The notes below the pieces were generated by a model that was given only the letters and a program-made list of their open reading frames with translations, was not told the DNA's origin and made no database searches. The position numbers were made by a program, and so were the translations under genes. Shown here piece after piece: positions 1 through 64,000 of a DNA stretch of 64,000 nucleotides. The DNA lies in IMG/VR virus record IMGVR_UViG_3300031951_021456, positions 124,001 to 188,000 of that record; one strand, written 5' to 3'. Numbering within the stretch: position 1 is the stretch's first letter; every line of letters begins with the position of its first letter.

Positions 1-120
1 CAGTTGAGCCGGGTTCAAAACCCTTTTGTAAGATTTTATCTCTACTTTCTTTAGATGTATAATGAGCAGTTCTTAAGATTCTCAGATTTTTTGCTTCTTC
101 AATGAATTCATTAAAGGTTT

Positions 121-618
121 TCATTCTATTCCTAAGCGTTGGGCTGCTCTATCCATTCTTGAAGCAAGTGTTCTTTTTTGGGCTTCCTTTTTCAAGATAT
201 CTGGATTTTCTCTTCTTTGTCTTGCATATTCTCGGTCGCTTTCAATTTGAGCTTTTCTTTCTTCAGCTCTTTTTCTTGCTTCTTCTCTTCTATCTTCAAT
301 GGCCTTTTGTCTTTGTGCTGAGCCTGGTATTTTTTGATAGCCTCTTACAGTTGCTCTAGTGGCTTCAATTGCCTCAAGAATATTTGAGAACCATTGTTCA
401 CTCATAACATCTGCAATTACCTCAGCACTTTCAAGTGACTTTGCAAAGCCCTCATTGACAAGATATTCTTTTACCAGCTTTGCTCTATCTTTTCTTATCC
501 CCATTAGCTCTTGTTCAGTTTGAGCCTTATTGGTTTGATTTTTTCTTGGGGGATTTTTTAGACTATTGGAGCGTCTTTCAATGGCTCTTTTTAGTTCTTC
601 GTAGCTTTTTGTGTCCAT
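121..618 (-). CDS. Putative late/internal head protein, paralog family member (EYLxxEGF...MSExW motif)
   Basis: VKEYLVNEGFAKSLESAEVIADVMSEQWFSNILE matches the motif in 2388..2957 and 3045..3866; ATAAATA box 14 nt upstream; charged C-terminus. Confidence 0.6.
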   Translation of the reverse strand: MDTKSYEELKRAIERRSNSLKNPPRKNQTNKAQTEQELMGIRKDRAKLVKEYLVNEGFAKSLESAEVIADVMSEQWFSNILEAIEATRATVRGYQKIPGSAQRQKAIEDRREEARKRAEERKAQIESDREYARQRRENPDILKKEAQKRTLASRMDRAAQRLGIE

Positions 619-631
619 GAGTTTTTGCTAC

Positions 632-638
632 TATTTAT
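632..638 (-). promoter_or_regulatory. T4-type late promoter box ATAAATA
   Basis: tatttat on + strand, upstream of the ATG at 618. Confidence 0.55.
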
Positions 639-679
639 CTTACCTAGATAGTGCGCTACAAATTAAACATGAAATAATT

Positions 680-1513
680 ATGGCAAAAGGCTTTCAAATT
701 AAGGCGCGGGAAACGATGGAAGTTCCAACTTGGGACTATGAACGAATTAAACAGAAGATGCAGGGTAAGACCATTGTATTATGTCTTCCGGGAAGAAGCT
801 GCTCTTATAGTTTTTTGAAGAGTTTTGTTCAACTCTGTTTTGAACTGGCTGGGAATAATATGAAATTTCATATCAGTCAAGACTATAGCAGTATGGTGAA
901 CTTTGCTCGCTGTAAGGTATTGGGTGCTAATGTTTTGGCTGGACCTAATCAGAAGCCTTGGCAGGGGCAGCTAGATTATGATTATCAACTTTGGATTGAT
1001 AGTGATATTGCATTTAACCCTGAAAACTTTTGGCAGCTCTGTGATCTTGCTCTTCCAGATGATGCTGTTTCGTATGAAGAAGTTCTTAATGATTCTGGGG
1101 AACTTTTAGGTCATCGTCAGATCATTGATGAATCTAAAACTCATCCTATTTCATCTGGTTGGTATTCAACAGAGGATAGAGTTCATACAGCTTGTGCATT
1201 TTGGCTAGAGGCTGATGAGTTTCGCAAAAATGGTGGTGTTATGAATATGGAAAAGATTGATACTATGCTTGCTCGTAAAAAACCATTTACATGTGATTAT
1301 GTTGGTGGTGGGTGGCTTATGATTCAAAAGGGTGTCTTTGAGAATATGGAATATCCTTGGTGGCCTCCTATGCTACAAACCTTTGAAAATGGAGCAATTG
1401 TTGATTTTTGCGGTGAAGATGTTGGATTCTGTTTGAAGGCCAAAGAAAAAGGCTTTAAAATCTGGGTTGATCCTAGAATTCGCGTTGGACATGAAAAAAC
1501 CTTTCCTATCTAA
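680..1513 (+). CDS. GT-A fold glycosyltransferase-like protein
   Basis: LWIDSD (DxD-type) and CGEDVGFC motifs, RVGHEK end; likely start ATG at 680 (MAKGF) because the 611 start overlaps the opposite gene and its promoter. Confidence 0.65.
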   Translation: MAKGFQIKARETMEVPTWDYERIKQKMQGKTIVLCLPGRSCSYSFLKSFVQLCFELAGNNMKFHISQDYSSMVNFARCKVLGANVLAGPNQKPWQGQLDYDYQLWIDSDIAFNPENFWQLCDLALPDDAVSYEEVLNDSGELLGHRQIIDESKTHPISSGWYSTEDRVHTACAFWLEADEFRKNGGVMNMEKIDTMLARKKPFTCDYVGGGWLMIQKGVFENMEYPWWPPMLQTFENGAIVDFCGEDVGFCLKAKEKGFKIWVDPRIRVGHEKTFPI

Positions 1514-1515
1514 TC

Positions 1516-1656
1516 ATGCTAAACATTCTATACGATGGCCGCATTATCCATCAACAAGTTACAGAAGAAGAAGCAGCGGCAATTCTTCTTGAATTAGCTG
1601 AACAAGCCTATAAAGGCGAAATTGATCAAGACAAAATAGACTTTGAATATCTTTAA
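1516..1656 (+). CDS. Small hypothetical protein (46 aa, below ORF-track cutoff)
   Basis: Hand translation MLNILYDGRIIHQQVTEEEAAAILLELAEQAYKGEIDQDKIDFEYL; starts 2 nt after upstream stop. Confidence 0.65.
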   Translation: MLNILYDGRIIHQQVTEEEAAAILLELAEQAYKGEIDQDKIDFEYL

Positions 1657-1668
1657 AGGAGAAAAACA

Positions 1669-1809
1669 ATGGCAGTAAAAGCAAAAACTAATGAACAACA
1701 AATTCATTCGAGACCAAAGAAATCCAGACAAGGAGATGGAAAGCATACAAAATTTGCAGCAACCTCAAGAAATGGTTCCCGAAAAAAGTCTCGCGGTCAG
1801 GGATGTTGA
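1669..1809 (+). CDS. Small basic protein (46 aa)
   Basis: AAGGAG RBS; MAVKAKTNEQQIHSRPKKSRQGDGKHTKFAATSRNGSRKKSRGQGC resembles a small basic protein I recall from cyanomyoviruses. Confidence 0.65.
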   Translation: MAVKAKTNEQQIHSRPKKSRQGDGKHTKFAATSRNGSRKKSRGQGC

Positions 1810-2224
1810 AGAATGGATTGAAAGAGTCTCTCAGTCTCGCCCAGAGCTGAGGGGCTTTTCTATATGTCCATTTGCAAAAACTGGAGTCTATAAAATCATT
1901 GAATGTCTAGCTAAAGACATTGAAATTGAGAATGGATTTGATGTGATCATTTATATCATTGAGGAATCAGATCTTGATAAGATCAATGAATGGGTGAATC
2001 ATTATAATAAAAAGTATGACGAATGGCTATTCTTTGAAGATTGTGCAACTTATGACACTTTTATTGGTGAGGTTCAGACCAATAATGGCAAGCACAATCT
2101 AATTCTTGCTCAACCAAAAGAGAAGCTAAGAAAATTTAGAGAGATCTTAAAGAAGACTTCCTACTATACTTTTTGGTCTAAGGAATATTATGATGAAATT
2201 ATGATTGATGACCAAAGAGCTTAA
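1772..2224 (+). CDS. Hypothetical protein
   Basis: RPELRGFSICPFAK segment; start uncertain because the track start at 1691 overlaps the small basic gene. Confidence 0.55.
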   Translation: MVPEKSLAVRDVEEWIERVSQSRPELRGFSICPFAKTGVYKIIECLAKDIEIENGFDVIIYIIEESDLDKINEWVNHYNKKYDEWLFFEDCATYDTFIGEVQTNNGKHNLILAQPKEKLRKFREILKKTSYYTFWSKEYYDEIMIDDQRA

Positions 2225-2339
2225 AATTGGAGCGGTCTTGATTAGTTCCTCTTTTTGGGGCTTTCTTTGCCTTTCTTGGCTTTGGTTTTTTCTCTTCCTC
2301 TTTTTCTGCTTCTTCTATAAATTGAATGAATGTTTTCAT
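2199..2339 (-). CDS. Small putative internal head protein with T4-like capsid targeting sequence
   Basis: Hand translation MKTFIQFIEEAEKEEEKKPKPRKAKKAPKRGTNQDRSNFKLFGHQS; N-terminus resembles T4 IP CTS MKTYQEFIAE. Confidence 0.55.
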   Translation of the reverse strand: MKTFIQFIEEAEKEEEKKPKPRKAKKAPKRGTNQDRSNFKLFGHQS

Positions 2340-2364
2340 TGAGATTCTTTATTTTAGGTTATTA

Positions 2365-2386
2365 AAAAAGCCCAGAGGGGCTTTTT
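2365..2386. terminator. Bidirectional intrinsic terminator
   Basis: AAAAAGCCC-agag-GGGCTTTTT hairpin just past the stop of 2388..2957. Confidence 0.7.
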
Positions 2387-2387
2387 C

Positions 2388-2957
2388 TTATTTTTGATAT
2401 TTTCCCGGCTCGTATTTGTGATTCATATTACCACGAGTTTTCTTTCCTTGTCTCAAACTATGGCTAGTTGGACCACCATTACCTCTTTCCTTACGCTTCG
2501 TTTCCTTTTCATTATCAGAAAGGCCAGTATCACACTTAGCTTCATCAATAATACTTTCAACCCATTCTTCACTCATATGAGCCATCATTGCTTCTGCATT
2601 CTCTTGAGATTCACAGAAACCTTCATCTAAGAGATATTCAAGAACTAGATCAAAGTGGTCATATGATTCTTCAAATCCTCTACCTCTAATTTTAACTGAA
2701 GGATATTTGCCTTTATTCCATTCCTTATGACCTTTGGTAGGTTCATATCTATCACCGTGAATCCCATAATTGCCTCGTTCACCTCTTGCGTATTTGTGTT
2801 CTCTTTTTCTTTCTGTTGACCTCATACCCAGTCTTTCATCTCTCTTATTTACTTTTTCGGCTCTAGAAAGATTTTCATCTTCCTTTGCTTCATCAATACT
2901 TTCATCATAAACATTCCTATAAGCTTCATATAAATCAGACAAATCTTTAGTTGACAT
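2388..2957 (-). CDS. Putative late/internal head protein, paralog family member
   Basis: N-term MSTKDLSDLYEAYRNVYDE; core DLVLEYLLDEGFCESQENAEAMMAHMSEEWVESIIDE. Confidence 0.65.
   Translation of the reverse strand: MSTKDLSDLYEAYRNVYDESIDEAKEDENLSRAEKVNKRDERLGMRSTERKREHKYARGERGNYGIHGDRYEPTKGHKEWNKGKYPSVKIRGRGFEESYDHFDLVLEYLLDEGFCESQENAEAMMAHMSEEWVESIIDEAKCDTGLSDNEKETKRKERGNGGPTSHSLRQGKKTRGNMNHKYEPGKYQK
2545..2652. repeat. 108-bp dispersed repeat, copy 1 (copy 2 at 3373..3480)
   Basis: Near-identical DNA, including tcaacccattcttcactcatatgagccatcattgc, encoding the shared motif. Confidence 0.85.
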
Positions 2958-2980
2958 TTTAAAATATGGAGAATCTCTAT

Positions 2981-2987
2981 TATTTAT
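2981..2987 (-). promoter_or_regulatory. T4-type late promoter box ATAAATA
   Basis: Upstream of the ATG at 2957. Confidence 0.55.
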
Positions 2988-3000
2988 GGATTGTTACTAA

Positions 3001-3031
3001 AAAGCCCAGGTTCTTTAAGTTCCTGGGTTTT
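3001..3031. terminator. Intrinsic terminator hairpin
   Basis: AAAGCCCAGG-11 nt-CCTGGGTTTT past the stop of 3045..3866. Confidence 0.6.
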
Positions 3032-3044
3032 CTTATTATCAATA

Positions 3045-3866
3045 TTATTCCATATTTTTCAATCTGCGGTTTAATTCATTTCTTTTAGTTATAGTTTTTG
3101 CTGTTTTATCTATAGAAGTGTGCATTAAAGCATCTGAGGCATTTCCTAAGAGTTCTTTTTTATTTAAACCCTTAGGATTATGATGATATTTATCTAAAAA
3201 TTTCTTTGCATTTTTATAGGAGCGAGAAAATCTTCTCAATGGTTTTGGAAGACTTTCTAATCTTTTTTTATATTTGCGGCCAGCCGCCATATCTCTATCC
3301 CGGTCAGACAGATTTTTTTCTATGGCATTTTCTACCCTTTCTCGTTTTTCTTGAGATAATGGCACAAACCCTTCAATAATACTCTCAACCCATTCTTCAC
3401 TCATATGAGCCATCATTGCCTCAGCATTTTCTTGAGAGTCACAGAGACCTTCATCAATTAAATAATCAAGAACTAGATCATAGTAATCATAAGAATCCAT
3501 CCAACCACTCTGCCTCATATCACGCTCAGCATCCCTTTTTGCTGGCCCTATTCTTTTATTTTCTGCAGATTTTGCTTTGGAAACCCCAGAATTAGATTTC
3601 AATAGGGTTTTAACAATTTTTTCTGATCTTTTCGGATCTGTTTGGGCGATTTTATCAATTTGATTGGTTATTCTTTTCCCTCTTCGGTCACGTCCATGAG
3701 GAAAATTCCACTTAGCCTCTATACCCCGAGACTTATCTCTATCAGATGAATCATAGGTATCAGGACGTTGAACACCTAGATGTTCATATCCTTCTTCAAC
3801 GTCTTCACTCTCATTATACACATCCAGGTAAGCTTCATATAAACCAGATATATCTTTTAAGTCCAT
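3045..3866 (-). CDS. Putative late/internal head protein, paralog family member
   Basis: N-term MDLKDISGLYEAYLDVYNE; core DLVLDYLIDEGLCDSQENAEAMMAHMSEEWVESIIE. Confidence 0.65.
   Translation of the reverse strand: MDLKDISGLYEAYLDVYNESEDVEEGYEHLGVQRPDTYDSSDRDKSRGIEAKWNFPHGRDRRGKRITNQIDKIAQTDPKRSEKIVKTLLKSNSGVSKAKSAENKRIGPAKRDAERDMRQSGWMDSYDYYDLVLDYLIDEGLCDSQENAEAMMAHMSEEWVESIIEGFVPLSQEKRERVENAIEKNLSDRDRDMAAGRKYKKRLESLPKPLRRFSRSYKNAKKFLDKYHHNPKGLNKKELLGNASDALMHTSIDKTAKTITKRNELNRRLKNME
3373..3480. repeat. 108-bp dispersed repeat, copy 2
   Basis: Aligns without gaps to 2545..2652. Confidence 0.85.
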
Positions 3867-3888
3867 TTTATTTTAAACTTTGTTCAAT

Positions 3889-3912
3889 TATTTATGTAAG
3901 CATGAATAAATA
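3889..3912. promoter_or_regulatory. Divergent pair of late promoter boxes
   Basis: ATAAATA on - strand (3889-3895) before gene 3866 and on + strand (3906-3912) before gene 3935. Confidence 0.55.
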
Positions 3913-3934
3913 GTAGACACCAGTTATATTAAAA

Positions 3935-4060
3935 ATGGAAACTAAAAAACTAATTCGTGAAATTGAAACTGAAGAATTTATTGAAGAATCTCTTGATGAA
4001 GAGACTGAACTCTTTGAACGTAAAGCACAAAAAGATAGAGATAAGGTCATTCTTGGTTGA
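3935..4060 (+). CDS. Small acidic hypothetical protein (41 aa)
   Basis: METKKLIREIETEEFIEESLDEETELFERKAQKDRDKVILG; follows a late box. Confidence 0.5.
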   Translation: METKKLIREIETEEFIEESLDEETELFERKAQKDRDKVILG

Positions 4061-4066
4061 TAAATA
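4060..4066 (+). promoter_or_regulatory. Late promoter box ATAAATA for baseplate operon
   Basis: 20 nt upstream of gp25 ATG. Confidence 0.55.
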
Positions 4067-4086
4067 TCTATATTAATATAATCTAA

Positions 4087-4488
4087 ATGCCCGTAGAAAG
4101 AGTAAGTCAATCATTTAAGGATATTTCTGGATCATTTAAAGTCAATCCTTTGACTAATGATTTAATTTCTATTACAAATGAAACTGCAATTGCTCGTTCA
4201 GTAAGAAATTTAGTATATACAGTTCGTGGGGAGAGATTCTTTCAGAGTAATCTTGGTTGCAACTTAACTCAACTTCTCTTTGAGAATATTACACCATCAG
4301 CAACATCTCAAATAAAAACTGAGATTGAAAATACAGTTAATAATTATGAGCCAAGAGTATCTCTGTCGGCTGTTGATGTAACACCAGATTATGATAATTA
4401 TTCTTATAATGTAGTCATTCAATATATTATTATTGGAATTGATGCTCTACCACAACAATTAACATTTGCTCTCCAACCTACAAGATAA
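4087..4488 (+). CDS. gp25: Baseplate wedge subunit gp25
   Basis: AIARSVRNLVYTVRGERFF and NYEPRV gp25/gpW motifs. Confidence 0.92.
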   Translation: MPVERVSQSFKDISGSFKVNPLTNDLISITNETAIARSVRNLVYTVRGERFFQSNLGCNLTQLLFENITPSATSQIKTEIENTVNNYEPRVSLSAVDVTPDYDNYSYNVVIQYIIIGIDALPQQLTFALQPTR

Positions 4489-6386
4489 TGGCAAGTTCTC
4501 CAATCGTTAATTTTACAAATTTAGATTACGATCAGATAAGAGCTTCTTTACAGGATTATCTGAGGGCTAATTCTAATTTTACAGATTATGATTTTGAGGG
4601 ATCAAATCTTTCTGTTATTGTTGATGTTTTAGCATATAATACCTATACAAATGCTTTCATTGGAAATATGATTTCTAATGAAGTTTTTCTTGATAGCGCA
4701 ACTTTAAGAGAAAATGTTGTTTCTGCTGCAAGGGAAATTGGATATCTTCCAAGAAGTACAACTTCAGCTAGGGCTAATATTTCATTCTTTGTTGACACTT
4801 CATCCTTTTCATATAGACCTGTTTCATTAACACTTAAAAAGGGACTTGTCTGCTCTTCATCTTCATTTGGAAATGAATCCTATACATTTGCCATACCGAA
4901 TGATATTACAGTTCCAGTTGTAAATGATATAGCTTCATTTGATAACATTGAAATTATTGAAGGTTCATTCATTGTCAATTCATTTACAGTAGAATCCATA
5001 AATCCTTCCCCACCACAAAGATTTATTCTTGATAATCCAAACATTGATACCTCATCTCTTTCAGTTATTGTAAGGGATAGTTCAACTTCAATGATGGGCA
5101 TAAAGTATGTTTTTGCTGACAATCTTCTCAATGTAAATGCAAACTCTAAAATATATTTTCTTCAAGAGGTTGAAGATCAGAGATATGAACTCATCTTCGG
5201 TGATGGTGTATTCGGTGTGTCACTTAAAAGTCAGAATTTAATTGAGGCATCTTATATAACATCAAATGCATCAAAAGCTAATGGAGTTTCTTTCTTTTCA
5301 TTCATTGGTAGAATACTAGACAACAATGAAAATTCCATAACATCTGGAATTTCTCTTATCACTACAAATATTAATGCTTCTGGTGGTAAGGAGCTTGAAT
5401 CTATAAGTTCAATAAGAAATCTAGCACCCAAAAATTATGCAGCTCAGGGCAGATGTGTAACCCCCGAAGATTATGAAGCAATTATCCCTAGAATTTACCC
5501 TGAAGCAGAAAGTGTTTCTGCATATGGTGGAGAAACAATGAATCCACCCCAATTCGGTAAAGTGTTTATAACAATAAAGCCATTCTATGGTGATTTCGTT
5601 CCAAATAGTATCAAAGAAAATCTAATACAAAAACTACGAAGATATACGGTGAGTGGTATTCTTCCAGAAATTATTGATATGAAATATCTTTATATTGAGC
5701 ATCTTACAAGTGTTTATTTTAATCCAAATCTTGCTCAATCCGCAGAATATGTTAAAACTTTAGTAGCGAATAATATTCTCAGCTATTCAAAATCTTCAGA
5801 ACTAAACAATTATTCTGCAAGATTTAAATATAGTAGATTTCAAAAACTCATTGATGATAGTCATGCCTCAATTACTTCTAATATAACAAGAATACAAATT
5901 AGGCGCGATCTGAAAGCTACTCTCAATTCATTTGCAAATTATGAAGTATGCTTTGGAAATTCATTTCACATTAAAGACTCCAGTGGCTTTAATATTAAAT
6001 CTTCAGGTTTTGTTGTGAGTGGAATTTCAGATGTTGTTTATTTGACAGATTCTACAGATGGTGTTTTGATATTATTCAAAAATCCTGAAAACCCGACAAT
6101 TGTAAATAAAAATGTTGGTTCTATTAATTATTCTAAAGGTGAGATCAAAATTAGTTCTATAAATATTTTATCAACCTTAAAGAAAAAAGGTAATGAGAGT
6201 ATTGTTGAAATTTCTGCAATACCTAAATCAAATGATGTTATTGGACTTCAAGATTTGTACCTCCAACTAGACCAAAATAATTCAACTATAGATATGTTAA
6301 TGGATGATATTTCATCCGGTGGAGATATTTCGGGCACAACTTTTATTTCCTCTTCTAGTTACATTAACGGAGATCGCGTAAGATAA
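4488..6386 (+). CDS. gp6: Baseplate wedge subunit gp6
   Basis: NFTNLDYDQI, FTDYDFEGSNL, FLDSATLRENVVS, YELIFGDG, QGRCVTPEDY motifs; follows gp25. Confidence 0.92.
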   Translation: MASSPIVNFTNLDYDQIRASLQDYLRANSNFTDYDFEGSNLSVIVDVLAYNTYTNAFIGNMISNEVFLDSATLRENVVSAAREIGYLPRSTTSARANISFFVDTSSFSYRPVSLTLKKGLVCSSSSFGNESYTFAIPNDITVPVVNDIASFDNIEIIEGSFIVNSFTVESINPSPPQRFILDNPNIDTSSLSVIVRDSSTSMMGIKYVFADNLLNVNANSKIYFLQEVEDQRYELIFGDGVFGVSLKSQNLIEASYITSNASKANGVSFFSFIGRILDNNENSITSGISLITTNINASGGKELESISSIRNLAPKNYAAQGRCVTPEDYEAIIPRIYPEAESVSAYGGETMNPPQFGKVFITIKPFYGDFVPNSIKENLIQKLRRYTVSGILPEIIDMKYLYIEHLTSVYFNPNLAQSAEYVKTLVANNILSYSKSSELNNYSARFKYSRFQKLIDDSHASITSNITRIQIRRDLKATLNSFANYEVCFGNSFHIKDSSGFNIKSSGFVVSGISDVVYLTDSTDGVLILFKNPENPTIVNKNVGSINYSKGEIKISSINILSTLKKKGNESIVEISAIPKSNDVIGLQDLYLQLDQNNSTIDMLMDDISSGGDISGTTFISSSSYINGDRVR

Positions 6387-9300
6387 ATGAAAGTCAAAAT
6401 AAGTTCCATTGTTGATAATCAGTTTCCAGAATTTCTTAGAGATGAATCCCCACTTCTTGTGGAGTTTATTAAACAATATTTCATTTCTCAAGAAGTAAAG
6501 GGAGCATCCATTGATTTAATTACTAATTTAGATGAATATACAAAGGTTGAAAATCTTACAAATCAAATAGAAACCACTACACTATTAGAAGACATTTCTT
6601 TTGATGATTCAGTAATATTTGTCAATTCAACTAATGGATTTCCAGATACATATGGTCTATTAAAAATTGATTCTGAGATTATAACATATACAGCTAAAAC
6701 TGAAACTACTTTCACTGGTTGTGTAAGGGGATTTAGTGGAATTTATAATGATCAATTTGAATTTACTGTAACTGAGTCTAGCTCTCATATTACAGGTGCT
6801 ATTGTAGAAAATTTGAGCATTATTTTTCTACAAAAATTCTTAGAGAAAATTAAAAATCAATTGATTCCTGGATTTCAGGGACGAGAATTTACTGAAAATT
6901 TAAATCAAACAAATTTCATTCAAAAATCTAAAGGGTTCTATACAACCAAAGGTACTGATACCTCATTTCAAATTCTTTTTAATGCCCTTTATGGTGAGCC
7001 AGTTAAAGTCCTTAGACCGAGCGATTATCTCTTTACGCCATCTTCTGCTGAATACAGAGTTTCTAAAGATCTTGTTGTAGAAGCACTTTTCGGAGACCCT
7101 TTACTTCTTGAAAATGGAACCCTCTTTCAAGATGATCAAAATGGAAATAATATTGCAAAAGGATCTATTAGTAAAGTTGAACAAATTTTAAGAGGTGAAA
7201 AGATATATTATGTAATTAGTCTAGATTATGATTTCAATAAGGATATTAATGTTTCTGGATCAGTTTTTGGTGAATTTTATATTCATGCAAAAACAAAAAT
7301 TACATCGGATGTTTTTGCAGATTCTGATATAATAGATGTAGATTCTACTGTTGGTTTTCAAAAATCTGGATCTTTATTAATTAATAATGAAGTCATCTCA
7401 TATACAAACAAATCCCTCACACAATTCTTAGGCTGCACAAACATTACTCAAAATTATTTAAAAGGTGTAGATGTAATCAATAATGATTTTGCATATGGTT
7501 ATAGCAGAAATAATGCAATAGCGGTAAGAGTCTCTGGTGTTATTAATTCATTTAAAGAAATTGAGAGTGCTAATAATTTAAATGTTGGAGATACTATTCG
7601 CATAAAATCTTTAGGTAAAACAAGCAGCGATATTCGCACTAAAAATTGGCTTTATAATTTACCAGTTAGTTATGAGGTTAAATCTATAGTCTTACTGGAT
7701 TTAACTTCTAACAAATATGAACTAGAAACATTTGATGAAAATATTATAAATGCTGGAGATTATATTGATATTGTATATAAAAATGGAAGCATAATTTCAA
7801 CATCAATATTGTCAAGAATAAATGAAAGAGCTTTTGTCATTCAGGGGCAAAATTCATTGGAACTTTCAAATATTAATTATATTGAAAGAAGAATAAGCAA
7901 AGCAAATTTCTCTAACTTTCCCGAAATTTCTTCCACTTCAACGAATGTTCAAAATGTTTATTCTAATGATGAAGATGTTTTTGTTGCTGCTTCTTCAATT
8001 CCAAATTACTTTAGTGATTCTATCACTATAACTGATGGAAGCTTAAAAATTACAGAAAATATAACTGGATTTTCTATTTCAAAAGAAAATCATGGATTTT
8101 TAACTGGTGATGTGGTTGTATATAATTTTACTGGAAATAACAATCATTTAGGAATATCAAAAGGGACATATTATATAAAAAGAAATTCTAATGATTCTAT
8201 TTCATTATCAACAAGTCGTGCTAATTTAGTTTCAAATTCTCTAATAAAATTTTCCGGTTCTGCTATAGGTGGACAGAGCACATTAGAATACAACGACTTT
8301 TCCTCTAAATCACTTAAAAATCAAAAATTAATCCGAAAAATACCAGCCAAAACTCTTGCAAATGAATCCATAGAAACTCCAATTGGTAATATTGGAATTT
8401 TTAATAATGGTGTTGAAATTTGTAATTATAAATCTAAGGATGTAGTCTTTTATGGACCAGTTCAATCTTTGGATGTGGTTTCTCCAGGTTTAGATTATGA
8501 TGTGATTAATCCACCCTTAATTATAACAACAGACCCTATTGCTTCTGGGTTAATTGCTAATTGTGAAATTAAGGGGTATCTTAAAGAGATTCGCATTTTA
8601 GATCGGGGTTTAGATTTTACTGAAGAACCATCAGTTCAAATTACTGGAGGAAATGGTGAAGGAGCTAGAGCCAAAGTTGAATTAGGGTCATTTGAACACT
8701 ATGCTACTTTTGAGTCTTCAAATATTTTAAATAATGTCATTAGTTTCACTAAGTATCATGGCTTTAAGACTGCTGAAAAAATAATTTACAAGCCAGATGG
8801 AATTTCTAGAGTTATTGGAATAACTACAGACTCTGAATATTTTGCTTCATCTGTAACAGATTTTAGTATTAAATTGTATAAAACTTATGATGATGCTATT
8901 TCAGGTATCAATACTATTTCAATCTCTTATAATGGATATGCAAAGCATAGACTCATCTCTTCTCAACCTAAAACTAAAATTTCTGATATTGTCATAACAA
9001 GTTCTGGCAAAAATTATACAAATAGAAAAATATCGGTGCTTTCTAGCGGAATTACCACTACAAATAATACGATAAACCGAACTGATCATGGATTCAAAAC
9101 TGGAGAAAAAATAGTATATGAATCCTATTCAGGAACACCTATTGGTGGAATTTCAACTAATACTCCATATTTTGTAACAGCAGAAAAAGATTCTTTCAAA
9201 CTATCTAAAGTTGCAGAAGTTGGTATAGCCACATCTCAAGATTTTTACTTTAGAACAAATCAATATGTGAATCTCACTTCATCTGGAATTGGTACGCATT

Positions 9301-12300
9301 ATTTTAACTATGAGCCAATAAAAGTTGAATTAACTAATATCTCTGGTATTGGGACTACCAATACATCTTTGATGGCAAAAATACAGCCCATTTTTAGGGG
9401 TGAAATTACATCAGTATCTGTAGTAAATGGTGGTGAAAAATATGGCCAAGAAGATATTTTAAACTATAATCGTCAACCAAATATTTCAATTTTTAGTGGA
9501 TCTGGTGCCATTGCTCAAGCTATTGTATCGGGTGGTAAAATTGCTCAAATTCTTATAATTGATCCTGGTAGTGGTTATTATGCTCCTCCAGAAATTGTCG
9601 TCAGCGGAACTGGAAAAAATGCCAAATTAGTTCCAGTTATACAAAGTGGTCAATTAATTGATGTTATAATCATAAACCCTGGTTATGGGTATGATTCTCG
9701 GAATATAACTTTAACAGTCTTTGCAGCGGGTTCTGGGGGTCAATTGCGCACGAATGCGAAACAATGGACAATTAATAAAATTGAAAGACTTTTTCAATCT
9801 AGGAAAATTTCTCCAGATGATGGGATACTCACTAATAGTATCAATTCAAATTATGAACTTGAATATGTTCATGGATATGCTCCTAGAAAGTTAAGGCAAA
9901 TTTTAACATCAACAAAATACGTTTCAGGATCTTTGGTATATCAACCAGATCTTGCACTTTCTAATAATATTGAAATTTCATCAAATGCACATTCACCTAT
10001 ATTAGGATGGGCTTATGATGGTAATCCAATATATGGCCCTTATGGATTTGATAAGGAATCTGGTGGAGCTATTAGATATATGAAATCTGGGTATAAGCTC
10101 ATTATAGATCAAATTAATAGACCATCAAATTCATTATATGCTGAAGGAATTTTCGTTGAGGATTTCACCTTCTTGGGTGATGGAGATTTGGATGCGCACA
10201 ATGGGCGTTTTTGTATAACTCCAGAATTTCCAAATGGCACGTATGCTTATTTTTCAACTATAGATGGAAATGAGGTGCAATCTGTTGGTTTATTTGCTAA
10301 TTTCTTTAAGCCGGTATTTCCATATTTTATTGGTAAAACATACAAGTCCACCCCAAGTTCCTTTAATTTTAATTATCAGTCAAACCAAGATGATATAGAT
10401 CTCAACAAAACCGATTGGTTAAGAAATACTAGCCCATTTAAATTAAATTCTTCTCATAGTGGCTACAATTATTTGTTTAAACCTTTTGATGTCATTGAGC
10501 AAACTGCAAATATTAATAGCATCATTGCTGGATCAGTTGATAATATAATAGTTAAAAGTGGTGGGACTAATTATAAAATAAATGATAGAATAGTTTTTCA
10601 AAATGATAACTCAAATGGAAATGGGGCAAGAGCAATAGTATCTGAAATTAAAGGTAAAAAAATTAGTGAAGTTAGTATAGCTAGTACAACTTTTTATGAT
10701 GTAGAATTTGCAACGGTTTCACAAAAAGGAATTATTGGAGTATCCACTATTCCAATTAATTTTAATAGTGGAGATATAATTTCTATTTCAAACGTCAATA
10801 GAAATAGAAAACTATTAGAAAAAAGTTTTATAATATCGGTTCCAAACAATGATTTAATTTTAAACAAAGATGTTGACGTAGTTGCTCTTAGTGGAATTAC
10901 AACATATTTTAATGTTTATGGTGATCTAAGTGCTACAACAATTAGAGAAAATGACATCTATCAAATTGATGCAGAAAAAGTAAAAATACTTAATGTTGAA
11001 GAAAATTCATCTAGAATTTTTGTTGAAAGGTGTATTGGGGGAACTGTGGGAGCATATCACACCACAGGAAGCCTTTTACTTGAAATTCCACGCAGATTCA
11101 ATCTTGAAAACACCAATAATCAAGACTTTAGTGATCCTATTTTTAATAGAGAGATCTATTTTAAGCCTGCTGAATCTATTGGTGTTGGGGTGGGGAGTAC
11201 AATTACATTCTCAAATCCTGGTATTGGCATTACTAATATTTTTATTCCGTCAAGATCAATATATTTACCTCAACATAATCTTAAAACTGGTGAAAAATTA
11301 ACATATAAGCTAAATGGCGGTTCAAATTTTGTAGTTTCAACTAATGGAATTACGACATCTTTTCTTCCAAATAATTCCACAGTTTATGTTGCAAAGTATT
11401 CTGATAATTTTATTGGCTTATCTACTGAAAAGGTTGGAATTGGCTCAACTGGCATGTTTGTTGGCTATAATACAACATCTGCAGCTAATATTCTCTATTA
11501 TCATTCATTTGGCTCTGGAGACAAGCACAGCTTAGCTACTAATTATAGTTCAACTATCGGCCAAGTTGATAAAAATATAGCATTAGTTTATACGACAGCT
11601 AATCCAGAATTATTGAAAAATGATACAGTAAATGTTTTAGCTGAACCAACTATACTAAAAACTGTAAAGGTCTTATATAATTCATATAGAAAGTTACTTC
11701 TGTTACGTCCAAGATCAATTATTGGAGCCAATGTTGATACAACAAAAAATACAATAAAAATTCCAAATCATAATTACTTTACCGGACAAAAACTTCTTTA
11801 TAGTTCAGATAATCCAATTAATGGATTAAAAAATAATGAATTATATTATGTTGTTGTTAAAAATTCTATTACTATTAGCCTATGTGAAAGTTTTTATGAT
11901 TCTCAATTAGAAGAACCAAATGTTATTAAACTGTTATCTCAAAATGGTGGTATATTCTCTGAAGTAAATCCACAAATTAGAATAACAAAAAACCAATCTT
12001 TAGCTTTTGATCTATCAGATCCGAGCCTATCTACACTAGAAGGTTCTGAACTTGTTTCGGCTTTTGATTTTAGATTATTTTTTGATGGTAATTTTAATAA
12101 TGAATTTAAAACAACATTTACAAATTCTACATTTAATGTTACAAAAGTTGGTCGCATTGGTATAGATTATACTGCAAAGTTAATTTTATCCTACGATTCC
12201 AACATTTCAGACCTTTATTATAATCTAATACCTCTGAAAACTCTAGATGTTATTGTTGATAGAGACAATAACCAATCAAATAATACTATTTCTTATACAA

Positions 12301-15300
12301 GTAGCACATTTTCTGGTAAGCATATAGTGAGTGGAGTTGGATCTACTTCATTTTCATATATTCTTACTGCATACCCAGAACAAGAAAAATATACAGAAAA
12401 TGTTACATATACAACAACATCTAAAACTGCAACTGGACCAATAGAAAAGATATTTGTAACTTCTAAAGGCTCAAATTATAAATCTTTACCAGGAATAAGT
12501 TCAATTATTAGTGAAAATGGCTCTGGAGCCATTGTTGAAGTTAGTAGCACAACTATAGGTAAAATAAACAATGTAACTATAAATGATATTGGTTATGACT
12601 ATCCTTCAGATTTAACATTAACACCATTAACTCAAACTCCATTAGTTTTAAAAGTTATCCCTCAGTCTACATTAAAATCTATTCAAATAGTTTATCCGGG
12701 GAAAAATTACTTACAATCTCCAGATTTAATTCTACTTGATGGTCTAACTTTAAATAGAATTTTAGATGTAGATCTAAAATACGAACTTGGGGACAATGAA
12801 GTAAAAATCATAAAAAATAGTAAAGGTATTAATAACGTTACGCCAATATTAATACCAATAAACAACACAAATTCTATAAAATTAAGTTCACTTTCTTTTA
12901 ATTCGGAAACCAAAGAAGTAACAGTAACACTTTTTGAAAGTTATAGTAATTTAGATGAATTTCCAGTTAAAGTTGGGGATAGAATTTTAGTTGAAAATGT
13001 TTCTATTTTAGAAGATTCATCAGCGAGAGGGTATAATTCATCATCTTATAATTACTCTAGATTTTTAGTGACAGAAATTACTCCAAATATTGGTTTTTCT
13101 GGGGGAAATATAACATATAGTTTATCTGAATATTTGAGTGAAAATGAATATCCAGGAACTCCAGACCCAATATATGTAACTGGAACAATAACTCCTGAAT
13201 TATTTTTCCCATCATTTGTTATAAACTTATCTAAAAATATTTTTCTTGTCGGTGAGACTGTATCATCTGAAGATTCTTTTGGTATCGTTCAAGCTTGGAA
13301 TAAGGATAATGAATTGCTTACAATTTCCACGAATGATGAGTTTAAACTTGGTTCCTTGATTACAGGTTCTGGTTCATTGTCAAGCGGAAATATAGATAAT
13401 ATCTATGATTTTAAATCAAAATTTGTAGTCAAATCATCTTCAGATGTTAGAAAAGGTTGGAAAACCGAAAGGGGATTAATTGATAATGAATTTCAACATC
13501 TTCCTGATAATAATTATTATCAAACTTTCTCCTATTCTCTAAAATCTAAAATTGATTATAATACTTGGGGTAATGCTGTAAGTAGCTTAAATCACATTGC
13601 TGGATTTAAAAAATTTGCAGATCTTGAGGTTGAATCTAACGATACAAGTGAAATTAATGTAGTTCAAGAAGATTCAACTACTGATTTAATTATTACTCTA
13701 GATTCTGAAATTGATTTAAATTGTATTGATGATTTTGATCTTGTTTCTGAAAATAGTTACATTATGGATAATGATCTAAATTCAAATGTAATTTATTTTC
13801 AATCAAAAATAATTCAAGACTATTTGGAATTAGTTGGTAATAGAGTTCTACAAATTGATGATATAAGTTTAAATTTTGATGGAATTAGAACAGCATTTAA
13901 ACTAAAGTCAAATAATTTTGATATATTTTCTAGAGGATTTAACTCTTCGGATGTAGATATTATTGATAATGTTATTCATGTCAATAATCATTATTTCACA
14001 AATGGTGAAAAAGTATTCTATTCATATGAGACTTCACCAATAGGAATTAACACTACAAACATTGCGGGTATAGGGACAACAGATAAACTTCCAAATGAAG
14101 TCTATATTATTAAGCGTGGTGAGACTGATTTTAGCTTCGCTGAGAGTGCTGCAAATGCTCTACTAGCAGTACCATTATCATTAAAAATAGCAAATGTTGG
14201 TATAGGCACTTCTCATACCATAACTTCATCTAATCAAAATTCAAAAGCTTTAATTTCATTAGGAGGAGTCATACAATCTCCAATTTCTCCTACAAGTATT
14301 ATATCACAACTTTCATCTAATGTTAGTAGTTCTTCTACTACTATATTGTTGAATAATATTGAAAACTTTTCTAGTGGTTCATTTGCCAAAATAGATAATG
14401 AAGTAATTAAAATAGTTTCAATTGGAATTGGAACAAATTCTCCAATTCCAATTGAAAGAGGTCTAGTTGGAACAGCAGCAACTAATCATAATTCTAATAC
14501 TTTTGTATATAAATTATCTGGTAATTATAATATAGTTGATAACACTCTTCATTTTGTTGAACCACCTAAAGGTCCAACACCAATAGGAACCACTACAAAT
14601 TCTCCAGAAAATGTAGACTATGTTGGTATTACTACAGTTTTAGAATTTAATGGTAGAGTATTCTTAAGAAATGGCGAACCAAATGGGTTGCAAAGTGCAT
14701 ATGCAACTAATTATGTTTTTGATGATATTTCAAATAGCTTTAATGGTATAACCACATCATTTATATTAAAATCTAATGGTACTGATATTATAGGTATAGA
14801 AAATAACAATGCTTCAATATTAATTGAAGAGGTATTTCAATCACCTTCAGATTTTGCTGGAATAGTAAAAACGTATGGAGCATATACTTTAAAGGAAACC
14901 ACAGGTATCACTTCAATAAGATTTTTAAGTAGCTCTGAACCACAAGATTATGATATAAATGTATCAAATATTCCAGTTGGTGGCTCCATAGTTTCTATCG
15001 GTTTTACTTCAGGTAGTGGATTTCAACCCCTGGTTTCTGCTGGTGGAACAGTTTTAGTTTCTGCTGGTGGAACTATACAATCTATAAGTATCGGAAACAG
15101 TGGTTCAGGATACCGACCTGGGGTTCAAATAGTAAATGTTTTTGCATATGATCCTTCTAGAAATATTAATACAAATATAGGGATAGCATCAATATTTAAT
15201 GGAAACATTGTATCTGTTGCCATTACAAATCCAGGAAATGGCTATAGTATTTCAAATCCACCCATAGTTAGATTTGACGATCCAGTTCCTTATAATAATA

Positions 15301-17498
15301 TGGAACTTATATATTCCACACAACAAGATTCCAATCCACCAGAACCTCCAGTCACAGAATTAGAAGTGATTTGGACAGAAATTGAAGATGGTGGATTGAC
15401 TGATTATGTTTTGCAACCGCCGACATTTAGCTCAACCGCTACCACTAGCACGATGACCCTTTATTATGATGCAGCTTTGATAGGGGATGTCGGTAGCTTC
15501 ATTAATATTTACACTCTTAGTTATAATTGGCTTGAGTTTGGGCCGCCCTGGGACGTGACCCTGGTGGCCTCAGTTCAGCTACTGATTGATGGTCAGTCTT
15601 ATCCTGATGTGATTTTGCACGGCCTGACAGGCAGGGATCCTTATTATCTTGATCTTCTAGTGTATGATGAAAGTGGTTGGCCCGAAGTGACCAACCCTCA
15701 AACGCTCACCATTATTGTTACAGTAACGGGAGATAATATTCCTTCTCAACCTGAAAATAATACACAAACAACATCTAGTCCAGGAATTGGCACTGGAGCC
15801 AAAGTTAATGTAAAAGTTGGAATGGATTCAAATATTATTGATGTTGATGTAGTAAATAGAGGATTTGCCTTTAAACCTGGTGATATTTTGTCTATACCAA
15901 CGGGTGGAAATATTGGTATTCCAACAATTAGTTCATCATTCAATTCAGTTAAAGTTGTAGTTGATGAAATATATAATCAAAAGTTTTCTGGATGGACTTT
16001 TGGACAACTACAAATTTTTGATTCCATTGAACAACTTTTCAATGGAACTAGAAAATTATTTCCACTTAAAGTTGATAATGAATTGAAGAGTATTAGAACT
16101 AGAGTTGGTTCTCTTATAGATCTTAATTCAACATTTTTGATTTTTATTAATGGAGTTCTTCAAATTCCTGGTATAAATTATAATATATTTGGAAGCAGTT
16201 ATATTACTTTCCCAGAAGCCCCGAAATATGGGTGTTCTTGTTTGATATTATTCTATCGTGGTAACGGGGTTTCTGATGTTATAGATGTTGATGTTATATC
16301 TCCAGTAAAACCTGGAGATTCTGCACAATTAAATGATGATAATGGTTATATAGAAGATGAACGAATTATTTCTATAATATTGTCTGCAGATTCTGTTGAG
16401 ACTCTTCCTTATTCTGGCCCAAATGTTGTAGATGATATCAATTATTTAAGACCAGCTAAAATATGTTTACAGACAGAAGATATTCACATCAATAATAAGG
16501 AAGTGACCAAAGAAAGAGAAATATATGAGCCATATATTGAACCTGCAACTACTATAATAAAAACTGTTGGTATTTCTTCCAATATCATATTCGTAGAAAA
16601 TGCCAAGACTTTTTTTGATGATCAGAGAGAAAATGCAACAAATATTTATAGAAATAAACTTAAAATTGTAAGCCAAGAAGAAAATAGAGTTGCTATTGCA
16701 ACTGCTATTGTTTCAGTTGCCGGTTCAGTAACAGGAGTTTCAATCAATGATATTGGTAAAGGTTATTCCACCACTCCTATAATTTCTTTCTCAAATCCAA
16801 TTGGCTTTACAACAGAATATCGGGCTATTGCTAATGCGTCTGTATCTAATGGCTCAATAAGTTCAATTTCCATTATTTCCCCTGGTAGTAATTATTCTAA
16901 AATAATCCCTCCACAAATATTAATTAGTAATCCAGTAAATAAATTTGAGAATGTTACTGCAACATCCATTACAGGTGATTTTGGATTGATCAGTGGTATA
17001 GCAACAACCACAGTCGGAATTGCTTCTAGTGCCATATCATTTAATCTCTTTATTCCATTAGATTCTCCATTGAGAAATTCCAGTATAGTTGGATCTTCAA
17101 CAACCATCAGTGGAATTCAGCCGGGTTATTATTTTACTGTCAAAAATACTTTTATTGGCAATGGAATAATTACTCTAGAAGATGAAGGTTCAATACTATC
17201 CATTGGGACAAGTTGTTTAGATAATATCTATAAGGTTGCTTCAGTATCTGTAGGACAAACTTATGTAAGTGGTATAGGTTTAACTGCAGTTGCAAATGTT
17301 ATCGCAACTGTTTCCAATAATAATATAGTTGGTGTAGGCTTAACAAAAATTTATGGAACCTATAGTTGGGGTAGAATTGTAACACAGCCCAGAAATAGTA
17401 ATAATGAATTTGTTGTCTATAATACTGGTATTTCGGGTCTCAGTAGTGCACCCATAATTAAAAGAATCAATTCTCTTAAAAGCAAAAACTATTCATAA
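6387..17498 (+). CDS. gp7: Giant baseplate wedge initiator (gp7-like) structural protein
   Basis: N-term QFPEFLRDE and FYTTKGTDTSFQILFNALYG; HSPILGWAYDGNPIYGPYG module; repeated GxGY beta modules; position between gp6 and gp8. Confidence 0.75.
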   Translation: MKVKISSIVDNQFPEFLRDESPLLVEFIKQYFISQEVKGASIDLITNLDEYTKVENLTNQIETTTLLEDISFDDSVIFVNSTNGFPDTYGLLKIDSEIITYTAKTETTFTGCVRGFSGIYNDQFEFTVTESSSHITGAIVENLSIIFLQKFLEKIKNQLIPGFQGREFTENLNQTNFIQKSKGFYTTKGTDTSFQILFNALYGEPVKVLRPSDYLFTPSSAEYRVSKDLVVEALFGDPLLLENGTLFQDDQNGNNIAKGSISKVEQILRGEKIYYVISLDYDFNKDINVSGSVFGEFYIHAKTKITSDVFADSDIIDVDSTVGFQKSGSLLINNEVISYTNKSLTQFLGCTNITQNYLKGVDVINNDFAYGYSRNNAIAVRVSGVINSFKEIESANNLNVGDTIRIKSLGKTSSDIRTKNWLYNLPVSYEVKSIVLLDLTSNKYELETFDENIINAGDYIDIVYKNGSIISTSILSRINERAFVIQGQNSLELSNINYIERRISKANFSNFPEISSTSTNVQNVYSNDEDVFVAASSIPNYFSDSITITDGSLKITENITGFSISKENHGFLTGDVVVYNFTGNNNHLGISKGTYYIKRNSNDSISLSTSRANLVSNSLIKFSGSAIGGQSTLEYNDFSSKSLKNQKLIRKIPAKTLANESIETPIGNIGIFNNGVEICNYKSKDVVFYGPVQSLDVVSPGLDYDVINPPLIITTDPIASGLIANCEIKGYLKEIRILDRGLDFTEEPSVQITGGNGEGARAKVELGSFEHYATFESSNILNNVISFTKYHGFKTAEKIIYKPDGISRVIGITTDSEYFASSVTDFSIKLYKTYDDAISGINTISISYNGYAKHRLISSQPKTKISDIVITSSGKNYTNRKISVLSSGITTTNNTINRTDHGFKTGEKIVYESYSGTPIGGISTNTPYFVTAEKDSFKLSKVAEVGIATSQDFYFRTNQYVNLTSSGIGTHYFNYEPIKVELTNISGIGTTNTSLMAKIQPIFRGEITSVSVVNGGEKYGQEDILNYNRQPNISIFSGSGAIAQAIVSGGKIAQILIIDPGSGYYAPPEIVVSGTGKNAKLVPVIQSGQLIDVIIINPGYGYDSRNITLTVFAAGSGGQLRTNAKQWTINKIERLFQSRKISPDDGILTNSINSNYELEYVHGYAPRKLRQILTSTKYVSGSLVYQPDLALSNNIEISSNAHSPILGWAYDGNPIYGPYGFDKESGGAIRYMKSGYKLIIDQINRPSNSLYAEGIFVEDFTFLGDGDLDAHNGRFCITPEFPNGTYAYFSTIDGNEVQSVGLFANFFKPVFPYFIGKTYKSTPSSFNFNYQSNQDDIDLNKTDWLRNTSPFKLNSSHSGYNYLFKPFDVIEQTANINSIIAGSVDNIIVKSGGTNYKINDRIVFQNDNSNGNGARAIVSEIKGKKISEVSIASTTFYDVEFATVSQKGIIGVSTIPINFNSGDIISISNVNRNRKLLEKSFIISVPNNDLILNKDVDVVALSGITTYFNVYGDLSATTIRENDIYQIDAEKVKILNVEENSSRIFVERCIGGTVGAYHTTGSLLLEIPRRFNLENTNNQDFSDPIFNREIYFKPAESIGVGVGSTITFSNPGIGITNIFIPSRSIYLPQHNLKTGEKLTYKLNGGSNFVVSTNGITTSFLPNNSTVYVAKYSDNFIGLSTEKVGIGSTGMFVGYNTTSAANILYYHSFGSGDKHSLATNYSSTIGQVDKNIALVYTTANPELLKNDTVNVLAEPTILKTVKVLYNSYRKLLLLRPRSIIGANVDTTKNTIKIPNHNYFTGQKLLYSSDNPINGLKNNELYYVVVKNSITISLCESFYDSQLEEPNVIKLLSQNGGIFSEVNPQIRITKNQSLAFDLSDPSLSTLEGSELVSAFDFRLFFDGNFNNEFKTTFTNSTFNVTKVGRIGIDYTAKLILSYDSNISDLYYNLIPLKTLDVIVDRDNNQSNNTISYTSSTFSGKHIVSGVGSTSFSYILTAYPEQEKYTENVTYTTTSKTATGPIEKIFVTSKGSNYKSLPGISSIISENGSGAIVEVSSTTIGKINNVTINDIGYDYPSDLTLTPLTQTPLVLKVIPQSTLKSIQIVYPGKNYLQSPDLILLDGLTLNRILDVDLKYELGDNEVKIIKNSKGINNVTPILIPINNTNSIKLSSLSFNSETKEVTVTLFESYSNLDEFPVKVGDRILVENVSILEDSSARGYNSSSYNYSRFLVTEITPNIGFSGGNITYSLSEYLSENEYPGTPDPIYVTGTITPELFFPSFVINLSKNIFLVGETVSSEDSFGIVQAWNKDNELLTISTNDEFKLGSLITGSGSLSSGNIDNIYDFKSKFVVKSSSDVRKGWKTERGLIDNEFQHLPDNNYYQTFSYSLKSKIDYNTWGNAVSSLNHIAGFKKFADLEVESNDTSEINVVQEDSTTDLIITLDSEIDLNCIDDFDLVSENSYIMDNDLNSNVIYFQSKIIQDYLELVGNRVLQIDDISLNFDGIRTAFKLKSNNFDIFSRGFNSSDVDIIDNVIHVNNHYFTNGEKVFYSYETSPIGINTTNIAGIGTTDKLPNEVYIIKRGETDFSFAESAANALLAVPLSLKIANVGIGTSHTITSSNQNSKALISLGGVIQSPISPTSIISQLSSNVSSSSTTILLNNIENFSSGSFAKIDNEVIKIVSIGIGTNSPIPIERGLVGTAATNHNSNTFVYKLSGNYNIVDNTLHFVEPPKGPTPIGTTTNSPENVDYVGITTVLEFNGRVFLRNGEPNGLQSAYATNYVFDDISNSFNGITTSFILKSNGTDIIGIENNNASILIEEVFQSPSDFAGIVKTYGAYTLKETTGITSIRFLSSSEPQDYDINVSNIPVGGSIVSIGFTSGSGFQPLVSAGGTVLVSAGGTIQSISIGNSGSGYRPGVQIVNVFAYDPSRNINTNIGIASIFNGNIVSVAITNPGNGYSISNPPIVRFDDPVPYNNMELIYSTQQDSNPPEPPVTELEVIWTEIEDGGLTDYVLQPPTFSSTATTSTMTLYYDAALIGDVGSFINIYTLSYNWLEFGPPWDVTLVASVQLLIDGQSYPDVILHGLTGRDPYYLDLLVYDESGWPEVTNPQTLTIIVTVTGDNIPSQPENNTQTTSSPGIGTGAKVNVKVGMDSNIIDVDVVNRGFAFKPGDILSIPTGGNIGIPTISSSFNSVKVVVDEIYNQKFSGWTFGQLQIFDSIEQLFNGTRKLFPLKVDNELKSIRTRVGSLIDLNSTFLIFINGVLQIPGINYNIFGSSYITFPEAPKYGCSCLILFYRGNGVSDVIDVDVISPVKPGDSAQLNDDNGYIEDERIISIILSADSVETLPYSGPNVVDDINYLRPAKICLQTEDIHINNKEVTKEREIYEPYIEPATTIIKTVGISSNIIFVENAKTFFDDQRENATNIYRNKLKIVSQEENRVAIATAIVSVAGSVTGVSINDIGKGYSTTPIISFSNPIGFTTEYRAIANASVSNGSISSISIISPGSNYSKIIPPQILISNPVNKFENVTATSITGDFGLISGIATTTVGIASSAISFNLFIPLDSPLRNSSIVGSSTTISGIQPGYYFTVKNTFIGNGIITLEDEGSILSIGTSCLDNIYKVASVSVGQTYVSGIGLTAVANVIATVSNNNIVGVGLTKIYGTYSWGRIVTQPRNSNNEFVVYNTGISGLSSAPIIKRINSLKSKNYS

Positions 17499-17501
17499 AT
17501 A
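17495..17501 (+). promoter_or_regulatory. Late promoter box ATAAATA
   Basis: Upstream of gp8 ATG. Confidence 0.55.
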
Positions 17502-17515
17502 GCTAAAAACACAAA

Positions 17516-19063
17516 ATGGCAGCAATAAAAACCGACCAATTGAGAATTAGAGAAGCCAAGCGTTTTGTTGATGCTGCAATTTCTGGTGAAGATATTTACT
17601 ATACATTTATAGGACTTCCAAATGCTGTAAATTATAAAGAAAATTGGGACGCTGAACCTATTTCTCCCAAAGATAGTCTAGATCAGGAAAATGACTATTG
17701 GGATACTATGCTGGCACTAAAAAGAGTTGCTCCAACAGGAATACGTCAAGTTGTAAAAAAAAGCCTATGGTCTTCTGGCACAACTTATGATATGTATCGC
17801 AATGATATAACCAGGACAAACCTTTCTAGACCATCTAATGCTACGTCATTGTACTCTGCTAATTATTTTGTTGTAAATGAAGACTACAAAGTTTATATTT
17901 GTTTATATAATGGTGTAGATCCTGAGAATCCAAATGGGCGCCCATCTTTAAGTCAACCTTCCTTTACAGATTTAGAGCCTAGAAAAGCTGGTGAAAGTGG
18001 GGATGGATATATTTGGAAATATCTTTACACAATTAAACCTAGTGATATTATAAAATTTGATACCAGTAATTATATTCCAGTTCCACCAGATTGGGAAACA
18101 AACTCTGAGTATGCTGCTGTTCGTAATAATGCAATAAATAGCGGCCAGTTGAAAGTTATTACTGTAATTGATCGTGGAATATCTGTTGGCAACCCAAATA
18201 CAACTTATGTTAAAGTTCCAATTAAAGGCGATGGAGATGGAGCAGAAGCCACTATTATCACAAATAATGACTCTAAAGTTGACTCAATAACAATAACAAA
18301 AGGTGGTAATGGTTACACATATGGAAGTGTGGATATTTCAGCAGGGGGAATTCCAGTTTCTAATACTGCTCCAATTTTTAATGTAATAATTCCACCAAAA
18401 GGTGGACATGGGTATGATATCTACAGAGAGTTGGGAGCAACAAAAGTTATCCTTTATAGCCGCTTTGAAAATGATTCTCAAAATCCAGATTTTATTGTTG
18501 GGAATCAAGTTGCAAGAGTGGGAATTATAAAAAATCCACTAGCGCCAACAGCTTCTACACCTTTAGACGTAGATAGAGCAAATTCACTATATGCGATTAA
18601 AGTATCTGGAAATAATTTAATCGCATCATCTTTTCCGGCAGATGCATATTTTACTCAGACTATCGGCCTTGGGGTTACAGCAGTTGGTAGGGTTGCAACA
18701 TTTGACTATATGAATAATGTTCTTAGATATTGGCAAGACCGAACATTAGTTGGTTTTAATACTGATGGAACTTTAAATACCAATCCAATCTATGGTTACA
18801 GGCTTAATAGATTTACATCCTCTCCTGAAACTGGTGGCTCATTAAATTTAACTTGCAACAATACTATAGTTCAAATTGATACTACCTTTAATGGTAATTA
18901 TAACCCAATAAATAATAGTTATCTTGGTCAATATTTTACCAATGGTCTTTCAGATCCAGAAGTAAAAAAATATTCAGGTGATATTATTCATGTTGACAAT
19001 AGATCTTCATATACTAGATCTATAAATCAAAAAGAAGACATCAAAGTTATTTTACAATTTTAA
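17516..19063 (+). CDS. gp8: Baseplate wedge subunit gp8
   Basis: WSSGTTYDMY, YKVYICLYN, DGYIWKYLYTI, QKEDIKVILQF motifs. Confidence 0.9.
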   Translation: MAAIKTDQLRIREAKRFVDAAISGEDIYYTFIGLPNAVNYKENWDAEPISPKDSLDQENDYWDTMLALKRVAPTGIRQVVKKSLWSSGTTYDMYRNDITRTNLSRPSNATSLYSANYFVVNEDYKVYICLYNGVDPENPNGRPSLSQPSFTDLEPRKAGESGDGYIWKYLYTIKPSDIIKFDTSNYIPVPPDWETNSEYAAVRNNAINSGQLKVITVIDRGISVGNPNTTYVKVPIKGDGDGAEATIITNNDSKVDSITITKGGNGYTYGSVDISAGGIPVSNTAPIFNVIIPPKGGHGYDIYRELGATKVILYSRFENDSQNPDFIVGNQVARVGIIKNPLAPTASTPLDVDRANSLYAIKVSGNNLIASSFPADAYFTQTIGLGVTAVGRVATFDYMNNVLRYWQDRTLVGFNTDGTLNTNPIYGYRLNRFTSSPETGGSLNLTCNNTIVQIDTTFNGNYNPINNSYLGQYFTNGLSDPEVKKYSGDIIHVDNRSSYTRSINQKEDIKVILQF

Positions 19064-19069
19064 TTTAAA

Positions 19070-22000
19070 ATGCCACAGGAAACAAATCTTAATATTACTC
19101 CATATAATGATGATTATAGTCAGGCTAATGCTTACTATAAAATTTTATTTAAGCCAAATCCTGTTCAGGCGAGAGAATTAAATAATCTCCAATCAATTTT
19201 ACAAAATCAAATTGAGCAATTTGGAAATCATATTTTTAAAGAAGGTTCGGTTGTAATACCTGGAAATTTAGATTATGATGATGACTTAAGTGCAGTTGAG
19301 CTTCAAAATACATACAATGGCATTTCAATTATATCATATTTACAACTATTAGAAGGTAAGACACTTAAAGGTAAAAATAGTGGGGTTACAGCTACTGTTG
19401 TTTTAGTTCAAACCCAGAATGAATCAATACGTGGTAATAGCACAATTTATGTAAAATATATAAACTCTAGTATGGAAACTGGAGTAAGTTCTTTATTTGC
19501 AGATGGTGAAGAGTTAATTGTTGAAGAATCTGCAGTTAATACATTATCCACTGGAGAAACTGTAATTTTTACATCTGGTCAAACTGTAGCTGCAACTATT
19601 TCTAGTAACTGTAACTCTATTGCTAGTTCTATTACAGTTTTTGATGGTATCTATTTCGTTAGGGGAACTTTTGTAAACGTTTTCAAACATACAATAATTC
19701 TTGACCAATATTCAAATAAAGCTTCATTTAGAGTTGGATTTAACATAAATGAAAAAATTATAACTGCATATGATGATCCAGGACTATTTGATAATTCTTC
19801 TGGGTTTTCCAATTATACTGCTCCTGGAGCAGACAGATTTTCATTTGAATTGATTTTAGCTAAGTATGATCTGAATGAAGAGAAACCTAGCAATTTTGTG
19901 CAACTCCTAGAAATTCAAAAAGGTGTTTTAATTTCTAATCAAAATATTCCAGAATATAACACATTAGCCAAAGAGCTTGCAAGAAGAACCTTCAATGAGT
20001 CTGGAAATTATTATGTAAATTCTCCAACAATTTCAATTAACAATTCATTAAATGATCTGTTGGGTAATAATGGAATTTATGATTTAGGTGAATTTACATA
20101 TGATGGAAATACACCATCGGATGATTTAGGAATCTATAAAATTTCTCCAATAAGTGCATTCGTTCAGGGTTATGAAATTAATACTGGAGTTAAACTCATT
20201 GATTTCCAAAAACCTAGAACTAAAAAATATCTTGAAAACCAAGAAGTTAATTATTATACCGGACCAACTTTAACTCTTAATAGAGTATATGGGTCTCCTT
20301 TTGTGGGAATTTCAACAAACTATACTTTAAGTCTGAGAGATACTAGAGTTGGAGTTTCACAAATTATTGCTCCTGGTAAAGAGATTGGATTGGCTAGGGT
20401 TTATGATTTTGCATTAGAATCTGGCTCATATTCTAATACTAATGCTAATATAAATGAGTGGGATATTTCTCTTTTTGATATTCAAACTTATACAGAGATT
20501 GCCTTAAATCAAAATCTCAATAATGATTTACTCTACAATATTCCATGTAAAATTGAAGGTTCTTCAAGTGGAGCTAGTGGATTTATTCGCTATGATTCAA
20601 GAAATATTGGTATTTTAACAGCCTATGATATTAATGGTTCATTTATTGTTGGTGAAAGATTAAAATTTAATGGTATTGAAAACTCAAGAGTTTCTATAGC
20701 TGTAACTTCATATTCTCTGGATGATGTAAAAGCTGTTTATGGTATTGTTGGAACTGCTTTTACATTTACGGCTGATGTTAAACAAGTTCCCAAAAAAACT
20801 ATAGGGCAAGTCAATATTACTCAATCTACTGGAATTTCAACAGTAACTAATTCTACTAGCATTTTTACTGATAATGCAAAACTTGGGAATCTAGTTTCTT
20901 TTACAACACCTGGAATTTCTACTGTAAACTATGCAACTATTACTGGGATTTCCCCCAATTCTCTTACAATTTCTGGTGTTACTACTGTTATTGGAATTTG
21001 TGAAGGAAAACTTCCAAATTTAACAATAAATCCTACTGATTTTGCTATTTTAGCAGCATCTAGTAGTCGCTCTCAGGATAATACTTTATATACTAAATTA
21101 CCCAAAGATAAGGTGAGTGATGTAAATCTAACAAATTCTAATATCACTATAAGAAAACAATTTGATGTTGTAATTTCTGCAAATTCAATTGGGCCAATTA
21201 ATTCTGAAAATGATGAAACATTTTTACCATTTGATGAAGAGCGATATGCACTAATTAGGGAAGATGGTAATACAGAAGCACTATCCACAGATAAATTTGT
21301 CTACACAAATGGTTCAAAATCTTTAACAATTAATGGGTTGGGAACATCAACAAAAGCAAAGCTAATAGCGTCTCTTAGAAAGATAAATGTAAGAGAAAAG
21401 GTAAAATATAAAAATAGAATTCAGACCATAATTATTGACAAATCTAGCTACAGTAGTTCTGGAATAGGAACTACAACTATTAACGATGGTCTAATATATG
21501 GAAACTATCCTTATGGGACTAGAGTTCAAGATGTTGAATTATGTCTTTTATCACCAGATGTGACAAAAATTTATGGTATTTTTGAGTCTTCAACTATAAA
21601 TTCAGCAAGTCTTCCATCTCTTAATTTATCATCAATGAGTGGTCCAACAAATAAAGTTGATGATCTCCTCATTGGTGAAAGAATTATAGGAAATACATCA
21701 GAATGCGTTGCAATATACACTAAAAAAAGTAATGATTTAGAGATTAACATTACATTTTTAAATTCCTCGCGTTTTCTTATTGGTGAGATAGTTACATTTC
21801 AAGAATCTGGTATAACAGCAAAAATTAATGCAATTTCCTTAGGTGACCGAGACATTACAACACATTATTCATTTGAGACAAATCAAAAATCTACAATATA
21901 TGATTATAGTAAACTAATAAGAAAGCCAGATAAAAAGGAGCCAACTAGAAAATTGACTGTAGTATATGAATCTGCATCGTTTTTAACTTCAGATGTTGGT

Positions 22001-24031
22001 GACATTATTACAATAAATTCATATAATAATTTTGATTATTGTGAATTGCCAAATGTAGATGGCATAAGTGTTTCGGATATTATTGATATTAGACCAAGAG
22101 TTTCAAATTTCACTCCCGTTGAAAATTCTAGATCTCCATTTGAATTTCTCGGTAGAAGTTTTTCATTAGATTACTTAAATCCCAAAAATATTTTAGCTTC
22201 TGATGAGTCTCTAAATTTAGGATATTCATTTTATTTACCTAGAATTGATAAATTATTTTTAACTTCAGAAGGAAATATTGAATTAATTTCAGGATATCCT
22301 AGTGAAACTCCACTATCGCCACAGTCTTTAGAAAATTCTATTGAAATTGCTACAATTAAATTACCTGCATATTTGTGTAATACATTAGATGGTCAAATTG
22401 ATCTTAAAATGTATAAGCGCTATCGGATGGAGGATATTAAAATTCTTGAAGATAGAATTTCTAACTTAGAATATTACACATCTTTGACCCTTCTTGAATC
22501 CGATACATCTAAATTATTCATCCCTGATAGTTTTGGTAATAATAGATTTAAGTCTGGGTTTTTCGTGGATAACTTTTCTACTACAATACCACAAAATAAA
22601 TTAGCTATTTTTAAAAATAGCATTGATATAACTGAAGGGGAGCTTCGCCCAACACCATTTACAACACACTTAGATTTAATTATAGCGACAAAATCAATTA
22701 TTGGCGTAGGAACTATTGCAGAAACAAATATTGATTTGCGTTTTAATGATGATTTATTGGGAACCAATGTTAAAAAAACTGGTAATCTTATTACATTAGA
22801 TTATGATCAAGTTGTTGAAATAACTCAACCATATTCAACTAGGGTTGAAAGTGTCTCTTCTTATAGAAGTAATATTTTTAGTGGGTCTCTCACGCTATAT
22901 CCATCAACAGATGTTTGGGCAGATCAAGTAAAGGTTTCAACGAATTATGTTGCAGCTAAAACTTTAGTAGCAACCCCCGAACAATTAGCAATAGCTCAGG
23001 CAAATTCGCAAAATGGTATGAATCCAGTCTTATGGGATCATGTTTCAAAAATTTGGACCGAAGGAAACACATTAATTAGTAGTCAAATTATTAATTATAT
23101 TCGTTCAAGAAATATTGAATTTGTTGGCAAAAGATTGAAACCATTTACGAAATTTTATGTATTTTTTGACAATAGGTCATTAGAAAAGTATATAATCCCC
23201 AAACTTATTGAAATTCAAATGGTATCTGGAACTTTCCAAGTTGGCGAGACTGTTATTGGCACAAATACATTAACAGGAGCGGCAATTAAATTTAGGACTG
23301 CCTCTAGCAATCACAAATATGGCCCCTATAATTCCCCAGAAACTATTTTTTCTATTAATCCATATTCACCTACAAATAACATTGCAGCCAATTATTCATC
23401 AACCTCCACTATTTTAAATGTTGATACTTTCAGTTTATCTAATATAGTTCAAAGTAGCTTTTCGGGTTATATTGATAGTGGTATGAGATTAAAGGGGCAA
23501 ACATCAAATGCAGAAGCAATCATTAAATCCGATATTAAACTGATAACAGATAATGTTGGGGATATTATTGGTTCTATTTTCATACCCAATGGTACTCCTA
23601 GTTTTGAGACTGGAAGCAAATTAGTTAAAATAACAAATAATTCAACTAACTCTACAGTAATTGGAGATGCAATTTCCTTTGCTGAAACTAATTTTATATC
23701 TTCTGGTAGTCTTAACAAATATCAGGAAAATATTGTTGGAACGGATCCACGGTCAGTTGTAACTCCAACTACACCAAATATAAGACCAGCTCCACCCACA
23801 GGAAGTCCACAAGTTCAAGTACAAAAGCCATGGCAAGATGGAGATATCTCAGTTAGGGGGAGTAATGTTTCAGATGACGAAGGAAATCGTTTAGTCAATA
23901 GCATAAATCAAAAGAATGATACTTCTTTCTCATTATCACAATTAAAAAGCGCTGCAGGTATAAATCAATTAAATAAAGTATCTGAGCTTAATAGAATAAA
24001 TGAAGCTGCAAGACGCTTAGCAGGAAGATAA
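19070..24031 (+). CDS. VrlC/DUF4815-like large virion structural protein, N-terminal part
   Basis: MPQETNLNITPYNDD, VQARELNNLQSILQNQIEQFG, YTAPGADR, RFKSGFFVDNF, YIRSRNIEF motifs. Confidence 0.8.
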   Translation: MPQETNLNITPYNDDYSQANAYYKILFKPNPVQARELNNLQSILQNQIEQFGNHIFKEGSVVIPGNLDYDDDLSAVELQNTYNGISIISYLQLLEGKTLKGKNSGVTATVVLVQTQNESIRGNSTIYVKYINSSMETGVSSLFADGEELIVEESAVNTLSTGETVIFTSGQTVAATISSNCNSIASSITVFDGIYFVRGTFVNVFKHTIILDQYSNKASFRVGFNINEKIITAYDDPGLFDNSSGFSNYTAPGADRFSFELILAKYDLNEEKPSNFVQLLEIQKGVLISNQNIPEYNTLAKELARRTFNESGNYYVNSPTISINNSLNDLLGNNGIYDLGEFTYDGNTPSDDLGIYKISPISAFVQGYEINTGVKLIDFQKPRTKKYLENQEVNYYTGPTLTLNRVYGSPFVGISTNYTLSLRDTRVGVSQIIAPGKEIGLARVYDFALESGSYSNTNANINEWDISLFDIQTYTEIALNQNLNNDLLYNIPCKIEGSSSGASGFIRYDSRNIGILTAYDINGSFIVGERLKFNGIENSRVSIAVTSYSLDDVKAVYGIVGTAFTFTADVKQVPKKTIGQVNITQSTGISTVTNSTSIFTDNAKLGNLVSFTTPGISTVNYATITGISPNSLTISGVTTVIGICEGKLPNLTINPTDFAILAASSSRSQDNTLYTKLPKDKVSDVNLTNSNITIRKQFDVVISANSIGPINSENDETFLPFDEERYALIREDGNTEALSTDKFVYTNGSKSLTINGLGTSTKAKLIASLRKINVREKVKYKNRIQTIIIDKSSYSSSGIGTTTINDGLIYGNYPYGTRVQDVELCLLSPDVTKIYGIFESSTINSASLPSLNLSSMSGPTNKVDDLLIGERIIGNTSECVAIYTKKSNDLEINITFLNSSRFLIGEIVTFQESGITAKINAISLGDRDITTHYSFETNQKSTIYDYSKLIRKPDKKEPTRKLTVVYESASFLTSDVGDIITINSYNNFDYCELPNVDGISVSDIIDIRPRVSNFTPVENSRSPFEFLGRSFSLDYLNPKNILASDESLNLGYSFYLPRIDKLFLTSEGNIELISGYPSETPLSPQSLENSIEIATIKLPAYLCNTLDGQIDLKMYKRYRMEDIKILEDRISNLEYYTSLTLLESDTSKLFIPDSFGNNRFKSGFFVDNFSTTIPQNKLAIFKNSIDITEGELRPTPFTTHLDLIIATKSIIGVGTIAETNIDLRFNDDLLGTNVKKTGNLITLDYDQVVEITQPYSTRVESVSSYRSNIFSGSLTLYPSTDVWADQVKVSTNYVAAKTLVATPEQLAIAQANSQNGMNPVLWDHVSKIWTEGNTLISSQIINYIRSRNIEFVGKRLKPFTKFYVFFDNRSLEKYIIPKLIEIQMVSGTFQVGETVIGTNTLTGAAIKFRTASSNHKYGPYNSPETIFSINPYSPTNNIAANYSSTSTILNVDTFSLSNIVQSSFSGYIDSGMRLKGQTSNAEAIIKSDIKLITDNVGDIIGSIFIPNGTPSFETGSKLVKITNNSTNSTVIGDAISFAETNFISSGSLNKYQENIVGTDPRSVVTPTTPNIRPAPPTGSPQVQVQKPWQDGDISVRGSNVSDDEGNRLVNSINQKNDTSFSLSQLKSAAGINQLNKVSELNRINEAARRLAGR

Positions 24032-24034
24032 ATA
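24028..24034 (+). promoter_or_regulatory. Late promoter box ATAAATA at the split of the VrlC-like gene
   Basis: Overlaps the stop of 19070..24031. Confidence 0.5.
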
Positions 24035-24055
24035 GTTTATCGCAGTAGTAAATAA

Positions 24056-26533
24056 ATGAAACTAGCAGATCCAATTGCACAAACATTTTATGTTCAGCCA
24101 GAAACTGGCTATTTTGCTACAGCAATTGATCTATTTTTTTACAGTAAAGATCCTACCCTTCCAGTAACTATACAATTAAGGCCAACAAAATATAGTCAAC
24201 CTTCAGATTTATTTTATCAATATTCTGAGGTAGTTTTATACCCTGATAAAATATCAACTTCAAATGATGGCTCTTTAGCAACTAGGGTTACTTTTGAATC
24301 ACCAATTTTTCTAGAAGGTGAAACATTCCATTGTATTTGTCTTTTATCAAATTCAGATCAATATAAAGTTCACATTTCTAGGCTAACTGAGATGGATCTA
24401 TCATCTAGTAGTACCAGTAGTGTTTTTGTAACTAAGCAACCACTTTCAGGATCATTTTTTAAATCTCAAAATGGTTCTCTTTGGACAGAAGTTCAAACCG
24501 ATGATTTAAAATTTACATTATATAGAGCGAATTTTAAATCAACTCAGGGTGATATTAATTTTTATAATGCTGAATTAGGCGAAGCAAATAATCAAATTGC
24601 TACTCTCAACCCAAATCCAATTGAAAATAGTTCTAGACAAATTAGAGTTGGATTTGCATCAACTCTAATTTCTCCAAGTTTAACTATAGGTAACATAATT
24701 ACTCAATCCAATTCTACTGGCACAGGAAATTTATTAGATTATAGTGGTTCTGCTAGTGGCAATTTAAACATAATTAATGCAGGAATTGGATATACCCCTC
24801 TAAGTGGAATTTTTACATTTTCAAATGTTCCACTAAAATCTATAAGCGGTTTTGGTAGAAATGCCACAGCAACCATCACAATTTCAAATGGTTCTGTAAT
24901 TTCATCTGGAACTACAATTAACTCTGGCGGAGTCGGATATAGTATTGGCGATGTAATAACCCCAGTCTCTTTAGGGTCTGCAAATTTAGGAACTGATATG
25001 TTATTATCGGTTCAAACTTTAACTGGAGTAAATGAACTTTTTATTGGAAATGTTCAAGGTGAGTTTGAGATTAATAACTCAAATAAAAATATTCTAGCTT
25101 CTGGAGCTGATCTCAATTTTAGCCCTTCAACTAAAGCATATCCAAATAGTATAACTGTTGAAGTAAGTGGAGATCATCTAATAGTTAATCATAAAAATCA
25201 TGGAATGCATTCTAATCAAAGTAATGTAAAACTTAGCAATGTTGTTAGTGATGTAAATACAACAAAACTATCTGCTTCTTATAGTAATACTTCAACTTTA
25301 AATATTATTCTACAAAATGTTTCAAGTTTCTCTACATTTGAAAACCTTACAGTTTCCCCAACAAATCCGGGTTATATATTAATTGGTTCTGAAATTATCT
25401 CATATAATGGTATTAGCGGTAATACTTTAAGTGGTATAACTCGTTCTATTGATCAAACTGTGGCATCATCTTACTCAGTTGATGAGCCAGTAATGAAATA
25501 TGAATTGAATGGAGTTTCTTTGCGTCGTATAAATAAAACCCATAATTTAAGTGATACAACTGAAGCTAATGCCATTGGATTAGATCATTATAAGATAAAG
25601 ATTGATTTTACTCAAGGTGGCAACATACAAGCTCTTCCACAAGGTATAACAAATAGAAGTCAAGGTTCACCTTTAGGTCAACTTTTCTTTAAAGAAACAG
25701 AATCAAATGGCGGAAATGCGGTAAAAGCAACACAAAATATACCCTTTGAAATAATCCGACCAATCATTGAAGCTAAAGTTTATCCAACCACAAAATTAAC
25801 TTCCCAAATTAGAACAACAACCGGTAAAAGTATAAGTGGAAATGAGATCTCATATCTTGATGGGGGGTTTACAGAAATTAACTTAACTGAAAACAATTAT
25901 TTTAATTCACCCAGAGTTGTTGCATCTAAAGTTAATGAAAATTTACATTTGAATAATTTTCCTGGAAATAAGTCTTTAACATTAAAAGTTCAATTCAATT
26001 CTTCTAGTTCATATATTTCTCCGACTGTAGATTTACAAAGAGTTTCTCTATCTTTTACATCCAATCGTGTCAATAATGTAGTTGAAAATTTTGAAACTGA
26101 TAGTAGAGTCGCAACAATTGAAAATGATCCTTCAGCTTTTATCTATGTTAGTGAACTAAATCAACTTGAACTTCCAGCAAATGGTTTGAAAGTTTATATA
26201 ACTGCTCATATTAATATTTTTAGTGAGGTAAGATGCCTGTATTCAATTTCAAATAATCCAAATGATCCGTTAAATTATTACCCCTTTCCTGGTTATAATA
26301 ATATCAACAACGACTCATCAAAGAACAATGGCCTATATGATTTAAATCTCCTGAAGGCTGATAAGGTTGGCTTTAAACCAAATGAAATTTCATATAAAGA
26401 ATATACATTTACTGCAAATTCATTAGCCCCATTTAGATATTATAGTATTAAGCTTGTGGGAACTTCAACAAATCAAGCATATCCACCGAGAGTTGATGAT
26501 TTAAGGGTCATTGCATTAGCCGGAGAAAGCTAA
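24056..26533 (+). CDS. VrlC/DUF4815-like structural protein, C-terminal part
   Basis: Starts DPIAQTFYV; GSFFKSQNGSLW, DDLKFTLYRANF and PRVDDLRVIALA motifs. Confidence 0.8.
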   Translation: MKLADPIAQTFYVQPETGYFATAIDLFFYSKDPTLPVTIQLRPTKYSQPSDLFYQYSEVVLYPDKISTSNDGSLATRVTFESPIFLEGETFHCICLLSNSDQYKVHISRLTEMDLSSSSTSSVFVTKQPLSGSFFKSQNGSLWTEVQTDDLKFTLYRANFKSTQGDINFYNAELGEANNQIATLNPNPIENSSRQIRVGFASTLISPSLTIGNIITQSNSTGTGNLLDYSGSASGNLNIINAGIGYTPLSGIFTFSNVPLKSISGFGRNATATITISNGSVISSGTTINSGGVGYSIGDVITPVSLGSANLGTDMLLSVQTLTGVNELFIGNVQGEFEINNSNKNILASGADLNFSPSTKAYPNSITVEVSGDHLIVNHKNHGMHSNQSNVKLSNVVSDVNTTKLSASYSNTSTLNIILQNVSSFSTFENLTVSPTNPGYILIGSEIISYNGISGNTLSGITRSIDQTVASSYSVDEPVMKYELNGVSLRRINKTHNLSDTTEANAIGLDHYKIKIDFTQGGNIQALPQGITNRSQGSPLGQLFFKETESNGGNAVKATQNIPFEIIRPIIEAKVYPTTKLTSQIRTTTGKSISGNEISYLDGGFTEINLTENNYFNSPRVVASKVNENLHLNNFPGNKSLTLKVQFNSSSSYISPTVDLQRVSLSFTSNRVNNVVENFETDSRVATIENDPSAFIYVSELNQLELPANGLKVYITAHINIFSEVRCLYSISNNPNDPLNYYPFPGYNNINNDSSKNNGLYDLNLLKADKVGFKPNEISYKEYTFTANSLAPFRYYSIKLVGTSTNQAYPPRVDDLRVIALAGES

Positions 26534-26534
26534 A

Positions 26535-26768
26535 ATGACATTCACTAAAATTGATGGCCATCCAGATTTAGTTAGAAATGAAAGAACTAATTCAATTATT
26601 AATACTAATGAAGGTGAATACTCAAAATATTTGTATGCATCTAAAAATAAATTACAAGAAAAAACTAGAGTTGAAAATGTTGAACGTGAGTTAGATATTA
26701 TTAGAAATGAAATCAGTGAAGTTAAACATTTAATACAAAAACTTTTGAATTCTTGTTCACATAACTAA
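26535..26768 (+). CDS. Small hypothetical protein upstream of gp13
   Basis: KIDGHPDLVRNERTNSIIN plus coiled-coil C-terminus. Confidence 0.7.
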   Translation: MTFTKIDGHPDLVRNERTNSIINTNEGEYSKYLYASKNKLQEKTRVENVERELDIIRNEISEVKHLIQKLLNSCSHN

Positions 26769-26780
26769 TTATAAAATAAT

Positions 26781-27587
26781 ATGGCACAACCTTCTTCTAG
26801 ACAAGGACTTGTTGATTATTGTCTCCGCCAACTTGGAGCACCTGTAATTAATATCGCTATTGCGGATGAGCAAGTTGATGATTTAATTGATGATGCTCTT
26901 CAATTTTTCTATGAAAGGCATTTTGATGGAGTTATACAAACTTTCTTAAAATATCAAGTAACGCAAGAAGATGTAGATAGAGCTAAAGGTGGTGTTGGCT
27001 TTGCATCTACATCTATTGATGGTTACAATTTCACTGAAACTGCAAATTATATTAAAATTCCACCACACATTATTGGAGTCAATAAGATTTTTAATTTTTC
27101 TACTGGTAGTAATCTCTCTAGTGGAATGTTTAATATTAAATATCAGTTATTTTTAAATGATTTATATTATTGGGGATCTCTTGAATTATTATCATACACA
27201 ATGGTGCAAAGATATCTTGAAGACATTAACTGGATTCTAAATCCTGAAAAAGCAGTGAGATTTAATAAGAGAGGCGATAAACTCTATATTGATGTCAATT
27301 GGACTGATGTTCAAGTTGGTCAGTATTTAGTAATTGACTGTTATCGGGCGATGGATCCTTCAGAATCTACGAAAGTTTGGAATGATTCATTTGTTAAAAG
27401 ATATGCAACAGCTTTAATCAAGAGACAATGGGGCCAAAATCTTTTGAAATATCAAGGTATGAAATTGCCGGGTGGTGTTGAATTTAATGGTAGACAGATT
27501 TATGATGATGCTCAGAGAGAAATTGATATAATTATGGAAAGAATGTCATATGACTATGAAATGCCGGCATTTGATCTCATTGGCTGA
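26781..27587 (+). CDS. gp13: Neck protein gp13
   Basis: SRQGLVDYCLRQLGAPVINI, RYATALIKRQWGQNL, LPGGVEFNG. Confidence 0.93.
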   Translation: MAQPSSRQGLVDYCLRQLGAPVINIAIADEQVDDLIDDALQFFYERHFDGVIQTFLKYQVTQEDVDRAKGGVGFASTSIDGYNFTETANYIKIPPHIIGVNKIFNFSTGSNLSSGMFNIKYQLFLNDLYYWGSLELLSYTMVQRYLEDINWILNPEKAVRFNKRGDKLYIDVNWTDVQVGQYLVIDCYRAMDPSESTKVWNDSFVKRYATALIKRQWGQNLLKYQGMKLPGGVEFNGRQIYDDAQREIDIIMERMSYDYEMPAFDLIG

Positions 27588-28966
27588 TGTTAAATCCATT
27601 CTTTCATAATAATTCAAAAATAGAGCAAGGAATGCTCCAAGATATGATCAATGAATCTATTCAGATTTATGGTATTGATATCTATTATCTTCCTAGATTT
27701 TATCTAACAAAGAAAAAAATAATTAGAGAAGTAATTGAATCTGAATTTAAAAATGCCTATCCAATTGAAGCGTATGTTGAAACTTATGAAGGTTATGAAG
27801 GAGCAGGAACACTTTCAACGAAATTTGGTATTAGGGCAGTCACAGAAACCACTCTTACTATTTCTAGAGAAAGATTTGAAAACTATATTTCGCCACTCAT
27901 TAGAAATCTACCCAATGTTGAATTATCTACTCGTCCTAAAGAGGGAGATTTAATCTATTTTCCTCTTGGTGATAGAATTTTTGAGATAGAGTTTGTTGAA
28001 CATGAAGAACCATTCTACCAATTAGGAAAAACTTATACATATAAACTAAGCTGTAAACTATTCAGATATCAGAATGAAGTTATTGATACTGGAATTGTTG
28101 AAGTTGATGCGACAATTATTAATGAGGGGTTAATTCAAACATATGCTATGGTTGGTTCTGGGGCAACTGCATCTGCTACATCTAACATCGTTAATGGTGG
28201 CGTTTATTCTGTTGTTATGTTAGATAGGGGCTATGGATATACATCTACACCTATCGTTAGTTTTGGTTCAGCTCCAATTGGTGGTCAAACTGCAACTGGA
28301 ATTGCTACAATGATTAGTGGTATCACTGATCTTTGTGGTCCAGATCCTGATAAATTAAGAGTGCAAGCAGTCAATATTGTAAATTCTGGATTTGGCTATA
28401 CTGTTTCTCCATCAGTGGCATTTACCGGCGGAAATGGCTCAGGTGCTGAAGCAATGGCATTTATAGGTGATGGTGTTGTTGGAAGGGTTAATATTATTAA
28501 TGGTGGAAGTGGTTATGTTGGTGTTGTAACAGTTTCTTTTGTTGGAATATCATCTGTTCAAGCTCAAGGTCTAGCAATTATTGAAAATGGCACAATTACT
28601 CAAGTTAGACTAACCAATAGTGGTTATGGATATACAGTAGCACCTTCTATAGTTTTTTCGGATCCGGTATTTGTTGGTGTAGGAACATACCAGTTCAATG
28701 AAGTAGTTGTAGGTTCAGCAACAAGTTTTACAGCTAGAGTAAGAGCTTGGGATTCTCAGTCTAAGACTCTTCAACTCTCAAATCCAACTGGAATTTTTAC
28801 AAGGGGCGAATTAATTACTGGACAAATAAGCGGTGCTTCATATAAAGTAGAAACTCCTAGCAATAGCACTACACTATCAGATGCCTTTGCTGACAATTAT
28901 AATATACAAGAAGAAGCAGCCAAAATTATAGATTTTTCAGAATCTAATCCATTCGGTAAATTTTAA
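27587..28966 (+). CDS. gp14: Neck protein gp14
   Basis: INESIQIYGIDIYYLPR, RPKEGDLIYFPL, EHEEPFYQLGK, IDFSESNPFG. Confidence 0.92.
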   Translation: MLNPFFHNNSKIEQGMLQDMINESIQIYGIDIYYLPRFYLTKKKIIREVIESEFKNAYPIEAYVETYEGYEGAGTLSTKFGIRAVTETTLTISRERFENYISPLIRNLPNVELSTRPKEGDLIYFPLGDRIFEIEFVEHEEPFYQLGKTYTYKLSCKLFRYQNEVIDTGIVEVDATIINEGLIQTYAMVGSGATASATSNIVNGGVYSVVMLDRGYGYTSTPIVSFGSAPIGGQTATGIATMISGITDLCGPDPDKLRVQAVNIVNSGFGYTVSPSVAFTGGNGSGAEAMAFIGDGVVGRVNIINGGSGYVGVVTVSFVGISSVQAQGLAIIENGTITQVRLTNSGYGYTVAPSIVFSDPVFVGVGTYQFNEVVVGSATSFTARVRAWDSQSKTLQLSNPTGIFTRGELITGQISGASYKVETPSNSTTLSDAFADNYNIQEEAAKIIDFSESNPFGKF

Positions 28967-28969
28967 GTC

Positions 28970-29974
28970 ATGTTTGAATATTTTTACAACGAAACTATAC
29001 GCAAAACTGTCATCATATTTGGTAATTTGTTTAAAAACATTGAGATCAGACAGACCAATAACAATAATGAAGTATTTTTTAGTGGAACAGTACCAATTGC
29101 ATATGGTCCAACTCAAGAATTTCTTGCACGTTTACGCGATGTTCCAGATCTCAATAAACCCGTTGAAATAACATTACCTAGAATGTCATTTGAGTTTGTT
29201 GGAATTTCATATGATGGTCAAAGAAAACTACCAACAACTACTTCTTTTTGCTCTAAATCCGTTGATGGGAGCGGTCTGAGAAAAGCCTATATGCCAGCTC
29301 CTTATAATTTGAATTTTGAGCTTAGTGTTATGACCAAACACAATGATGATATGCTGCAAATTGTTGAGCAAATATTACCATATTTTCAACCAAATCTTAA
29401 AGTTAGTGCAATTGTATTAGATTCCATATCAGAGAAAAGAGACTTAGATATTGTTTTAGATAATATTTCAATGATTGATACTTATGAGGGGGATTTTAAA
29501 GATAGGAGAGCATTAATTTGGACTTTAAAATTTACGGTCAAAACTTACATCTTTGGGCCAGTTTCTTCACAATCTTTGGATTCTCAAATTATTAAGTCTG
29601 TCTCTATTGGTTTAGTTTCTGGAAATATTACCAATTCTCCTGATAGAAATTCATCAATTGAGAGCACCCCAAGAGCACTTAAAAATTATACTGGAATTGT
29701 TGAAACTATTTTAACTAAAGAAATTTCAAAAGAAGATGAAGATATTGAAGTCCAAAATGCTAATAATCTTATAGTTAATTCATACATAGATATAAATGAT
29801 GAGGAAATGCTGATTATATACAAGTCTGAAAATAAGCTTAGAGTAAAGCGTGGACAGGATGGTTCTGAAATTAAAATTCATACATCTGGTTCCGAAGTCA
29901 AAAAAATCTCCCCAAGTGATGGAGAACTTATCCCATATGGAGATGATTTTGGATTTTCTTATAGTATAGATTAA
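28970..29974 (+). CDS. gp15: Tail sheath stabiliser/completion protein gp15
   Basis: YFYNETIRKTVIIFG, ITLPRMSFE, QIVEQILPYFQP. Confidence 0.92.
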   Translation: MFEYFYNETIRKTVIIFGNLFKNIEIRQTNNNNEVFFSGTVPIAYGPTQEFLARLRDVPDLNKPVEITLPRMSFEFVGISYDGQRKLPTTTSFCSKSVDGSGLRKAYMPAPYNLNFELSVMTKHNDDMLQIVEQILPYFQPNLKVSAIVLDSISEKRDLDIVLDNISMIDTYEGDFKDRRALIWTLKFTVKTYIFGPVSSQSLDSQIIKSVSIGLVSGNITNSPDRNSSIESTPRALKNYTGIVETILTKEISKEDEDIEVQNANNLIVNSYIDINDEEMLIIYKSENKLRVKRGQDGSEIKIHTSGSEVKKISPSDGELIPYGDDFGFSYSID

Positions 29975-29983
29975 GGAGAATTT

Positions 29984-30415
29984 ATGGGAAGACCAAAAAA
30001 ATTTAGTAAACTCAATGAAACCTTTAATTTAGCTGAAGCCCCATCAATTGATGTTGAAGTTGTTCAAGAAGAAACCGTTGTAGTTGAAAAGTTTCATGAA
30101 GATATAGATAAGGATTATGTTTATTCAAGGGATAGCTATTACACGATCATTGAAAAGGGACAAGAAGCAATTTCAAATGCTTTAGATTTAGCGCAAGAGC
30201 TTGATACCGCTAGAGGCTATGAAGTTGTTGGCCACCTAATTAAGAGTGTTTCAGATGCTGCAGATAAGCTTATTGATTTACAGAAAAAAATGAAGGATAT
30301 TGGCGAAGAAAAAGTTAAAAAAGGTCCATCAAGTGTTACAAATAATGTTGTATTTAATGGAACTACAGCAGAGGCGCTTAAACTAATTAAACAGCAACTT
30401 AAAGGGGACTCATGA
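29984..30415 (+). CDS. gp16: Terminase small subunit gp16
   Basis: DYVYSR...IEKGQEAI...ARGYEVVGHLIK...LIDLQKKMK...VTNNVVFNGTTAE. Confidence 0.9.
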   Translation: MGRPKKFSKLNETFNLAEAPSIDVEVVQEETVVVEKFHEDIDKDYVYSRDSYYTIIEKGQEAISNALDLAQELDTARGYEVVGHLIKSVSDAADKLIDLQKKMKDIGEEKVKKGPSSVTNNVVFNGTTAEALKLIKQQLKGDS

Positions 30416-31551
30416 TAAATATAAATATAGCCATAAAAGAACTTGAAAATAATTTAACTGCGGCTGGTGATATTTCTTATAATTCAATTGATAAGATTAT
30501 GAGAAAAATAATGAAAAGGCATAATCTTACAGCTAAAGAACTGCATTTTGGCTTTAAAAACAAACACAACAAAACTCCCGATGACTGGATTAAAATGAAA
30601 AGAAATTTAAAAGAGACAATTATAGATAGAGTTCTTAAATCTCTTTTTGAAGATGAAGAATGCGGTTGCGATGATTCATCTAAGCCAGTAATGTCGGTAG
30701 AGAGCATCGCAAAAAAGCATAAAGTCTCCGTTGAAGTGATTAAAGATCAACTAAAAATGGGAATTAAGGTTGAAAAAGAACATACAAATAATAAAGAAAA
30801 AGCTGAATCAATTGCTCTACAACATTTAGCGGAAAAGCCAGACTATTATACTAAACTTAAGAAAGTTGAAGCAGTTAAGAATGAATCTACAATTCTTACT
30901 GATATTTTGAGTGAGGTTAAAAAACCTTCCAAAAAGATGAAAGGTGAAGATCCTTGTTGGACGGGGTATGAAATGGTTGGAACAAAAAAGAAAAGAGGTA
31001 AGACTGTTCCAAATTGTGTTCCAGTTTCTGAAGCCACTTTGCCAGTTCAAAATGGTCATATAATGCAGATTCTTGTTTTATGGAGAGGAAAACTTATATC
31101 ATGTCAACTATTTTTTCCTCAAATTAGAGTTCCCAATAGGAATCAAATTACTGATGCAATTGTGAAAGTTTATCCAGATGCAAAAGTTGTGACATTCAAG
31201 CTTGCAACTCAAAATAATGGGGAACCTTTAATTCAAGTTCCTAATAGTCGTTCTAAGAATTATTTGTTGCAGAATAAGACAATTGGAGAAGATACCGATT
31301 TTTTAGATGAAGAGGGTCCAAGCCTTTCAGTTGGACGTGGAGAAAAATTATCAGTTTCTAGAGGAGGAGGTTTAACTGCTAAAGGAAGAGAAAAATATAA
31401 TAGAGAAACTGGATCCAATCTTCAGGCTCCAGTTACGGGAGATGTTGAAAAAGGAAGTAAAGCCTGGAAACGTAGGAAGAATTTTTGCAGCCGCTCAAGG
31501 AGCTGGAAGGGGCCTAGAGGCCTTGCAGCAAGAAGGCGTTGGAAGTGTTAA
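30412..31551 (+). CDS. Modular late protein (DUF5661-like module plus DPCW and Cys/Arg-rich C-terminal modules)
   Basis: QLKMGIKVEKEHT...IALQHLAEKPDYYTKL; DPCWTGYEMVGTKKKRGKTVPNCVP; RRKNFCSR...ARRRWKC; real start may be downstream of the late box. Confidence 0.6.
   Translation: MININIAIKELENNLTAAGDISYNSIDKIMRKIMKRHNLTAKELHFGFKNKHNKTPDDWIKMKRNLKETIIDRVLKSLFEDEECGCDDSSKPVMSVESIAKKHKVSVEVIKDQLKMGIKVEKEHTNNKEKAESIALQHLAEKPDYYTKLKKVEAVKNESTILTDILSEVKKPSKKMKGEDPCWTGYEMVGTKKKRGKTVPNCVPVSEATLPVQNGHIMQILVLWRGKLISCQLFFPQIRVPNRNQITDAIVKVYPDAKVVTFKLATQNNGEPLIQVPNSRSKNYLLQNKTIGEDTDFLDEEGPSLSVGRGEKLSVSRGGGLTAKGREKYNRETGSNLQAPVTGDVEKGSKAWKRRKNFCSRSRSWKGPRGLAARRRWKC
30420..30427 (+). promoter_or_regulatory. 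Late promoter TATAAATA (full T4 consensus)
   Basis: Exact T4 late consensus just after the gp16 stop. Confidence 0.65.
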
Positions 31552-31676
31552 TTAATAATGTTTGGCTGAAGATTTTTAAAACAAACATTTTCTTTATTAT
31601 ATAGAAGTAAAGCCCTCATTTTAGTCTCTACAAATTCAAAGTGTGGTGTGTAAGGCTTCGTTTCGTTGTAGTAGTA

Positions 31677-31841
31677 TCAAGGTCTATCACTATTAACAGG
31701 TTGAGTTTTATACATTTTAACAACATTCACATTTTTAACCTCAGTATAATAGTTTTCATAGTCTTCATCTAGTCTTCCAAAAATAACTTCTAAATCATCA
31801 GGCTGATCTTTTAGTAGTTCTTTGAGTTCTTTTACTTTCAT
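31677..31841 (-). CDS. Small hypothetical protein (54 aa)
   Basis: MKVKELKELLKDQPDDLEVIFG, a common small phage protein N-terminus. Confidence 0.6.
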   Translation of the reverse strand: MKVKELKELLKDQPDDLEVIFGRLDEDYENYYTEVKNVNVVKMYKTQPVNSDRP

Positions 31842-31861
31842 TTTTATTCTTAGGTGAGTAA

Positions 31862-32080
31862 TTAATAAATTTCTAGTTCTTCAACAGTAACATAACAATA
31901 AATTTTACTGTTACAGGATAGCGCCCAAGTATCATATTCTTCATTTCTCAATTTTTCAGCTTCAGCCTCTGCATCAGAGCTGTGGAAGAATAGCTTTTTT
32001 AATTTTGGGGTGGCATAATAATCCCACCCCTCGGCAAAAACGCCATAAACGGTTTTAGAGTTTGTCATTTGTCTATCCAA
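31862..32080 (-). CDS. Small hypothetical protein
   Basis: ORF track; part of the tightly packed minus-strand island. Confidence 0.55.
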   Translation of the reverse strand: MDRQMTNSKTVYGVFAEGWDYYATPKLKKLFFHSSDAEAEAEKLRNEEYDTWALSCNSKIYCYVTVEELEIY

Positions 32081-32366
32081 TTAATTCTTGAACTTCATCA
32101 ATGGGAATTTCGTCAATTTCATCTAAAATAACACACTCAGGGGGATTTAAATTAAAGGATCCTTTAATTGGCTGAATAACATCTATTAACCATTCTCCAA
32201 ACGAATCAATATCGCCAAGAGAGTCTTCTTCATGTTTTTCAGGATTAAATATAACACAAAATGTCACCTTATATCCAATTAGTGATTTTTTATTTTGTTT
32301 ATATTCTTGAATTTGTCTTTCAAGCTCATGAATTTCTTCTATAGAAAGATCTTTAAGATTAATCAT
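32073..32366 (-). CDS. Small hypothetical protein
   Basis: ORF track; minus-strand island. Confidence 0.6.
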   Translation of the reverse strand: MINLKDLSIEEIHELERQIQEYKQNKKSLIGYKVTFCVIFNPEKHEEDSLGDIDSFGEWLIDVIQPIKGSFNLNPPECVILDEIDEIPIDEVQELIG

Positions 32367-32394
32367 TTTTCTTAATTAATAGTTTATTTTTTAG

Positions 32395-32631
32395 TTAAAT
32401 TCCATAGTAATCGCAAAAAAGTTTAGGCTTATATGCAATAATATAATAGTCAGGAACATCGTTTGAGGTATTTTTACTATTTGTATCAACAAATTCTTTT
32501 TGCGCTTCTTCATATGAATCAAACATTTCAGTCCACGTACCATTCACCCAACCACTTTCACTTTCTCTGTATTCCACAACCCAAATATTACTTAAGGTGT
32601 TTAGTAATTCATTTATGTTTACTCTGGCCAT
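32395..32631 (-). CDS. Small hypothetical protein
   Basis: Start revised to ATG 32631 (MARVNINE), downstream of the TAAGAT -10; WVVEYRESESGW motif. Confidence 0.6.
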   Translation of the reverse strand: MARVNINELLNTLSNIWVVEYRESESGWVNGTWTEMFDSYEEAQKEFVDTNSKNTSNDVPDYYIIAYKPKLFCDYYGI

Positions 32632-32657
32632 TGTGTGGAACCTTGTAGATTTCTTCA

Positions 32658-32714
32658 ATCTTAACACACCTTTTGGTGGTTGAGCTGTTTTGGGTGCGGT
32701 TCTTAAAGTGTCTG
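32658..32714 (-). promoter_or_regulatory. Dyad-motif promoter D (CAGACACTTTAAGAACCGCACC-N29-TAAGAT)
   Basis: Degenerate copy of the motif at 54080, 56726 and 59353 with similar spacing to an extended -10 (TGt TAAGAT). Confidence 0.5.
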
Positions 32715-32838
32715 TTTTATTTTGCTTTGGTTTCTATGTGGTGTGGATTCAAATCATTTCCAAGTAATTGAGATAATTTTAGAGTTTTTGAGATAATGCG
32801 AGTCTTATTGGAAGGTTTTAATAAAATCCACTGTAACG

Positions 32839-32845
32839 CTAAATA
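32839..32845 (+). promoter_or_regulatory. Late promoter box CTAAATA
   Basis: Upstream of gp17 ATG. Confidence 0.5.
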
Positions 32846-32872
32846 AACACAAAGACACAACGGAAACATATT

Positions 32873-35515
32873 ATGTCAGACAAACACTATCTTGGGAATC
32901 CACTATTAAAAAAAACGAACACTAATATAGAGATAACTGAAGAGCAATTAATTGAACTTGGAAAATGTTCAATGGACCCGAATTATTTTGCAAGAAATTA
33001 TATGCAAATTGTAACCTTAGATAAGGGTCTACAGAATTTTGATATGTATCCATTTCAAGAAAAGATGTTAGAGTCTTTCCATAAGAATCGCTTTAATATA
33101 GCACTTCTACCGCGCCAAATGGGTAAGCCATTATTTATTCAAACTCCAATACCAATCCCGGATGGATGGTCTACAATTAAAGAGATAGAAGTTGGAGATA
33201 GTGTATTGGCTCCATCTGGTAAAGAGGTTAAAGTTGTTTCAAAAACTGAAACAATGTATAATAGAGATTGTTATAAAATTCATTTTGATACTGGTGAAGA
33301 AATTATTGCAGATTATGACCACCCATGGGAAGTGAATTGTAGTTATTGGTCTGCGGGTAAGAGAGTGGCAACAACCAAAGAAATCTTTGATATTTACAAA
33401 ACAAGAAAGCCTAATATTAGAGGTGGTGGAGTACAAGGACCGATATACATAGAAAAAAGTAATCCCGTAGAATTTTCCAAAAAAGATTTAAAAATTGAAC
33501 CTTATACTTTAGGTTTATGGTTGGGAGATGGTCATTCTAGGTGGGGAGTTATAACTGCTCATAAAGATGATTACGACTTTTATAAGACTAGAATGGAAGT
33601 TGAACTAGAATGTCCGATTGATAATAGCATCATTTTTAAAGTTAAAAATTTACATACAAAATTAAAGGTCGCTAAACTTCTCAATAATAAACACATCCCG
33701 CAAGAGTATTTACGGTCAACCTTTGACGATAGGCTAAAACTTCTACGTGGATTAATGGATTCTGATGGATCATTAACTAAAAATTCAAGATCTTTTGAAT
33801 TTTATCAAAAGAATTATTCATTGATCAAACAAGTTGCAGAACTTTTAGCTTCTTTGGGAATTAAATCTAGAATAAGAGATAAAATTATTAATGAAGAAAC
33901 CTACTACACTCTTTCATTTACTACAACTGAAATTGTTTTTGCTCTTCCCCGAAAAACTGCTTATATTGATTTAAACAAAAGGACGAGAAAAAATGAGGAG
34001 AGACATTATATTCATCATATTGAAAAGGTTGATAGTGTGCCTGTCGCTTGTATTCAAATTAACAGCGAAGAGCATCTATTTTTATGTGGAAAATCTTTTA
34101 TTCCCACGCATAATTCAACAACTGTAGTTTCTTATCTTTTATATTATGCCATTTTTAATGAGAATGTAACTATTGCTATTCTAGCAAATAAGGCAAAAAC
34201 TGCTATAGGTATTCTCAATAGGTTACAAACAGGTTATGAAAATCTACCAAAATGGATGCAGCAAGGTATTAAAAGTTGGAATAAAGGTTCATTAGAACTT
34301 GAAAATGGCTCAAAAATTGTAGCAAACTCAACTTCAGCGACGGCTGTGCGCGGAGATTCATATAATATCATCTTTCTAGATGAATATGCTTTCGTGCCTA
34401 GTCATTTGGCCGATAGCTTTATGAACTCTGTTTTCCCTACAATTACATCAGGAAAAGAATCAAAAATTATTATCGTTAGTACACCATGGGGTATGAATCA
34501 TTTCTATAAATTATGGAACGATTCTATAAAAGGATTGAGTGGTTATGCACCAATACGAGTATATTGGAATGAACATCCAAATAGAGATGAAAAATACAAA
34601 AAGGAAATTATTAGTAAAATTGGCCAAAATGCCTGGGATGCAGAATATGAATGCCAATTCCTAGGCTCATCCGACACACTCATAAGTGGTCAGAAACTTG
34701 GAAATCTCGTAATAGAAGAACCATTAAAAAGCCGAGATCTCTTAGATGTTTATGAAGATCCACAACCAGATAAAGTCTATGTAATAACGGTTGATGTCGC
34801 AGAAGGTGTTGAATTAGACTATTCCGTTTTTGTTGTATTTGATGTTTCCCAAATTCCATATAAAGTTGTTGCAAAATATAGAAATAATGATATTCCAAGT
34901 TTAAGATTTCCAGATGTCATTGAGCCTGTAGGAAGACATTATAATGATGCATACATTTTATGTGAAGTAAATGGAGAGGGGTGTCAGGTTGCTAATATTC
35001 TGCATCTTGAATTAGATTATCCAAATATGCTTCAAACTAAAACACTAGGACGAGGTGGCCAGGTAGCTGGTCAAAATTTCTCTGGAAAGGGGGTTAAATA
35101 TGGAATTAAGATGTCTAAGCCAGTTAAAAAGAATGGATGCCTTAATTTAAAAACTCTTATTGAAGAGGATAAACTAATCTTTAATGATAACGAAATAATT
35201 GATGAACTTACCACATTCGTTTCCAAATATAATAGCTATAGTGCTGAGGAGGGTAAGAATGACGATTTGGCTATGTGTTTGGTTTTATTATCTTGGCTAT
35301 GCACTCAAGATTATTTTAAAGAAATTACTGAAACTGATATTCGCAAAAAAATAAGAGAAGAGCATGAGAAAGAATTAGAAGATAATGACACAACACCTTT
35401 TGGGTTTATTTCAACCGTTGATAACTCAAATACTGAAGTTGATTCAGAAGGAAACATTTGGTTTGCTACGGATAATGAGGAAGATTTTTCTTATTTTTGG
35501 AACTATAACTTTTAA
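32873..35515 (+). CDS. gp17: Terminase large subunit gp17, intein-containing
   Basis: YLGNPLLKK; Walker A RQMGK|STT split by intein; Walker B IIFLDEYAF; nuclease ITVDVAEG and DDLAMCL. Confidence 0.95.
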   Translation: MSDKHYLGNPLLKKTNTNIEITEEQLIELGKCSMDPNYFARNYMQIVTLDKGLQNFDMYPFQEKMLESFHKNRFNIALLPRQMGKPLFIQTPIPIPDGWSTIKEIEVGDSVLAPSGKEVKVVSKTETMYNRDCYKIHFDTGEEIIADYDHPWEVNCSYWSAGKRVATTKEIFDIYKTRKPNIRGGGVQGPIYIEKSNPVEFSKKDLKIEPYTLGLWLGDGHSRWGVITAHKDDYDFYKTRMEVELECPIDNSIIFKVKNLHTKLKVAKLLNNKHIPQEYLRSTFDDRLKLLRGLMDSDGSLTKNSRSFEFYQKNYSLIKQVAELLASLGIKSRIRDKIINEETYYTLSFTTTEIVFALPRKTAYIDLNKRTRKNEERHYIHHIEKVDSVPVACIQINSEEHLFLCGKSFIPTHNSTTVVSYLLYYAIFNENVTIAILANKAKTAIGILNRLQTGYENLPKWMQQGIKSWNKGSLELENGSKIVANSTSATAVRGDSYNIIFLDEYAFVPSHLADSFMNSVFPTITSGKESKIIIVSTPWGMNHFYKLWNDSIKGLSGYAPIRVYWNEHPNRDEKYKKEIISKIGQNAWDAEYECQFLGSSDTLISGQKLGNLVIEEPLKSRDLLDVYEDPQPDKVYVITVDVAEGVELDYSVFVVFDVSQIPYKVVAKYRNNDIPSLRFPDVIEPVGRHYNDAYILCEVNGEGCQVANILHLELDYPNMLQTKTLGRGGQVAGQNFSGKGVKYGIKMSKPVKKNGCLNLKTLIEEDKLIFNDNEIIDELTTFVSKYNSYSAEEGKNDDLAMCLVLLSWLCTQDYFKEITETDIRKKIREEHEKELEDNDTTPFGFISTVDNSNTEVDSEGNIWFATDNEEDFSYFWNYNF
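33128..34114 (+). mobile_element. Class 3 intein (329 aa) with LAGLIDADG homing endonuclease
   Basis: Starts PLFIQTPIPIPDG (Pro1); block B ADYDHPW; LGLWLGDG and LRGLMDSDG; block F VACIQI; ends PTHN before Ser. Confidence 0.9.
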
Positions 35516-35527
35516 AAGCCCAATTTA

Positions 35528-35534
35528 ATAAATA
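35528..35534 (+). promoter_or_regulatory. Late promoter box ATAAATA
   Basis: Upstream of gp18. Confidence 0.6.
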
Positions 35535-35564
35535 CTATTAAGACTTATTGAATATAGGCATAAA

Positions 35565-37730
35565 ATGGCAACTCCACAATTATCTCCTGGTTATATTATT
35601 AGGGAAGTAGACCAAACTCTTGGTCGGGTTGATAATGTTATTGATAATATTGGAGCAATTGCCGGTCCATTTAATATTGGACCAGTAGAAGAAGCTGTAA
35701 CTATTAAAAGTGAGCAAGACCTTCTCAATGTTTTTGGTAAACCTCAAGATGCTGATTCTCAGTATGAATACTGGCTTTCTGCATCTTCATTTCTATCCTA
35801 TGGTGGCACATTAAATGTCATTCGGTGTGATGGAAGTAATCTGGTCAATGCAAACTCCAAGCATGATGCAGTTGGGGTTTCAAGTGTTGGTGAGGCTACT
35901 TTAAAAATCAAAAATTTCAATGATTATAATTTAAATCATACCAGTGATGCTAAGAATTATATCTTTGCAGCAAAAACTCCAGGACAATGGGCAAATAGCC
36001 TTAAAGTGGCTCTAATTGATGATAAGGCAGATCAAATTCTTACGGTTGGTGTTGCTGCTACTTCTGGAGTTATTGGTCTTGGTGTTACTACACCTCTAGT
36101 CAATCAGCCTGCTGCGGGGATTGGAACTACTTCAGTTTTTAATGGCTATTTAAAAGCAATTGTTACTGGTGTAGGTAATAGCACAATTGATGTTAAAATC
36201 ACATCTGTTGTTAGTTCTAGTAATGTTGAAACTCCAGTAACATACGCTGAAGGATCTCAACTTCGTTCCTTTCTCACTAACAATGTAGTATCCATTATCA
36301 ATTCTAGTGGTGTTGGTGTTGCTACAACCACATTAACCACTTCAAAAGATTGGTATAATGAACAGATTATTCCTTTAGCTAATAGTACGATTTATTGGAA
36401 ATCTATTGCAGCTAAGCCCGTTACCAATGAATATGTATTAGACAGAAATGGTAAAAATGATGCAATTCATATTGTAGTTGTTGATGATACTGGCACTATT
36501 ACTGGAATTCAAGGTAATATTTTAGAAAAACATTTAAATCTATCCAAGGCTAGTGATACTCGTTCAACTGTTAATGCACCTTTAAATATTTTCTGGAAAG
36601 ATTATATTGCGGAGTATTCTAATTATCTCTATGTTGGTGACAATCCATCTGATAATAGCAATAATGAAACAGTTTATGCAACGGGGTTCAGTAATGCTTT
36701 TACTGCTATTACTAATAGTTCAGGTCTTTGGAATCTCCCAGCTCAAAATAAAACATTCAGTGCAATTGGAAGCTCGGTTTTTTCACTTTTAGGTGGAAAG
36801 GATTATAATGCTGATGGAGGTATGTTACCAACACTTGCGAATATCGTTTCAGCTTATCAACTTTTCTTAAACCAGGATCGTTATCCATTAGATTATCTTA
36901 TTATGGGTCCTGGTTATGTTAATAAGATTGATTCTCAAGCAAAAGCTAATCAATTGATTAGCCTCGCTGAACAACGCAAAGATTGTATTGCAACGGTTTC
37001 ACCACACCGTTCAGATGTTGTGGGAATTACTGATAGTGAAATTCAAACAACTAAAGTTATTGAATTCTTTTCAACCCTTTCTAGTAGCTCTTATGCGGTT
37101 TTTGATTCTGGTTACAAATATGTCTTTGACCGTTTCAATAACCGTTATAGATATATTCCTTGCAATGCAGATGTTGCTGGATTGATGGTCAGAACGAACA
37201 TTAACTCTTTCCCGTGGAACTCTCCGGCAGGACAAGAGCGTGGTGTTCTTAATGGGGCTATCAATTTGGCATATAGTCCAGATAAAACACAAAGAGATCG
37301 TCTATATCCTGCTAGAATTAATGCAATTGTGAATTTCCCCGGTTTTGGGCCAACAATGTGGGGTGATAAAACTGCTCTTGGTAGATCCTCCGATTTTGAT
37401 AGAATTAATGTTAGACGTTTATTCTTAACCGTTCAACAAGCTATTGAATCTACAGCAAATTCAATTATTTTCCAAAATAATACTGAAGCAACTCGCTTAA
37501 ACTTTATTAATATTGTTGAACCTTATCTCAGAGACATTTTAAATAAGGGCGGGTTATATGATTTTAAAGTAATATGTGATACCACTAATAATACTTCTGA
37601 TATTATAAGTAATAATGAATTCCGAGCTGACATTTACCTTAAGCCAGTTAAGTCTATTAATTATGTTACACTTACGTTTGTTGCTACACGAAACGGTGTT
37701 AGTTTTGAAGAAGTGATTGGTAGGGTTTGA
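35565..37730 (+). CDS. gp18: Tail sheath protein gp18
   Basis: LSPGYIIREVD, PWNSPAGQERG, DRINVRRLFL, PVKSINYVTLTFVATRNGVSFEEV. Confidence 0.95.
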   Translation: MATPQLSPGYIIREVDQTLGRVDNVIDNIGAIAGPFNIGPVEEAVTIKSEQDLLNVFGKPQDADSQYEYWLSASSFLSYGGTLNVIRCDGSNLVNANSKHDAVGVSSVGEATLKIKNFNDYNLNHTSDAKNYIFAAKTPGQWANSLKVALIDDKADQILTVGVAATSGVIGLGVTTPLVNQPAAGIGTTSVFNGYLKAIVTGVGNSTIDVKITSVVSSSNVETPVTYAEGSQLRSFLTNNVVSIINSSGVGVATTTLTTSKDWYNEQIIPLANSTIYWKSIAAKPVTNEYVLDRNGKNDAIHIVVVDDTGTITGIQGNILEKHLNLSKASDTRSTVNAPLNIFWKDYIAEYSNYLYVGDNPSDNSNNETVYATGFSNAFTAITNSSGLWNLPAQNKTFSAIGSSVFSLLGGKDYNADGGMLPTLANIVSAYQLFLNQDRYPLDYLIMGPGYVNKIDSQAKANQLISLAEQRKDCIATVSPHRSDVVGITDSEIQTTKVIEFFSTLSSSSYAVFDSGYKYVFDRFNNRYRYIPCNADVAGLMVRTNINSFPWNSPAGQERGVLNGAINLAYSPDKTQRDRLYPARINAIVNFPGFGPTMWGDKTALGRSSDFDRINVRRLFLTVQQAIESTANSIIFQNNTEATRLNFINIVEPYLRDILNKGGLYDFKVICDTTNNTSDIISNNEFRADIYLKPVKSINYVTLTFVATRNGVSFEEVIGRV

Positions 37731-37768
37731 TTATTATTTCAATTATAAAACGGAGGTTTTAAAGTAAA

Positions 37769-38395
37769 ATGGCATCATTAAAAACAATCACAGGGTTTAA
37801 GAGTAAATTGGCTGGTGGAGGTGCTCGGTCAAACCTATTTGAAGTGAGTATTCCAGCATTTCCCAGCATTGTAACAGGTTGGGATAATGAAACCTTTGAA
37901 TTTATGTGTAAGGGTGCTCCAATTCCTGCTGCCATTACTCCTCCAGTTGATGTGGCTTTTAGAGGTAGAACCTTAAAAGTTCCTGGGGACAGGCAATTTG
38001 ATCCTTGGACTATTACCGTGATCAATGACGAAAATCTTAAAATTCGTACAGCTTTTGAGCGTTGGTCAAATGCAATTAACCGTTTAGATACTGGAACTGG
38101 TGTTACAAATCCTGAAGCATATATGGCTGCTGTTGGTTATGTGTATCAATATGGACGCGGAGCTGATACTGGGATTGAATCTTCTACAATATCAAATGCA
38201 ACTAATAACACTTCAATAAGGCCCATTAGAACCTATGTTATTCATAACATCTGGCCAAGTAATGTTAGTGCTATTGATCTTAACTGGGATTCTGTTGATC
38301 AAATTCAAAACTTTACCGTTGAGTTTCAAATGACTCACTGGACTGCTGGAGATGCTAATGGAGTTTCTGATATTGTGAGTGCTCCAATTAATTAA
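37769..38395 (+). CDS. gp19: Tail tube protein gp19
   Basis: GGGARSNLFEV, FRGRTLKVPGDRQFDPWTITVIND, IWPSNVSAIDLNWD. Confidence 0.95.
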   Translation: MASLKTITGFKSKLAGGGARSNLFEVSIPAFPSIVTGWDNETFEFMCKGAPIPAAITPPVDVAFRGRTLKVPGDRQFDPWTITVINDENLKIRTAFERWSNAINRLDTGTGVTNPEAYMAAVGYVYQYGRGADTGIESSTISNATNNTSIRPIRTYVIHNIWPSNVSAIDLNWDSVDQIQNFTVEFQMTHWTAGDANGVSDIVSAPIN

Positions 38396-38396
38396 T

Positions 38397-38403
38397 CTAA
38401 ATA
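38397..38403 (+). promoter_or_regulatory. Late promoter box CTAAATA
   Basis: Upstream of gp20. Confidence 0.5.
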
Positions 38404-38430
38404 GGTCAAAAGTAAGAGAATATTTTATTA

Positions 38431-40143
38431 ATGGCCAAATTATTTGGATTTTCTATTGAGGATAATGGTAAATTATCTAAATCTATTGTTTCACCAGTTC
38501 CACCAAACAATGATGATGGTTCAGATCATTATTTAACTACTGGTTTTTTTGGTTCTTATGTAGACATTGAAGGTGTCTATAGAACTGAATTTGATTTGAT
38601 TCGTAGATATAGAGAAATGTCACTTCATCAAGAAGTTGATGATGCCATTGAAGATATTGTAAATGAAGCAATTGTTTCTGACACAAATGATTCCCCAATT
38701 GAGATTGAACTTTCAAATCTTAATGCTAGTGATGGAATTAAAGAAGTAATTCGTAAAGAATTTAAAACGATTCTTGAGATGTTAGATTTTGATAGTAAAT
38801 GCCATGAGATCTTCAGGAATTGGTATATTGATGGAAGATTACATTACCACAAACTAATTGATCTTAAAGATCCCCATGCGGGTATTCAAGATATTCGCTA
38901 TATTGATTCAATGAAGATTAGGTTTGTTAGACACACTAAAAAGCAGAATAAAAATAACACGTTATCTAAGATTTATGGCGAAGAAAATGTAAATGAACAA
39001 ATTTTTCCAGAATTGGAAGAATATTTTGTCTATAACCCAAAGCAGACCTATCCAGTAGGAGCAGTAGATATGTCTGCTGGTTCTGAAAAGGGAATAAAAT
39101 TCACAAAAGACTCTATTGCTTATTGTACTTCTGGACTCGTTGATAGAAATAAAGGAACTGTTCTTTCTTGGATGAATAAAGCAATTAAACCTCTCAATCA
39201 ACTTAGAATGATTGAGGATAGTATTGTCATTTATCGTCTCAGTAGAAGCTCAGAAAAAAGAATTTTTTATATTGATGTTGGCAATATGCCAAAACCAAAA
39301 GCTGAGCAATTTCTTCGTGAAACTATGATGCGGTATCGCACCAAATTAAACTATAATAGCATTACAGGTGAAGTTGATAATTCTAGACGCTTTATGAGTC
39401 TTATGGAAGATTATTGGTTGCCTCGTAGAGAAGGTGGAAGAGGAACTGAAGTTACTACTCTTCCGGCGGGCAATAATCTCGGTGAATTAGCTGATTTAGA
39501 TTACTTCAAAAGAAACCTTTATAAATCACTAAATGTACCTGAAACTCGTATTGGCGGAGATAGTGGGTTCAACTTAGGTAGATCTACCGAAATATTAAGA
39601 GATGAAGTAAAATTTACAAAATTTGTAGGACGGCTGCGTAAGAGATTTTCTCGCTTATTTTTAGATCTTTTAGGAACACAATTAATCTTAAAAAACATTG
39701 TAACTCCAGAAGACTGGAAAAGAATGTCTGAGCATATTCAGTTTGATTTTCTATACGATAACCATTTTGCTGAACTTAAAGAATCTGAATTATTTACAGA
39801 CCGCTTAAATATGGTCTCAATGGCTCAACCATATGTTGGTAAATATTTTTCACAGGATTACCTCCGTAGAAAAATTTTACGGCAAACAGATGAAGAAATT
39901 ATTGAACAAGATAAGATAATTGAAAGCGAAATTGAAAATGGAGTTATCCCAGATCCAAATACTCCAATTGATCCACAAACTGGACAACCAATTTTAGATG
40001 TTGCTCCAGAAGAAATGCCACCACCTGAAGCTACACAAGCCACATCTGCAGTTGATAACATTAAAGGAGAATCTGGTAAAGTTCCAGTAACTCCAGATAT
40101 AAAGATTAAAGAGCCTAAAATGCCCAAAGGTGGTGAAATCTAA
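38431..40143 (+). CDS. gp20: Portal protein gp20
   Basis: WYIDGR, NQLRMIEDSIVIYR, FYIDVGNMPK, EDYWLPRREGGRGTEVTTLP. Confidence 0.96.
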   Translation: MAKLFGFSIEDNGKLSKSIVSPVPPNNDDGSDHYLTTGFFGSYVDIEGVYRTEFDLIRRYREMSLHQEVDDAIEDIVNEAIVSDTNDSPIEIELSNLNASDGIKEVIRKEFKTILEMLDFDSKCHEIFRNWYIDGRLHYHKLIDLKDPHAGIQDIRYIDSMKIRFVRHTKKQNKNNTLSKIYGEENVNEQIFPELEEYFVYNPKQTYPVGAVDMSAGSEKGIKFTKDSIAYCTSGLVDRNKGTVLSWMNKAIKPLNQLRMIEDSIVIYRLSRSSEKRIFYIDVGNMPKPKAEQFLRETMMRYRTKLNYNSITGEVDNSRRFMSLMEDYWLPRREGGRGTEVTTLPAGNNLGELADLDYFKRNLYKSLNVPETRIGGDSGFNLGRSTEILRDEVKFTKFVGRLRKRFSRLFLDLLGTQLILKNIVTPEDWKRMSEHIQFDFLYDNHFAELKESELFTDRLNMVSMAQPYVGKYFSQDYLRRKILRQTDEEIIEQDKIIESEIENGVIPDPNTPIDPQTGQPILDVAPEEMPPPEATQATSAVDNIKGESGKVPVTPDIKIKEPKMPKGGEI

Positions 40144-40167
40144 ATAGACTTAGTTAATTAACAACAA

Positions 40168-40323
40168 ATGGAAGAATTACTTGATCTTATTGCTGCAGAT
40201 GAATCTCCTGCAAAAGTTAGCGATTTAATTAAGCAAATTATCTCGTCTAAAGCTCATGAAAAAGTTGATGAACTTGTTCCTGAAGTTTCTGCATCTTTAT
40301 TTAATGGCCCAGAAGATGAATGA
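40168..40323 (+). CDS. Small acidic protein after portal (possible prohead core small subunit)
   Basis: MEELLDLIAADESPAKVSDLIKQII; CTAAATA box at 40140-40146. Confidence 0.6.
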   Translation: MEELLDLIAADESPAKVSDLIKQIISSKAHEKVDELVPEVSASLFNGPEDE

Positions 40324-41054
40324 AAGAGTTAAATGAATTTTTTAGTGCTGTAAGTAAAGAGAAAAAATTTCAACAAGAACAAGTTGAAGAAATTGTCTCA
40401 AACTCTTTTGATGAATTTTTTCTTACACCATTAAAAGAAGAAATAACTCCACCTAAAAAACTAAAAAAACCTTTAATTGAAAAATCTCTAGGTCTTTTAG
40501 CTGAACCAACAACTACAAAAAATCAAGATCCTTTAACTCCCCTTGATCAAAAATTCATGACCGTTGATGCTTTCCAAAAGCATTATCGGTCATTTTTAGC
40601 AAGAGTACAACAACAACTTTCAACTATTGGAGGAGGTGGTGAAGTTAGGTTTGAATTTCTAGATGATATAATAAGAAATAGTGTAAAGAATCGCAATAAA
40701 TTTGTACGCTATAATTCAGATATTAAAAAGTGGGAGGGTGCGGATTGTGGTAGCAATGGAATGCGCTATGCAACTGTTTTGGTTACCTCCCCATCTTACA
40801 CACCAAATGATGTTGATTATTACATTGGCGTAAATTATGCAGGTTCTGTGACCATTACTTTACCGGAAAATGTAGAATCTGGGACATGTTATGTCATTAA
40901 AGATGAGCTAGGTCAAGCATCGCAAGGAACTAATCGCTACATTGAAATTCTCCCATCAGGTTCTGATACAATTGATGAGAAAAATAAAGCTACTATAGCT
41001 ATTGATTATGGTTCACTAACATTAATTTATAGAAATGGCTGGAGGATAGTTTAG
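40320..41054 (+). CDS. Putative virion structural protein
   Basis: C-terminal YYIGVNYAGSVTITLP...YVIKDELG...DYGSLTLIY module of fibre-type proteins. Confidence 0.6.
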   Translation: MKELNEFFSAVSKEKKFQQEQVEEIVSNSFDEFFLTPLKEEITPPKKLKKPLIEKSLGLLAEPTTTKNQDPLTPLDQKFMTVDAFQKHYRSFLARVQQQLSTIGGGGEVRFEFLDDIIRNSVKNRNKFVRYNSDIKKWEGADCGSNGMRYATVLVTSPSYTPNDVDYYIGVNYAGSVTITLPENVESGTCYVIKDELGQASQGTNRYIEILPSGSDTIDEKNKATIAIDYGSLTLIYRNGWRIV

Positions 41055-42283
41055 TGTCACATTTATATGAAGCTAGCAAAAATCAATATGATGCTTTCGG
41101 GCGACTAAAAATTTCAAATCCAGTTACACTTTTTGATTCTTCTCATAGATATAGAGATAATGGTCTATGGGCAACAAAAATAGTAGGTTCAGGAAGTACA
41201 GTGGGGTTTGTTACACATCAGGGTCTAGTAGATCTTACAATTGGAACTGGATCAACTTGTAAAATTATACGAGAAACTTTAAGAGTATTTTCATATCAAC
41301 CTGGCAAAGGATTGACTATTGATAATACTGGAGTTATGAATGATCATAAGGAAAATTTAACTCAAAGAATTGGTTACTTTAATGATGAAAATGGCATATT
41401 TTTTGAGCAAGAAAATTCAAACTTTTATATAGTAAAACGAAGTGGTGTTAGCGGCATAGTAACTGATACAAAAATACTACAATCTGAATGGAACATTGAC
41501 AATTTAACAGGAATTGGAGCATCAAATCCATCTGGGATAAAATTAAATCCATCAAAATCACAAATATTTTGGACTGATATTGAATGGCTTGGTGTAGGTA
41601 ATGTAAGAGCAGGATTTATTATTGATGGCAAAATAGTTCATACTCACACATTTAGACATGCAAATATAATTGATTCTACATACATGTCTACAGCTAGTCT
41701 TCCGATTCGGTATGAAATTTTTAATACTGGAATTACGACAAGTTCTAGTTCAATGAAGCAAATTTGTTCAACTGTTATTTCAGATGGTGGATATGAATTA
41801 AGAGGTCTACAACAACCTATTGGAACACCTATATTATCACCAGTATCATTACCAAGTTCTGGAGTATTCTATCCAGTTGTAACGATAAGATTAAAGACAA
41901 GTCCAAATCGTTTGGATGCTATTGTCATTTTAACTGCTCTATCAATTATGGGTATTACCAATAATTCCAATTATAATTGGAAACTTGTAAGCAGTGGAAT
42001 CACAACTGGGGGAACTTGGATAGATGCAGGAATAGATTCAGCAGTTGAATATAAAATTGATGGAGGTGGAATAAGTGGAGGAAGAGCATTGGGTCTTGGT
42101 TATTTTAGTGCTTCCAATCAAAATAATACAACTATAAATATTTTAAGAGAGGCGCTATTTAAGTTCCAATTGGAGCGAAATGGACTTACTAATACTCCCC
42201 ATGAATTATCTTTAGCTTTATCGTCTAGTTCAGATAATTCTCTTGTTCATGCTTCTCTAGATTGGGAAGAAATTAGTAGATAA
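41054..42283 (+). CDS. Putative virion structural protein (beta-rich)
   Basis: DAFGRLKISNPVTLFDS, YQPGKG, WLGVGNVRAG, SSSMKQICSTVISDGG. Confidence 0.65.
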   Translation: MSHLYEASKNQYDAFGRLKISNPVTLFDSSHRYRDNGLWATKIVGSGSTVGFVTHQGLVDLTIGTGSTCKIIRETLRVFSYQPGKGLTIDNTGVMNDHKENLTQRIGYFNDENGIFFEQENSNFYIVKRSGVSGIVTDTKILQSEWNIDNLTGIGASNPSGIKLNPSKSQIFWTDIEWLGVGNVRAGFIIDGKIVHTHTFRHANIIDSTYMSTASLPIRYEIFNTGITTSSSSMKQICSTVISDGGYELRGLQQPIGTPILSPVSLPSSGVFYPVVTIRLKTSPNRLDAIVILTALSIMGITNNSNYNWKLVSSGITTGGTWIDAGIDSAVEYKIDGGGISGGRALGLGYFSASNQNNTTINILREALFKFQLERNGLTNTPHELSLALSSSSDNSLVHASLDWEEISR

Positions 42284-42291
42284 TATAAATA
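42284..42291 (+). promoter_or_regulatory. Late promoter TATAAATA
   Basis: Exact T4 late consensus, followed by an AGGAG RBS. Confidence 0.65.
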
Positions 42292-42313
42292 ATAGGTAAA
42301 GGAGACTATATTC

Positions 42314-42580
42314 ATGCAGATTACTAAAGTCATTGAAACTCAAATTTCAACTCCAACAACTGTTGGAACTGCAACTAGCTTAAATTCTGCAACTTGTGTA
42401 AGGCTTTGTAATGATACTGGTGGAGAAATTGTTGTAAGTATTTCAACATCTGTTGGTGCTGCAACTTCTAATAGTTTCACTTTACCTCGCTATAGTGTGG
42501 AGTTTTTACAGAAATCTTCATCTGATGTTATTTTTACAAATTCAGCAATTAAAGCTAATAAAGTAGGATTTACCAACTAA
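42314..42580 (+). CDS. Small structural-module protein
   Basis: TPTTVGTATSLNSATCVRL; late promoter and RBS. Confidence 0.65.
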   Translation: MQITKVIETQISTPTTVGTATSLNSATCVRLCNDTGGEIVVSISTSVGAATSNSFTLPRYSVEFLQKSSSDVIFTNSAIKANKVGFTN

Positions 42581-42581
42581 A

Positions 42582-42914
42582 ATGGCAACTCAAGAGATAT
42601 TGGGATTAACAATTGAAAAGGGTGAAGATTTTTCAACTTCATTTGTAATTGAATCTTTTGATGGAAATCTTCTTGATTTGACTAATTATACTGCTATATC
42701 TAAAATTAGAAAATATCCCTCTTCGCCAAATTTTAAATCATTTGAAACTGAAGTTTTAGGTTCTACTGGATATGTTAATCTTATTATGAGTAGATTAGTG
42801 ACTGCCACTCTCTCTTCAGGTAGAAACTATTTTGATGTTCTTCTTACAAATGGCATTGAAACAATTAAGCCAATAAAAGGAACAATTATGGTGGAGGAAA
42901 CTGCATCATTATGA
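42582..42914 (+). CDS. Putative fibre-anchoring/adaptor protein
   Basis: LTIEKGEDF...DLTNYTAISKIRK...GRNYFDVLL pattern of small adaptors preceding fibre genes. Confidence 0.55.
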   Translation: MATQEILGLTIEKGEDFSTSFVIESFDGNLLDLTNYTAISKIRKYPSSPNFKSFETEVLGSTGYVNLIMSRLVTATLSSGRNYFDVLLTNGIETIKPIKGTIMVEETASL

Positions 42915-44761
42915 GTGGAGATATTAGAGTTAGATTTGGACAACAAAGCAAATTTAAAGTGAGCACAGTGCAAGATCCAATTGCTGAAAGTGCTTACAAT
43001 ATTTACACGCAAAGTTCTGGGATTAATACATCATTCTATTTAACTTTTGTTGGCACTAACACTACTTCTTTAACAAAAAATAGAGTTTATACAAGTTCAG
43101 GACTTTCATATAATCCTTCTAGTAATACAATTTCATATGCAAATACTTCTTTAAATTTTAATAATACGCAAACTAATCAAAGTATTGTTAGTTTTGGAAC
43201 TACTGATGTTACATTTTCAAATAGTGTAATAATCAATGAAGATCTTAGAGTTTTGGGGAATTTTGATCTTTCTAATGTATCAATAGGAAATGTTAGTGGT
43301 GGTTCTACTGGAGATTTACTCTATCAATATTCTTCTGGAATAACATCATTTTTACCAGCAGGGCAATTTGATTATGTTTTAACATCAAATGGGCCAGGAA
43401 CAATACCTTCTTGGAAGCAAAGTTCTGGCACTGGTATTTCTTCATCTGTAGATTATGCAACATCTGCAGGGATTGCAACTTATGCAACATCTGCAGGGAT
43501 TGCAACTTATGCAACATCTGCAGGGATTGCAACTGCCATCGCCCACAAAGCTACTCACTCAACTGGTGGCTCCGATGCTCTTACTGCAACTGACATTGGC
43601 GCCGATCCCCAAGGCACAGCCTCCAGCGCCATCGCGGCCCACCTGCTGGCGGCCAGCCACCACGACCCCGCCACCCTGGCCGCCAACCTGCAGGGGATCC
43701 TCTCCCTGTCCGGCCAAGAGCTGGCGGCCGTCTCCCCCGGCGCGGGGCTGACGCGGCTGCACTACTGGAATCCAGCCACATCACGGCTGGAGTTCCTGGG
43801 CCTTGGCAACACCCTGTCCATCGCCAGCGGGCAGCTCAACGCAGTGGGCGGGTCGCCCGGTGGCAGTGACGGTCAGCTCCAGTGGAATTCCGGGGGCGCA
43901 TTTGCGGGCCTGCCAACAAGTGTAGTTGACGGAAGCGGAAATATAACAATCTCCGGCCGGATTACATCTGCGTGCAATGGCGCTGCGAGCGCTCCGGCGT
44001 TATCAATAACAGGGGGGTTATTTGCTGGTGGCACGGGAGCAACAACGACTCCGAATATTTTAGTGCAACCACCGGGAGCGCCAGTCGTTAGCTCTTGGAG
44101 TACAAGCGGGACAGTTTTAGGAGTCAATATGCCATCTGGTTTTAATGGTAGATTTATTGATTTTTTAACTAATAATACTCGGGTTTTTTCTCTTTCTCAC
44201 AATGGAACATTAAACCTAAATGGAATTATAGGAAACATGAGCAGTAGCTCAATAATTTCGCTAGGAACTTTATCCATAACACTTCAAGGCGGCTCAAATT
44301 TAGCGTTGTCTGGCGGTTTATTATCACTATCACAGGGCGCAACTAGCCATACACTAGAAGTGTACGATAGATCCATTAGCACTACCGATTATCATCGCAT
44401 TGCTATTAAGACTGCGCGAGCAACTCTCTCGAACATCTCCGGGCCATCGGTTACGGCCGCCGCTTTAATTCCTGCCGGCGCCATGGTGATGGGCGTCACG
44501 TCTAAAATAACAACGGCGTTTGGCACTTCAAACGGTGCGACTGGTTATCAAATTGGTACATTGGCGGCTCCAGGCAGATTCGGATCTATTGTTGGCACAG
44601 CATTGGGAACGACAACAGACAACAGGAATTGGCCTCCTGGCCAATTAGCTGAAAATTTTCCCTCTGCAACAGATATATTGTTGACGGCAACAGGGGGAAC
44701 CTTTGACGGGACTGGCGTTATTTATATTAGTATCCAGTACATCACAGGTCAATCTGATTAA
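42911..44761 (+). CDS. Mosaic tail fibre / receptor-binding-like protein
   Basis: G/S/T-rich; GGSTGDLLYQ and PGGSDGQLQWNSGGAFAG fibre motifs; YATSAGIAT repeats; abrupt GC shift at 43535. Confidence 0.7.
   Translation: MSGDIRVRFGQQSKFKVSTVQDPIAESAYNIYTQSSGINTSFYLTFVGTNTTSLTKNRVYTSSGLSYNPSSNTISYANTSLNFNNTQTNQSIVSFGTTDVTFSNSVIINEDLRVLGNFDLSNVSIGNVSGGSTGDLLYQYSSGITSFLPAGQFDYVLTSNGPGTIPSWKQSSGTGISSSVDYATSAGIATYATSAGIATYATSAGIATAIAHKATHSTGGSDALTATDIGADPQGTASSAIAAHLLAASHHDPATLAANLQGILSLSGQELAAVSPGAGLTRLHYWNPATSRLEFLGLGNTLSIASGQLNAVGGSPGGSDGQLQWNSGGAFAGLPTSVVDGSGNITISGRITSACNGAASAPALSITGGLFAGGTGATTTPNILVQPPGAPVVSSWSTSGTVLGVNMPSGFNGRFIDFLTNNTRVFSLSHNGTLNLNGIIGNMSSSSIISLGTLSITLQGGSNLALSGGLLSLSQGATSHTLEVYDRSISTTDYHRIAIKTARATLSNISGPSVTAAALIPAGAMVMGVTSKITTAFGTSNGATGYQIGTLAAPGRFGSIVGTALGTTTDNRNWPPGQLAENFPSATDILLTATGGTFDGTGVIYISIQYITGQSD
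43454..43534 (+). repeat. Perfect 27-bp tandem repeat x3 (TATGCAACATCTGCAGGGATTGCAACT)
   Basis: Three identical units encoding YATSAGIAT. Confidence 0.95.
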
Positions 44762-44766
44762 ACCAA

Positions 44767-45174
44767 ATGACTCACCAAATCACAGTCCAAATCTCACGCC
44801 GCGCCTATGGAGGCTTGGTTGCCGCGGCAAATGAAGCAGGAAAATCGCCTCAGCAAATGGCTCTAGATCTGCTTGAGGAGATTGGCCTAAACTACGCAAA
44901 TCTGCCTCAATACTTAGTAGGATCGCTAACAACCGCACAGTTTATAGATAGGCTAACCCCTCAAGAATATGCGACGATTAAAGAAGTCGCGCAATCTAAT
45001 GCACAAGTCGAAGAGTTGAAAAACCGTTTGCTTGAACGCGAACGCATAGCGTTAGACGAGGAGCCGTTAGTCGAAGGCCTGCTGGCGCTTGCAGCCGCTG
45101 GACTGCTTCAGACTGGGCGGCCGGCGGAGCTTGTTGATTTTGTTATTCCTGAGCCACTGCACAATCAATCATGA
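44767..45174 (+). CDS. Putative tail-fibre assembly chaperone-like protein
   Basis: Directly follows fibre gene; QFIDRLTPQE and GLLALAAAGLLQTGRPAEL motifs; elevated GC like the fibre C-terminus. Confidence 0.5.
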   Translation: MTHQITVQISRRAYGGLVAAANEAGKSPQQMALDLLEEIGLNYANLPQYLVGSLTTAQFIDRLTPQEYATIKEVAQSNAQVEELKNRLLERERIALDEEPLVEGLLALAAAGLLQTGRPAELVDFVIPEPLHNQS

Positions 45175-45379
45175 TTGACGACTACCACATGCCCCCCGCC
45201 TTCCTGCAGGCGCTGCAGGAGGCCTTCGACGCCGAGTAGAATCCCCTCATGGCCCCACTCCTCCCAGCTTGCCGCATATAAACATTTCCCCTGAAATCGG
45301 CGGCGCTTTGCTCCAAAAAGCGCATGAATTCAAGCTTCCGGGTGATTTTATTGCGGCTCTGATGCCTGGCCAGTCGTGA
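45171..45379 (+). pseudogene. Two stacked GC-rich gene-tail remnants
   Basis: MIDDYHMPPAFLQALQEAFDAE* (45171-45239) and, in another frame without ATG, ...AHEFKLPGDFIAALMPGQS* (ends 45379) share [YF][HK][ML]PxxFxxAL. Confidence 0.4.
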
Positions 45380-45520
45380 CGGGAAAACTTCTAGCGATTC
45401 CATGGAGAATTTCATTTTATACTAAGTCTAGAAGCTCTTGAACTTCACTCAGTTTAATTATTGCAACAATATAATTTAATAGACTGTATTTCCGCTATAA
45501 TAGATACAAATTAAACATCA

Positions 45521-45527
45521 ATAAATA
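45521..45527 (+). promoter_or_regulatory. Late promoter box ATAAATA
   Basis: Upstream of gp21. Confidence 0.6.
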
Positions 45528-45548
45528 GTTCATAATATCTTAAAATTA

Positions 45549-46196
45549 ATGAAATTATTTACAGAAGAAGCACAAGAAGTGAAAATGCTCACTGAAAGTG
45601 TGAAAGGAAAGAAAAAACTCTTTATTGAAGGAGTATTCTGTCAAGCAGAAATAAAGAATAGAAATGGTAGAATTTATCCGTTTCAAGTTCTTAATAATGC
45701 TGTGAATTATTATGTTGAGAATTTCGTTAAATTTAATAGAGCTGTAGGAGAGTTAAACCATCCGGCTACTCCGACAATCAACTATGACAGAGTTTCACAT
45801 TTAATTGAATCTCTTACTCCTAAGGGAAATTGTTTTTATGGTAGAGCAAGAGTATTAAATACTCCAATGGGTCAAATTGTAACAAACCTACATGAAGAGG
45901 GTATTCGTTTTGGTGTTTCATCTAGAGCTGTTGGGTCTTTAAGACCAACAAATGAAGGTGTTAATATTGTTGGTGATGATTTAATGTTTTCAACTGTTGC
46001 AGATATTGTTCATGATCCTTCATGTACTTCAGCATTTGTTGAAGGTATTATGGAAGGTAAAAATTGGTATTATGATGTAACTAAAAAAGAATGGTTAATT
46101 GAAAATACTAAAAAAACTATCAATAAGTTAGTAGATTCGCATCAACTAGAAGAAAAGAAACTTCAATTATTTGAAAGTTTTCTTAATCATATTTGA
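45549..46196 (+). CDS. gp21: Prohead core protease gp21
   Basis: LFIEGVFCQAEIKNRNGRIYP, GELNHP, FGVSSRAVGSL, DIVHDPS. Confidence 0.95.
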   Translation: MKLFTEEAQEVKMLTESVKGKKKLFIEGVFCQAEIKNRNGRIYPFQVLNNAVNYYVENFVKFNRAVGELNHPATPTINYDRVSHLIESLTPKGNCFYGRARVLNTPMGQIVTNLHEEGIRFGVSSRAVGSLRPTNEGVNIVGDDLMFSTVADIVHDPSCTSAFVEGIMEGKNWYYDVTKKEWLIENTKKTINKLVDSHQLEEKKLQLFESFLNHI

Positions 46197-46213
46197 TCAA
46201 ACATTTTACTTTA

Positions 46214-46220
46214 CTAAATA
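46214..46220 (+). promoter_or_regulatory. Late promoter box CTAAATA
   Basis: Upstream of gp22. Confidence 0.5.
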
Positions 46221-46264
46221 AACATAGATTAACAAATTAATTAGGGTTAAAAGGAGAAATTAAA

Positions 46265-47419
46265 ATGCCTCGTGGTACAAATTTACAAGAAATGGACGCA
46301 AAAAATTCTCAATCTAAAACTGCAGTGAATCAGAATGCAAAACCTGCAGAACCAATGCAGCACTTAAAGGATAATCTGCCCCCTGGTCAAACTGCAGGCT
46401 GGGAAGATCTTGGTGGACCTACTCCAGAAAATTATCGTAATGATGATGACTCTGCAAAGTTTAAAGATCCTGCAGGTCGCCTATCTCAAGTGAAAAATGT
46501 AGTCACTAAAAATGCAAAGCCTGCAGACCCTATGCCACATATGAAAAAAGGTGCAGTTAAAGAATCTGCTGAAGATGAAGATGAAGAGCTTCTAGAAGAT
46601 CAAGAGGATGAAGAGCTTGATGAATTAGAAGAAGATGAATCTGAAGAAGATCTTGATGAAACTGAAGAAGATGATGAAGTCTATGAAGAGGATTTTAACG
46701 TTGAAGAAGATGTTAATGCTCTTATGGCTGGTGAAAATCTCTCTGAGGAATTTCAAGAAAAGGCAAGAACCATCTTTGAGGCTGCTCTAAAAACTCGTGC
46801 AACTCAATTAAAAGAAGCTCTTGAAGCTCAATATGAAGAAGCACTCTTAGAAGAAGTTGAAGCCATTAAAGCGGATCTTGAAGAGCGTGTTGATTCTTAT
46901 CTTGAATATGTAGCCGAAGAGTGGCTAGAAGAAAATCGTCTCCAAGTTGAGACTGGAATTAAAGTTAAGGTCACTGAATCCTTCTTAGTAGGTCTTAAGG
47001 GACTTTGTGAACAACATTATGTGCAAATGCCTGAAGAAAAGTATGACGTGCTGGAAGGCATGGTAGAAAAACTAGATGAAATGGAAGATAAACTCAACGA
47101 GCAAATTGAGAAGAACATCCGCTTAAACCAAAGACTCTCTGAGTCGGTTGCAGATAGGATTCTTGATGAGGTATCTGAAGGACTTGCAGTCACTCAGAAA
47201 GAGAAGCTCGCCACACTTTCTGAAAGTGTTGAGTTTGAAAGTGAATCAAGCTATAGAGAAAAGCTTTTAACTCTTAAGGAATCTTATTTCCCTGCTCGTA
47301 GAGTTAATAAGCAGGCTAATTTAGAGAATCTGTCTGAAGATTTTGTCTATTCCTCAGAACCTGTTTCTGGCACAATGGCTCAATATCTCGCAGCTCTTCA
47401 AATGATTGGCCAAAGTTGA
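46265..47419 (+). CDS. gp22: Prohead core scaffold gp22
   Basis: Acidic coiled coil; LSEEFQEKARTIFEAA, VDSYLEYVAEEW, LTLKESYF; between gp21 and gp23. Confidence 0.92.
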   Translation: MPRGTNLQEMDAKNSQSKTAVNQNAKPAEPMQHLKDNLPPGQTAGWEDLGGPTPENYRNDDDSAKFKDPAGRLSQVKNVVTKNAKPADPMPHMKKGAVKESAEDEDEELLEDQEDEELDELEEDESEEDLDETEEDDEVYEEDFNVEEDVNALMAGENLSEEFQEKARTIFEAALKTRATQLKEALEAQYEEALLEEVEAIKADLEERVDSYLEYVAEEWLEENRLQVETGIKVKVTESFLVGLKGLCEQHYVQMPEEKYDVLEGMVEKLDEMEDKLNEQIEKNIRLNQRLSESVADRILDEVSEGLAVTQKEKLATLSESVEFESESSYREKLLTLKESYFPARRVNKQANLENLSEDFVYSSEPVSGTMAQYLAALQMIGQS

Positions 47420-47462
47420 ATATAACATCAATCAAATTCAAAACTATTAAAGGTAAACGCAA

Positions 47463-48878
47463 ATGTTTCTAAACGAACAACACAATTTGCAGGAAAAGTG
47501 GGCACCGATTCTCAATTTTGATGGCGTTGAGCCTATCAAGGATTCTCATCGGAGACAAGTCACTGCAACCCTGCTAGAAAACACTGAAAAGGATCTTCGT
47601 GAGCAAAGTGCTTTTGCTCGGGGGATGCTCTTTGAATCTCCTACTACTTTCGCTAATGCTCCTGGTGCTGGTGGTGGCTTCAGTGGTTCTGCCTCTGGGG
47701 CTGGCCCTGTTGCTGGTTTTGACCCGATCATGATTTCAATGATTCGTAGGTCAATGCCTAATCTTATTGCATATGATGTGTGTGGTGTGCAAGCAATGAA
47801 TGGCCCTACTGGTCTTATCTTTGCGATGCGCTCTCGCTATAACAATCAAACTGGTAGGGAGACCTTCTTTGATGAAGTGGATAGCTCCTTCTCTGGTCAA
47901 GATAGTGGTTTCAATCTGACTGGTGGATTTACTGATGCCAATGTTGGTATGGGTACTACTAACTTTGCAAATCTTGGGTCTAATCCTGGGCTGCTTAATC
48001 CTGTTGGTACTGCATCTTCTCTTGGCTATCAAGTTGGCCAGGCAATGAAGACTGGTGATGCCGAGCAGCTTGGCTATGCCACGGGTGATCAATTCAATGA
48101 GATGAGTTTCTCCATTGAACGGGTTCCCGTAGAGGCTAAATCTCGTGCTCTGAGGGCCGAATATTCTATGGAACTTGCTCAGGATCTTAAGGCTATCCAT
48201 GGTCTTGGTGCTGAAGCCGAGTTGGCTAATATTCTGTCTAGTGAAATTTTAGCTGAAATTAACCGCGAAGTTATTCGCACAGTTTATAAAGTGGCTGAGC
48301 AAGGTGCTGCAGTAAACGTTGCGACTCCTGGTGTATTTGACCTTGACGTTGACTCTAATGGCCGTTGGTCTGTGGAGAAATTCAAAGGTCTTCTGTTCCA
48401 GATTGAGCGCGATGCTAATGCTATTGCACAGCGCACTCGTCGTGGGAAGGGCAACATTATTGTTTGTTCTGCTGACGTGGCTTCAGCTCTTACTATGGCT
48501 GGTGTACTTGATTATACTCCTGCTCTTAATGCTAATTTGACTGTGGATGATACTGGCAATCTATTTGCTGGGACTCTTATGGGCAAATTCCGTGTTTTTA
48601 TTGATCCATATTCTGCCAACGTTAGCGAAACTCAATATTATGTGGTTGGGTTTAAGGGTACAAGTCCCTATGATGCTGGAATTTTCTATGCGCCATACTT
48701 ACCTCTGCAGATGTTTAGGGCGGTTCATCAGGACTCATTCCAGCCGCGTCTAGCCTTTAAGTCTAGATACGGTATCGTGGCGAACCCTTTTGCTGAAGGT
48801 CTAGAACAAGGTCTTGGTAGATTGCGTATTAATTCCAACCGCTACTACCGTCGCGTAGCAATTCGTAATCTTTCCTGA
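47463..48878 (+). CDS. gp23: Major capsid protein gp23
   Basis: MIRRSMPNLIAYDVCGVQAMNGPTGLIFAMR, EYSMELAQDLKAIHG, YYRRVAIRNL. Confidence 0.97.
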   Translation: MFLNEQHNLQEKWAPILNFDGVEPIKDSHRRQVTATLLENTEKDLREQSAFARGMLFESPTTFANAPGAGGGFSGSASGAGPVAGFDPIMISMIRRSMPNLIAYDVCGVQAMNGPTGLIFAMRSRYNNQTGRETFFDEVDSSFSGQDSGFNLTGGFTDANVGMGTTNFANLGSNPGLLNPVGTASSLGYQVGQAMKTGDAEQLGYATGDQFNEMSFSIERVPVEAKSRALRAEYSMELAQDLKAIHGLGAEAELANILSSEILAEINREVIRTVYKVAEQGAAVNVATPGVFDLDVDSNGRWSVEKFKGLLFQIERDANAIAQRTRRGKGNIIVCSADVASALTMAGVLDYTPALNANLTVDDTGNLFAGTLMGKFRVFIDPYSANVSETQYYVVGFKGTSPYDAGIFYAPYLPLQMFRAVHQDSFQPRLAFKSRYGIVANPFAEGLEQGLGRLRINSNRYYRRVAIRNLS

Positions 48879-48901
48879 TCCATTAAGAACAACAAATCAA
48901 T

Positions 48902-48927
48902 AGAGGGCATCAAAAGCCCTCTTTTTT
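48902..48927 (+). terminator. Intrinsic terminator after gp23
   Basis: AGAGGGC-atcaaaa-GCCCTCT followed by a T run. Confidence 0.85.
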
Positions 48928-49711
48928 ATTGGCTTTCAACTTTTCTACATTTGTATCCTTTATGGTGATTCCTTCTCCCAGCAGCTACAGAATACATTTT
49001 AGATCTACTAATATTTTTAGTAATACAGTATTCTGATAAATTTATCACAAATTCTTCAGTACCTTCTGGCGTTATAACTATCCATTCTTTTTGTTTGGAC
49101 TCAATATTTTTTCTTAATATATCCTCTTGCAAATTATATTCTCTAAGTTTTTGTTTTGTTTCTTCTTTAACATATCTACCCCTAGCTTTTTCTCTAATTT
49201 TTTGTCTATGCTCTTCAGTTTTTGGTTTACCTCTATTAGCTTCACTTATTAATCTTTTTGATTTTTCTGAATGCTTTTTACCAGTATTTAATTTTGAAAG
49301 TTTACGTTTAGTTTCTTCACTATGTTTTTTACCATAAAACCCATTTCGTTCCCCAAGCATCCTTTCAGGTCTATTAGCAATAAAAATATTAAGAAGAGTT
49401 CCACCTTCATCAAATCCAATTCTACCATATTTAATAATTTCTTGTTCTTCAAGATTATAGGCATCCTCTTCCCTTAAATCTACACTTATTTTAATAACCA
49501 TGGGTTCAATACCAGATGCTCTAAGATTTTTAATATGTCCTGTTAATCTTTTATTTTTGGTATAGCCAGCAGCAGGAGTTAAATGTTGAAAACATCTTGG
49601 TCCTTTACCTTTACCTACATAAAAAGGTGTTCCTTTTATAGGATTAATAATATGATAGACATAATAAACTGGGCATTCATCGTAATTATTTTCTTTTTCT
49701 TTTTTAAACAT
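48926..49711 (-). CDS. Free-standing GIY-YIG homing endonuclease with NUMOD3 repeats
   Basis: YYVYHIINP...FYVGKG...R...E...LLN catalytic module; repeats GKKHSEETKRKLS, GKKHSEKSKRLIS, KPKTEEHRQKI. Confidence 0.85.
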   Translation of the reverse strand: MFKKEKENNYDECPVYYVYHIINPIKGTPFYVGKGKGPRCFQHLTPAAGYTKNKRLTGHIKNLRASGIEPMVIKISVDLREEDAYNLEEQEIIKYGRIGFDEGGTLLNIFIANRPERMLGERNGFYGKKHSEETKRKLSKLNTGKKHSEKSKRLISEANRGKPKTEEHRQKIREKARGRYVKEETKQKLREYNLQEDILRKNIESKQKEWIVITPEGTEEFVINLSEYCITKNISRSKMYSVAAGRRNHHKGYKCRKVESQ

Positions 49712-49839
49712 AATTACTTTATTCTAAATGAAATTGAGTTCTTTCTTTAATTTGGTTCGTTAAATGCTTATTACAGCCAATTTTTAGAAAGTCTCTTCCC
49801 TTCCAGTTTTGTTTAATAAATTCTTTTAAGTCTTGCATA

Positions 49840-49846
49840 ATAAATA
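49840..49846 (+). promoter_or_regulatory. Late promoter box ATAAATA upstream of the methyltransferase
   Basis: 24 nt upstream of ATG 49871. Confidence 0.45.
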
Positions 49847-49870
49847 TATCGTCTTTAATAGTGTTTACTT

Positions 49871-50806
49871 ATGAATGTTTTATCTCTTTTTGATAGTATT
49901 AGTTGTGGTCAAGTTGCTTTAGAAAGAGCAAAAATAAAGGTTGACAAATACTATGCAAGTGAAATTGAACCAATGGCAATTAAAGTCACTCAACATAATT
50001 TTCCAAATACAATTCAGTTAGGTGACATAAGAAACTTAAATGTAACTGATAAGATTGATTTAATTATTGGTGGTTCACCTTGTCAGTCTTTTTCATTTGG
50101 TGGCACTAAAACAGGAATGATTACAGAAGAGAAAATTGAGATCACAAATTTAGAACAATATCTTAGTCTCAAAGAAAACAATTTTCAGTTCAATGGTCAG
50201 TCTTATCTTTTTTAGGAATATGTAAGATTGATTAAAGAACTTAAGCCCACTTATTTTTTACTTGAAAACGTAAAGATGCAAAATAAGTGGAAGGTTATTA
50301 TAACAAATTCATTAGGAGTGAAACCAATATTAATAAACAGCAAATTAGTTTCAGCTCAATCAAGAGAAAGATTGTATTGGACAAATATTCCAGATATAAC
50401 ACAACCAGAAGATTCTGAGATTTATCTGGAATCAATTCTACAAAATGACACTGTTCACAAATATTTACCAAAAACTAGACTTGATTATAGTAACTACAAC
50501 AAGTCTAAAGTAAATAAAACGGTACATAAAAATACTGGTATTCATATTGGAAGCAGCAGAAAATTCACAAATCACTTAAGAAATGATGGAAAGTCATTTA
50601 CTTTAAGAAAAGTAAACCCAAATGGAATATTAGATGAAAATTTTAATATTCGCTACTTTACTCCAATAGAAGCTGAGAGACTACAAACTCTTTCTGATAA
50701 TTATACTCTTGTTGATAATGCCACAAATAGTAAGAGATATGAACTAATAGGAAATGGTTGGACTGTTGATGTCATTGCTCATATTTTTAAGAATATTAAT
50801 CAATAA
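49871..50806 (+). pseudogene. C5-cytosine DNA methyltransferase interrupted by in-frame TAG at 50213-50215
   Basis: Motif IV GGSPCQSFS, motif VI LLENV, motif VIII AQSRERLYW, motif X IGNGWTV; the two track ORFs are in one frame: GQSYLF*EYVRLIKE. Confidence 0.85.
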
Positions 50807-50890
50807 TGTTTGAACTATAAAAGCTTTAAGTTCTTCCATTTAGTTTTAAATGTGAAACACATTACCCTTTACCCAATAGCCATTTCTTCA

Positions 50891-51232
50891 TCAATCATTT
50901 GGAAGTTTCTGCAATGCGTCTTTAATAATTGCAGCATCTAGGTATGTTGCCACATTATTCTCAATTTTTTCAAGTGACTCAAGTGCCTTCTCTTTTAGAG
51001 TTGGAGGTTTGGGGCGACGATATGCATGGAGATAACTACCATCAAGGTGAAGGCTTTGCGTATCCATCCAATCACAACACGCATTCAATTCTTGGTTTGC
51101 TGCCCATTTAGATGCTCGGTCAATCATATAATCCTCACGCTCAACACTTATGACTTTGACTGGCGACTCAGATTGCCATTGTTCTCGCAACTCAGACGAT
51201 GGAATAATCGGATATTGTTCAAGCTTTTTCAT
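50891..51232 (-). CDS. Hypothetical protein
   Basis: ORF track; WAANQELNACCDW...RRPKPPTLKEKAL. Confidence 0.6.
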   Translation of the reverse strand: MKKLEQYPIIPSSELREQWQSESPVKVISVEREDYMIDRASKWAANQELNACCDWMDTQSLHLDGSYLHAYRRPKPPTLKEKALESLEKIENNVATYLDAAIIKDALQKLPND

Positions 51233-51392
51233 AATTGTTTGTTCTTTAGGGTGGCTAGGGAGTTCTTAATTATACAATCTAAACCATTCAAAATCATGTT
51301 GAATATTAGTATCCATAACACATAATTCAACCTTTCCCCCATAACTTTGAGCAAAGCGTTCAAATTTTTCAACATTATAACATCTGTGTGTT

Positions 51393-51779
51393 TCAATAAG
51401 TTCTTCTGTAAGTATTAAATTTGCCAGATATAATGTTTTTACTTGTAGGCATATAATAAATTGGTCTTTGGACAATTTTATTATGTGTCTCAATATATTT
51501 AAAGTCGTTCAGATCTAATCCATCATCATAAGGAGTTTCAATTTTTACTCTAAAAATTGGAGTACCTTGAATTTTTTGTAAAATAGATCCTAAGTATGAA
51601 ATTGCATTCTCTTGACTATGAAAGGATTTAGTAATAGTTGTCATCCAATCTCGCTGAATTTCAAAACCTTCTTTATCAAGCATGGCAATTCCAAGGATAG
51701 GGATACCAAACTCACTTAAAGCTTTAATAGATTGTTCATGTGCAGTGATATGAAATTCATAGTTACGTTCTTTGCTCAT
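51393..51779 (-). CDS. Hypothetical protein
   Basis: YEFHIT and IFRVKIETP suggest a small alpha/beta fold. Confidence 0.55.
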   Translation of the reverse strand: MSKERNYEFHITAHEQSIKALSEFGIPILGIAMLDKEGFEIQRDWMTTITKSFHSQENAISYLGSILQKIQGTPIFRVKIETPYDDGLDLNDFKYIETHNKIVQRPIYYMPTSKNIISGKFNTYRRTY

Positions 51780-51988
51780 GAACTCATAAACTCCTCATAA
51801 GCTTTAATAGCATCTTCAATCTTTTTCTTTAAATTTTTAGCCATTTCTAAATCTAGAATTTCTCTATGAACATAAATTTCATTTTTAATCTCTAATTCAA
51901 ATCCCATTTCTTTGTTAGTAAATGCCACAGTTACGTTGTTGTTACCATAACGTAGGGGATGAGTTCCAAAATTAATTTCTTTATTCAT
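51776..51988 (-). CDS. Hypothetical protein
   Basis: ORF track; ATGA overlap with next gene. Confidence 0.6.
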   Translation of the reverse strand: MNKEINFGTHPLRYGNNNVTVAFTNKEMGFELEIKNEIYVHREILDLEMAKNLKKKIEDAIKAYEEFMSS

Positions 51989-52039
51989 TTGATGATTAGT
52001 TGTAATAATTTTTAATGTTCGGGGTTAATTGCTTGCTCA

Positions 52040-52354
52040 TTACAATCCTTTCAACCGCTTAAGTTTTGCTTCAGTCCTAGCTATAGTCTTTTGCATTTTC
52101 TCCATACGAACTCTATATTCTGCATCAGATTCTTCCTGTTCGTAATATAATGCAGTTCCATGTCCAGATGGGCCACCAAACCCTACACCAACATACTTAA
52201 TTCCATTTGGGTCTGGTTCATCAGTATCAGGATTTCTCAAGGTTTGAGACCACTCCTTAAGTTTTTGAAGTCTTTCAATCAATTCATCAAATGTTCCTTC
52301 AAGGTCATCAAGTTCAAGACCATATTCTTTTTTGGTTAATTTTCTAAGATTCAT
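52040..52354 (-). CDS. Hypothetical protein
   Basis: ORF track; EESDAEYRVR resembles LETDEEYDTR in 55763..56071. Confidence 0.6.
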   Translation of the reverse strand: MNLRKLTKKEYGLELDDLEGTFDELIERLQKLKEWSQTLRNPDTDEPDPNGIKYVGVGFGGPSGHGTALYYEQEESDAEYRVRMEKMQKTIARTEAKLKRLKGL

Positions 52355-52382
52355 TTTAATCTCCTTGTTTTAATAATGTTGA

Positions 52383-52652
52383 TTAACTTAAATCAATAAG
52401 TTTCCCATTACCATCAATCCAGGCAGAATTTGGTAAAGGAAGTTCACATAATTGTTTAATGTGAACTCGTCCTCTTTCAGTTGTCGTGTATTCACTTTCA
52501 GTTTCTTCACTATAAAGATTTTCAATAAGATTACATTCTTCTAAAAGTTTATATGATTTTTGTACTGCAGATGAATCTACTCTTGGATGAACTTCAGGTG
52601 AGCAGTGACAATGAAATAAAACCTCAAGATCACAAATTGAAAGGTTTGTCAT
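52383..52652 (-). CDS. Hypothetical protein
   Basis: ORF track; LFHCHCSP...TTERGRVHI. Confidence 0.6.
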   Translation of the reverse strand: MTNLSICDLEVLFHCHCSPEVHPRVDSSAVQKSYKLLEECNLIENLYSEETESEYTTTERGRVHIKQLCELPLPNSAWIDGNGKLIDLS

Positions 52653-53149
52653 AGTTTTGGTAAGTTAATGGCGTAATGTGGTAACATGTATTTATAAATG
52701 TCTGGATATTTTTCAACCCTTTCATAATTTGAATATATTAAGCTATAATCTGTCGCATTGCGGCTTGAGGTGATCAGCCAACATTTTCCATCGTTATCAC
52801 ACCATCCAGGTCGTTTCCAGGGATTTTCATTTACATGAACTGGATGAATATTACTTGCAGAATTTTCAGAAAGTCTTTTTATTAATTGAGCAGACTTTTT
52901 AAGATTATCAAATACTTCTCTTTCTGGACATGGAATAATAGTTTTATGTTTACCATCAGGATAAGGATATGGGGTCGCAGCATCAGCATGAAGCTCTAAC
53001 CAGGCTATAGTTTCTTTTGGAGAACCACTAAAAAAATCTATGGCATCTCTAAGGATGTCAATAAGTGCATCGGTTTTTGTGAAATCTTCATTCACTCTTT
53101 CTAGCCTCTCAGAAATAAAGGCAGAAAGTTCAGCATCGGATGGTTTCAT
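52649..53149 (-). CDS. Hypothetical protein
   Basis: ORF track; ATGA overlaps at both ends. Confidence 0.6.
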   Translation of the reverse strand: MKPSDAELSAFISERLERVNEDFTKTDALIDILRDAIDFFSGSPKETIAWLELHADAATPYPYPDGKHKTIIPCPEREVFDNLKKSAQLIKRLSENSASNIHPVHVNENPWKRPGWCDNDGKCWLITSSRNATDYSLIYSNYERVEKYPDIYKYMLPHYAINLPKL

Positions 53150-53424
53150 TTCATGTCATCGTAATAGAGAGTCTTTGTGCGATTGCATATATTGCAAGAA
53201 TAATACACGCAATAAAAATCCGAACCAGTTTCAAACATGTTCGGGCATTCCCATGATTGTTGTTCAGTGGTACATTTGTTAGAATTGGCGTCTTTCATCA
53301 CTGGCTGGGCAGGATGGTGGTATATGTAAGAAAGAACCTCTTTCCAAGCCTCACCTACGGGTGTACTTTCATCGGTAAAGCCAGAAACCGATTCAATTAC
53401 ATCAATGGCATCTTGAATGTTCAT
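53146..53424 (-). CDS. Hypothetical protein with Cys-rich C-terminus (possible Zn ribbon)
   Basis: WECP...FYCVYYSCNIC. Confidence 0.55.
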   Translation of the reverse strand: MNIQDAIDVIESVSGFTDESTPVGEAWKEVLSYIYHHPAQPVMKDANSNKCTTEQQSWECPNMFETGSDFYCVYYSCNICNRTKTLYYDDMK

Positions 53425-54020
53425 TTAATTTTTCCTTGATTATTAGGCTTCGGGAGCCTATCACGCACTTGACGTAGATCAACATATCCTCGGTTATCAA
53501 TTGGTGCAGATAAAAACTGAGCCCGGTTTACTTGATTGCCAACATAAGGCTGAGATAAGCGACGGATCTCATTAAGTGCTGACGATTCATCCGCAAATCC
53601 AATCAAACCACCACCATGAGAAATCATTGCAATACGTTCTAAGATGGTTTTGCTATCATCAATAACATCTTCTGGAGTATTGTTATTGGAACCATAATAA
53701 CCTTGAGAATTGCTACACATCACCTTTCTCCTTCCTTGGCATTCATAGATTTTCTCTGCTCCATTTTTCAAGTTATATTCTCTTTCTTCTTCATCATAGA
53801 ATATGCCATCTCCTTCAGTTTCACTTTCATAAACTCTTTCACTAGACCACCCGTTAGGATCATAATAACAATCAACTATAAAGATGCCATGCCCAAGTCG
53901 CATCCAACCACAAAGATTAACCCCATCATAAACACTATATTGTTCAGGACATGCATAAGAATTTCTTTCTAATGTAAGTCCACAATAAGAATATTCATTT
54001 TTTCCTTGATCATTAGCCAT
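53421..54020 (-). CDS. Hypothetical protein
   Basis: ACPEQYSVY...GWMRLGHG motif; start revised to ATG 54020, downstream of the TATAAT. Confidence 0.6.
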   Translation of the reverse strand: MANDQGKNEYSYCGLTLERNSYACPEQYSVYDGVNLCGWMRLGHGIFIVDCYYDPNGWSSERVYESETEGDGIFYDEEEREYNLKNGAEKIYECQGRRKVMCSNSQGYYGSNNNTPEDVIDDSKTILERIAMISHGGGLIGFADESSALNEIRRLSQPYVGNQVNRAQFLSAPIDNRGYVDLRQVRDRLPKPNNQGKIK

Positions 54021-54044
54021 AGTGGATTTATGTGGTTCAATACG

Positions 54045-54102
54045 ATTATAGGTCACTGGTTCAGCCTAGGGAAAGGACTTGTGCCAGTTTTTAAAATGTC
54101 TC
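54045..54102 (-). promoter_or_regulatory. Dyad-motif promoter A (GAGACATTTTAAAAACTGGCACA-N29-TATAAT)
   Basis: Counted directly: 29 nt between motif and consensus -10. Confidence 0.7.
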
Positions 54103-54286
54103 TTAAATCATCACAGGAGTAACCACAATTCTTACATTTATAAACATTAATAACCTCTATATTTTTATAATTAACTGGAGAGATATAACGAGATAAATAT
54201 TCTTCAATGGGATCAATTGCGTTTCCAAGGTCAATATCTCCAGCACATTCTGGACAGTAGTAATTTTTCATTAATTTAATCTTCAA
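54053..54286 (-). CDS. Small Zn-ribbon protein
   Basis: CPEC...CKNC pairs. Confidence 0.6.
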   Translation of the reverse strand: MKIKLMKNYYCPECAGDIDLGNAIDPIEEYLSRYISPVNYKNIEVINVYKCKNCGYSCDDLRDILKTGTSPFPRLNQ

Positions 54287-54367
54287 GTAAAATAAAGTTT
54301 TTCAAATTGTTCTGAACATAAACTTAAAACAATCAAACAAATTAAGATAACTATAGTTCTTAAAAAC

Positions 54368-54637
54368 TTAAACATATCCATTCTCTTTTAAGTAATCTTC
54401 TTCTAAATCGTTTAAATAATTATCAAAAGGCTCCTTACATTTAGTGGAAGCATATAACATATTGTTCATTTTATACCAGCCCAAATTTAGGATATACCAA
54501 AATGTTGCATTATATCCATCATAATATACTAAACCTTCTGGATCACTCTCAAGACCCCATTTTATAGTTTCAACTGGACATTCCATATGATTTTTCCAAT
54601 AATCAAAAATCATTTTAGTTAAATTAATTTTATTCAT
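54368..54637 (-). CDS. Hypothetical protein
   Basis: ORF track; ATGA overlap. Confidence 0.6.
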   Translation of the reverse strand: MNKINLTKMIFDYWKNHMECPVETIKWGLESDPEGLVYYDGYNATFWYILNLGWYKMNNMLYASTKCKEPFDNYLNDLEEDYLKENGYV

Positions 54638-54990
54638 AGTTTTAAAAATAAAGGAAGAAAGTTCAATGTCTCAAGTTTATGTGAGCCGATGAGATCAAAG
54701 GTTGCATAAGCTTCAGCAAAAGTACAAGTAGCTGTAACAGATTTATCTACATATAGATGGCTTATAGTATCTCTAGCAGCTTTCCAAGAAAGAGCTTTTT
54801 GTGAACCGTCGTGGGATGCATGATAGCTCATAAAAATTGTTTTACACTCTTCAACGCTCAAAGTGTCCAAATAAATCCAGAAGTTCAGAACATCTTTCCA
54901 ATTGGGACCTAGAAAATATTCAGGGTATTCTAGAGCAGTTTGGTCATCTAAATGATCTGCAAAATTTTGATGTGCTTTAGAGATTTTCAT
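54634..54990 (-). CDS. Tandem paralog 3 of PExFLGPNW family
   Basis: MKISKAHQ...FLGPNWKDVLNFWIYLDTLS...LIGSHKLE...FLPLFL. Confidence 0.85.
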   Translation of the reverse strand: MKISKAHQNFADHLDDQTALEYPEYFLGPNWKDVLNFWIYLDTLSVEECKTIFMSYHASHDGSQKALSWKAARDTISHLYVDKSVTATCTFAEAYATFDLIGSHKLETLNFLPLFLKL

Positions 54991-55379
54991 GGATTTAAAA
55001 ACAAAGGAAGAAACGTAAAGGTCTCTAGATTATGAGAACCAATGAGTTCAAGGGTTGCATATACACATGTAACTCCTACACTTGCAGGAATGCATGTAAG
55101 TGTAGGAGTTACAACCCAAGCTGCAGTTGCATATACATAATAATAACATATATTATCTCTAGCAGCTTTCCGGGTAAGACTCTTTAAGGTATCCACCCTT
55201 CCTAAAGCACAATAACGCTTACCAACTATATCAAAATCTTCGCGACTCAAAGTATCCAAATAGAGCCAGAAGTTCAAAACATCCTTCCAATTAGGTCCTA
55301 AGAAAGGTTCGGGGTATTCTAGAGCATTTTGGTTATCTAAATGATCGGCAAATATTTGATGTGCTTTAGAGATTTTCAT
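54987..55379 (-). CDS. Tandem paralog 2 of PExFLGPNW family
   Basis: Same conserved termini, different middle. Confidence 0.85.
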   Translation of the reverse strand: MKISKAHQIFADHLDNQNALEYPEPFLGPNWKDVLNFWLYLDTLSREDFDIVGKRYCALGRVDTLKSLTRKAARDNICYYYVYATAAWVVTPTLTCIPASVGVTCVYATLELIGSHNLETFTFLPLFLNP

Positions 55380-55759
55380 GGATTTAGAAACAAAGGAAGA
55401 AATGTAAAGGCCTCTAGATTATGAGAACCAATGAGTTCACTGGTTGCATGACCAGATGCATATACAGTTCCTAATTGATATGTAGAGTCAGCACGCCAAG
55501 CTTCATATGCATAATACTTACATATAGTAGCTTCAGCAGCTTCCCAAGCATTGTTTATAGCAGAAACTCTAGAATCTGCGTCTAAAGCCCAATAACGAAC
55601 ATAATTTAATCTAAAATCTTCTTCACTCAAAGTATCCAAATAAAACCAAAAGTTCAATACATTCTTCCAATTGGGTCCTAGAAAATGTTCAGGGTATTCT
55701 AGAGCGGTTTGGTCATTTAAGCGATCTGCAAATCGTTGATGTGTTTTAGAGATTTTCAT
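55376..55759 (-). CDS. Tandem paralog 1 of PExFLGPNW family
   Basis: Same conserved termini, different middle. Confidence 0.85.
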   Translation of the reverse strand: MKISKTHQRFADRLNDQTALEYPEHFLGPNWKNVLNFWFYLDTLSEEDFRLNYVRYWALDADSRVSAINNAWEAAEATICKYYAYEAWRADSTYQLGTVYASGHATSELIGSHNLEAFTFLPLFLNP

Positions 55760-55762
55760 AAT

Positions 55763-56071
55763 TTAAGACGGTTCAAATTTTTTCTTTAGCCTAAGAAATG
55801 TTTCTCTTTCTCTCTTTTCAATCATTTTATTGTTTTTAGCTAGTCTTTCGCTTTGTTCATTCTCAAATTTAATGCGGGTATCATATTCTTCGTCGGTTTC
55901 TAAGCGTAATTTAGATATTTCAAACGCATTATAATCTGAAAATCCATCAACATTGATATTCACCCAACCTTCATTAATAAGGTCTTGAATTTTATTCTGT
56001 ATATTTTGAAGTTTTCCCTCAAAAAGACATATTTCCAAAAATTTATATTCTTTAATGAGTTTTTTGGTCAT
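55763..56071 (-). CDS. Hypothetical protein
   Basis: ORF track; RLETDEEYDTR, coiled-coil end. Confidence 0.6.
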   Translation of the reverse strand: MTKKLIKEYKFLEICLFEGKLQNIQNKIQDLINEGWVNINVDGFSDYNAFEISKLRLETDEEYDTRIKFENEQSERLAKNNKMIEKRERETFLRLKKKFEPS

Positions 56072-56375
56072 TTTAGTAATGCAAATTAATAATGTCTATT
56101 ATCCTATAATTATTACATCAACCTTAGTCTCAGTGAGTCCAGCATCTTCTGCAGTTTTAGGTTTATTACACACATATACCAAATATTTTTCAAGACTATA
56201 CTCAAACACACTACCATTTTTATGAGTTGTTTTAAATACTTTTCCTGGTTCAATATCAATACTATCTGAAAGATAACTCCTAGATCCGTCATCACAAGTT
56301 TCAAGCAATAAGACTTCAGTATCACCGGCATTATCTGACTGGTTATACAGTTTATCAATTTTTTCTTTAAGATCT

Positions 56376-56669
56376 TTAAGTTTCATAATTAAGATGACTA
56401 CCATTACAATCCGCAAAAAAGTGAAAACCTATGCTAATGCCTTTAATTTTGAATTGAATAAAAAAGAGGTCATTCCAAGACACAAAAGAAAAATAAACAC
56501 TGAACCAAGGACTTCCACGATATTCAAATTCGTCAAGACAGTTAATGTAATGAAATTTAAAGAGGCATTTTTCATGGAGATAGCCTTTAGATTCTTGAAG
56601 ATGGAAAAATTCTAGATAATATGCCTTTTCATCATCAAATGAATGATTAACAATGTCAAAAATTTTCAT
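56376..56669 (-). CDS. Hypothetical aromatic-rich protein
   Basis: ORF track; first gene after promoter B. Confidence 0.55.
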   Translation of the reverse strand: MKIFDIVNHSFDDEKAYYLEFFHLQESKGYLHEKCLFKFHYINCLDEFEYRGSPWFSVYFSFVSWNDLFFIQFKIKGISIGFHFFADCNGSHLNYET

Positions 56670-56690
56670 GAGGTTTTGGTGTATTTTACA

Positions 56691-56748
56691 ATTATAGTAT
56701 ATTGAAAAGTATGATGTGAGTTCAATGTGCCAGTTTGCAAAGCTTCAC
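56691..56748 (-). promoter_or_regulatory. Dyad-motif promoter B (GTGAAGCTTTGCAAACTGGCACA-N29-TATAAT)
   Basis: 29 nt spacing to consensus -10; ATG at 56669 follows. Confidence 0.7.
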
Positions 56749-56752
56749 AAAA

Positions 56753-56965
56753 TCAATCAATTACATCAATTTCCTTAACAGCAAATTCATCATAATAATT
56801 ACTTGAAAGTTCTTTTATTGCGGTTTGTCTACTTACACCATTGTTAATCATATAATCTTCAATATAAATTCTGCGTCATTCAGAATTTAAGTTTTCAGCA
56901 TCTCTTTTAATGCGGCTTACATTGTCTGGTTTATCGTAGACATCATAAGTTAAATTTGTGTTCAT
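56753..56965 (-). pseudogene. Possible small gene interrupted by in-frame TGA (56876-56878)
   Basis: MNTNLTYDVYDKPDNVSRIKRDAENLNSE*RRIYIEDYMINNGVSRQTAIKELSSNYYDEFAVKEIDVID*. Confidence 0.35.
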
Positions 56966-56994
56966 TGTTTTAAATGATAAAGAGTTTAAAATTA

Positions 56995-57216
56995 CTAATT
57001 TTTCTTATTTGGATAGATAAAGGGCTCTCCAATTTTTTCTAGAAGTGCGCGAGCAAAACTTATTTCACCATAAACTGCACCACTTTCAAAAGTATCATCA
57101 TAATTTCCACCATCTGAATAATCAAAATAATCTCCATGAATATCATATCCATGTTCACTTTCTGCATATTTTTTGATTAGGTCAATCAAAAATTCAAGTT
57201 TCTGCTCTGTGGTCAT
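56995..57216 (-). CDS. Hypothetical protein
   Basis: ORF track; GGNYDDTFESG...GEISFAR. Confidence 0.6.
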   Translation of the reverse strand: MTTEQKLEFLIDLIKKYAESEHGYDIHGDYFDYSDGGNYDDTFESGAVYGEISFARALLEKIGEPFIYPNKKN

Positions 57217-57404
57217 TTGTAATACATCTCCTCTTCATATTTAACTAGATCATAATTTAAAATATGCCAAAATTCCCAATTCATTTCATCTGGTCCTTCC
57301 GTGAGATGATACCACCATTCCCAACGATTATCTAAACATTGTCTCCAACCGCATTGAATTTTTTCAAAGAAGTTCATTTTTCTTTTAAATTTTTTATACA
57401 TAAT

Positions 57405-57791
57405 TTACTTGATTAATTCCACAAGTTCACTAAATTTATCATAGACTGATTCTAAGCCATATGAATGTGCATCTTCATAAGCAAGTGAATAACACTGTTC
57501 TCGTTTTGGATTTTGACTGACTCCAAATTCTTCAAAAAGGTCTTCTTTAAACTCTCCTAATAGCCGATTATATTCTTCACGGTATTTTGCGGCATGTTCT
57601 TTAAGTGCATCTGAATCCACAATCTTTTGAAAAGTAAAACCTTTAGGGAATGGAACATCTTTATTGTCTTTATACTCGTTGTAGGAACCATGCCATATTG
57701 TTTTACCTTTATCATAGACATAGTAAGTTGTATAGTCGGTTGAACGAGGATAAGTGTTGGTCGTAGTTTCGTAATAGTTAAAGTCTTTCAT
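57405..57791 (-). CDS. Hypothetical protein
   Basis: ORF track; FKEDLFEEFGV...NPKRE. Confidence 0.65.
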   Translation of the reverse strand: MKDFNYYETTTNTYPRSTDYTTYYVYDKGKTIWHGSYNEYKDNKDVPFPKGFTFQKIVDSDALKEHAAKYREEYNRLLGEFKEDLFEEFGVSQNPKREQCYSLAYEDAHSYGLESVYDKFSELVELIK

Positions 57792-57967
57792 TTGTTTGTG
57801 AAGCGGTTTAAAAAATTTTCAGTTAAAGTGCCAGGCTTATAGTCTGGATCAAGATATTCTACCATACCTAAAATTGATATGGCAGTTTCAATGGCTTTAG
57901 GAATTTCATCTTTCCATTGTGTTAATGATGCTCCATCTCCACCAATAGTTTCTACAACATTAACCAT
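57788..57967 (-). CDS. Small hypothetical protein (59 aa)
   Basis: Hand translation MVNVVETIGGDGASLTQWKDEIPKAIE...NRFTNK; ATGA overlap with next gene. Confidence 0.5.
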   Translation of the reverse strand: MVNVVETIGGDGASLTQWKDEIPKAIETAISILGMVEYLDPDYKPGTLTENFLNRFTNK

Positions 57968-58875
57968 AACTTTTCACTAAATTTAGCTAGAGAAAAGTCA
58001 TTTAAAGAAACAAACTCACAAAAATTTATTTTCCCATTATCAAATTTATATACAACAACAATTGGAAATGATAATTTGAGTATTGAATTATCTAGAGCTA
58101 TATTTTCTGCACTATCATCTGGAATTTCATTTTCATATTCATCTAAGAACACTATTGCACCATTTTCTTTTATGACAGTCTCATAACAGTCATAAAACTC
58201 ATCAAATGGGATAAGACCCAAACATTTATTAATGTCGTCATCTAAACTCTCACAAGACATTTTCCATGCCCATTTTCTGTATTCTTCTAAGTTTTTAAAC
58301 AGTTTTTTCATTTTTAATTAATGTTTGAATTCCAAGTAATCACATAGCATATCTATTGATCCTTCGTTAATGATGGACCAAATTCTTTCGGCCCTTGGTT
58401 TTCCTTGACCGTTGAAGGTCCAATGATAAGGACATTCAATAAAGTTTTTTCGTCCATTTTCACGTTTTTCTGCTTCGTAAACCCAAAACCACCAGCATCT
58501 AATAGCAAAGACAAATCGCTTAAAATACCATGGCATAAGGCATAGATTATCAATTGTAGTTTCAAAGTAATAAACGAAATCATAATCCAAATATTCTAAG
58601 GACCAGTCATGTAATTGATTAAGCATTATTCCCCTCTAAAGTCTGTGCAATAGACTGATAGATTTGTGCTGAGGCTTTAAAGCATTTACGAGTATTTACA
58701 TCAGTAGTTTCATATGCATTTTTGAAATTTTCTCCGGCTCTAGAATAAAGTTCAGAAATTATTATCCAAGGCTTTTGCTCTTTTGGTACATTTTCTAGTA
58801 AAATTTGAAGATCTGTTGCAAGTTGTGGTTGCGTCATGATTTTATATTATTGTATGATGTTTTATGATAGAGCAA

Positions 58876-59292
58876 TCATAATTTGTTGTTATATAGCCAT
58901 TTACATCCCATATTTGATTGGTCAATGATTCTCCTCATATTTACAGATTTAATTCCTTCTTTCATTATGCTATGTATTTCTTTGATCACACCAGTATTAA
59001 GAGAATAAATCATATCATCAGTTTGAATAACGACTCCAGGGCAGAAATCTGTATCTCCAACATTTTCAACTTTTAAAAACTGTAAAAGGTAATCTAAGCG
59101 GCTGGTGTCCATATTAGGAATTGGCTCTATCAATAAAACTGCACATCTAGCAGCCTTCCAGCCATCAATAATTCTATCGTTGGCACATAAGCCATCTGAC
59201 AATTGTTTCAACCATTGAGACATCTCGTATCTCTCTTCTGGCGAGCCTGGTTCTGGACTTGTCCCCCAACCCTGCCATTTTTTATCATTCAT
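58876..59292 (-). CDS. Hypothetical protein
   Basis: Start revised to ATG 59292 with AAGGAG RBS, downstream of promoter C. Confidence 0.6.
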   Translation of the reverse strand: MNDKKWQGWGTSPEPGSPEERYEMSQWLKQLSDGLCANDRIIDGWKAARCAVLLIEPIPNMDTSRLDYLLQFLKVENVGDTDFCPGVVIQTDDMIYSLNTGVIKEIHSIMKEGIKSVNMRRIIDQSNMGCKWLYNNKL

Positions 59293-59316
59293 ACCAAAAT
59301 TCTCCTTGTTTTCAAC

Positions 59317-59375
59317 AGCATAAAGCAAAAGCACACTCAAAGTAAGTTGAAGTGTGCCAGTCTTTTAAGTGTCTT
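59317..59375 (-). promoter_or_regulatory. Dyad-motif promoter C (AAGACACTTAAAAGACTGGCACA-N30-TATGCT)
   Basis: 30 nt spacing; motif abuts the aspS stop codon. Confidence 0.65.
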
Positions 59376-61137
59376 AAGTATTTTTAACTTTCAGTTCTTT
59401 AAGTTGGGATTCATCTACTGTTGATGGAGCATTTATAAGTAAACATCTAGATTGCTGAGTTTTTGGAAATGCAATGACATCTCTTATAGATTCTTCTTCA
59501 GCTAAAAGCATCACCATTCTATCAAGCCCAAATGCTATTCCTCCATGTGGTGGAGTCCCCATATCCAAAGCATCTAAAAGAAATCCGAATTGTTGTTCAA
59601 TTTCTTCCTCAGTAAGACCAATAAATTCAAAAACTCTTCTTTGTAAATTTGAATCATGTATTCTTAAAGAACCTCCACCAAGCTCAATACCATTCAATAC
59701 TAAATCATATGCTTTTGCAATAGACTCAGAATTAATAGAACTTTCATCCGAAATGCCACAGAAAGGATGATGTAAAGCTTTTAAATGACCATTAGTTTCA
59801 TCTTGTTCAAACATTGGAAAATCTATAACCCATAAAAATCTTGGTTCGTTTTCAGGACTTATGAGATTAAGTTCTCTTGCCAAATATTGACGAAGCTGTC
59901 CTAAAGATTTATTTACAACATTTAAAGTTCCTGCTGCAAATAGAATTAATGTTCCTGGTGCTGCTTCAGTTCTTTTTAACAACTCAAGTTTAATCTCATC
60001 AGATAAGTTATCTTTAATTGCCCCAATTGTGTCAACCTCTCCATTGTCTCTTACTCTAATAAAGGCAAGACCAGAACCACCAGAGGATTGAACTTCACTA
60101 AAAATATCACCTCCAGGTTTAATTCTTACATTGCTGATTAAATTATTACCATTGGGAATGGATATACATTTTACAACTCCACCATTTTGAATTGCACTAG
60201 AGAAAATTTTAAATCCAAAATCAACAAATAAATCGCTCATGTTGATTAGTTTTAAATCATATCTAAGATCAGGCTTATCCGAACCATACTGATCCATAGC
60301 TTCATTCCAAGTCATTCTCTGAAATGGTAAGTCTAATTTAATTCCTTTAATAGAAAGCCAAATTTGTTGAATAAGCCTTTCATTTAATTCAAGAATTTCA
60401 TCTTGAGTCATGAAGCTCATTTCCATATCTAATTGAGTAAATTCTGGCTGCCTATCAGAACGAGGATCTTCATCTCTGAAACATTTAGCGATCTGATAAT
60501 ATTTCTCAAATCCACCAGTCATCAGTAATTGTTTAAAGATTTGAGGTGATTGTGGTAACCCAAACCACTCTCCTTCATGCATTCTACTAGGAACCAAATA
60601 GTCTCTAGCACCTCCTTTTGTAGAGCGAATAAGAATTGGAGTTTCAATCTCAATAAAACCTACATTTTCAAGAAAATTGCGAATAGTCTTTGCAGTTTCA
60701 TGGCGAATAAGAAGATTTCGGGTCATGTTCTCTCGCCTTAAGTCAAGATACCGATGTTTCAATCTTATCTCATCTCTTACAATTTCTTGACCAGAAACTG
60801 AAAAAGGAAGAATTGATTTTATAGAATTTAGAACAACAATATCTTGAATATCTATTTCAATTTTTCCGGTATATATCTTCTCATTAACTGATTCTTGGGG
60901 TCTTTCTTTTACGACCCCACAAACTTGAATGACCGTTTCTTCTTTTAGTTGTTCAGCAATTGAAAATAAGTTTTCTCCAATTTCAGGGCTAACTGTTAGT
61001 TGAACAATTCCAGAACGATCCCTAAGATCAATGAATATAAAACCACCATGATCTCTTCGGCTATGAACCCACCCACAAAGTTTAACCTTTTGGTTAATTT
61101 CTTCAGAACATAATTGACCGCAATGATGACTTCTCAT
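59374..61137 (-). CDS. aspS: Aspartyl-tRNA synthetase, bacterial type with GAD insertion (587 aa)
   Basis: MRSHHCG...[24 protein letters not shown]-fold; motif 1 [10 protein letters not shown]; [10 protein letters not shown]; [13 protein letters not shown]; motif 2 [18 protein letters not shown]; HHPF; GGGSLRIH; motif 3 [10 protein letters not shown]. Confidence 0.96.
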
Positions 61138-61231
61138 TTGATTTTTGTTTGTTAATTCCACTAAAGTATATTTAAATGAAATTTTTTCTACTGGTAGAAG
61201 TGGTTGAATATTAATATCAACTAATAAGTTT

Positions 61232-61963
61232 TTATCCATTTTTTCTACAACTTTGAATTTCATTGATAAATTTGTTAATAGCTAACTCAGCCCAATTTTC
61301 TGCACATGTTCTTATCATTCCAATAATAGAATTATTATCCTCATGATATGTTATACTATAGCACCTATCCTGCTCACCCCATTTTACTCTATGTGGAACA
61401 CCATCTTCACACTCAACTTCAAATCTTATTGATTCTACCATTTTATTAAATCTCTCATAAGTCCAGGTTGAAAGACTTTTGGTAACCTTTAAATCATAAT
61501 AGTTATCTTCGTATCCATAAACGCCGGGAATAAAAACTCTCTCATTTACTACTTCTAGTGTTTCGTTTTTATATTTACTTTTCCCATAAATCGTCTCAGC
61601 AAGAGATTTATATAAATGAAACCATCCAGATTCATGGAGATATGTTCCTAAATCAAAAGAAAAAATATAATCTTTACCTAAAATGTGATCATTATCGGGA
61701 TAAATACTAATACTAAATCGTCTCCCATCATATTTGTGTTCATCATCTAGTAATAGAAGTTTTCCCCACCACTTAGTCTTAAATAAAAATAGTAGATCTA
61801 AAGAAACATAAAACTTAAATAAAAACGGTAAACAAATGTTGAATGTTATAGTTTTTTCATTGTCATTTTCTAGAATAAGGTTAAGTGCAAACTCATCCTT
61901 TGCTCTATAAACTTCAAAATTAATTGAGTTTCTGTAGTTATTAGAATAAAATGTTTTTCTCAT
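61232..61963 (-). CDS. Hypothetical protein
   Basis: ORF track, 243 aa, aromatic-rich. Confidence 0.6.
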
Positions 61964-61999
61964 GAAGATTTTTTGTTGGGTGGGTTATGGTATATAGAA

Positions 62000-62515
62000 T
62001 CAAACAGTGTGATAGATTTGCTGCTTATATTTTCTTAAATTCATAACAACACCTTTAGCCTCTTCAAATGTTTTAATTCTTGGTGTAATTCCAGCCACCA
62101 ATCCCTTTGTCATAGCGTTGACTATTGAAAAATAAACTTGTAGGTCTTGAGTATTATACCATTCATGAATAAGATAATCATCACTTTCATTAACAACATC
62201 AGCTTCTTCGGATTTTTCCCACCATCCTGTCCATTCCATACTATAATTTTCTGGATGTATTTTAGCATTAGCAAGAAAAATTCTTAGAGCTTCTTCTGTT
62301 TCCCTATGTAACTTTAAATAGTTTTTTTCCTCTTCTTCAGTCAATTCTGAATCTTCACCAGTTAAAAGTTCATGAATATCTCCAGGAACATATGAGTTAC
62401 CATAAGGTCTTTTTGGATCAATTTCTGGAGCACCAGTTTCACAGTTATTCCATCTAACATACATATTCCTCAGAAGAGTAATATGCTGCTCAGTTAATTT
62501 AAATTGATTTGTCAT
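62000..62515 (-). CDS. Hypothetical protein
   Basis: LTEQHITLLR...GAPEIDPKRPYGNS motif. Confidence 0.65.
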   Translation of the reverse strand: MTNQFKLTEQHITLLRNMYVRWNNCETGAPEIDPKRPYGNSYVPGDIHELLTGEDSELTEEEEKNYLKLHRETEEALRIFLANAKIHPENYSMEWTGWWEKSEEADVVNESDDYLIHEWYNTQDLQVYFSIVNAMTKGLVAGITPRIKTFEEAKGVVMNLRKYKQQIYHTV

Positions 62516-62896
62516 AATAATTTTAATAGTTTGCTTTTTGGAAAGTTTGGTTTTGGAATAGGAATATCAAATTTTCTGCATATATTATAGTAGGTTTGTT
62601 GAGTTATTATGTCAGTTTTTAACTCTTCTTGAGATGCAATTTCAAGATAATAATCATAATAAATATCAATAAAATCTTTACTTGGCTGAATGTCATTAAA
62701 TGATTTCATGGATAATTCTAAGCTTTTAGAGCATCATTTTGTTCTTTCTCTTTATCTTCCCATGGATCAGGACGATAATGTTGAGTAAGCTTTAAATCTT
62801 CTCCAATGATTCCGGCGTCTTGTAGAAATTTTCTACATTTTTCTGGAGTGTTATGTATTTTTAAAAACTCATCAATGTCAGTTCGGGTTAATTTAT

Positions 62897-63265
62897 TCAT
62901 TCTATCTCTGATAAAGAAAGTTGTCCGTTATTTTCTTCAATTTTTTTAATTCTCAACTCTTCAAGTTTCTCATCAGAAATAAAAGTTTTAAATTCGTCAA
63001 ACTCATAATAATCAAAGCAACCATGTTTATCTTGAGCAATAAACTGCATATCAGGTTTTTGTTTAATTTCATTTAGATTTAAAATAGAAATTTCCTTTGC
63101 TGTTATTTCCATTCTACTATATAAATCGTCATATGATTCTAAATTCACAATTCGTTCTGTAGCTTTTTTAGCATCTTCTACCGAATCGGCTAAAACTAGA
63201 ATATCTGCATCAGTATGCCAAGATTGTTCTACATATATTGAAAATAATTTTAATTCATTCATCAT
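62897..63265 (-). CDS. Hypothetical protein
   Basis: ORF track; VLADSVEDAKK. Confidence 0.55.
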   Translation of the reverse strand: MMNELKLFSIYVEQSWHTDADILVLADSVEDAKKATERIVNLESYDDLYSRMEITAKEISILNLNEIKQKPDMQFIAQDKHGCFDYYEFDEFKTFISDEKLEELRIKKIEENNGQLSLSEIE

Positions 63266-63313
63266 TTTTATTCTTCTCTGTTAAATATTGGCCAAGATTA
63301 TATAAAATAAAGT

Positions 63314-63658
63314 TCATGCTTTTTTAATTAGTGTGTTTAAGAATTTTCCAAATTCGTTGTTTAATGCACTTCCAATATAGAATTGTAGAAGCCTTTCTCC
63401 ATAATTTTCCAAAGTTGAAAGTTCATCATAATGTGATTTAAAAACTGGCTTCCATTCCATCTGATGTCTATGTAGACACTCTTTGTTGACAATAATTTTA
63501 AATTCTATGATAGGAATGAGATCAACCGAAATTCTTTCAGATTGTTGAAATACTATGGACTTTTCATCCTCAAACATATTATATGTTGGAATAGTAACTC
63601 CATTCTGCTTGAGTGTTTCTTCTTGATCTTTATCAAGTTTAAAGGTGCTGTATAACAT
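63314..63658 (-). CDS. Hypothetical protein
   Basis: ORF track. Confidence 0.55.
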   Translation of the reverse strand: MLYSTFKLDKDQEETLKQNGVTIPTYNMFEDEKSIVFQQSERISVDLIPIIEFKIIVNKECLHRHQMEWKPVFKSHYDELSTLENYGERLLQFYIGSALNNEFGKFLNTLIKKA

Positions 63659-63661
63659 TGA

Positions 63662-64000
63662 TCAATTAGGGATTTTAATAAGATCTTCTCTGAGACATGT
63701 AAGAACTTGACCAAGCCAATTGGTTCCTCTCCAGTTTTTAGGGTCTTGAATGCCTACTGCACCTTCAGCCATTCCAATTCCCCAAACAGTATCGGTTGGA
63801 GATGCCTCAACCAAATAATGATCTACAGTGTTCATAAGATATTCAAAGGCATTTTTATCTTGAGTGAACTTATAAAAACAACCTTCATAGACAATTTGAC
63901 GAGCATGTGTTCGCCAAACTTGCAAATCAAAATTTTTCAATGTTCTCCCTAGTTCTTTTTGTTGTCTTGGATGTTTCTGTCTCATAATAGTTTGAGCACT
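63662..64000 (-). CDS. NADAR (YbiA/DUF1768) family ADP-ribosyl hydrolase, 5' part outside window
   Basis: QKELGR...KFTQ...LVEASPTDTVWGIG...WRGTNWLGQVL; frame is open to the window edge (SAQTIMRQKH). Confidence 0.88.
   Translation of the reverse strand, partial: SAQTIMRQKHPRQQKELGRTLKNFDLQVWRTHARQIVYEGCFYKFTQDKNAFEYLMNTVDHYLVEASPTDTVWGIGMAEGAVGIQDPKNWRGTNWLGQVLTCLREDLIKIPN

What the first reader, a model, noticed from the sequence alone, without database searches (positions are those of the whole stretch)
32658..59375. Recurrent dyad motif at fixed distance from -10 boxes: candidate phage-specific activator regulon
Seen on the minus strand: A GAGACATTTTAAAAACTGGCACA-N29-TATAAT (54045-54102); B GTGAAGCTTTGCAAACTGGCACA-N29-TATAAT (56691-56748); C AAGACACTTAAAAGACTGGCACA-N30-TATGCT (59317-59375); D CAGACACTTTAAGAACCGCACC-N29-TAAGAT (32658-32714, degenerate). 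All four are co-oriented with transcription, lie just upstream of a gene start, and lack a consensus TTGACA -35. The site is an imperfect 9-4-9 inverted repeat centred near -53. Established: the T4 MotA box sits at -30 and CRP sites at -41.5 or -61.5, so the geometry matches neither. Inference: a dimeric transcription factor, phage-encoded or borrowed from the host, activates sigma70-type promoters of the accessory gene arrays. I cannot check whether this motif has been published.
Basis: partly seen in the sequence, partly recalled or inferred. Interest (0 to 1): 0.75.

Follow-up and report, generated by a model that had tools for sequence, protein, structure and literature searches.

The report
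Cyanophage early-promoter upstream dyad element
The recurring motif is real: it is a 22-bp palindrome placed about 53 bp upstream of the start of early-gene promoters in a T4-like cyanophage, an element shared by many cyanophages and apparently already reported, although the protein that reads it is still unknown.

Summary
All four sites exist as written. They are the only window copies of a 66-copy element in this 247,932-bp T4-like phage genome (random genomes give about 2 sites). The motif is a 22-bp dyad, GTGnCAs-N8-sTGnCAC. A TAnnnT -10 hexamer starts 41-42 nt from its centre, putting the centre at about -53. There is no -35 consensus, G is enriched at +1, and the gene ATG lies about 72 nt from the centre. 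The same architecture occurs in Synechococcus and Prochlorococcus myoviruses (B3, Syn9, S-SSM7, P-SSM2, P-SSM4, P-HM1, P-HM2, P-TIM40) and in more than 100 uncultured viral contigs. It is absent from P-TIM68 and from T4-like phages of Stenotrophomonas, Sinorhizobium and Pelagibacter. In P-HM2, every transcription unit classed as early by published RNA-seq is headed by this dyad. So this is the early-promoter class of T4-like cyanophages, very probably the "novel regulatory element" reported for Syn9 in 2016; I could not read that paper. The arms do not co-vary, which favours a protein site over a hairpin. Sixty-one picocyanobacterial genomes show no enrichment, so there is no host regulon. No phage gene co-occurs with the dyad. 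The element is a new member of a known kind, and the factor that binds it is unidentified.

The parts
54081..54102 (-). Dyad A (GAGACATTTTAAAAACTGGCAC), PWM 25.1 bits
54045..54050 (-). -10 hexamer TATAAT of promoter A, starting 42 nt from the dyad centre; predicted +1 near 54038
53421..54020 (-). First gene behind promoter A (199 aa from the ATG at 54020; phrog_21607, function unknown)
56727..56748 (-). Dyad B (GTGAAGCTTTGCAAACTGGCAC), PWM 15.4 bits; weak distal arm
56691..56696 (-). -10 hexamer TATAAT of promoter B (42 nt from the centre); predicted +1 near 56684
56376..56669 (-). First gene behind promoter B (97 aa ORFan). Further downstream at 54634-55759 are three tandem copies of a ~20-copy paralogous family
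59354..59375 (-). Dyad C (AAGACACTTAAAAGACTGGCAC), PWM 23.2 bits; overlaps the 3' end of the AspRS gene
59317..59322 (-). -10 hexamer TATGCT of promoter C (43 nt from the centre); predicted +1 near 59310
59323..59359 (-). Hairpin GGCACACTTCAA/TTGAGTGTGC plus a T-run, lying between dyad C and its -10 and using the proximal arm. Probably the terminator of the upstream AspRS gene
   Evidence: read from the sequence; inference
58876..59292 (-). First gene behind promoter C (138 aa ORFan from the ATG at 59292)
32693..32714 (-). Dyad D (CAGACACTTTAAGAACCGCACC), PWM 14.1 bits; degenerate proximal arm
32658..32663 (-). -10 hexamer TAAGAT of promoter D (41 nt from the centre); predicted +1 near 32651
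31677..32631 (-). Leftward cassette of four small ORFs (78, 97, 72 and 54 aa) behind promoter D, wedged between rightward late structural genes

Best explanation
The motif is the upstream element of the early-promoter class of a T4-like cyanophage. Each promoter has a 22-bp dyad (GTGnCAs-N8-sTGnCAC, with a better-conserved proximal arm TGkCACA) centred at about -53. It has no conserved -35. It has a host-type -10 (TAnnnT, often preceded by TGn), a G at +1, and a leader of about 15-20 nt. Shown: the anatomy, the fixed spacing, the orientation towards genes, the conservation across cyanomyoviruses, and, in phage P-HM2, the association with genes measured as early. Inferred: host RNA polymerase with its primary sigma factor uses the -10. 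A dimeric DNA-binding protein present at the very start of infection sits on the dyad, on the same helical face as the polymerase, and recruits or stabilises it, probably through an alpha C-terminal domain. This gives phage early genes an advantage over host promoters. Because host genomes have no such sites, the protein is more likely delivered with the phage DNA, or is a host protein with no regulon of its own, than a conventional host regulator. Its identity is unknown.
For: There are 66 sites against about 2 expected. The -10 peaks at 41-42 nt from the centre. There is no -35, G is enriched at +1, and partial TGn is present. An ATG lies 55-100 nt away in 40 of 66 sites, against 4.9 for random positions. 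The same architecture is found in B3 and Syn9, S-SSM7, five Prochlorococcus phages, and 464 of 592 PWM sites in 1 Mb of IMG/VR contigs. In P-HM2, all Early (A) transcription units (PHM2_056-070, 072-074, 135, 136; S2 Table of PMC5082946) are headed by a dyad with a -10. The arms do not co-vary: 269 observed against 269 expected at positions 4/19, and 180 against 269 at positions 7/16. The interval between dyad and -10 varies in sequence while its length is fixed. One dyad can serve two divergent early promoters. There is no host regulon. Early genes of generalist cyanomyoviruses are transcribed even in resistant Synechococcus and Prochlorococcus strains (PMC6708340), which fits a factor that is always available.
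Against: No transcription start site or binding data exist for this phage. No candidate protein was found: no gene co-occurs with the dyad. The host of this phage is unknown and the genome lacks psbA/psbD, so the host genomes I tested may not include its host. The arm centres are about 16 bp apart, on opposite helical faces, which is unusual for a simple helix-turn-helix dimer. Promoters with only a -10, or an extended -10, are common in picocyanobacteria, so an activator may not be strictly required. Two P-HM2 dyads head Mid (B) rather than Early genes.
Confidence: 0.6

Rival explanations
1. The dyad is an operator for a phage-encoded early protein that shuts early promoters off, or that both activates and later represses as phi29 p4 does. 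The promoters themselves fire unaided from their -10 or extended -10.
For: The -10 elements are good and TGn is partly present. S-SSM7 copies also have a weak TTG at about -34. Early transcripts peak at 0.5-1.5 h and then fall (PMC5082946). -10-only promoters are usual in these hosts (general knowledge).
Against: The site lies upstream of the core promoter at a strictly fixed phase, which is typical of RNAP-contacting activators. No co-occurring phage gene was found.
Confidence: 0.17
2. A conventional host transcription factor, for example of the CRP/NtcA family, is borrowed, and the phage sites mimic a host regulon.
For: The dyad is restricted to cyanophages and missing from T4-likes of proteobacteria. 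Early genes need a factor present at time zero.
Against: Five genomes have 0-6 cores against 3-5 for the control. Dyad plus -10 gives 0-1 against 0-4. Sixty-one family genomes give 34 against 118 for the control. The host sites I inspected are inside ORFs or lack a -10; the only promoter-like one sits by an integrase gene. The sequence and spacing differ from CRP (TGTGA-N6-TCACA) and NtcA (GTA-N8-TAC).
Confidence: 0.1
3. Host RNA polymerase reads the element directly, as an unusual UP-like element or through a cyanobacteria-specific polymerase feature, with no separate factor.
For: No factor was found in host or phage. The position (-64 to -42) coincides with the UP-element zone. The proximal arm is the better conserved.
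Against: UP elements are A/T tracts. Here the conserved bases are G/C-containing arms with dyad symmetry, and the inner A/T is the variable part. Host promoters do not use it.
Confidence: 0.08
4. The dyad acts as DNA or RNA structure (cruciform, terminator or stabiliser hairpin), or merely marks the ends of mobile promoter cassettes as PeSL elements do, with the spacing inherited by descent.
For: At site C and a few others the proximal arm takes part in a terminator-like hairpin. A seven-copy cassette exists at genome 112-122 kb.
Against: There is no compensatory covariation in the arms. The most common arm pair (A at 4, G at 19) is not complementary. Outside the cassette family the interval sequence is unrelated while its length is fixed. 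The element is conserved across phages with 33-41% GC.
Confidence: 0.04

Closest known systems
Early-gene regulatory element of T4-like cyanophages (Doron et al. 2016, ISME J 10:1437; Syn9 and P-TIM40)
   Same: Syn9 and P-TIM40 both carry this dyad, clustered in their blocks of small ORFs. In P-HM2 it heads the measured early units. As I recall the abstract of that paper, it states that a novel element controls early genes and is abundant and conserved among T4-like cyanophages.
   Different: I could not read the paper and found no open paper that prints the motif, so identity is inferred. This phage and B3 use the element far more widely (about 65 copies across the genome) than Syn9 (about 10, clustered). 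P-TIM68 lacks it.
T4 MotA/AsiA-dependent middle promoters
   Same: A phage-specific upstream element replaces the -35 at promoters that keep a sigma70-type -10.
   Different: The MotA box is a non-palindromic 9-mer at -30 read by a monomer with sigma appropriation. Here there is a dyad at -53, nothing conserved at -30, and no MotA or AsiA hit in the genome. The class is early, not middle.
Class I activation by CRP/FNR-type dimers
   Same: A dimer on an upstream dyad, phased with the polymerase, at promoters with poor -35 elements.
   Different: The half-sites and spacing differ (6-10-6 against 5-6-5). The centre is at -53 rather than -61.5 or -41.5. There is no host regulon.
Phage phi29 protein p4
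   Same: A phage regulator binding an upstream inverted repeat and contacting the polymerase alpha CTD; one site can act on divergent promoters.
   Different: p4 is made during infection and switches early to late. Here the class is the earliest one, and no phage protein has been identified.
T4 early promoters with upstream A-rich elements, boosted by the injected Alt protein
   Same: Early promoters carrying extra upstream information down to about -60, with help from something delivered at injection.
   Different: The T4 elements are A-tracts plus a strong -35. Alt modifies the polymerase and does not bind DNA.
PeSL (promoter-early stem-loop) cassettes of T4-type phages (Arbiol et al. 2010)
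   Same: A repeated early-promoter module flanking small variable ORFs; occasionally a hairpin adjoins the promoter (site C).
   Different: The conserved dyad here shows no covariation and is not a stem-loop.

Membership tests
Early-promoter class of T4-like cyanophages | Heads genes measured as early during infection | tested here: met
   Tested in relative P-HM2 only. All Early (A) units of PMC5082946 S2 Table are headed by the dyad plus a -10. Not measurable for this uncultured phage.
Early-promoter class of T4-like cyanophages | Conserved across T4-like cyanophages and abundant in metagenomes | tested here: met
   Found in B3, Syn9, S-SSM7, P-SSM2, P-SSM4, P-HM1, P-HM2 and P-TIM40 and in 119 or more IMG/VR stretches, of which 97 of 119 encode homologues of this phage's proteins. 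Exception: P-TIM68.
Early-promoter class of T4-like cyanophages | Sequence identity with the motif printed in Doron et al. 2016 | not testable with these tools
   The paper is not held. No open paper quoting the motif was found.
Early-promoter class of T4-like cyanophages | Transcription starts mapped downstream of the element in this phage | not testable with these tools
   There are no transcript data. The only indirect support is G enrichment 7 nt after the hexamer.
T4 MotA-dependent middle promoter | MotA box (TGCTTtA-like) centred at -30 | tested here: not met
   No information content between -40 and -18.
T4 MotA-dependent middle promoter | motA and asiA genes in the genome | tested here: inconclusive
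   No PF09114 or PF09010 hit, but the searches had no positive control.
CRP/FNR/NtcA-type host activator site | 5-6-5 or 3-8-3 half-site pattern at -41.5 or -61.5 | tested here: not met
   The pattern is 6-10-6 (GTGnCA-N10-TGnCAC), centred at -52.5/-53.5.
CRP/FNR/NtcA-type host activator site | The same site is used in host genomes (a regulon) | tested here: not met
Sigma-54 promoter | TGGCAC-N5-TTGCW at -24/-12 | tested here: not met
   TGGCAC is present, but no TTGC follows 5 nt later in A-D. The start would be about 40 nt too far away.
Hairpin / cruciform promoter or terminator | The arms co-vary to keep pairing | tested here: not met
   Complementarity is at or below chance at the variable arm positions.
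N4-like virion-RNAP hairpin promoters | The genome encodes a giant virion RNA polymerase | tested here: not met
   The 3703-aa ORF has only a YHYH domain. The genome is T4-like, with gp6, gp8, sheath, gp20 and gp23.

The most novel reading that the evidence does not exclude
The dyad is read by a so-far unknown kind of time-zero factor: either a DNA-binding activator packaged in the cyanophage virion and injected with the genome, or a host protein that has no binding sites in its own genome. This factor is what lets these phages drive early genes from promoters lacking -35 elements in any Synechococcus or Prochlorococcus cell they enter. The roughly 65-copy, genome-wide use in this phage and in B3 would then be an expansion of that system beyond the classical early block.
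Probability: 0.35. Interest if true: 0.7.

Novelty: new member of a known kind. Interest (0 to 1): 0.4.

Why it matters
T4-like cyanophages kill a large share of the ocean's main photosynthetic bacteria. They lack the MotA/AsiA system of T4, and how they start their gene programme is not mechanistically understood. This analysis gives a precise, portable definition of the early-promoter element: arms, spacing, asymmetry and possible bidirectional use. It shows which phages have the element and which lack it. It argues from 61 host genomes that no ordinary host regulon is being copied. That narrows the search for the missing factor and offers a simple sequence rule for predicting early genes in uncultured cyanophage genomes. 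For this particular window, the finding itself is an ordinary instance of that class.

Tried and rejected
1. N4-like phage with hairpin promoters. I suspected this from the 3703-aa ORF and rejected it, because the genome is T4-like.
2. T7-like single-subunit RNAP promoter. Rejected: the fixed -10 downstream and the dyad symmetry do not fit.
3. My first cross-phage pattern (GNCASTTN6AASTGNC) wrongly suggested the element was absent from Syn9, B3 and others. It was too strict on the inner TT/AA. PWM and arm-only scans corrected this.
4. An exact 5-mer dyad count failed to recover the motif and instead picked up coding repeats of a paralogous gene family.
5. Phylogenetic profiling for a phage-encoded factor gave nothing present in B3, Syn9 and S-SSM7 and absent from P-TIM68, DLP6, phiM12 and HTVC008M. 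Two relaxed candidates (57 aa and 74 aa) fail on distribution. An 82-aa 'transcriptional regulator' is gp33 of the late system.
6. DLP6's paired PHIRE 'promoters' are not this dyad.
7. Six literature searches and nine papers opened or looked up did not yield the printed Syn9 motif.
8. A TATAAATA late-promoter map was uninformative: only 8 well-placed copies.
9. Host-genome sites with phage-like interiors are in ORFs or lack a -10; one is next to an integrase gene.
Full report
OBSERVATION. The four sequences are present on the minus strand exactly as written. In window coordinates the 22-bp dyads are 54081-54102 (A), 56727-56748 (B), 59354-59375 (C) and 32693-32714 (D). Their -10-like hexamers are at 54045-54050, 56691-56696, 59317-59322 and 32658-32663. 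Each is followed by an ATG about 70 nt from the dyad centre: 54020, 56669, 59292 and 32631.

WHAT GENOME THIS IS. A 3703-aa ORF first suggested an N4-like phage, but Pfam and PHROGs show a T4-like myovirus. It has gp6-like, gp8-like, sheath, gp20 portal, gp23-type capsid and large terminase genes. The window is bases 124001-188000 of a single 247,932-bp viral record with 33% GC, which CheckV rates as complete. The capsid protein is 75% identical to Synechococcus phages B3 and B23 and about 70% identical to P-TIM68, S-SCSM1, S-SM2 and S-SSM7. The genome has no psbA or psbD, so its host is not established. 'Cyanophage' here describes its relatives.

THE MOTIF GENOME-WIDE. A position weight matrix, iterated on the phage's own genome, finds 121 strand-hits, equal to 66 sites. 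Twenty random genomes with the same dinucleotide make-up give a mean of 3.4 and a maximum of 8 strand-hits. Nearly every site scores on both strands, so the element is a palindrome with consensus tGTGaCAsTTTwwAAAsTGkCACa. A -10-like hexamer begins 41 or 42 nt from the dyad centre in 45 site-directions, against 3-4 at other offsets. On the side that has the -10, 41 of 66 sites have a co-oriented ATG within 110 nt. Forty of 66 centres have an ATG 55-100 nt away, against a mean of 4.9 and a maximum of 12 for random positions. The median distance is 72.5 nt. Aligned on the hexamer, there is no information between -40 and -18, so there is no -35 and no MotA box.

CONSERVATION. My first cross-genome test used a pattern that fixed the inner TT/AA, and it wrongly reported near-absence in Syn9, B3 and others. 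The PWM and an arm-only score (GTGNCAS-N8-STGNCAC, 12 scored positions) corrected this. At 11 or more of 12 positions, the counts are as follows, with the number having a -10 at 41-44 in brackets:
- this phage: 15 dyads (13)
- B3: 16 (16)
- Syn9: 4 (3)
- S-SSM7: 12 (12)
- DLP6: 0
- phiM12: 0
- HTVC008M: 1 (0)
- P-TIM68: 0
Random genomes give 0.2-2.4. The same pattern with up to one mismatch gives 11, 6, 11, 9 and 8 in P-SSM2, P-SSM4, P-HM1, P-HM2 and P-TIM40, against 0-1 for the reversed control. By PWM, B3 has about 65 sites and Syn9 about 10. In most phages the sites cluster in one block of small ORFs: Syn9 at 43-53 kb, S-SSM7 at 41.8-51.8 kb, P-TIM40 at 50.3-55 kb and P-SSM2 at 44.6-68 kb. 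This phage and B3 spread them over most of the non-structural genome. In that 1.0 Mb there are 592 PWM sites, 464 with a -10-like hexamer at 41-43 nt. Of the 119 stretches, 97 encode homologues of this phage's proteins. P-TIM68's upstream regions are instead enriched in -35-like words such as TGACAA. S-SSM7 shows the cleanest copies: dyad, weak TTG near -34, TATAAT at 42 nt, and a conserved leader.

TEMPORAL CLASS. Thompson et al. 2016 (PMC5082946, S2 Table) clustered P-HM2 genes by RNA-seq. Early (A) in the light comprises PHM2_056-070, 072-074, 135 and 136. The P-HM2 dyads map as follows:
- 37627, leftward: PHM2_060 and onward to 056
- 39293, both directions: PHM2_064 onward to 061, and PHM2_066/067
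- 39760, rightward: PHM2_068-074
- 125043, rightward: PHM2_135
- 127351, rightward: cobS (PHM2_136)
At cobS the hexamer at 43 nt is only CATTAT, and a clean TATAAT follows a few nt later. So every early transcription unit is headed by the dyad. Two further dyads head Mid (B) genes (PHM2_053 and PHM2_189). The element therefore marks the earliest promoter class. This is the strongest functional evidence available here, and it comes from a relative, not from this phage. The genes behind A-D are ORFans, as early genes typically are.

PROTEIN SITE OR STRUCTURE. Across 586 distinct dyads, complementarity at the free arm position 4/19 equals chance: 269 observed and 269 expected. At position 7/16 it is below chance: 180 against 269. 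The commonest combination, A at position 4 and G at position 19, cannot pair. The conserved letters are therefore read as sequence, which points to a protein. Oriented by the -10, the invariant core is symmetric: G-9 C-7 A-6 mirrored by T+6 G+7 C+9. The proximal arm continues as CACA at 79-95% conservation, while the mirror positions of the distal arm reach only 56-59%. The interval between dyad and -10 varies in sequence but not in length. That argues for a spacing constraint rather than copying of a cassette. The exception is a seven-copy cassette at genome 112-122 kb, whose spacing is 44.

WHOSE PROTEIN. Early transcription needs a factor that exists at time zero.
- Host regulon test. The dyad core occurs 0-6 times in five complete or near-complete Synechococcus and Cyanobium genomes, against 3-5 for the reversed control. 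The core plus TANNNT at the right gap, with one mismatch allowed, gives 0-1 against 0-4. In 61 genomes of the family (about 150 Mb) there are 34 perfect cores against 118 control hits. That is about 0.2 per Mb, against 20-43 per Mb in the phages.
- Host sites inspected. They lie within ORFs or lack a -10. The one promoter-like site is directly upstream of a phage-integrase-family gene.
- Phage factor test. No protein of this phage is shared with B3, Syn9 and S-SSM7 and absent from the four dyad-negative phages. Two relaxed candidates fail on distribution. The one 'transcriptional regulator' hit is gp33 of the late system.
- Outcome. The factor is unidentified. A conventional borrowed host regulator is disfavoured. 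An injected protein, a fast-evolving phage protein, or a host protein without a regulon all remain possible.
- Related observation. Early genes of generalist cyanomyoviruses are transcribed even in resistant strains of both host genera (PMC6708340).

COMPARISON WITH WHAT IS KNOWN. The element is not any of the following:
- a MotA box (position, symmetry and class all differ; no MotA or AsiA hits, though those searches lacked a positive control)
- a CRP, FNR or NtcA site (half-sites, spacing, position, and no regulon)
- a sigma-54 promoter (no -12 element)
- a hairpin promoter
From my memory of its abstract, Doron et al. 2016 reported that a novel regulatory element controls early genes in Syn9 and P-TIM40 and is abundant and conserved among T4-like cyanophages. 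Both of those phages carry this dyad in their small-ORF blocks. I could not open that paper, and no open paper prints the motif, so the identification is probable rather than verified. In function, the nearest analogues are class I activators and phi29 p4.

VERDICT. The element is a new member of a known kind, the cyanomyovirus early-promoter class. Interest is moderate. It rests mainly on the still-unknown reader of the dyad and on the unusually wide use of the element in this phage and in B3.

Noticed in passing
window 54634-55759 (-), plus about 17 other copies in the genome (e.g. genome 7.8-9.3 kb, 32-33 kb, 82-90 kb, 207-212 kb): A roughly 20-copy paralogous family of small ORFs (about 120-130 aa) sharing a highly conserved DNA segment (GAATACCCTGAACG..TCTAGGACC..TGGATACTTTG). 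Three tandem copies lie in the window. There is no Pfam or PHROG match.
   Followed up: partly
window 59374-61263 (-): A full-length bacterial-type aspartyl-tRNA synthetase (629 aa; class II core, OB anticodon-binding domain and GAD domain) encoded by the phage. Its 3' end overlaps dyad C.
   Followed up: partly
window 59323-59359 (-); similar at genome 190142, 192224, 79196 and 80755: A terminator-like hairpin plus T-run lies between the dyad and the -10, with the proximal dyad arm (GGCACAC) forming one side of the stem. The upstream gene's terminator and the next promoter overlap.
   Followed up: no
window 6387-17498 (+): A 3703-aa ORF between gp6-like and gp8-like baseplate genes, with only a YHYH domain recognisable. 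Next to it is a 1653-aa DUF4815 protein (19070-24031).
   Followed up: no
window 48926-49711 (-): A homing-endonuclease-like ORF (phrog_314, HNH) on the opposite strand, immediately after the major capsid gene.
   Followed up: no
own genome 112.2-122.6 kb (just left of the window): Seven copies of a promoter cassette of about 100 bp. It has a conserved upstream stretch, a near-perfect dyad GTGACACTTTAAGAACTGGCACA, a conserved spacer, and TAGGAT/TATGAT at 44 nt instead of 41-42.
   Followed up: partly
whole genome G000: There is no psbA or psbD in a genome rated complete and related to cyanomyoviruses. IMG/VR labels the record 'provirus', although its gene content is that of a lytic T4-like phage.
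   Followed up: partly
L303 (host genome G021:C1:114042): This is the only promoter-like copy of the dyad found in about 150 Mb of picocyanobacterial DNA (TAAATT at 42 nt). It sits directly upstream of a phage-integrase-family gene, so it lies in a mobile element.
   Followed up: partly
L299 (P-HM2 39293-39314): One dyad has good -10 hexamers 43 nt away on both sides and lies between divergent early genes PHM2_064 and PHM2_065/066. A single dyad may serve two promoters.
   Followed up: partly
B3 genome (L135-L147): A different 25-40-copy repeat (CTGCAGGTATAGCGACCTTTGCAACTAC and variants) is strongly over-represented in phage B3. Its nature is unknown.
   Followed up: no
P-TIM68 (W04): This is the only T4-like cyanophage examined that lacks the dyad. 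Its upstream regions show -35-like TTGACA words instead. It could serve as a natural comparison for finding the factor.
   Followed up: partly

What the first reader, a model, noticed from the sequence alone, without database searches (positions are those of the whole stretch)
33128..34114. Class 3 intein starting with proline, inserted in the terminase Walker A motif
Seen: extein junction RQMGK|STT; residue 1 is Pro rather than Cys/Ser; Trp at block B (DHPW), Cys at block F (VACIQI), Thr-His-Asn before Ser+1; both LAGLIDADG motifs keep their acidic residues (GDG, DSDG). Established: class 3 inteins lack the N-terminal nucleophile and use the W-C-T triplet with a block F Cys branched intermediate. 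Inference: packaging ATPase activity depends on splicing through a single Cys, which may be redox-sensitive in an oxygenic host, and the element is probably still mobile.
Basis: partly seen in the sequence, partly recalled or inferred. Interest (0 to 1): 0.6.

Follow-up and report, generated by a model that had tools for sequence, protein, structure and literature searches.

The report
Class 3 intein in phage terminase

Summary
ORF 32873..35515 (880 aa) is a T4-type large terminase. A 329-aa in-frame insert (33128..34114) sits between Lys and Ser of the Walker A motif.

The insert meets every sequence criterion of a class 3 intein:
- Pro1, His65 and Trp67.
- Cys308 at block F position 4.
- Thr-His-Asn followed by Ser+1.

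These residues align one-to-one with the catalytic residues of the solved class 3 DnaB inteins (6BS8, 6RIX). The insert also carries an intact two-motif LAGLIDADG endonuclease. An AlphaFold model (pLDDT 94) matches PI-SceI and those class 3 inteins.

Comparative data support mobility:
- The endonuclease is under purifying selection (dN/dS 0.09-0.16).
- The same codon boundary is empty, holds this intein, or holds an unrelated split intein in sister phages.
- Two of those sister genomes are 97-99% identical outside the site.

It is not new in kind. The class 3 prototype (Bethlehem DnaB) also begins with Pro and sits in a P-loop. This intein family also occurs in at least 817 phage records.

The redox idea has a real precedent, the Cys48-Cys118 trap of M. 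smegmatis DnaBi1. Cys48 is conserved here, as is Cys320, so "a single Cys" is imprecise. The cyanobacterial host is only inferred. Verdict: a new member of a known kind, of modest interest.

The parts
32873..35515 (+). Large terminase (T4 gp17-type TerL) precursor gene, 880 aa, one open frame including the intein
   Evidence: ORF list. Pfam Terminase_6N 3.6e-18 and Terminase_6C 2.2e-11. PHROG 36964 terminase large subunit 7.8e-117. 58% identical over the full length to Synechococcus phage B23 gp267.
32873..33127 (+). N-extein (85 aa), ending ...LPRQMGK, the first part of the Walker A motif
   Evidence: Its last 60 nt abut exactly on the empty allele in L007 (alignment A1). The empty allele PRQSGKST aligns with T4 gp17 SRQLGKTT.
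33128..34114 (+). Class 3 intein, 329 aa (Pro1 ... Asn329)
   Evidence: phmmer hits to 6BS8, 6RIX and 6RIY, E 2e-22 to 3e-21, on both splicing halves. AlphaFold2 model with mean pLDDT 94.4. Foldseek matches PI-SceI at 5e-19 and MchDnaB1 at TMt 0.85.
33128..33130 (+). Pro1 codon (CCA), a non-nucleophilic first intein residue
   Evidence: Sequence. In the 120 closest relatives residue 1 is Ala 108, Pro 7, Ser 5.
33269..33271 (+). Cys48 codon, homologous to Cys48 of M. smegmatis DnaBi1, which is the disulfide partner of that intein's catalytic Cys
   Evidence: Aligned RDCYKIHF / RPCYVVEF. Invariant in 120/120 close relatives and present in 7/8 distant ones. Its role in DnaBi1 is described in PMC6195587.
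33320..33328 (+). Block B His65-Pro66-Trp67 (His B10 and the Trp of the WCT triplet)
   Evidence: Aligns to His65/Trp67 of MchDnaB1 and Msm DnaBi1. Both residues are invariant in 120/120 relatives.
33485..33997 (+). LAGLIDADG homing-endonuclease domain (about intein residues 120-290)
   Evidence: Pfam LAGLIDADG_3 4.5e-13 and Hom_end 9.4e-05. Foldseek matches PI-SceI, PI-PfuI and I-DmoI. dN/dS is 0.089 and 0.157 against two relatives.
33509..33538 (+). LAGLIDADG motif 1, LGLWLGDGHS (catalytic Asp134)
   Evidence: Sequence. The G-D-G form is kept in about 118 of 120 relatives.
33740..33772 (+). LAGLIDADG motif 2, LLRGLMDSDGS (catalytic Asp213)
   Evidence: Sequence. The D-x-D-G form is kept in 118 of 120 relatives.
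34049..34051 (+). Cys308 codon, block F position 4: the predicted initiating nucleophile that forms the block F branched thioester
   Evidence: Aligns to Cys118 of 6BS8 and Cys124 of 6RIX (residue roles). Invariant in 120/120 relatives.
34085..34087 (+). Cys320 codon (FLCGK), a third family-invariant cysteine, 12 residues after the nucleophile
   Evidence: Invariant in 120/120 close relatives. Ala in Msm and Mch DnaB1. Variable in distant relatives. Its position across the beta-hairpin from Cys308 is inferred only from the DSSP string of the model.
34106..34117 (+). Block G Thr327-His328-Asn329, then Ser+1 (the C-terminal splice junction)
   Evidence: Sequence. T, H and N are invariant; +1 is Ser in 97 and Thr in 23 of 120 relatives. 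Thr327 aligns to Thr143 of MchDnaB1.
34115..35515 (+). C-extein (466 aa plus stop): the rest of the Walker A motif (STT), the remainder of the ATPase domain and the RNase H-like nuclease domain
   Evidence: Pfam Terminase_6N 1.4e-18 and Terminase_6C 7.1e-12. 56-59% identical to cyanomyovirus gp17 proteins. Up to 78% identical to metagenomic TerL.

Best explanation
The 329-residue insert is a functional class 3 intein with an embedded LAGLIDADG homing endonuclease. It sits between the invariant Lys and the Ser of the Walker A (P-loop) motif of a T4-type large terminase, in a roughly 248-kb freshwater myovirus.

**How splicing most likely proceeds.** This is inferred from the class 3 pathway established for the MP-Be DnaB and mycobacterial DnaB1 inteins.
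1. The precursor is translated with its P-loop split by 329 residues, so it cannot bind ATP productively.
2. Cys308 (block F position 4), activated by His65 and positioned with Trp67 and Thr327, attacks the Lys-1/Pro1 peptide bond. This forms a block F branched thioester.
3. The N-extein is passed to Ser+1, giving the block G branched ester.
4. Asn329 cyclises and an O-N shift leaves a contiguous ...RQMGKSTT... P-loop. The product is an active 551-aa packaging ATPase-nuclease plus the free intein.

**How the element most likely spreads.** The free intein (or the precursor) acts as a site-specific endonuclease on intein-less terminase alleles during co-infection. Recombinational repair then copies the element in (homing).

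**Shown versus inferred.** The sequence, the fold, the exact boundaries, purifying selection and the patchy distribution are shown here. Splicing chemistry, endonuclease activity and any redox control are inferred.
For: **Boundaries and site**
- The exteins abut without gap or overlap on a natural empty allele (A1; regex tally of RQxGK[ST] in 108 intein-less TerL proteins).
- T4 gp17 Walker A aligns at this position.

**Class 3 signature**
- Pro1, His65, Trp67, Cys308, Thr327-His328-Asn329 and Ser+1 are all present.
- They align position for position with Cys124-His65-Thr143/Trp67 of MchDnaB1 and Cys118 of Msm DnaBi1.
- They are invariant in the 120 closest relatives and kept in 8 of 8 distant relatives from E. 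coli, Klebsiella, Gordonia, Mycobacterium, Brevibacterium and Vibrio phages.

**Fold**
- The AlphaFold2 model has pLDDT 94.4 and pTM 0.92.
- Foldseek matches PI-SceI (5e-19, TMq 0.73), TliVMA and PI-PfuI over the whole length.
- It matches the class 3 inteins 6RIX and 6BS8 at TMt 0.81-0.85.

**Endonuclease**
- Both LAGLIDADG motifs keep their Asp residues.
- dN/dS is 0.089 and 0.157, similar to the exteins.

**Mobility**
- On a C-extein tree the window lies in a clade with SH-aLRT support of 100. The clade has 18 rows: 6 with this intein, 7 labelled 'other' (mostly fractured genes with a split intein; at least one, P0125, is a truncated gene call still carrying this intein) and 5 with an empty site.
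- At least 7 changes of state are forced by well-supported branches.
- L004 (this intein type) and L006 (split intein plus a free-standing Vsr-like endonuclease gene) are 97-99% identical in DNA on both sides. Their homology breaks at the insertion codon.

**Precedent**
- Class 3 inteins in phage terminase P-loops, and a Pro1 prototype, are described in PMC2807308 and PMC5050341.
Against: - No biochemical evidence exists for this protein. Splicing, the branched intermediate and DNA cleavage were not and cannot be tested here.
- Intein and extein identities to relatives track each other (both about 55-65%).
- The intein's GC and GC3 match the genome. This copy is therefore long resident, and recent movement of this particular copy is not shown.
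- The clearest turnover evidence (L004 against L006) concerns a 72%-identical relative, not the window's own copy.
- Pfam's Intein_splicing model does not detect the splicing domain. The class assignment rests on alignment to solved class 3 inteins, not on a curated family cut-off.
Confidence: 0.85

Rival explanations
1. The intein splices, but its endonuclease no longer homes. The element is fixed and inherited vertically in this lineage, and the domain is kept for folding or splicing or for another DNA-binding role.
For: - Intein and extein divergence track each other across relatives.
- Intein composition equals genome composition (GC 32.0 against 33.2; GC3 20.4 against 20-22).
- The sister P0002 also carries the intein.
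Against: - Both catalytic Asp residues are kept, and dN/dS is 0.09-0.16 across the endonuclease domain.
- The extein tree needs at least 7 gains or losses.
- One intein-bearing allele (P0084) is nested among near-identical empty alleles.
- Near-identical genomes differ only at this site.
Confidence: 0.2
2. Splicing is conditional. Oxidation, or zinc, traps the nucleophile Cys308 in a disulfide or metal complex with Cys48 or Cys320. Terminase maturation, and hence DNA packaging, would then be gated by the redox state of the infected, possibly photosynthetic, cell. This adds to the best explanation and does not replace it.
For: - The closest solved homologue, Msm DnaBi1, is reversibly inhibited by H2O2 through a Cys48-Cys118 disulfide, and its C48 mutants do not splice (PMC6195587).
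- The same intein is reported as reversibly inhibited by zinc and by reactive chlorine species (titles of PMC7360933 and PMC8557812).
- Cys48 aligns exactly here and is invariant in 120/120 relatives, as is Cys320.
- The model's strands 309-311 and 317-320, joined by a 5-residue turn, would place Cys320 opposite Cys308. This is an inference from the DSSP string.
Against: - No experiment has been done and no atomic distances are available.
- Cys48 is also conserved in relatives from E. coli, Gordonia, Vibrio and Brevibacterium phages. Its conservation is therefore not tied to oxygenic hosts and may be structural.
- The host is not established, and psbA/psbD and hli are absent.
- Any catalytic thiol is oxidisable in vitro without this being regulation.
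Confidence: 0.12
3. The intein uses another mechanism. It could be class 2-like, with direct attack of the +1 residue on the N-terminal junction, or it could be a class 1 intein with mis-set boundaries.
For: Residue 1 is non-nucleophilic, as in class 2 KlbA inteins.
Against: - Class 2 inteins lack the WCT triplet. Here the WCT triplet is invariant and +1 is Ser.
- No Cys, Ser or Thr lies at or next to the boundary fixed by the empty allele.
- In MP-Be DnaB the block F Cys is absolutely required (PMC2807308).
Confidence: 0.04
4. The insert is a decayed, non-splicing relic and this terminase gene is dead.
For: None specific. There is only the absence of direct evidence for splicing.
Against: - The 880-aa frame is open.
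- All catalytic residues are intact and under strong purifying selection.
- This is the only terminase-intein locus found in a genome rated complete.
- The same allele recurs at 0.9 or more of its sampled words in freshwater metagenomes from several studies.
Confidence: 0.02

Closest known systems
Mycobacteriophage Bethlehem DnaB intein (MP-Be DnaB), the class 3 prototype (Tori et al. 2010, PMC2807308)
   Same: - It begins with Pro1.
- It has the WCT triplet with an obligate block F Cys and a Thr/Ser +1 residue.
- It is about 340 aa long with a LAGLIDADG endonuclease.
- It is inserted in a helicase/ATPase-type host protein, the group that paper describes as mostly invaded in the ATPase P-loop.
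   Different: - Its host protein is a DnaB helicase, not a terminase.
- Its -1 residue is Gln and its +1 residue is Thr, where the window has Lys and Ser.
M. smegmatis DnaBi1 (6BS8) and M. chimaera DnaB1 (6RIX/6RIY), class 3 mini-inteins
   Same: - They are the best solved-structure matches (E 2e-22, TMt 0.81-0.85).
- His65, Trp67, the block F Cys, Thr-His-Asn and Cys48 are all aligned.
- They share the GK| P-loop insertion site.
   Different: - They start with Ala1.
- As solved they lack an endonuclease domain.
- They have Ala where the window has Cys320.
- They are bacterial helicase inteins.
- Redox and zinc control has been shown only for them (and the titles).
Terminase P-loop class 3 inteins of other phages: the mycobacteriophage TerL1-a site (PMC5050341), Synechococcus phages B3/B23, Escherichia phage ECD7-like, Klebsiella phage RaK2/K64-1
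   Same: - Same intein family and same K|[ST] insertion point.
- Same LAGLIDADG architecture.
- B3/B23 are 58% identical, ECD7 37% and RaK2 36%.
   Different: - All those sampled begin with Ala1, where the window and six close relatives have Pro1.
- The exteins are only 56% identical or less.
- RaK2 lacks Cys48.
PI-SceI, TliVMA and PI-PfuI: full-length inteins with LAGLIDADG homing endonucleases
   Same: The overall two-domain fold is shared (Foldseek 5e-19 to 7e-14, TMq 0.65-0.73). The LAGLIDADG motifs are closely similar to those I recall for PI-SceI; that comparison is from memory and was not aligned here.
   Different: They are class 1 inteins (Cys1). They sit in V-ATPase or RNR hosts. They are 13-16% identical.
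Fractured terminase gene with an atypically split intein and a Vsr-like endonuclease gene (Dassa et al. 2009, PMC2677866)
   Same: It occupies the very same K|S site of the same TerL clade. In L006 it is the allelic alternative to the class 3 intein.
   Different: It is an unrelated class 1 (Cys1) split intein. It has a short N-part (about 38 residues in L006) and a 113-123-aa C-part, and its endonuclease is a separate gene. It is not what the window holds.

Membership tests
Class 3 intein | Non-nucleophilic first residue (not Cys, Ser or Thr) | tested here: met
   Pro1 (CCA 33128-33130). The boundary is fixed by the empty allele.
Class 3 intein | WCT triplet: Trp at block B position 12, Cys at block F position 4, Thr at block G position 5 | tested here: met
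   Trp67, Cys308 and Thr327 align to Trp67, Cys124 and Thr143 of MchDnaB1 and to Cys118 of Msm DnaBi1. They are invariant in 120/120 relatives.
Class 3 intein | Block B His; C-terminal His-Asn; Ser or Thr at +1 | tested here: met
   His65, His328-Asn329 and Ser+1.
Class 3 intein | HINT fold of the splicing domain | tested here: met
   AlphaFold2 model with pLDDT 94.4. Foldseek TMt 0.85 to 6RIX and 0.81 to 6BS8. This is a prediction, not a solved structure.
Class 3 intein | Splicing through a block F branched thioester, abolished by mutating the block F Cys | not testable with these tools
   Needs a splicing reporter with C308A and detection of the branched intermediate.
LAGLIDADG homing endonuclease (intein-borne, two-motif) | Two LAGLIDADG motifs, each with the catalytic acidic residue | tested here: met
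   LGLWLGDGHS (Asp134) and LLRGLMDSDGS (Asp213). Pfam LAGLIDADG_3 4.5e-13.
LAGLIDADG homing endonuclease (intein-borne, two-motif) | Pseudo-dimeric alpha-beta-beta-alpha-beta-beta-alpha fold | tested here: met
   Foldseek matches to PI-SceI, PI-PfuI and I-DmoI.
LAGLIDADG homing endonuclease (intein-borne, two-motif) | Cleaves the intein-less allele and homes into it | not testable with these tools
   Indirect support only: dN/dS 0.09-0.16, patchy distribution and allelic turnover.
T4 gp17-type large terminase (TerL) | N-terminal ATPase with Walker A, plus a C-terminal RNase H-like nuclease | tested here: met
   Terminase_6N and Terminase_6C. The empty allele P0126 matches T4 gp17 3EZK/3CPE at 1e-82, with RQSGKST aligned on RQLGKTT.
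Redox-trapped conditional intein (Msm DnaBi1 type) | A second Cys homologous to Cys48 that can pair with the catalytic Cys | tested here: met
   Cys48 is aligned and invariant. Its role is described in PMC6195587.
Redox-trapped conditional intein (Msm DnaBi1 type) | Reversible inhibition of splicing by oxidants through an intramolecular disulfide | not testable with these tools
   Needs in vitro and in vivo splicing assays plus mass spectrometry.

The most novel reading that the evidence does not exclude
Three cysteines are invariant in this terminase-intein clade: Cys48, the nucleophile Cys308 and Cys320. They could form a thiol (disulfide or zinc) switch that holds the packaging motor as an inactive precursor when the infected cell is oxidised, for example under high light in a cyanobacterium. 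Splicing would resume on reduction. The intein would then be a domesticated timer of DNA packaging, not a purely selfish element.
Probability: 0.1. Interest if true: 0.6.

Novelty: new member of a known kind. Interest (0 to 1): 0.25.

Why it matters
In itself it matters little. Class 3 inteins in phage terminase P-loops, including ones with Pro1 and LAGLIDADG endonucleases, have been described since 2010, and this family is present in hundreds of sequenced phages.

It is useful in two ways:
- It adds a freshwater T4-like (cyanophage-related) member with the full catalytic set, plus the Cys48 that makes the mycobacterial homologue a redox sensor. It could therefore test whether redox-conditional splicing extends to a viral packaging motor.
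- Its clade shows one codon boundary in three states: empty, class 3 intein, and split class 1 intein with a free-standing endonuclease. Near-identical genomes include the last two states. This gives a natural system for studying competition and turnover of selfish elements at a single homing site.

Tried and rejected
- **Pfam Intein_splicing (PF14890).** Searched against the whole 248-kb genome with no hit at E<=0.001. The Pfam scan of the protein flagged only the endonuclease. The curated model misses this class 3 splicing domain, so classification had to rest on solved structures.
- **NCBIfam.** It gave only weak endonuclease-region hits to intein-bearing RNR, Tes and DnaB models, all far below their cut-offs.
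- **Other intein copies.** A search of the genome with this intein found only the one copy.
- **Host markers.** psbA/psbD (PF00124) and hli (PF00504) are absent. This is not decisive, because Synechococcus phage B23 also lacks PF00124.
- **Megablast against isolated phages.** It found only short 76-79% matches (portal and sheath genes) to Synechococcus phages. No close cultured relative exists.
- **Tori & Perler 2011 (PMC3133030).** The paper is not held.
- **Recent foreign origin.** Considered and rejected, because GC and GC3 equal those of the genome.
- **Joined exteins.** Exteins were searched apart by reference, and the natural empty allele P0126 stood in for the spliced product.
- **Unused tools.** Read laying, the large representative search and complex prediction were not used.
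- **Atomic distances.** The Cys308/Cys320 adjacency is therefore only an inference from the secondary-structure string.
Full report
**1. What is in the sequence**

The window holds one 880-codon open frame, 32873..35515 on the + strand. Pfam finds the T4-type terminase ATPase (Terminase_6N) and nuclease (Terminase_6C) only in its last 466 residues. It finds a LAGLIDADG_3 domain in the middle. PHROGs matches the whole length to phrog_36964, 'terminase large subunit', whose profile is 890 positions long. That profile therefore already includes an intein.

The neighbouring genes are a tail sheath, a tail tube and a portal downstream. Upstream is a DUF5661/DUF6321 protein. This is the T4-like morphogenesis order, also seen in Synechococcus phage B23 and in metagenomic relatives.

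- ...R-Q-M-G-K, then Pro at 33128-33130.
- D-H-P-W at intein residues 64-67.
- V-A-C-I-Q-I with Cys308.
- T-H-N ending at 34114, then S-T-T.
- LGLWLGDGHS and LLRGLMDSDGS.

**2. Boundaries and insertion site**

I did not build a joined extein model. I compared the two exteins separately with a natural intein-less allele, P0126 (locus L007), from a syntenic relative. The last 60 nt of the N-extein and the first 60 nt of the C-extein abut on it without gap or overlap...CCACGCCAAAGTGGAAAA|AGTACGACT..., which reads P R Q S G K | S T T.

108 of the 120 TerL proteins listed read RQxGK[ST] uninterrupted at this point. P0126 aligns with T4 gp17 (3EZK, E 1e-82), with LPRQSGKSTT on LSRQLGKTTV. From my own knowledge, that stretch is the gp17 Walker A motif. 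The intein therefore lies between the invariant Lys and the Ser/Thr of the P-loop. Kelley et al. call this the 'classic' P-loop intein insertion (PMC5050341).

**3. Class 3 membership**

The best solved relatives by sequence are the class 3 inteins of M. smegmatis DnaB (6BS8, E 2e-22) and M. chimaera DnaB (6RIX and 6RIY). Both halves of the splicing domain are matched.

| Window residue | Aligned residue in solved class 3 inteins |
|---|---|
| His65 | His65 (MchDnaB1) |
| Trp67 | Trp67 (MchDnaB1) |
| Cys308 | Cys124 (MchDnaB1), Cys118 (Msm DnaBi1) |
| Thr327 | Thr143 (MchDnaB1) |

These are exactly the Cys-His-Thr triad plus Trp described for that class (PMC7664689; PMC6195587).

In the 120 best relatives out of 576 with E<1e-5, His65, Trp67, Cys308 and Thr-His-Asn are invariant. 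The +1 residue is Ser in 97 and Thr in 23. Residue 1 is Ala in 108, Pro in 7 and Ser in 5, and is never Cys.

The same pattern holds in eight far-flung members: phages of Synechococcus, E. coli, Klebsiella, Gordonia, Mycobacterium, Brevibacterium (in a DnaB host protein) and Vibrio.

An AlphaFold2 model built on 36 family members is confident, with mean pLDDT 94.4 and pTM 0.92. Foldseek matches it over its whole length to PI-SceI (5e-19), the TliVMA intein and PI-PfuI. It matches the splicing domain to the class 3 inteins at TMt 0.81-0.85, and the central domain to I-DmoI.

Every defining feature that can be tested in silico is met. The chemistry itself cannot be tested here.

**4. Is Pro1 special?**

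No. The prototype of the class, the mycobacteriophage Bethlehem DnaB intein, begins with Pro1 and splices efficiently. [quoted passage not shown]

In this family Pro1 is a minority state, restricted mostly to the window's own extein clade. Ala to Pro is a single-base change.

**5. Endonuclease and mobility**

Both LAGLIDADG motifs keep their Asp residues, here and in about 118 of 120 relatives.

I compared the window gene codon by codon with the genes of P0002 (88% identical intein) and P0003 (72%). The endonuclease domain gave dN/dS of 0.089 and 0.157. The N-terminal splicing part gave 0.057 and 0.140, and the exteins 0.03-0.09. The endonuclease is therefore maintained by selection.

I built a maximum-likelihood tree of C-exteins only, with 80 rows. 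I kept all rows at 64.5% identity or more and every third of the rest. The window falls with P0002 in a clade with SH-aLRT support of 100. That clade has 18 rows:
- 6 carry this intein.
- 7 were labelled 'other'. Most are fractured genes with a split intein. At least one, P0125, is a truncated gene call that still carries this intein.
- 5 have an empty site.

Presence of the class 3 intein needs 9 changes on the tree, at least 7 of them forced by well-supported branches. One intein-bearing allele (P0084) sits among near-identical empty ones.

Two metagenomic loci give the sharpest picture. L004 (class 3 intein) and L006 are 97-99% identical in DNA on both sides. Their homology breaks exactly at the K|S codon boundary. 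At that point L006 has three genes:
- A 123-aa gene ending ...RQVGK|CFDINT..., which is the N-extein plus a short Cys1 intein N-part.
- A 342-aa gene for a DUF559/Vsr-like endonuclease.
- A 589-aa gene that starts with a 123-aa intein C-part ending ...VSHN|STAVV.

This is the 'fractured terminase' arrangement with an atypically split intein, reported from Lake Gatun by Dassa et al. (PMC2677866).

The site is therefore a contested homing site, and elements there have moved recently. For the window's own copy, however, composition equals that of the genome (GC 32.0 against 33.2%; GC3 20.4 against 20-22%). Intein and extein divergence also run in parallel. This copy is a long-term resident. 'Still mobile' is well supported for the family and inferred for this copy.

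**6. Redox idea and host**

There are five cysteines, and Cys48, Cys308 and Cys320 are invariant in the close family.

Cys48 aligns exactly with Cys48 of M. smegmatis DnaBi1. In that intein H2O2 induces a Cys48-Cys118 disulfide that reversibly blocks splicing in vitro and in the native host. C48 substitutions also abolish splicing (PMC6195587). The titles of two further papers report reversible inhibition of DnaB splicing by zinc and by reactive chlorine species.

The hypothesis therefore has a concrete structural basis and a direct precedent. It is not new as a concept.

Cys48 is also kept in relatives from phages of non-photosynthetic hosts. Its conservation does not point to oxygenic photosynthesis.

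Cys320 lies 12 residues after the nucleophile. The model has strands 309-311 and 317-320 joined by a five-residue turn, which would put Cys320 opposite Cys308 across the hairpin. I could not measure distances, so this stays an idea.

On the host:
- The genome is a 247,932-bp virus record rated complete.
- It has no psbA/psbD and no hli. Synechococcus phage B23, its nearest isolate at 58% TerL identity with 76% nucleotide identity in the portal gene, also lacks psbA/psbD.
- The gene recurs nearly word for word in freshwater metagenomes from several studies.

A cyanobacterial host is plausible but not shown.

**7. Verdict**

The element is a new member of a well-known kind: a class 3 LAGLIDADG intein at the terminase P-loop. 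It is 58% identical to the nearest intein in an isolated phage and 88% identical to a metagenomic one.

Interest is modest (0.25). The most novel reading not excluded is a thiol switch that gates DNA packaging. I give it about 10%.

Noticed in passing
L004:6001-8667 versus L006:3646-6770 (relatives; the equivalent window site is 33127|33128): Two metagenomic phage genomes are 97-99% identical in DNA on both sides, yet carry different elements at the same K|S codon boundary. One has a contiguous class 3 LAGLIDADG intein. The other has a fractured TerL: an N-part ending RQVGK|CFDINT..., a 342-aa DUF559/Vsr-like endonuclease gene, and an intein C-part joined to the C-extein. A third relative (L007) has the site empty.
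   Followed up: yes
Proteins P0075, P0089 and P0090 (relatives): These terminases carry a second mini-intein of about 147 aa that looks like class 3: Pro1, DHFW, VSCVEV, IPTMN, then Cys+1. It lies only three extein residues (CGK) upstream of the main intein. They therefore have two class 3-type inteins inside one Walker A motif. Other relatives of 1194-1455 aa carry further inteins (Pfam Intein_splicing).
   Followed up: partly
Proteins P0006-P0010 and others, 620-639 aa: Many close relatives have the N-extein, the intein and the ATPase domain but lack the Terminase_6C nuclease domain. This suggests TerL is broken again after the ATPase domain in those phages, by another fractured gene, intron or gene-call split.
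   Followed up: no
window 38431-40143 versus L004:11595-13766: The window's portal protein is 570 aa. In relatives L004, L005 and L006 it is 723 aa, with a weak Intein_splicing hit between two Portal_T4 hits. This suggests a portal mini-intein that the window lacks.
   Followed up: partly
window 31862-32667 (minus strand): Three small minus-strand ORFs (72, 97 and 90 aa) fill a 1.3-kb gap between the DUF5661/DUF6321 gene and TerL. In relatives L004 and L007, TerL follows that gene within about 30 bp, so this looks like a lineage-specific insertion.
   Followed up: no
Whole genome G000 (247,932 bp; the window is 124001-188000): No psbA/psbD (PF00124) and no hli (PF00504) were found, although the nearest isolates are Synechococcus phages. 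B23 also lacks PF00124. The record is labelled 'provirus' by its source despite being a complete T4-like genome. Some samples holding it are labelled 'fungus metagenome'; the others are freshwater.
   Followed up: partly
window 33269-33271 (Cys48): Cys48 was called non-conserved in the M. smegmatis DnaBi1 paper. It is invariant in the 120 closest relatives and present in 7 of 8 distant P-loop class 3 inteins sampled (missing only in RaK2). It therefore seems to be a family feature.
   Followed up: partly
window 33128-34114: Pfam's Intein_splicing model and the NCBIfam models do not recognise this class 3 splicing domain; only the LAGLIDADG part is flagged. Several GenBank records annotate homologous terminases as 'replicative DNA helicase', 'exonuclease' or 'HNH endonuclease', seemingly because of the intein.
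   Followed up: no

What the first reader, a model, noticed from the sequence alone, without database searches (positions are those of the whole stretch)
42911..44761. Tail-fibre gene switches to high GC exactly after a 3x27-bp repeat
Seen: hand counts give 16/60 GC at 43081-43140 but 47/60 and 44/60 at 43621-43740. The new segment begins at 43535, the first base after three perfect YATSAGIAT repeats, with AHKATHSTGGSDALTATDIGAD. GC falls to intermediate after about 43900, suggesting more than one graft. Inference: recent receptor-binding-domain capture from a high-GC donor (host prophage or co-infecting phage), with the repeat as recombination point; the donor GC hints at a high-GC host such as Synechococcus/Cyanobium.
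Basis: partly seen in the sequence, partly recalled or inferred. Interest (0 to 1): 0.6.

Follow-up and report, generated by a model that had tools for sequence, protein, structure and literature searches.

The report
Borrowed high-GC tip on phage fibre
A large, AT-rich T4-like freshwater phage carries a fibre gene whose outer two thirds, plus the small gene behind it, were taken recently from GC-rich phages living in the same lakes; this is a clean but ordinary case of phages swapping host-recognition parts.

Summary
Three perfect 27-bp repeats (43453-43534) are followed by the strongest GC outlier in the 248-kb genome, up to 0.71-0.73 against a mean of 0.334.

It runs from 43535 to about 45392. 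It covers the distal two thirds of the 616-aa fibre gene, a 135-aa downstream gene, a 22-aa gene remnant and a small conserved ORF.

It is not an assembly chimera. Five assemblies and a Logan contig from another run carry the same junction, with two or three repeat copies.

The backbone is a freshwater T4-like cyanophage. A syntenic relative is colinear up to 42921 and again from 45522, with a different fibre cassette in between.

The GC-rich part is 73-93% identical in DNA to contigs of 53-64% GC phages, some from the same metagenomes. Third-position GC is 0.80-0.97 with no AT-ward drift, so the transfer is recent.

The tip (aa ~474-616) is homologous to the lectin-like "foot" of the roseophage R4C tail fibre.

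The stepwise GC fall also occurs in the high-GC relatives, so it does not prove several grafts. The homology patchwork does show several recombination events.

This is a known kind of event, mosaic tail fibres. Interest is moderate to low.

The parts
42582..42914 (+). Conserved 110-aa backbone gene just upstream. Its stop overlaps the fibre gene's start (ATGA). It forms the left anchor of the variable slot.
   Evidence: It matches phrog_3304 and phrog_1084, E about 1e-14. The same gene is present in the syntenic relative L021. DNA colinearity with L021 (81%) ends at window 42921.
42911..44761 (+). Fibre gene, 616 aa (P0001): one intact frame made of native and foreign parts.
   Evidence: It has no Pfam or PHROG hit of its own. 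Its positional homologue P0093 in L021 matches phrog_6942 'tail fiber protein', E=2.6e-42.
42911..43452 (+). Native N-terminal part (aa 1-181), the presumed virion-attachment end.
   Evidence: GC3 is 0.03-0.27, like the neighbouring genes. The first ~80 aa are about 56% identical to P0093, encoded at the same slot of the T4-like relative L021.
43453..43534 (+). Three perfect 27-bp tandem repeats (YATSAGIAT x3, aa 182-208). Copy number varies in the population (2 or 3).
   Evidence: Two copies occur in L002 and L003, three in L009, L010 and L018. The same 9-aa unit forms long arrays in B3 gp279, in P0093 and in dozens of other fibre proteins, followed there by unrelated distal domains.
43535..43597 (+). 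First foreign-type segment (aa 209-229): the motif AHKATHSTGGSDALTATDIGA, of intermediate GC.
   Evidence: The motif HK[AT]THxTGG[ST]DALTxxDIGA is unique in this genome. In IMG/VR it occurs in 20 of 21 non-self loci with GC 0.58-0.68. GC3 is about 0.38-0.47.
43598..43855 (+). Extremely GC-rich conserved connector module (about aa 230-315).
   Evidence: GC is 0.72 and GC3 0.80-0.97. It is 75-81% identical in protein to P0011 and P0013-P0016, and 82-84% identical in DNA to L005-L007 and L057. There is no AT-ward substitution bias.
43856..44115 (+). Shaft module (about aa 316-401: GQLQWNSGGAFAGL...DGSGNITISGR...).
   Evidence: It is shared with P0003-P0007, about 30 further metagenomic proteins and cyanophage KBS-S-2A (47%). 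DNA identity to L005 runs to 43998.
44116..44330 (+). Poorly conserved, N/S/I/L-rich stretch (about aa 402-473), the AT-richer dip inside the graft.
   Evidence: GC is 0.28-0.38 and GC3 0.13-0.33. It aligns to P0003 only with long gaps. The homologous stretch of the 64%-GC contig L004 dips in the same way, to GC 0.37 and GC3 0.27-0.33.
44331..44761 (+). C-terminal 'foot' (about aa 474-616), the presumed receptor-binding tip.
   Evidence: It is 64% identical to P0003 and 65% to L025. A profile matches PDB 8gtc chain S residues 120-216 at E=4.9e-11. That chain is the R4C tail fibre, whose residues 118-230 form a lectin-like 8-stranded barrel (PMC10276861). The top Foldseek hit of a low-confidence model is 8gtc_T, E=1.9e-6.
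44767..45174 (+). 135-aa gene carried along with the distal fibre part (phrog_25252 family, function unknown).
   Evidence: GC3 is 0.37-0.63. Homologues lie directly downstream of the fibre gene in L004, L005-L007, L008 and L025, at 36-39% identity. A profile finds 653 cluster representatives, and 33 of 40 members match phrog_25252. The AF2 model has pLDDT 78 and is helical, with a weak ribbon-helix-helix-like N-terminus. The best viral match is S-CBWM1 gp90, in a tail-gene region.
45171..45239 (+). 22-aa ORF: a remnant of the 3' end of a different (L057-type, 148-aa) fibre-accessory gene.
   Evidence: Window 45182-45266 is 93% identical to L057 and 85.5% to L056. There the peptide ...HMPPAFLQALQDAFDAE* ends a 148- or 153-aa gene. 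A Logan contig of run X7 shares 45185-45232 and runs on unlike on both sides.
45231..45392 (+). Right-hand end of the graft: an L005-type small conserved ORF (39 aa in L005). In the window its ATG is put out of frame by an indel.
   Evidence: It is 84% identical in DNA to L005-L007, directly behind their 135-aa gene. Differences are mostly synonymous in the + frame, by my count on the alignment and the translations. The GC change point lies at 45408 (45381-45415).
45393..45521 (.). AT-rich spacer up to the right anchor of the variable slot.
   Evidence: Similarity to the relative L021 resumes at 45522. A Logan contig of a related phage in run X7 also joins at 45529.
45549..46196 (+). gp21 prohead protease, a backbone gene on the right of the slot.
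   Evidence: Pfam Peptidase_S77, E=2.8e-36.

Best explanation
The window belongs to a 248-kb, 33%-GC freshwater T4-like cyanophage (Kyanoviridae-like). Between a conserved 110-aa gene and the gp21 protease gene lies a replaceable slot that holds a fibre gene and its accessory genes.

In this lineage the fibre keeps its own AT-rich N-terminal end (aa 1-181) and a short remnant of the family's 9-aa repeat array. Everything distal to the array was taken from GC-rich phages, probably siphoviruses of the same picocyanobacterial host. This includes a connector module, a shaft, a lectin-like foot, the 135-aa gene behind the fibre gene, and about 220 bp of donor downstream sequence.

The joint lies within a few codons of the end of the repeat array. 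It was an illegitimate or microhomology join, because the GC-rich relatives have no such repeat.

The donor fragment was itself a patchwork. Its two ends resemble the L005/L057-type phages. Its middle (foot and 135-aa gene) resembles the L004/L025 type. A 22-aa stump of a displaced accessory gene remains.

Shown here: the anatomy, the foreign origin, the direction of transfer, its recency, and its presence in several independent assemblies.

Inferred: the new foot binds a carbohydrate receptor and changed host recognition; the two kinds of phage share a host; the 135-aa protein serves the fibre.
For: Backbone. Portal, gp21, gp22 and gp23 are recognised. The capsid protein is 75% identical to those of freshwater Synechococcus phages B3 and B23.

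Slot. The relative L021 is colinear at 81-87% up to 42921 and from 45522, with another fibre (P0093) and two other genes in between.

Foreign origin. This is the GC outlier of the genome, with GC3 of 0.80-0.97 against 0.03-0.27. DNA identity is 82% (43613-43998) and 84% (45231-45389) to L005-L007, and 84% and 93% to L057, all contigs of 58-63% GC. The motif at 43535-43597 is typical of high-GC viral contigs.

Direction and recency. In the high-GC contigs the module fits its surroundings. There is no AT-ward bias in the window lineage.

Not an artefact. The junction is identical in assemblies from five samples, with 2 or 3 repeat copies. A Logan contig of run X7 covers 43480-43643 without a difference.

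Co-occurrence. L005/L020 and L018 come from metagenome 3300032116. L006/L019, L057 and L010 come from 3300031857.

Foot. PDB 8gtc_S at E=4.9e-11, with the domain description in PMC10276861.

Unit. Shaft, foot and a 135-aa-family gene occur together in L004 and L025.
Against: No contig was found that carries the whole 43535-45392 block. The best pieces are only 73-93% identical, so the actual donor is unsampled and the number and order of events are unknown.

The host of neither phage type is known; shared host is inferred from co-occurrence and distant cultured relatives.

This genome lacks psbA, hli, CP12, bilin reductase and NblA, so cyanobacterial host assignment rests on capsid similarity alone.

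The location of the protein on the virion (tail, neck or head fibre) is not shown.

The fold model of the foot has low confidence (pLDDT 49).

No expression data were available; all runs found were DNA.
Confidence: 0.8

Rival explanations
1. Several separate grafts entered the T4-like genome one after another: first an L005/L057-like distal part with its accessory gene, later a replacement of its middle by an L004/L025-like foot plus the 135-aa gene. This replaces the single transfer of an already mosaic donor fragment.
For: The ends of the block match L005/L057-type contigs and the middle matches L004/L025-type contigs. A 22-aa stump of an L057-type gene sits behind the present 135-aa gene. 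GC3 differs between segments.
Against: High-GC relatives show the same GC3 profile along their own fibre genes: 0.83-0.93, then 0.3-0.6. They also swap the same modules among themselves. The patchwork can therefore predate the transfer. All sampled copies of this phage carry the finished arrangement.
Confidence: 0.3
2. The donor was a prophage in the host chromosome rather than a co-infecting phage.
For: The donor-like contig L008 encodes an ERF-type recombinase (weak Pfam hit), and L004 a XisAC-related protein, features common in temperate phages.
Against: Two pattern scans of one genome for each of 185,579 bacterial and archaeal species found no relative of the distal part. All relatives are viral or metagenomic contigs. 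Sensitivity is limited to exact short peptide patterns.
Confidence: 0.1
3. The junction is an assembly chimera that joins a T4-like phage and a GC-rich phage at a shared repeat.
For: Short-read graphs break at the repeat. Logan contigs of run X6 end at 43482 and 43509, and depth at the repeat is 5-15 times that of the flanks.
Against: The same junction is found in assemblies from five samples, at 99.6-100% identity over 10-13 kb: L018 (probably the window's own assembly), L009, L010, L002 and L003. A Logan contig of a further run spans 43480-43643 exactly. The right-hand junction at about 45392 has no repeat. The GC-rich relatives do not contain the repeat at all. The frame stays open across the joint.
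Confidence: 0.02
4. The GC-rich stretch is native, and its composition follows from an Ala/Gly/Pro-rich protein or from selection, not from transfer. Alternatively, transfer went from the T4-like phage to the GC-rich phages.
For: The stretch is rich in A, G, P and S residues.
Against: Third codon positions carry the signal, at 0.80-0.97. The non-coding or remnant right end is GC-rich too. The syntenic relative L021 has a different gene content there. In the GC-rich contigs the module matches its genomic background.
Confidence: 0.03

Closest known systems
Mosaic tail-fibre genes exchanged between unrelated phages (P2 gpH/gpG, T-even gp37/gp38). The literature is summarised in PMC1079782, which cites Haggard-Ljungquist et al. 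1992 and Tetart et al.
   Same: A conserved virion-proximal N-terminus is joined to a swapped distal receptor-binding part. The downstream accessory gene travels with the tip. Exchange crosses phage families. Repeats or conserved motifs sit at the module borders.
   Different: The exchange bridges a GC gap of about 30 percentage points (33% against 53-64%) and is still unameliorated. The join to the native repeat array is not homologous. The accessory gene belongs to the uncharacterised phrog_25252 family, not a known Tfa or gp38 chaperone.
Tail fibre of roseophage vB_DshS-R4C (PDB 8GTC chains S/T; PMC10276861) and the related RcGTA tail fibre.
   Same: The C-terminal 'foot' is shared: profile E=4.9e-11 over chain residues 120-216, with the conserved stretch SVTA-ALIP--A-V-GVTS. 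In R4C this is a lectin-like 8-stranded barrel proposed to bind carbohydrate.
   Different: Only the foot is shared. R4C's rod and knob (residues 1-117) have no counterpart here. This protein is 616 aa with a different shaft, and it sits in a myovirus.
Fibre locus between portal (g20) and g21 in freshwater cyanomyoviruses B3/B23 (MN695334; PMC7171214) and in the metagenomic relative L021.
   Same: The slot is the same. The fibre genes carry AGIAT(F/Y)A 9-aa repeat arrays. The genomes are similar in size (244-250 kb), are low in GC and lack psbA.
   Different: B3 gp279 and P0093 have long imperfect arrays and other distal domains. Here only three perfect units remain, followed by a foreign distal part.
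Diversity-generating retroelement targets (Mtd-type receptor-binding tips).
   Same: Both are variable C-terminal receptor-binding tips. Atlas structural neighbours of the foot include clusters that carry Mtd_N.
   Different: The genome has no reverse transcriptase and the region has no template/variable repeat pair.

Membership tests
Horizontally exchanged (mosaic) phage tail-fibre gene | The proximal part is shared with close relatives at the same locus, while the distal part is not. | tested here: met
   L021 is colinear up to 42921 and from 45522. P0093 shares only the first ~80 aa and the repeat motif.
Horizontally exchanged (mosaic) phage tail-fibre gene | The distal part is homologous to fibres of unrelated phages. 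| tested here: met
   DNA identity is 73-84% to contigs L005-L008 and L052-L057 of 53-63% GC. Protein identity is 50-65% to L004 and L025. There are also hits to KBS-S-2A and to roseophage fibres.
Horizontally exchanged (mosaic) phage tail-fibre gene | Compositional signature of foreign origin. | tested here: met
   GC3 is 0.80-0.97 against 0.03-0.27, and this is the genome's top GC outlier.
Horizontally exchanged (mosaic) phage tail-fibre gene | The exchange alters host range. | not testable with these tools
   There is no isolate and no host data.
R4C/RcGTA-type tail-fibre foot domain | Sequence homology to the foot (8GTC chain S residues 118-230). | tested here: met
   phmmer E=7.9e-8 for aa 497-604; profile E=4.9e-11.
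R4C/RcGTA-type tail-fibre foot domain | Eight-stranded lectin-like beta-barrel fold. | tested here: inconclusive
   The AF2 model of aa 400-616 has mean pLDDT 49, and 56-72 over the foot, which is all-beta. The top Foldseek hit is 8gtc_T at E=1.9e-6, TM 0.43. The Atlas model has TM 0.77 to a DUF2793 cluster.
R4C/RcGTA-type tail-fibre foot domain | Rod and knob domains N-terminal to the foot. | tested here: not met
   Only chain residues 120-217 align. So this protein shares a domain with that fibre and is not a member of the whole-protein family.
R4C/RcGTA-type tail-fibre foot domain | Carbohydrate binding. | not testable with these tools
   Even for R4C it is only proposed from the fold (PMC10276861).
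T4-like cyanophage (Kyanoviridae) backbone | T4-type portal, prohead protease, scaffold and gp23 capsid genes in the canonical order, with the closest capsids among cyanomyoviruses. | tested here: met
   Pfam E-values run from 1e-36 to 1e-181. The capsid is 75% identical to B3 and B23, and 68-74% to other Synechococcus and Prochlorococcus myoviruses.
T4-like cyanophage (Kyanoviridae) backbone | Photosynthesis-related auxiliary genes (common in the group but not defining). | tested here: not met
   No psbA/psbD, hli, CP12, bilin reductase or NblA. B3 and B23 also lack psbA (PMC7171214).
phrog_25252 (135-aa gene) | Match to the family profile. | tested here: inconclusive
   The window's own protein scores E=0.0025. 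33 of 40 profile-search relatives match, the best at 1.8e-12.
Tail-fibre assembly chaperone (Tfa/gp38-like) for the 135-aa gene | Homology to a known chaperone family, or a predicted complex with the fibre tip. | tested here: not met
   No Pfam, NCBIfam or PDB match. The complex prediction gave no answer. The only support is conserved adjacency downstream of fibre genes in five contig types.
Ribbon-helix-helix DNA-binding protein, for the N-terminus of the 135-aa gene product | A strand-helix-helix fold of about 45 aa that matches RHH proteins. | tested here: inconclusive
   Foldseek matches RHH antitoxins and CopG/Arc over 38-50 columns, with TM by target 0.7-0.8 but E of 0.5-2. Single family members hit RHH_4 or NikA-like weakly.
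Diversity-generating retroelement target | A reverse transcriptase and a template repeat near the variable tip. | tested here: not met
   No RVT_1 in the genome. No matching repeat pair.

The most novel reading that the evidence does not exclude
The GC-rich connector module (43598-43855) and the conserved stretch at the gene end and next gene start (about 45182-45392) may be portable recombination anchors. They would bracket interchangeable 'distal fibre plus accessory gene' cassettes in freshwater picocyanobacterial phages. If both anchors came along into a T4-like myovirus, that phage could now swap tips by homologous recombination with co-infecting siphoviruses. This would amount to a shared tip-exchange system across phage families and across a 30-point GC gap.
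Probability: 0.25. Interest if true: 0.55.

Novelty: new member of a known kind. Interest (0 to 1): 0.35.

Why it matters
The joint is unusually clean and datable, with a GC3 of 0.9 inside a genome of GC3 about 0.2. It shows that large T4-like freshwater cyanophages and GC-rich siphovirus-like phages in the same lakes exchange host-recognition parts, which implies that they meet in one host.

It gives a testable handle for host prediction of an uncultured 248-kb phage: express the foot domain and test its binding to Synechococcus/Cyanobium surfaces.

It extends the R4C/RcGTA-type lectin foot to cyanophage-like myoviruses.

It also flags phrog_25252, a widespread uncharacterised family with 653 cluster representatives, as a fibre-linked gene.

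It does not reveal a new mechanism. Fibre mosaicism has been known since the 1990s.

Tried and rejected
**Searches that found nothing or too little**
- DNA searches of the cultured-phage collection with the block found nothing. The whole 8-kb region hit only gp22.
- The word-index search with the 135-aa protein found only near-identical fragments.
- Two genome-contig scans for prophage donors found no relative.
- blastn of the 63-bp motif segment against the 21 motif-bearing viral loci gave no closer donor.

**Structure and binding**
- The complex prediction used three copies of aa 330-616 with the 135-aa protein. It gave no verdict (score 0.00) and counts neither for nor against binding.
- The AF2 model of aa 400-616 has low confidence (pLDDT 49), so fold matches other than 8gtc are not used.
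- Foldseek of the 135-aa model against the PDB gave no match at E<=0.001.

**Alternative kinds of element**
- DGR was rejected: no reverse transcriptase and no template repeat.
- An RNA element was rejected: no Rfam match at E<=0.1 in 42000-46500.
- The minus-strand ORF 45182-45415 (77 aa) is taken as spurious. The relatives' annotations do not call it, and conservation fits the plus-strand small ORF.

**Limits of the read data**
- Only Logan contigs, not raw reads, were available. Read-level support and the ratio of 2- to 3-copy variants could not be measured.
Full report
**What is in the sequence**

The frame 42911-44761 (+) is open and encodes 616 aa. Tandem Repeats Finder reports three perfect 27-bp units at 43453-43534. 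In frame they read YATSAGIAT three times (aa 182-208), followed at 43535 by AIAHKATHSTGGSDALTATDIGAD.

GC in 120-nt windows changes as follows:
- 0.23-0.29 at 43060-43240
- 0.73 at 43600-43780
- 0.52-0.55 at 43900-44140
- 0.28 at 44140-44260
- 0.44-0.60 up to about 45400

The window is positions 124001-188000 of a 247,932-bp virus record. Its 300-nt windows have mean GC 0.334 and sd 0.046, and the maximum of 0.713 lies here.

Likelihood change points put the left edge at 43518 (support 43491-43599), with a sharper second step at 43598. The right edge is at 45408 (45381-45415). The GC-rich block, however, extends about 640 bases beyond the gene. It covers a 135-aa ORF (44767-45174) and about 220 further bases.

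**The genome around it**

The neighbours are T4-type genes:
- portal gp20 (38431-40143)
- prohead protease gp21 (45549-46196)
- scaffold gp22
- capsid gp23

The capsid protein is 75% identical to those of Synechococcus phages B3 and B23 and 68-74% identical to other cyanomyoviruses. B3 and B23 are 244-kb freshwater myoviruses of a Synechococcus-Cyanobium host, with 34.8% GC and no psbA (PMC7171214). This genome likewise has no psbA/psbD, hli, CP12, bilin reductase or NblA. Public runs that hold the stretch are labelled freshwater or lake metagenomes, or "fungus metagenome".

**It is not an assembly artefact**

The same junction occurs at 99.6-100% identity over 10-13 kb in the following assemblies:
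- two IMG/VR contigs from metagenomes 3300031758 and 3300031857
- a 249,543-bp contig of 3300032116, probably the window's own assembly
- two ENA assemblies (249,370 bp and 9,822 bp)

The ENA copies have two repeat units and the JGI copies three. L002 differs from the window by that one 27-bp unit and nothing else over 13 kb. L003's eight mismatches lie in the portal and scaffold genes, not in the block.

Only Logan contigs, not raw reads, were on hand. One contig of run X7 covers 43480-43643 without a difference. Other contigs break at the repeat, where summed depth is 5-15 times that of the flanks. The 27-bp word is therefore shared by many co-occurring phages.

**A replaceable slot**

A syntenic relative, L021 (243.5-kb contig), has the same gene order from sheath to capsid. 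Its DNA is 81-87% identical up to window 42921 and again from 45522. In between it carries another fibre gene (P0093, 719 aa; phrog_6942 "tail fiber protein", E=2.6e-42) and two unrelated genes.

P0093 shares only the first ~80 aa (about 56%) and the repeat motif with the window's protein. Its own GC3 also rises, from 0.07-0.2 to 0.4-0.5, behind its long repeat array. A Logan contig of another related phage joins at 45529. B3 has fibre-like genes in the same slot, including gp279 with a long AGIAT(F/Y)A array.

**Origin of the GC-rich block**

Third-position GC separates the parts of the fibre gene:

| Segment | GC3 |
|---|---|
| aa 1-180 | 0.03-0.27 |
| 43535-43597 | 0.38-0.47 |
| 43586-43855 | 0.80-0.97 |
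| 43856-44080 | 0.37-0.50 |
| 44081-44350 | 0.13-0.33 |
| foot | 0.33-0.57 |
| 135-aa gene | 0.37-0.63 |
| neighbouring genes | 0.14-0.35 |

Homologues lie on viral or metagenomic contigs of 53-64% GC:
- L005-L007 (GC 58-60%) match 43613-43998 at 82% and 45231-45389 at 84% in DNA.
- L057 (GC 63%) matches 43613-43770 at 84% and 45182-45266 at 93%.
- L008 and L052-L056 match at 73-78%.
- L004 (GC 64%) and L025 (GC 53%) share the shaft and the foot at 50-65% protein identity. Each has a 135-aa-family gene directly downstream.

The motif HK[AT]THxTGG[ST]DALTxxDIGA, encoded at 43535-43597, is unique in this genome. In IMG/VR it occurs in 20 of 21 non-self loci with GC 0.58-0.68.

With L008 as outgroup, the window lineage shows 11 GC-to-AT and 16 AT-to-GC changes over 43598-43998. 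There is no drift towards the AT-rich genome, so the block's residence there is short.

L005's capsid protein is nearest (30-33%) to cyanosiphoviruses PSS2, S-CBS2 and S-CRES. L004 carries a weak NblA hit. L005/L020 and the T4-like contig L018 come from the same metagenome. So do L006, L057 and L010. Two scans of bacterial and archaeal genomes found no relative.

**One graft or several**

That argument fails. The fibre genes of the GC-rich contigs show the same profile: GC3 of 0.83-0.93 in the connector module and 0.3-0.6 distally, with a dip at the poorly conserved N/S/I/L-rich stretch.

Homology does show a patchwork:
- The two ends of the block are L005/L057-like.
- The foot is L004/L025-like.
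- The 135-aa gene is only 36-39% identical to the copies in L004, L005, L008 and L025; one cluster representative from the profile search is 51% identical.
- Behind it sits a 22-aa ORF (45171-45239) that is the 3' stump of an L057-type 148-aa gene (...HMPPAFLQALQ[D/E]AFDAE*).
- An L005-type small ORF follows, whose ATG is out of frame here.

The GC-rich phages shuffle the same modules among themselves. So these events may predate the transfer into the T4-like genome. I cannot order them.

**Role of the repeat**

The 9-aa unit is native to this phage group (B3 gp279, P0093). It occurs in dozens of fibre proteins, where arrays are followed by unrelated distal domains. It thus marks a module border that tolerates different partners.

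The GC-rich relatives have no such array, so the join to them was not a homologous crossover in the repeat. The three units are identical at all 27 bases and vary in number between otherwise identical genomes. This points to recent slippage.

**Function**

The C-terminal ~140 aa match PDB 8gtc chain S (phmmer E=7.9e-8; profile E=4.9e-11, chain residues 120-216). That chain is deposited as "ribonuclease III". It is the tail fibre of roseophage R4C. Its residues 118-230 form a lectin-like eight-stranded barrel, the "foot", proposed to bind carbohydrate, and it is related to the RcGTA fibre (PMC10276861).

My AF2 model of aa 400-616 is poor (pLDDT 49), but it is all-beta in the foot, and its best Foldseek hit is 8gtc_T (E=1.9e-6). 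The ESM Atlas model aligns to DUF2793 clusters at TM 0.77. I infer that the foot is the receptor-binding tip and that its capture changed what the phage binds. This is not shown.

The 135-aa protein belongs to a sizeable family: 653 cluster representatives, and 33 of 40 members match phrog_25252, function unknown. It sits directly behind fibre genes that carry this shaft. Fibres with another distal part (L056, L057) have a different 148-153-aa gene there. This co-variation suggests a fibre accessory role.

Its model (pLDDT 78) is helical with a weak ribbon-helix-helix-like N-terminus. A DNA-binding role is therefore not excluded. The complex prediction gave no verdict.

**Comparison and verdict**

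This is mosaic tail-fibre evolution, known from P2 and T-even phages and long assumed for cyanophages (PMC1079782). It is not a DGR and not an RNA element.

Four things are particular here:
- the size of the GC gap and the lack of amelioration
- the crossing between a T4-like myovirus and siphovirus-like phages in the same lakes
- the R4C/RcGTA-type foot in a cyanophage-like myovirus
- the preserved scars of earlier swaps

Novelty is a new member of a known kind, and interest is about 0.35. The most novel reading not excluded is that the two conserved ends of the block serve as anchors for continued tip exchange between these phage families (probability about 0.25).

Noticed in passing
window 43453-43534; L002:6543-6596; L003:5106-5159: The 27-bp unit is present in 3 copies in the JGI assemblies and 2 in the ENA assemblies of otherwise identical genomes. 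This is a copy-number polymorphism inside a fibre gene. Summed Logan contig depth at the repeat is 5-15 times that of the flanks, so many other phages in the samples share the unit.
   Followed up: partly
L021:2092-4239 against window 38431-40143: The portal gene of the relative L021 is 715 aa against 570 aa here. The extra ~150 aa (a 454-nt gap in the DNA alignment) give a weak Pfam Intein_splicing hit (E=0.0012), suggesting a possible intein in gp20 of the relative.
   Followed up: partly
window 48926-49711 (-), 49871-50215 (+), 50228-50806 (+): A GIY-YIG/NUMOD3 homing-endonuclease-like gene sits right behind gp23. Next to it a C5 cytosine DNA methylase is split into two ORFs, covering profile positions 1-87 and 97-323. 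The same split is present in L002.
   Followed up: partly
window 45231-45392; L005:8597-8744: A small ORF (39 aa in L005, MAPTPHINISPEIGGALLQKAHECRLPGDFIAALMPDQS) is conserved, with mostly synonymous differences. In the window an indel of about 10 nt puts its ATG out of frame, and only a TTG start would keep it. Its function is unknown.
   Followed up: partly
L021:8700-10650: The sister lineage's slot also has raised GC (0.45-0.53 against 0.33 in the flanks). The GC3 of its fibre gene rises from about 0.1 to 0.4-0.5 right behind its long repeat array. This looks like a second, independent foreign distal part at the same locus.
   Followed up: partly
whole record G000 (247,932 bp): No psbA/psbD, hli, CP12, bilin reductase or NblA was found in a genome whose capsid groups with cyanomyoviruses. 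IMG/VR classes the record as 'provirus', although its gene content is that of a T4-like lytic phage and sister contigs are 249.4-249.5 kb.
   Followed up: partly
window 6387-17498 (+) and 19070-24031 (+): Two very large ORFs of 3,703 aa and 1,653 aa lie upstream of the tail and head genes. They are presumably giant structural or fibre proteins like those described for P-SSM2 and P-SSM4. They were not examined.
   Followed up: no
PDB 8gtc chains S/T; phage records MK882925, KT266805 and others: The R4C-type tail-fibre protein is deposited and annotated as 'ribonuclease III' in the PDB and in several roseophage genomes. The R4C structure paper describes it as the tail fibre, so the name looks like an annotation error that has spread.
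   Followed up: yes
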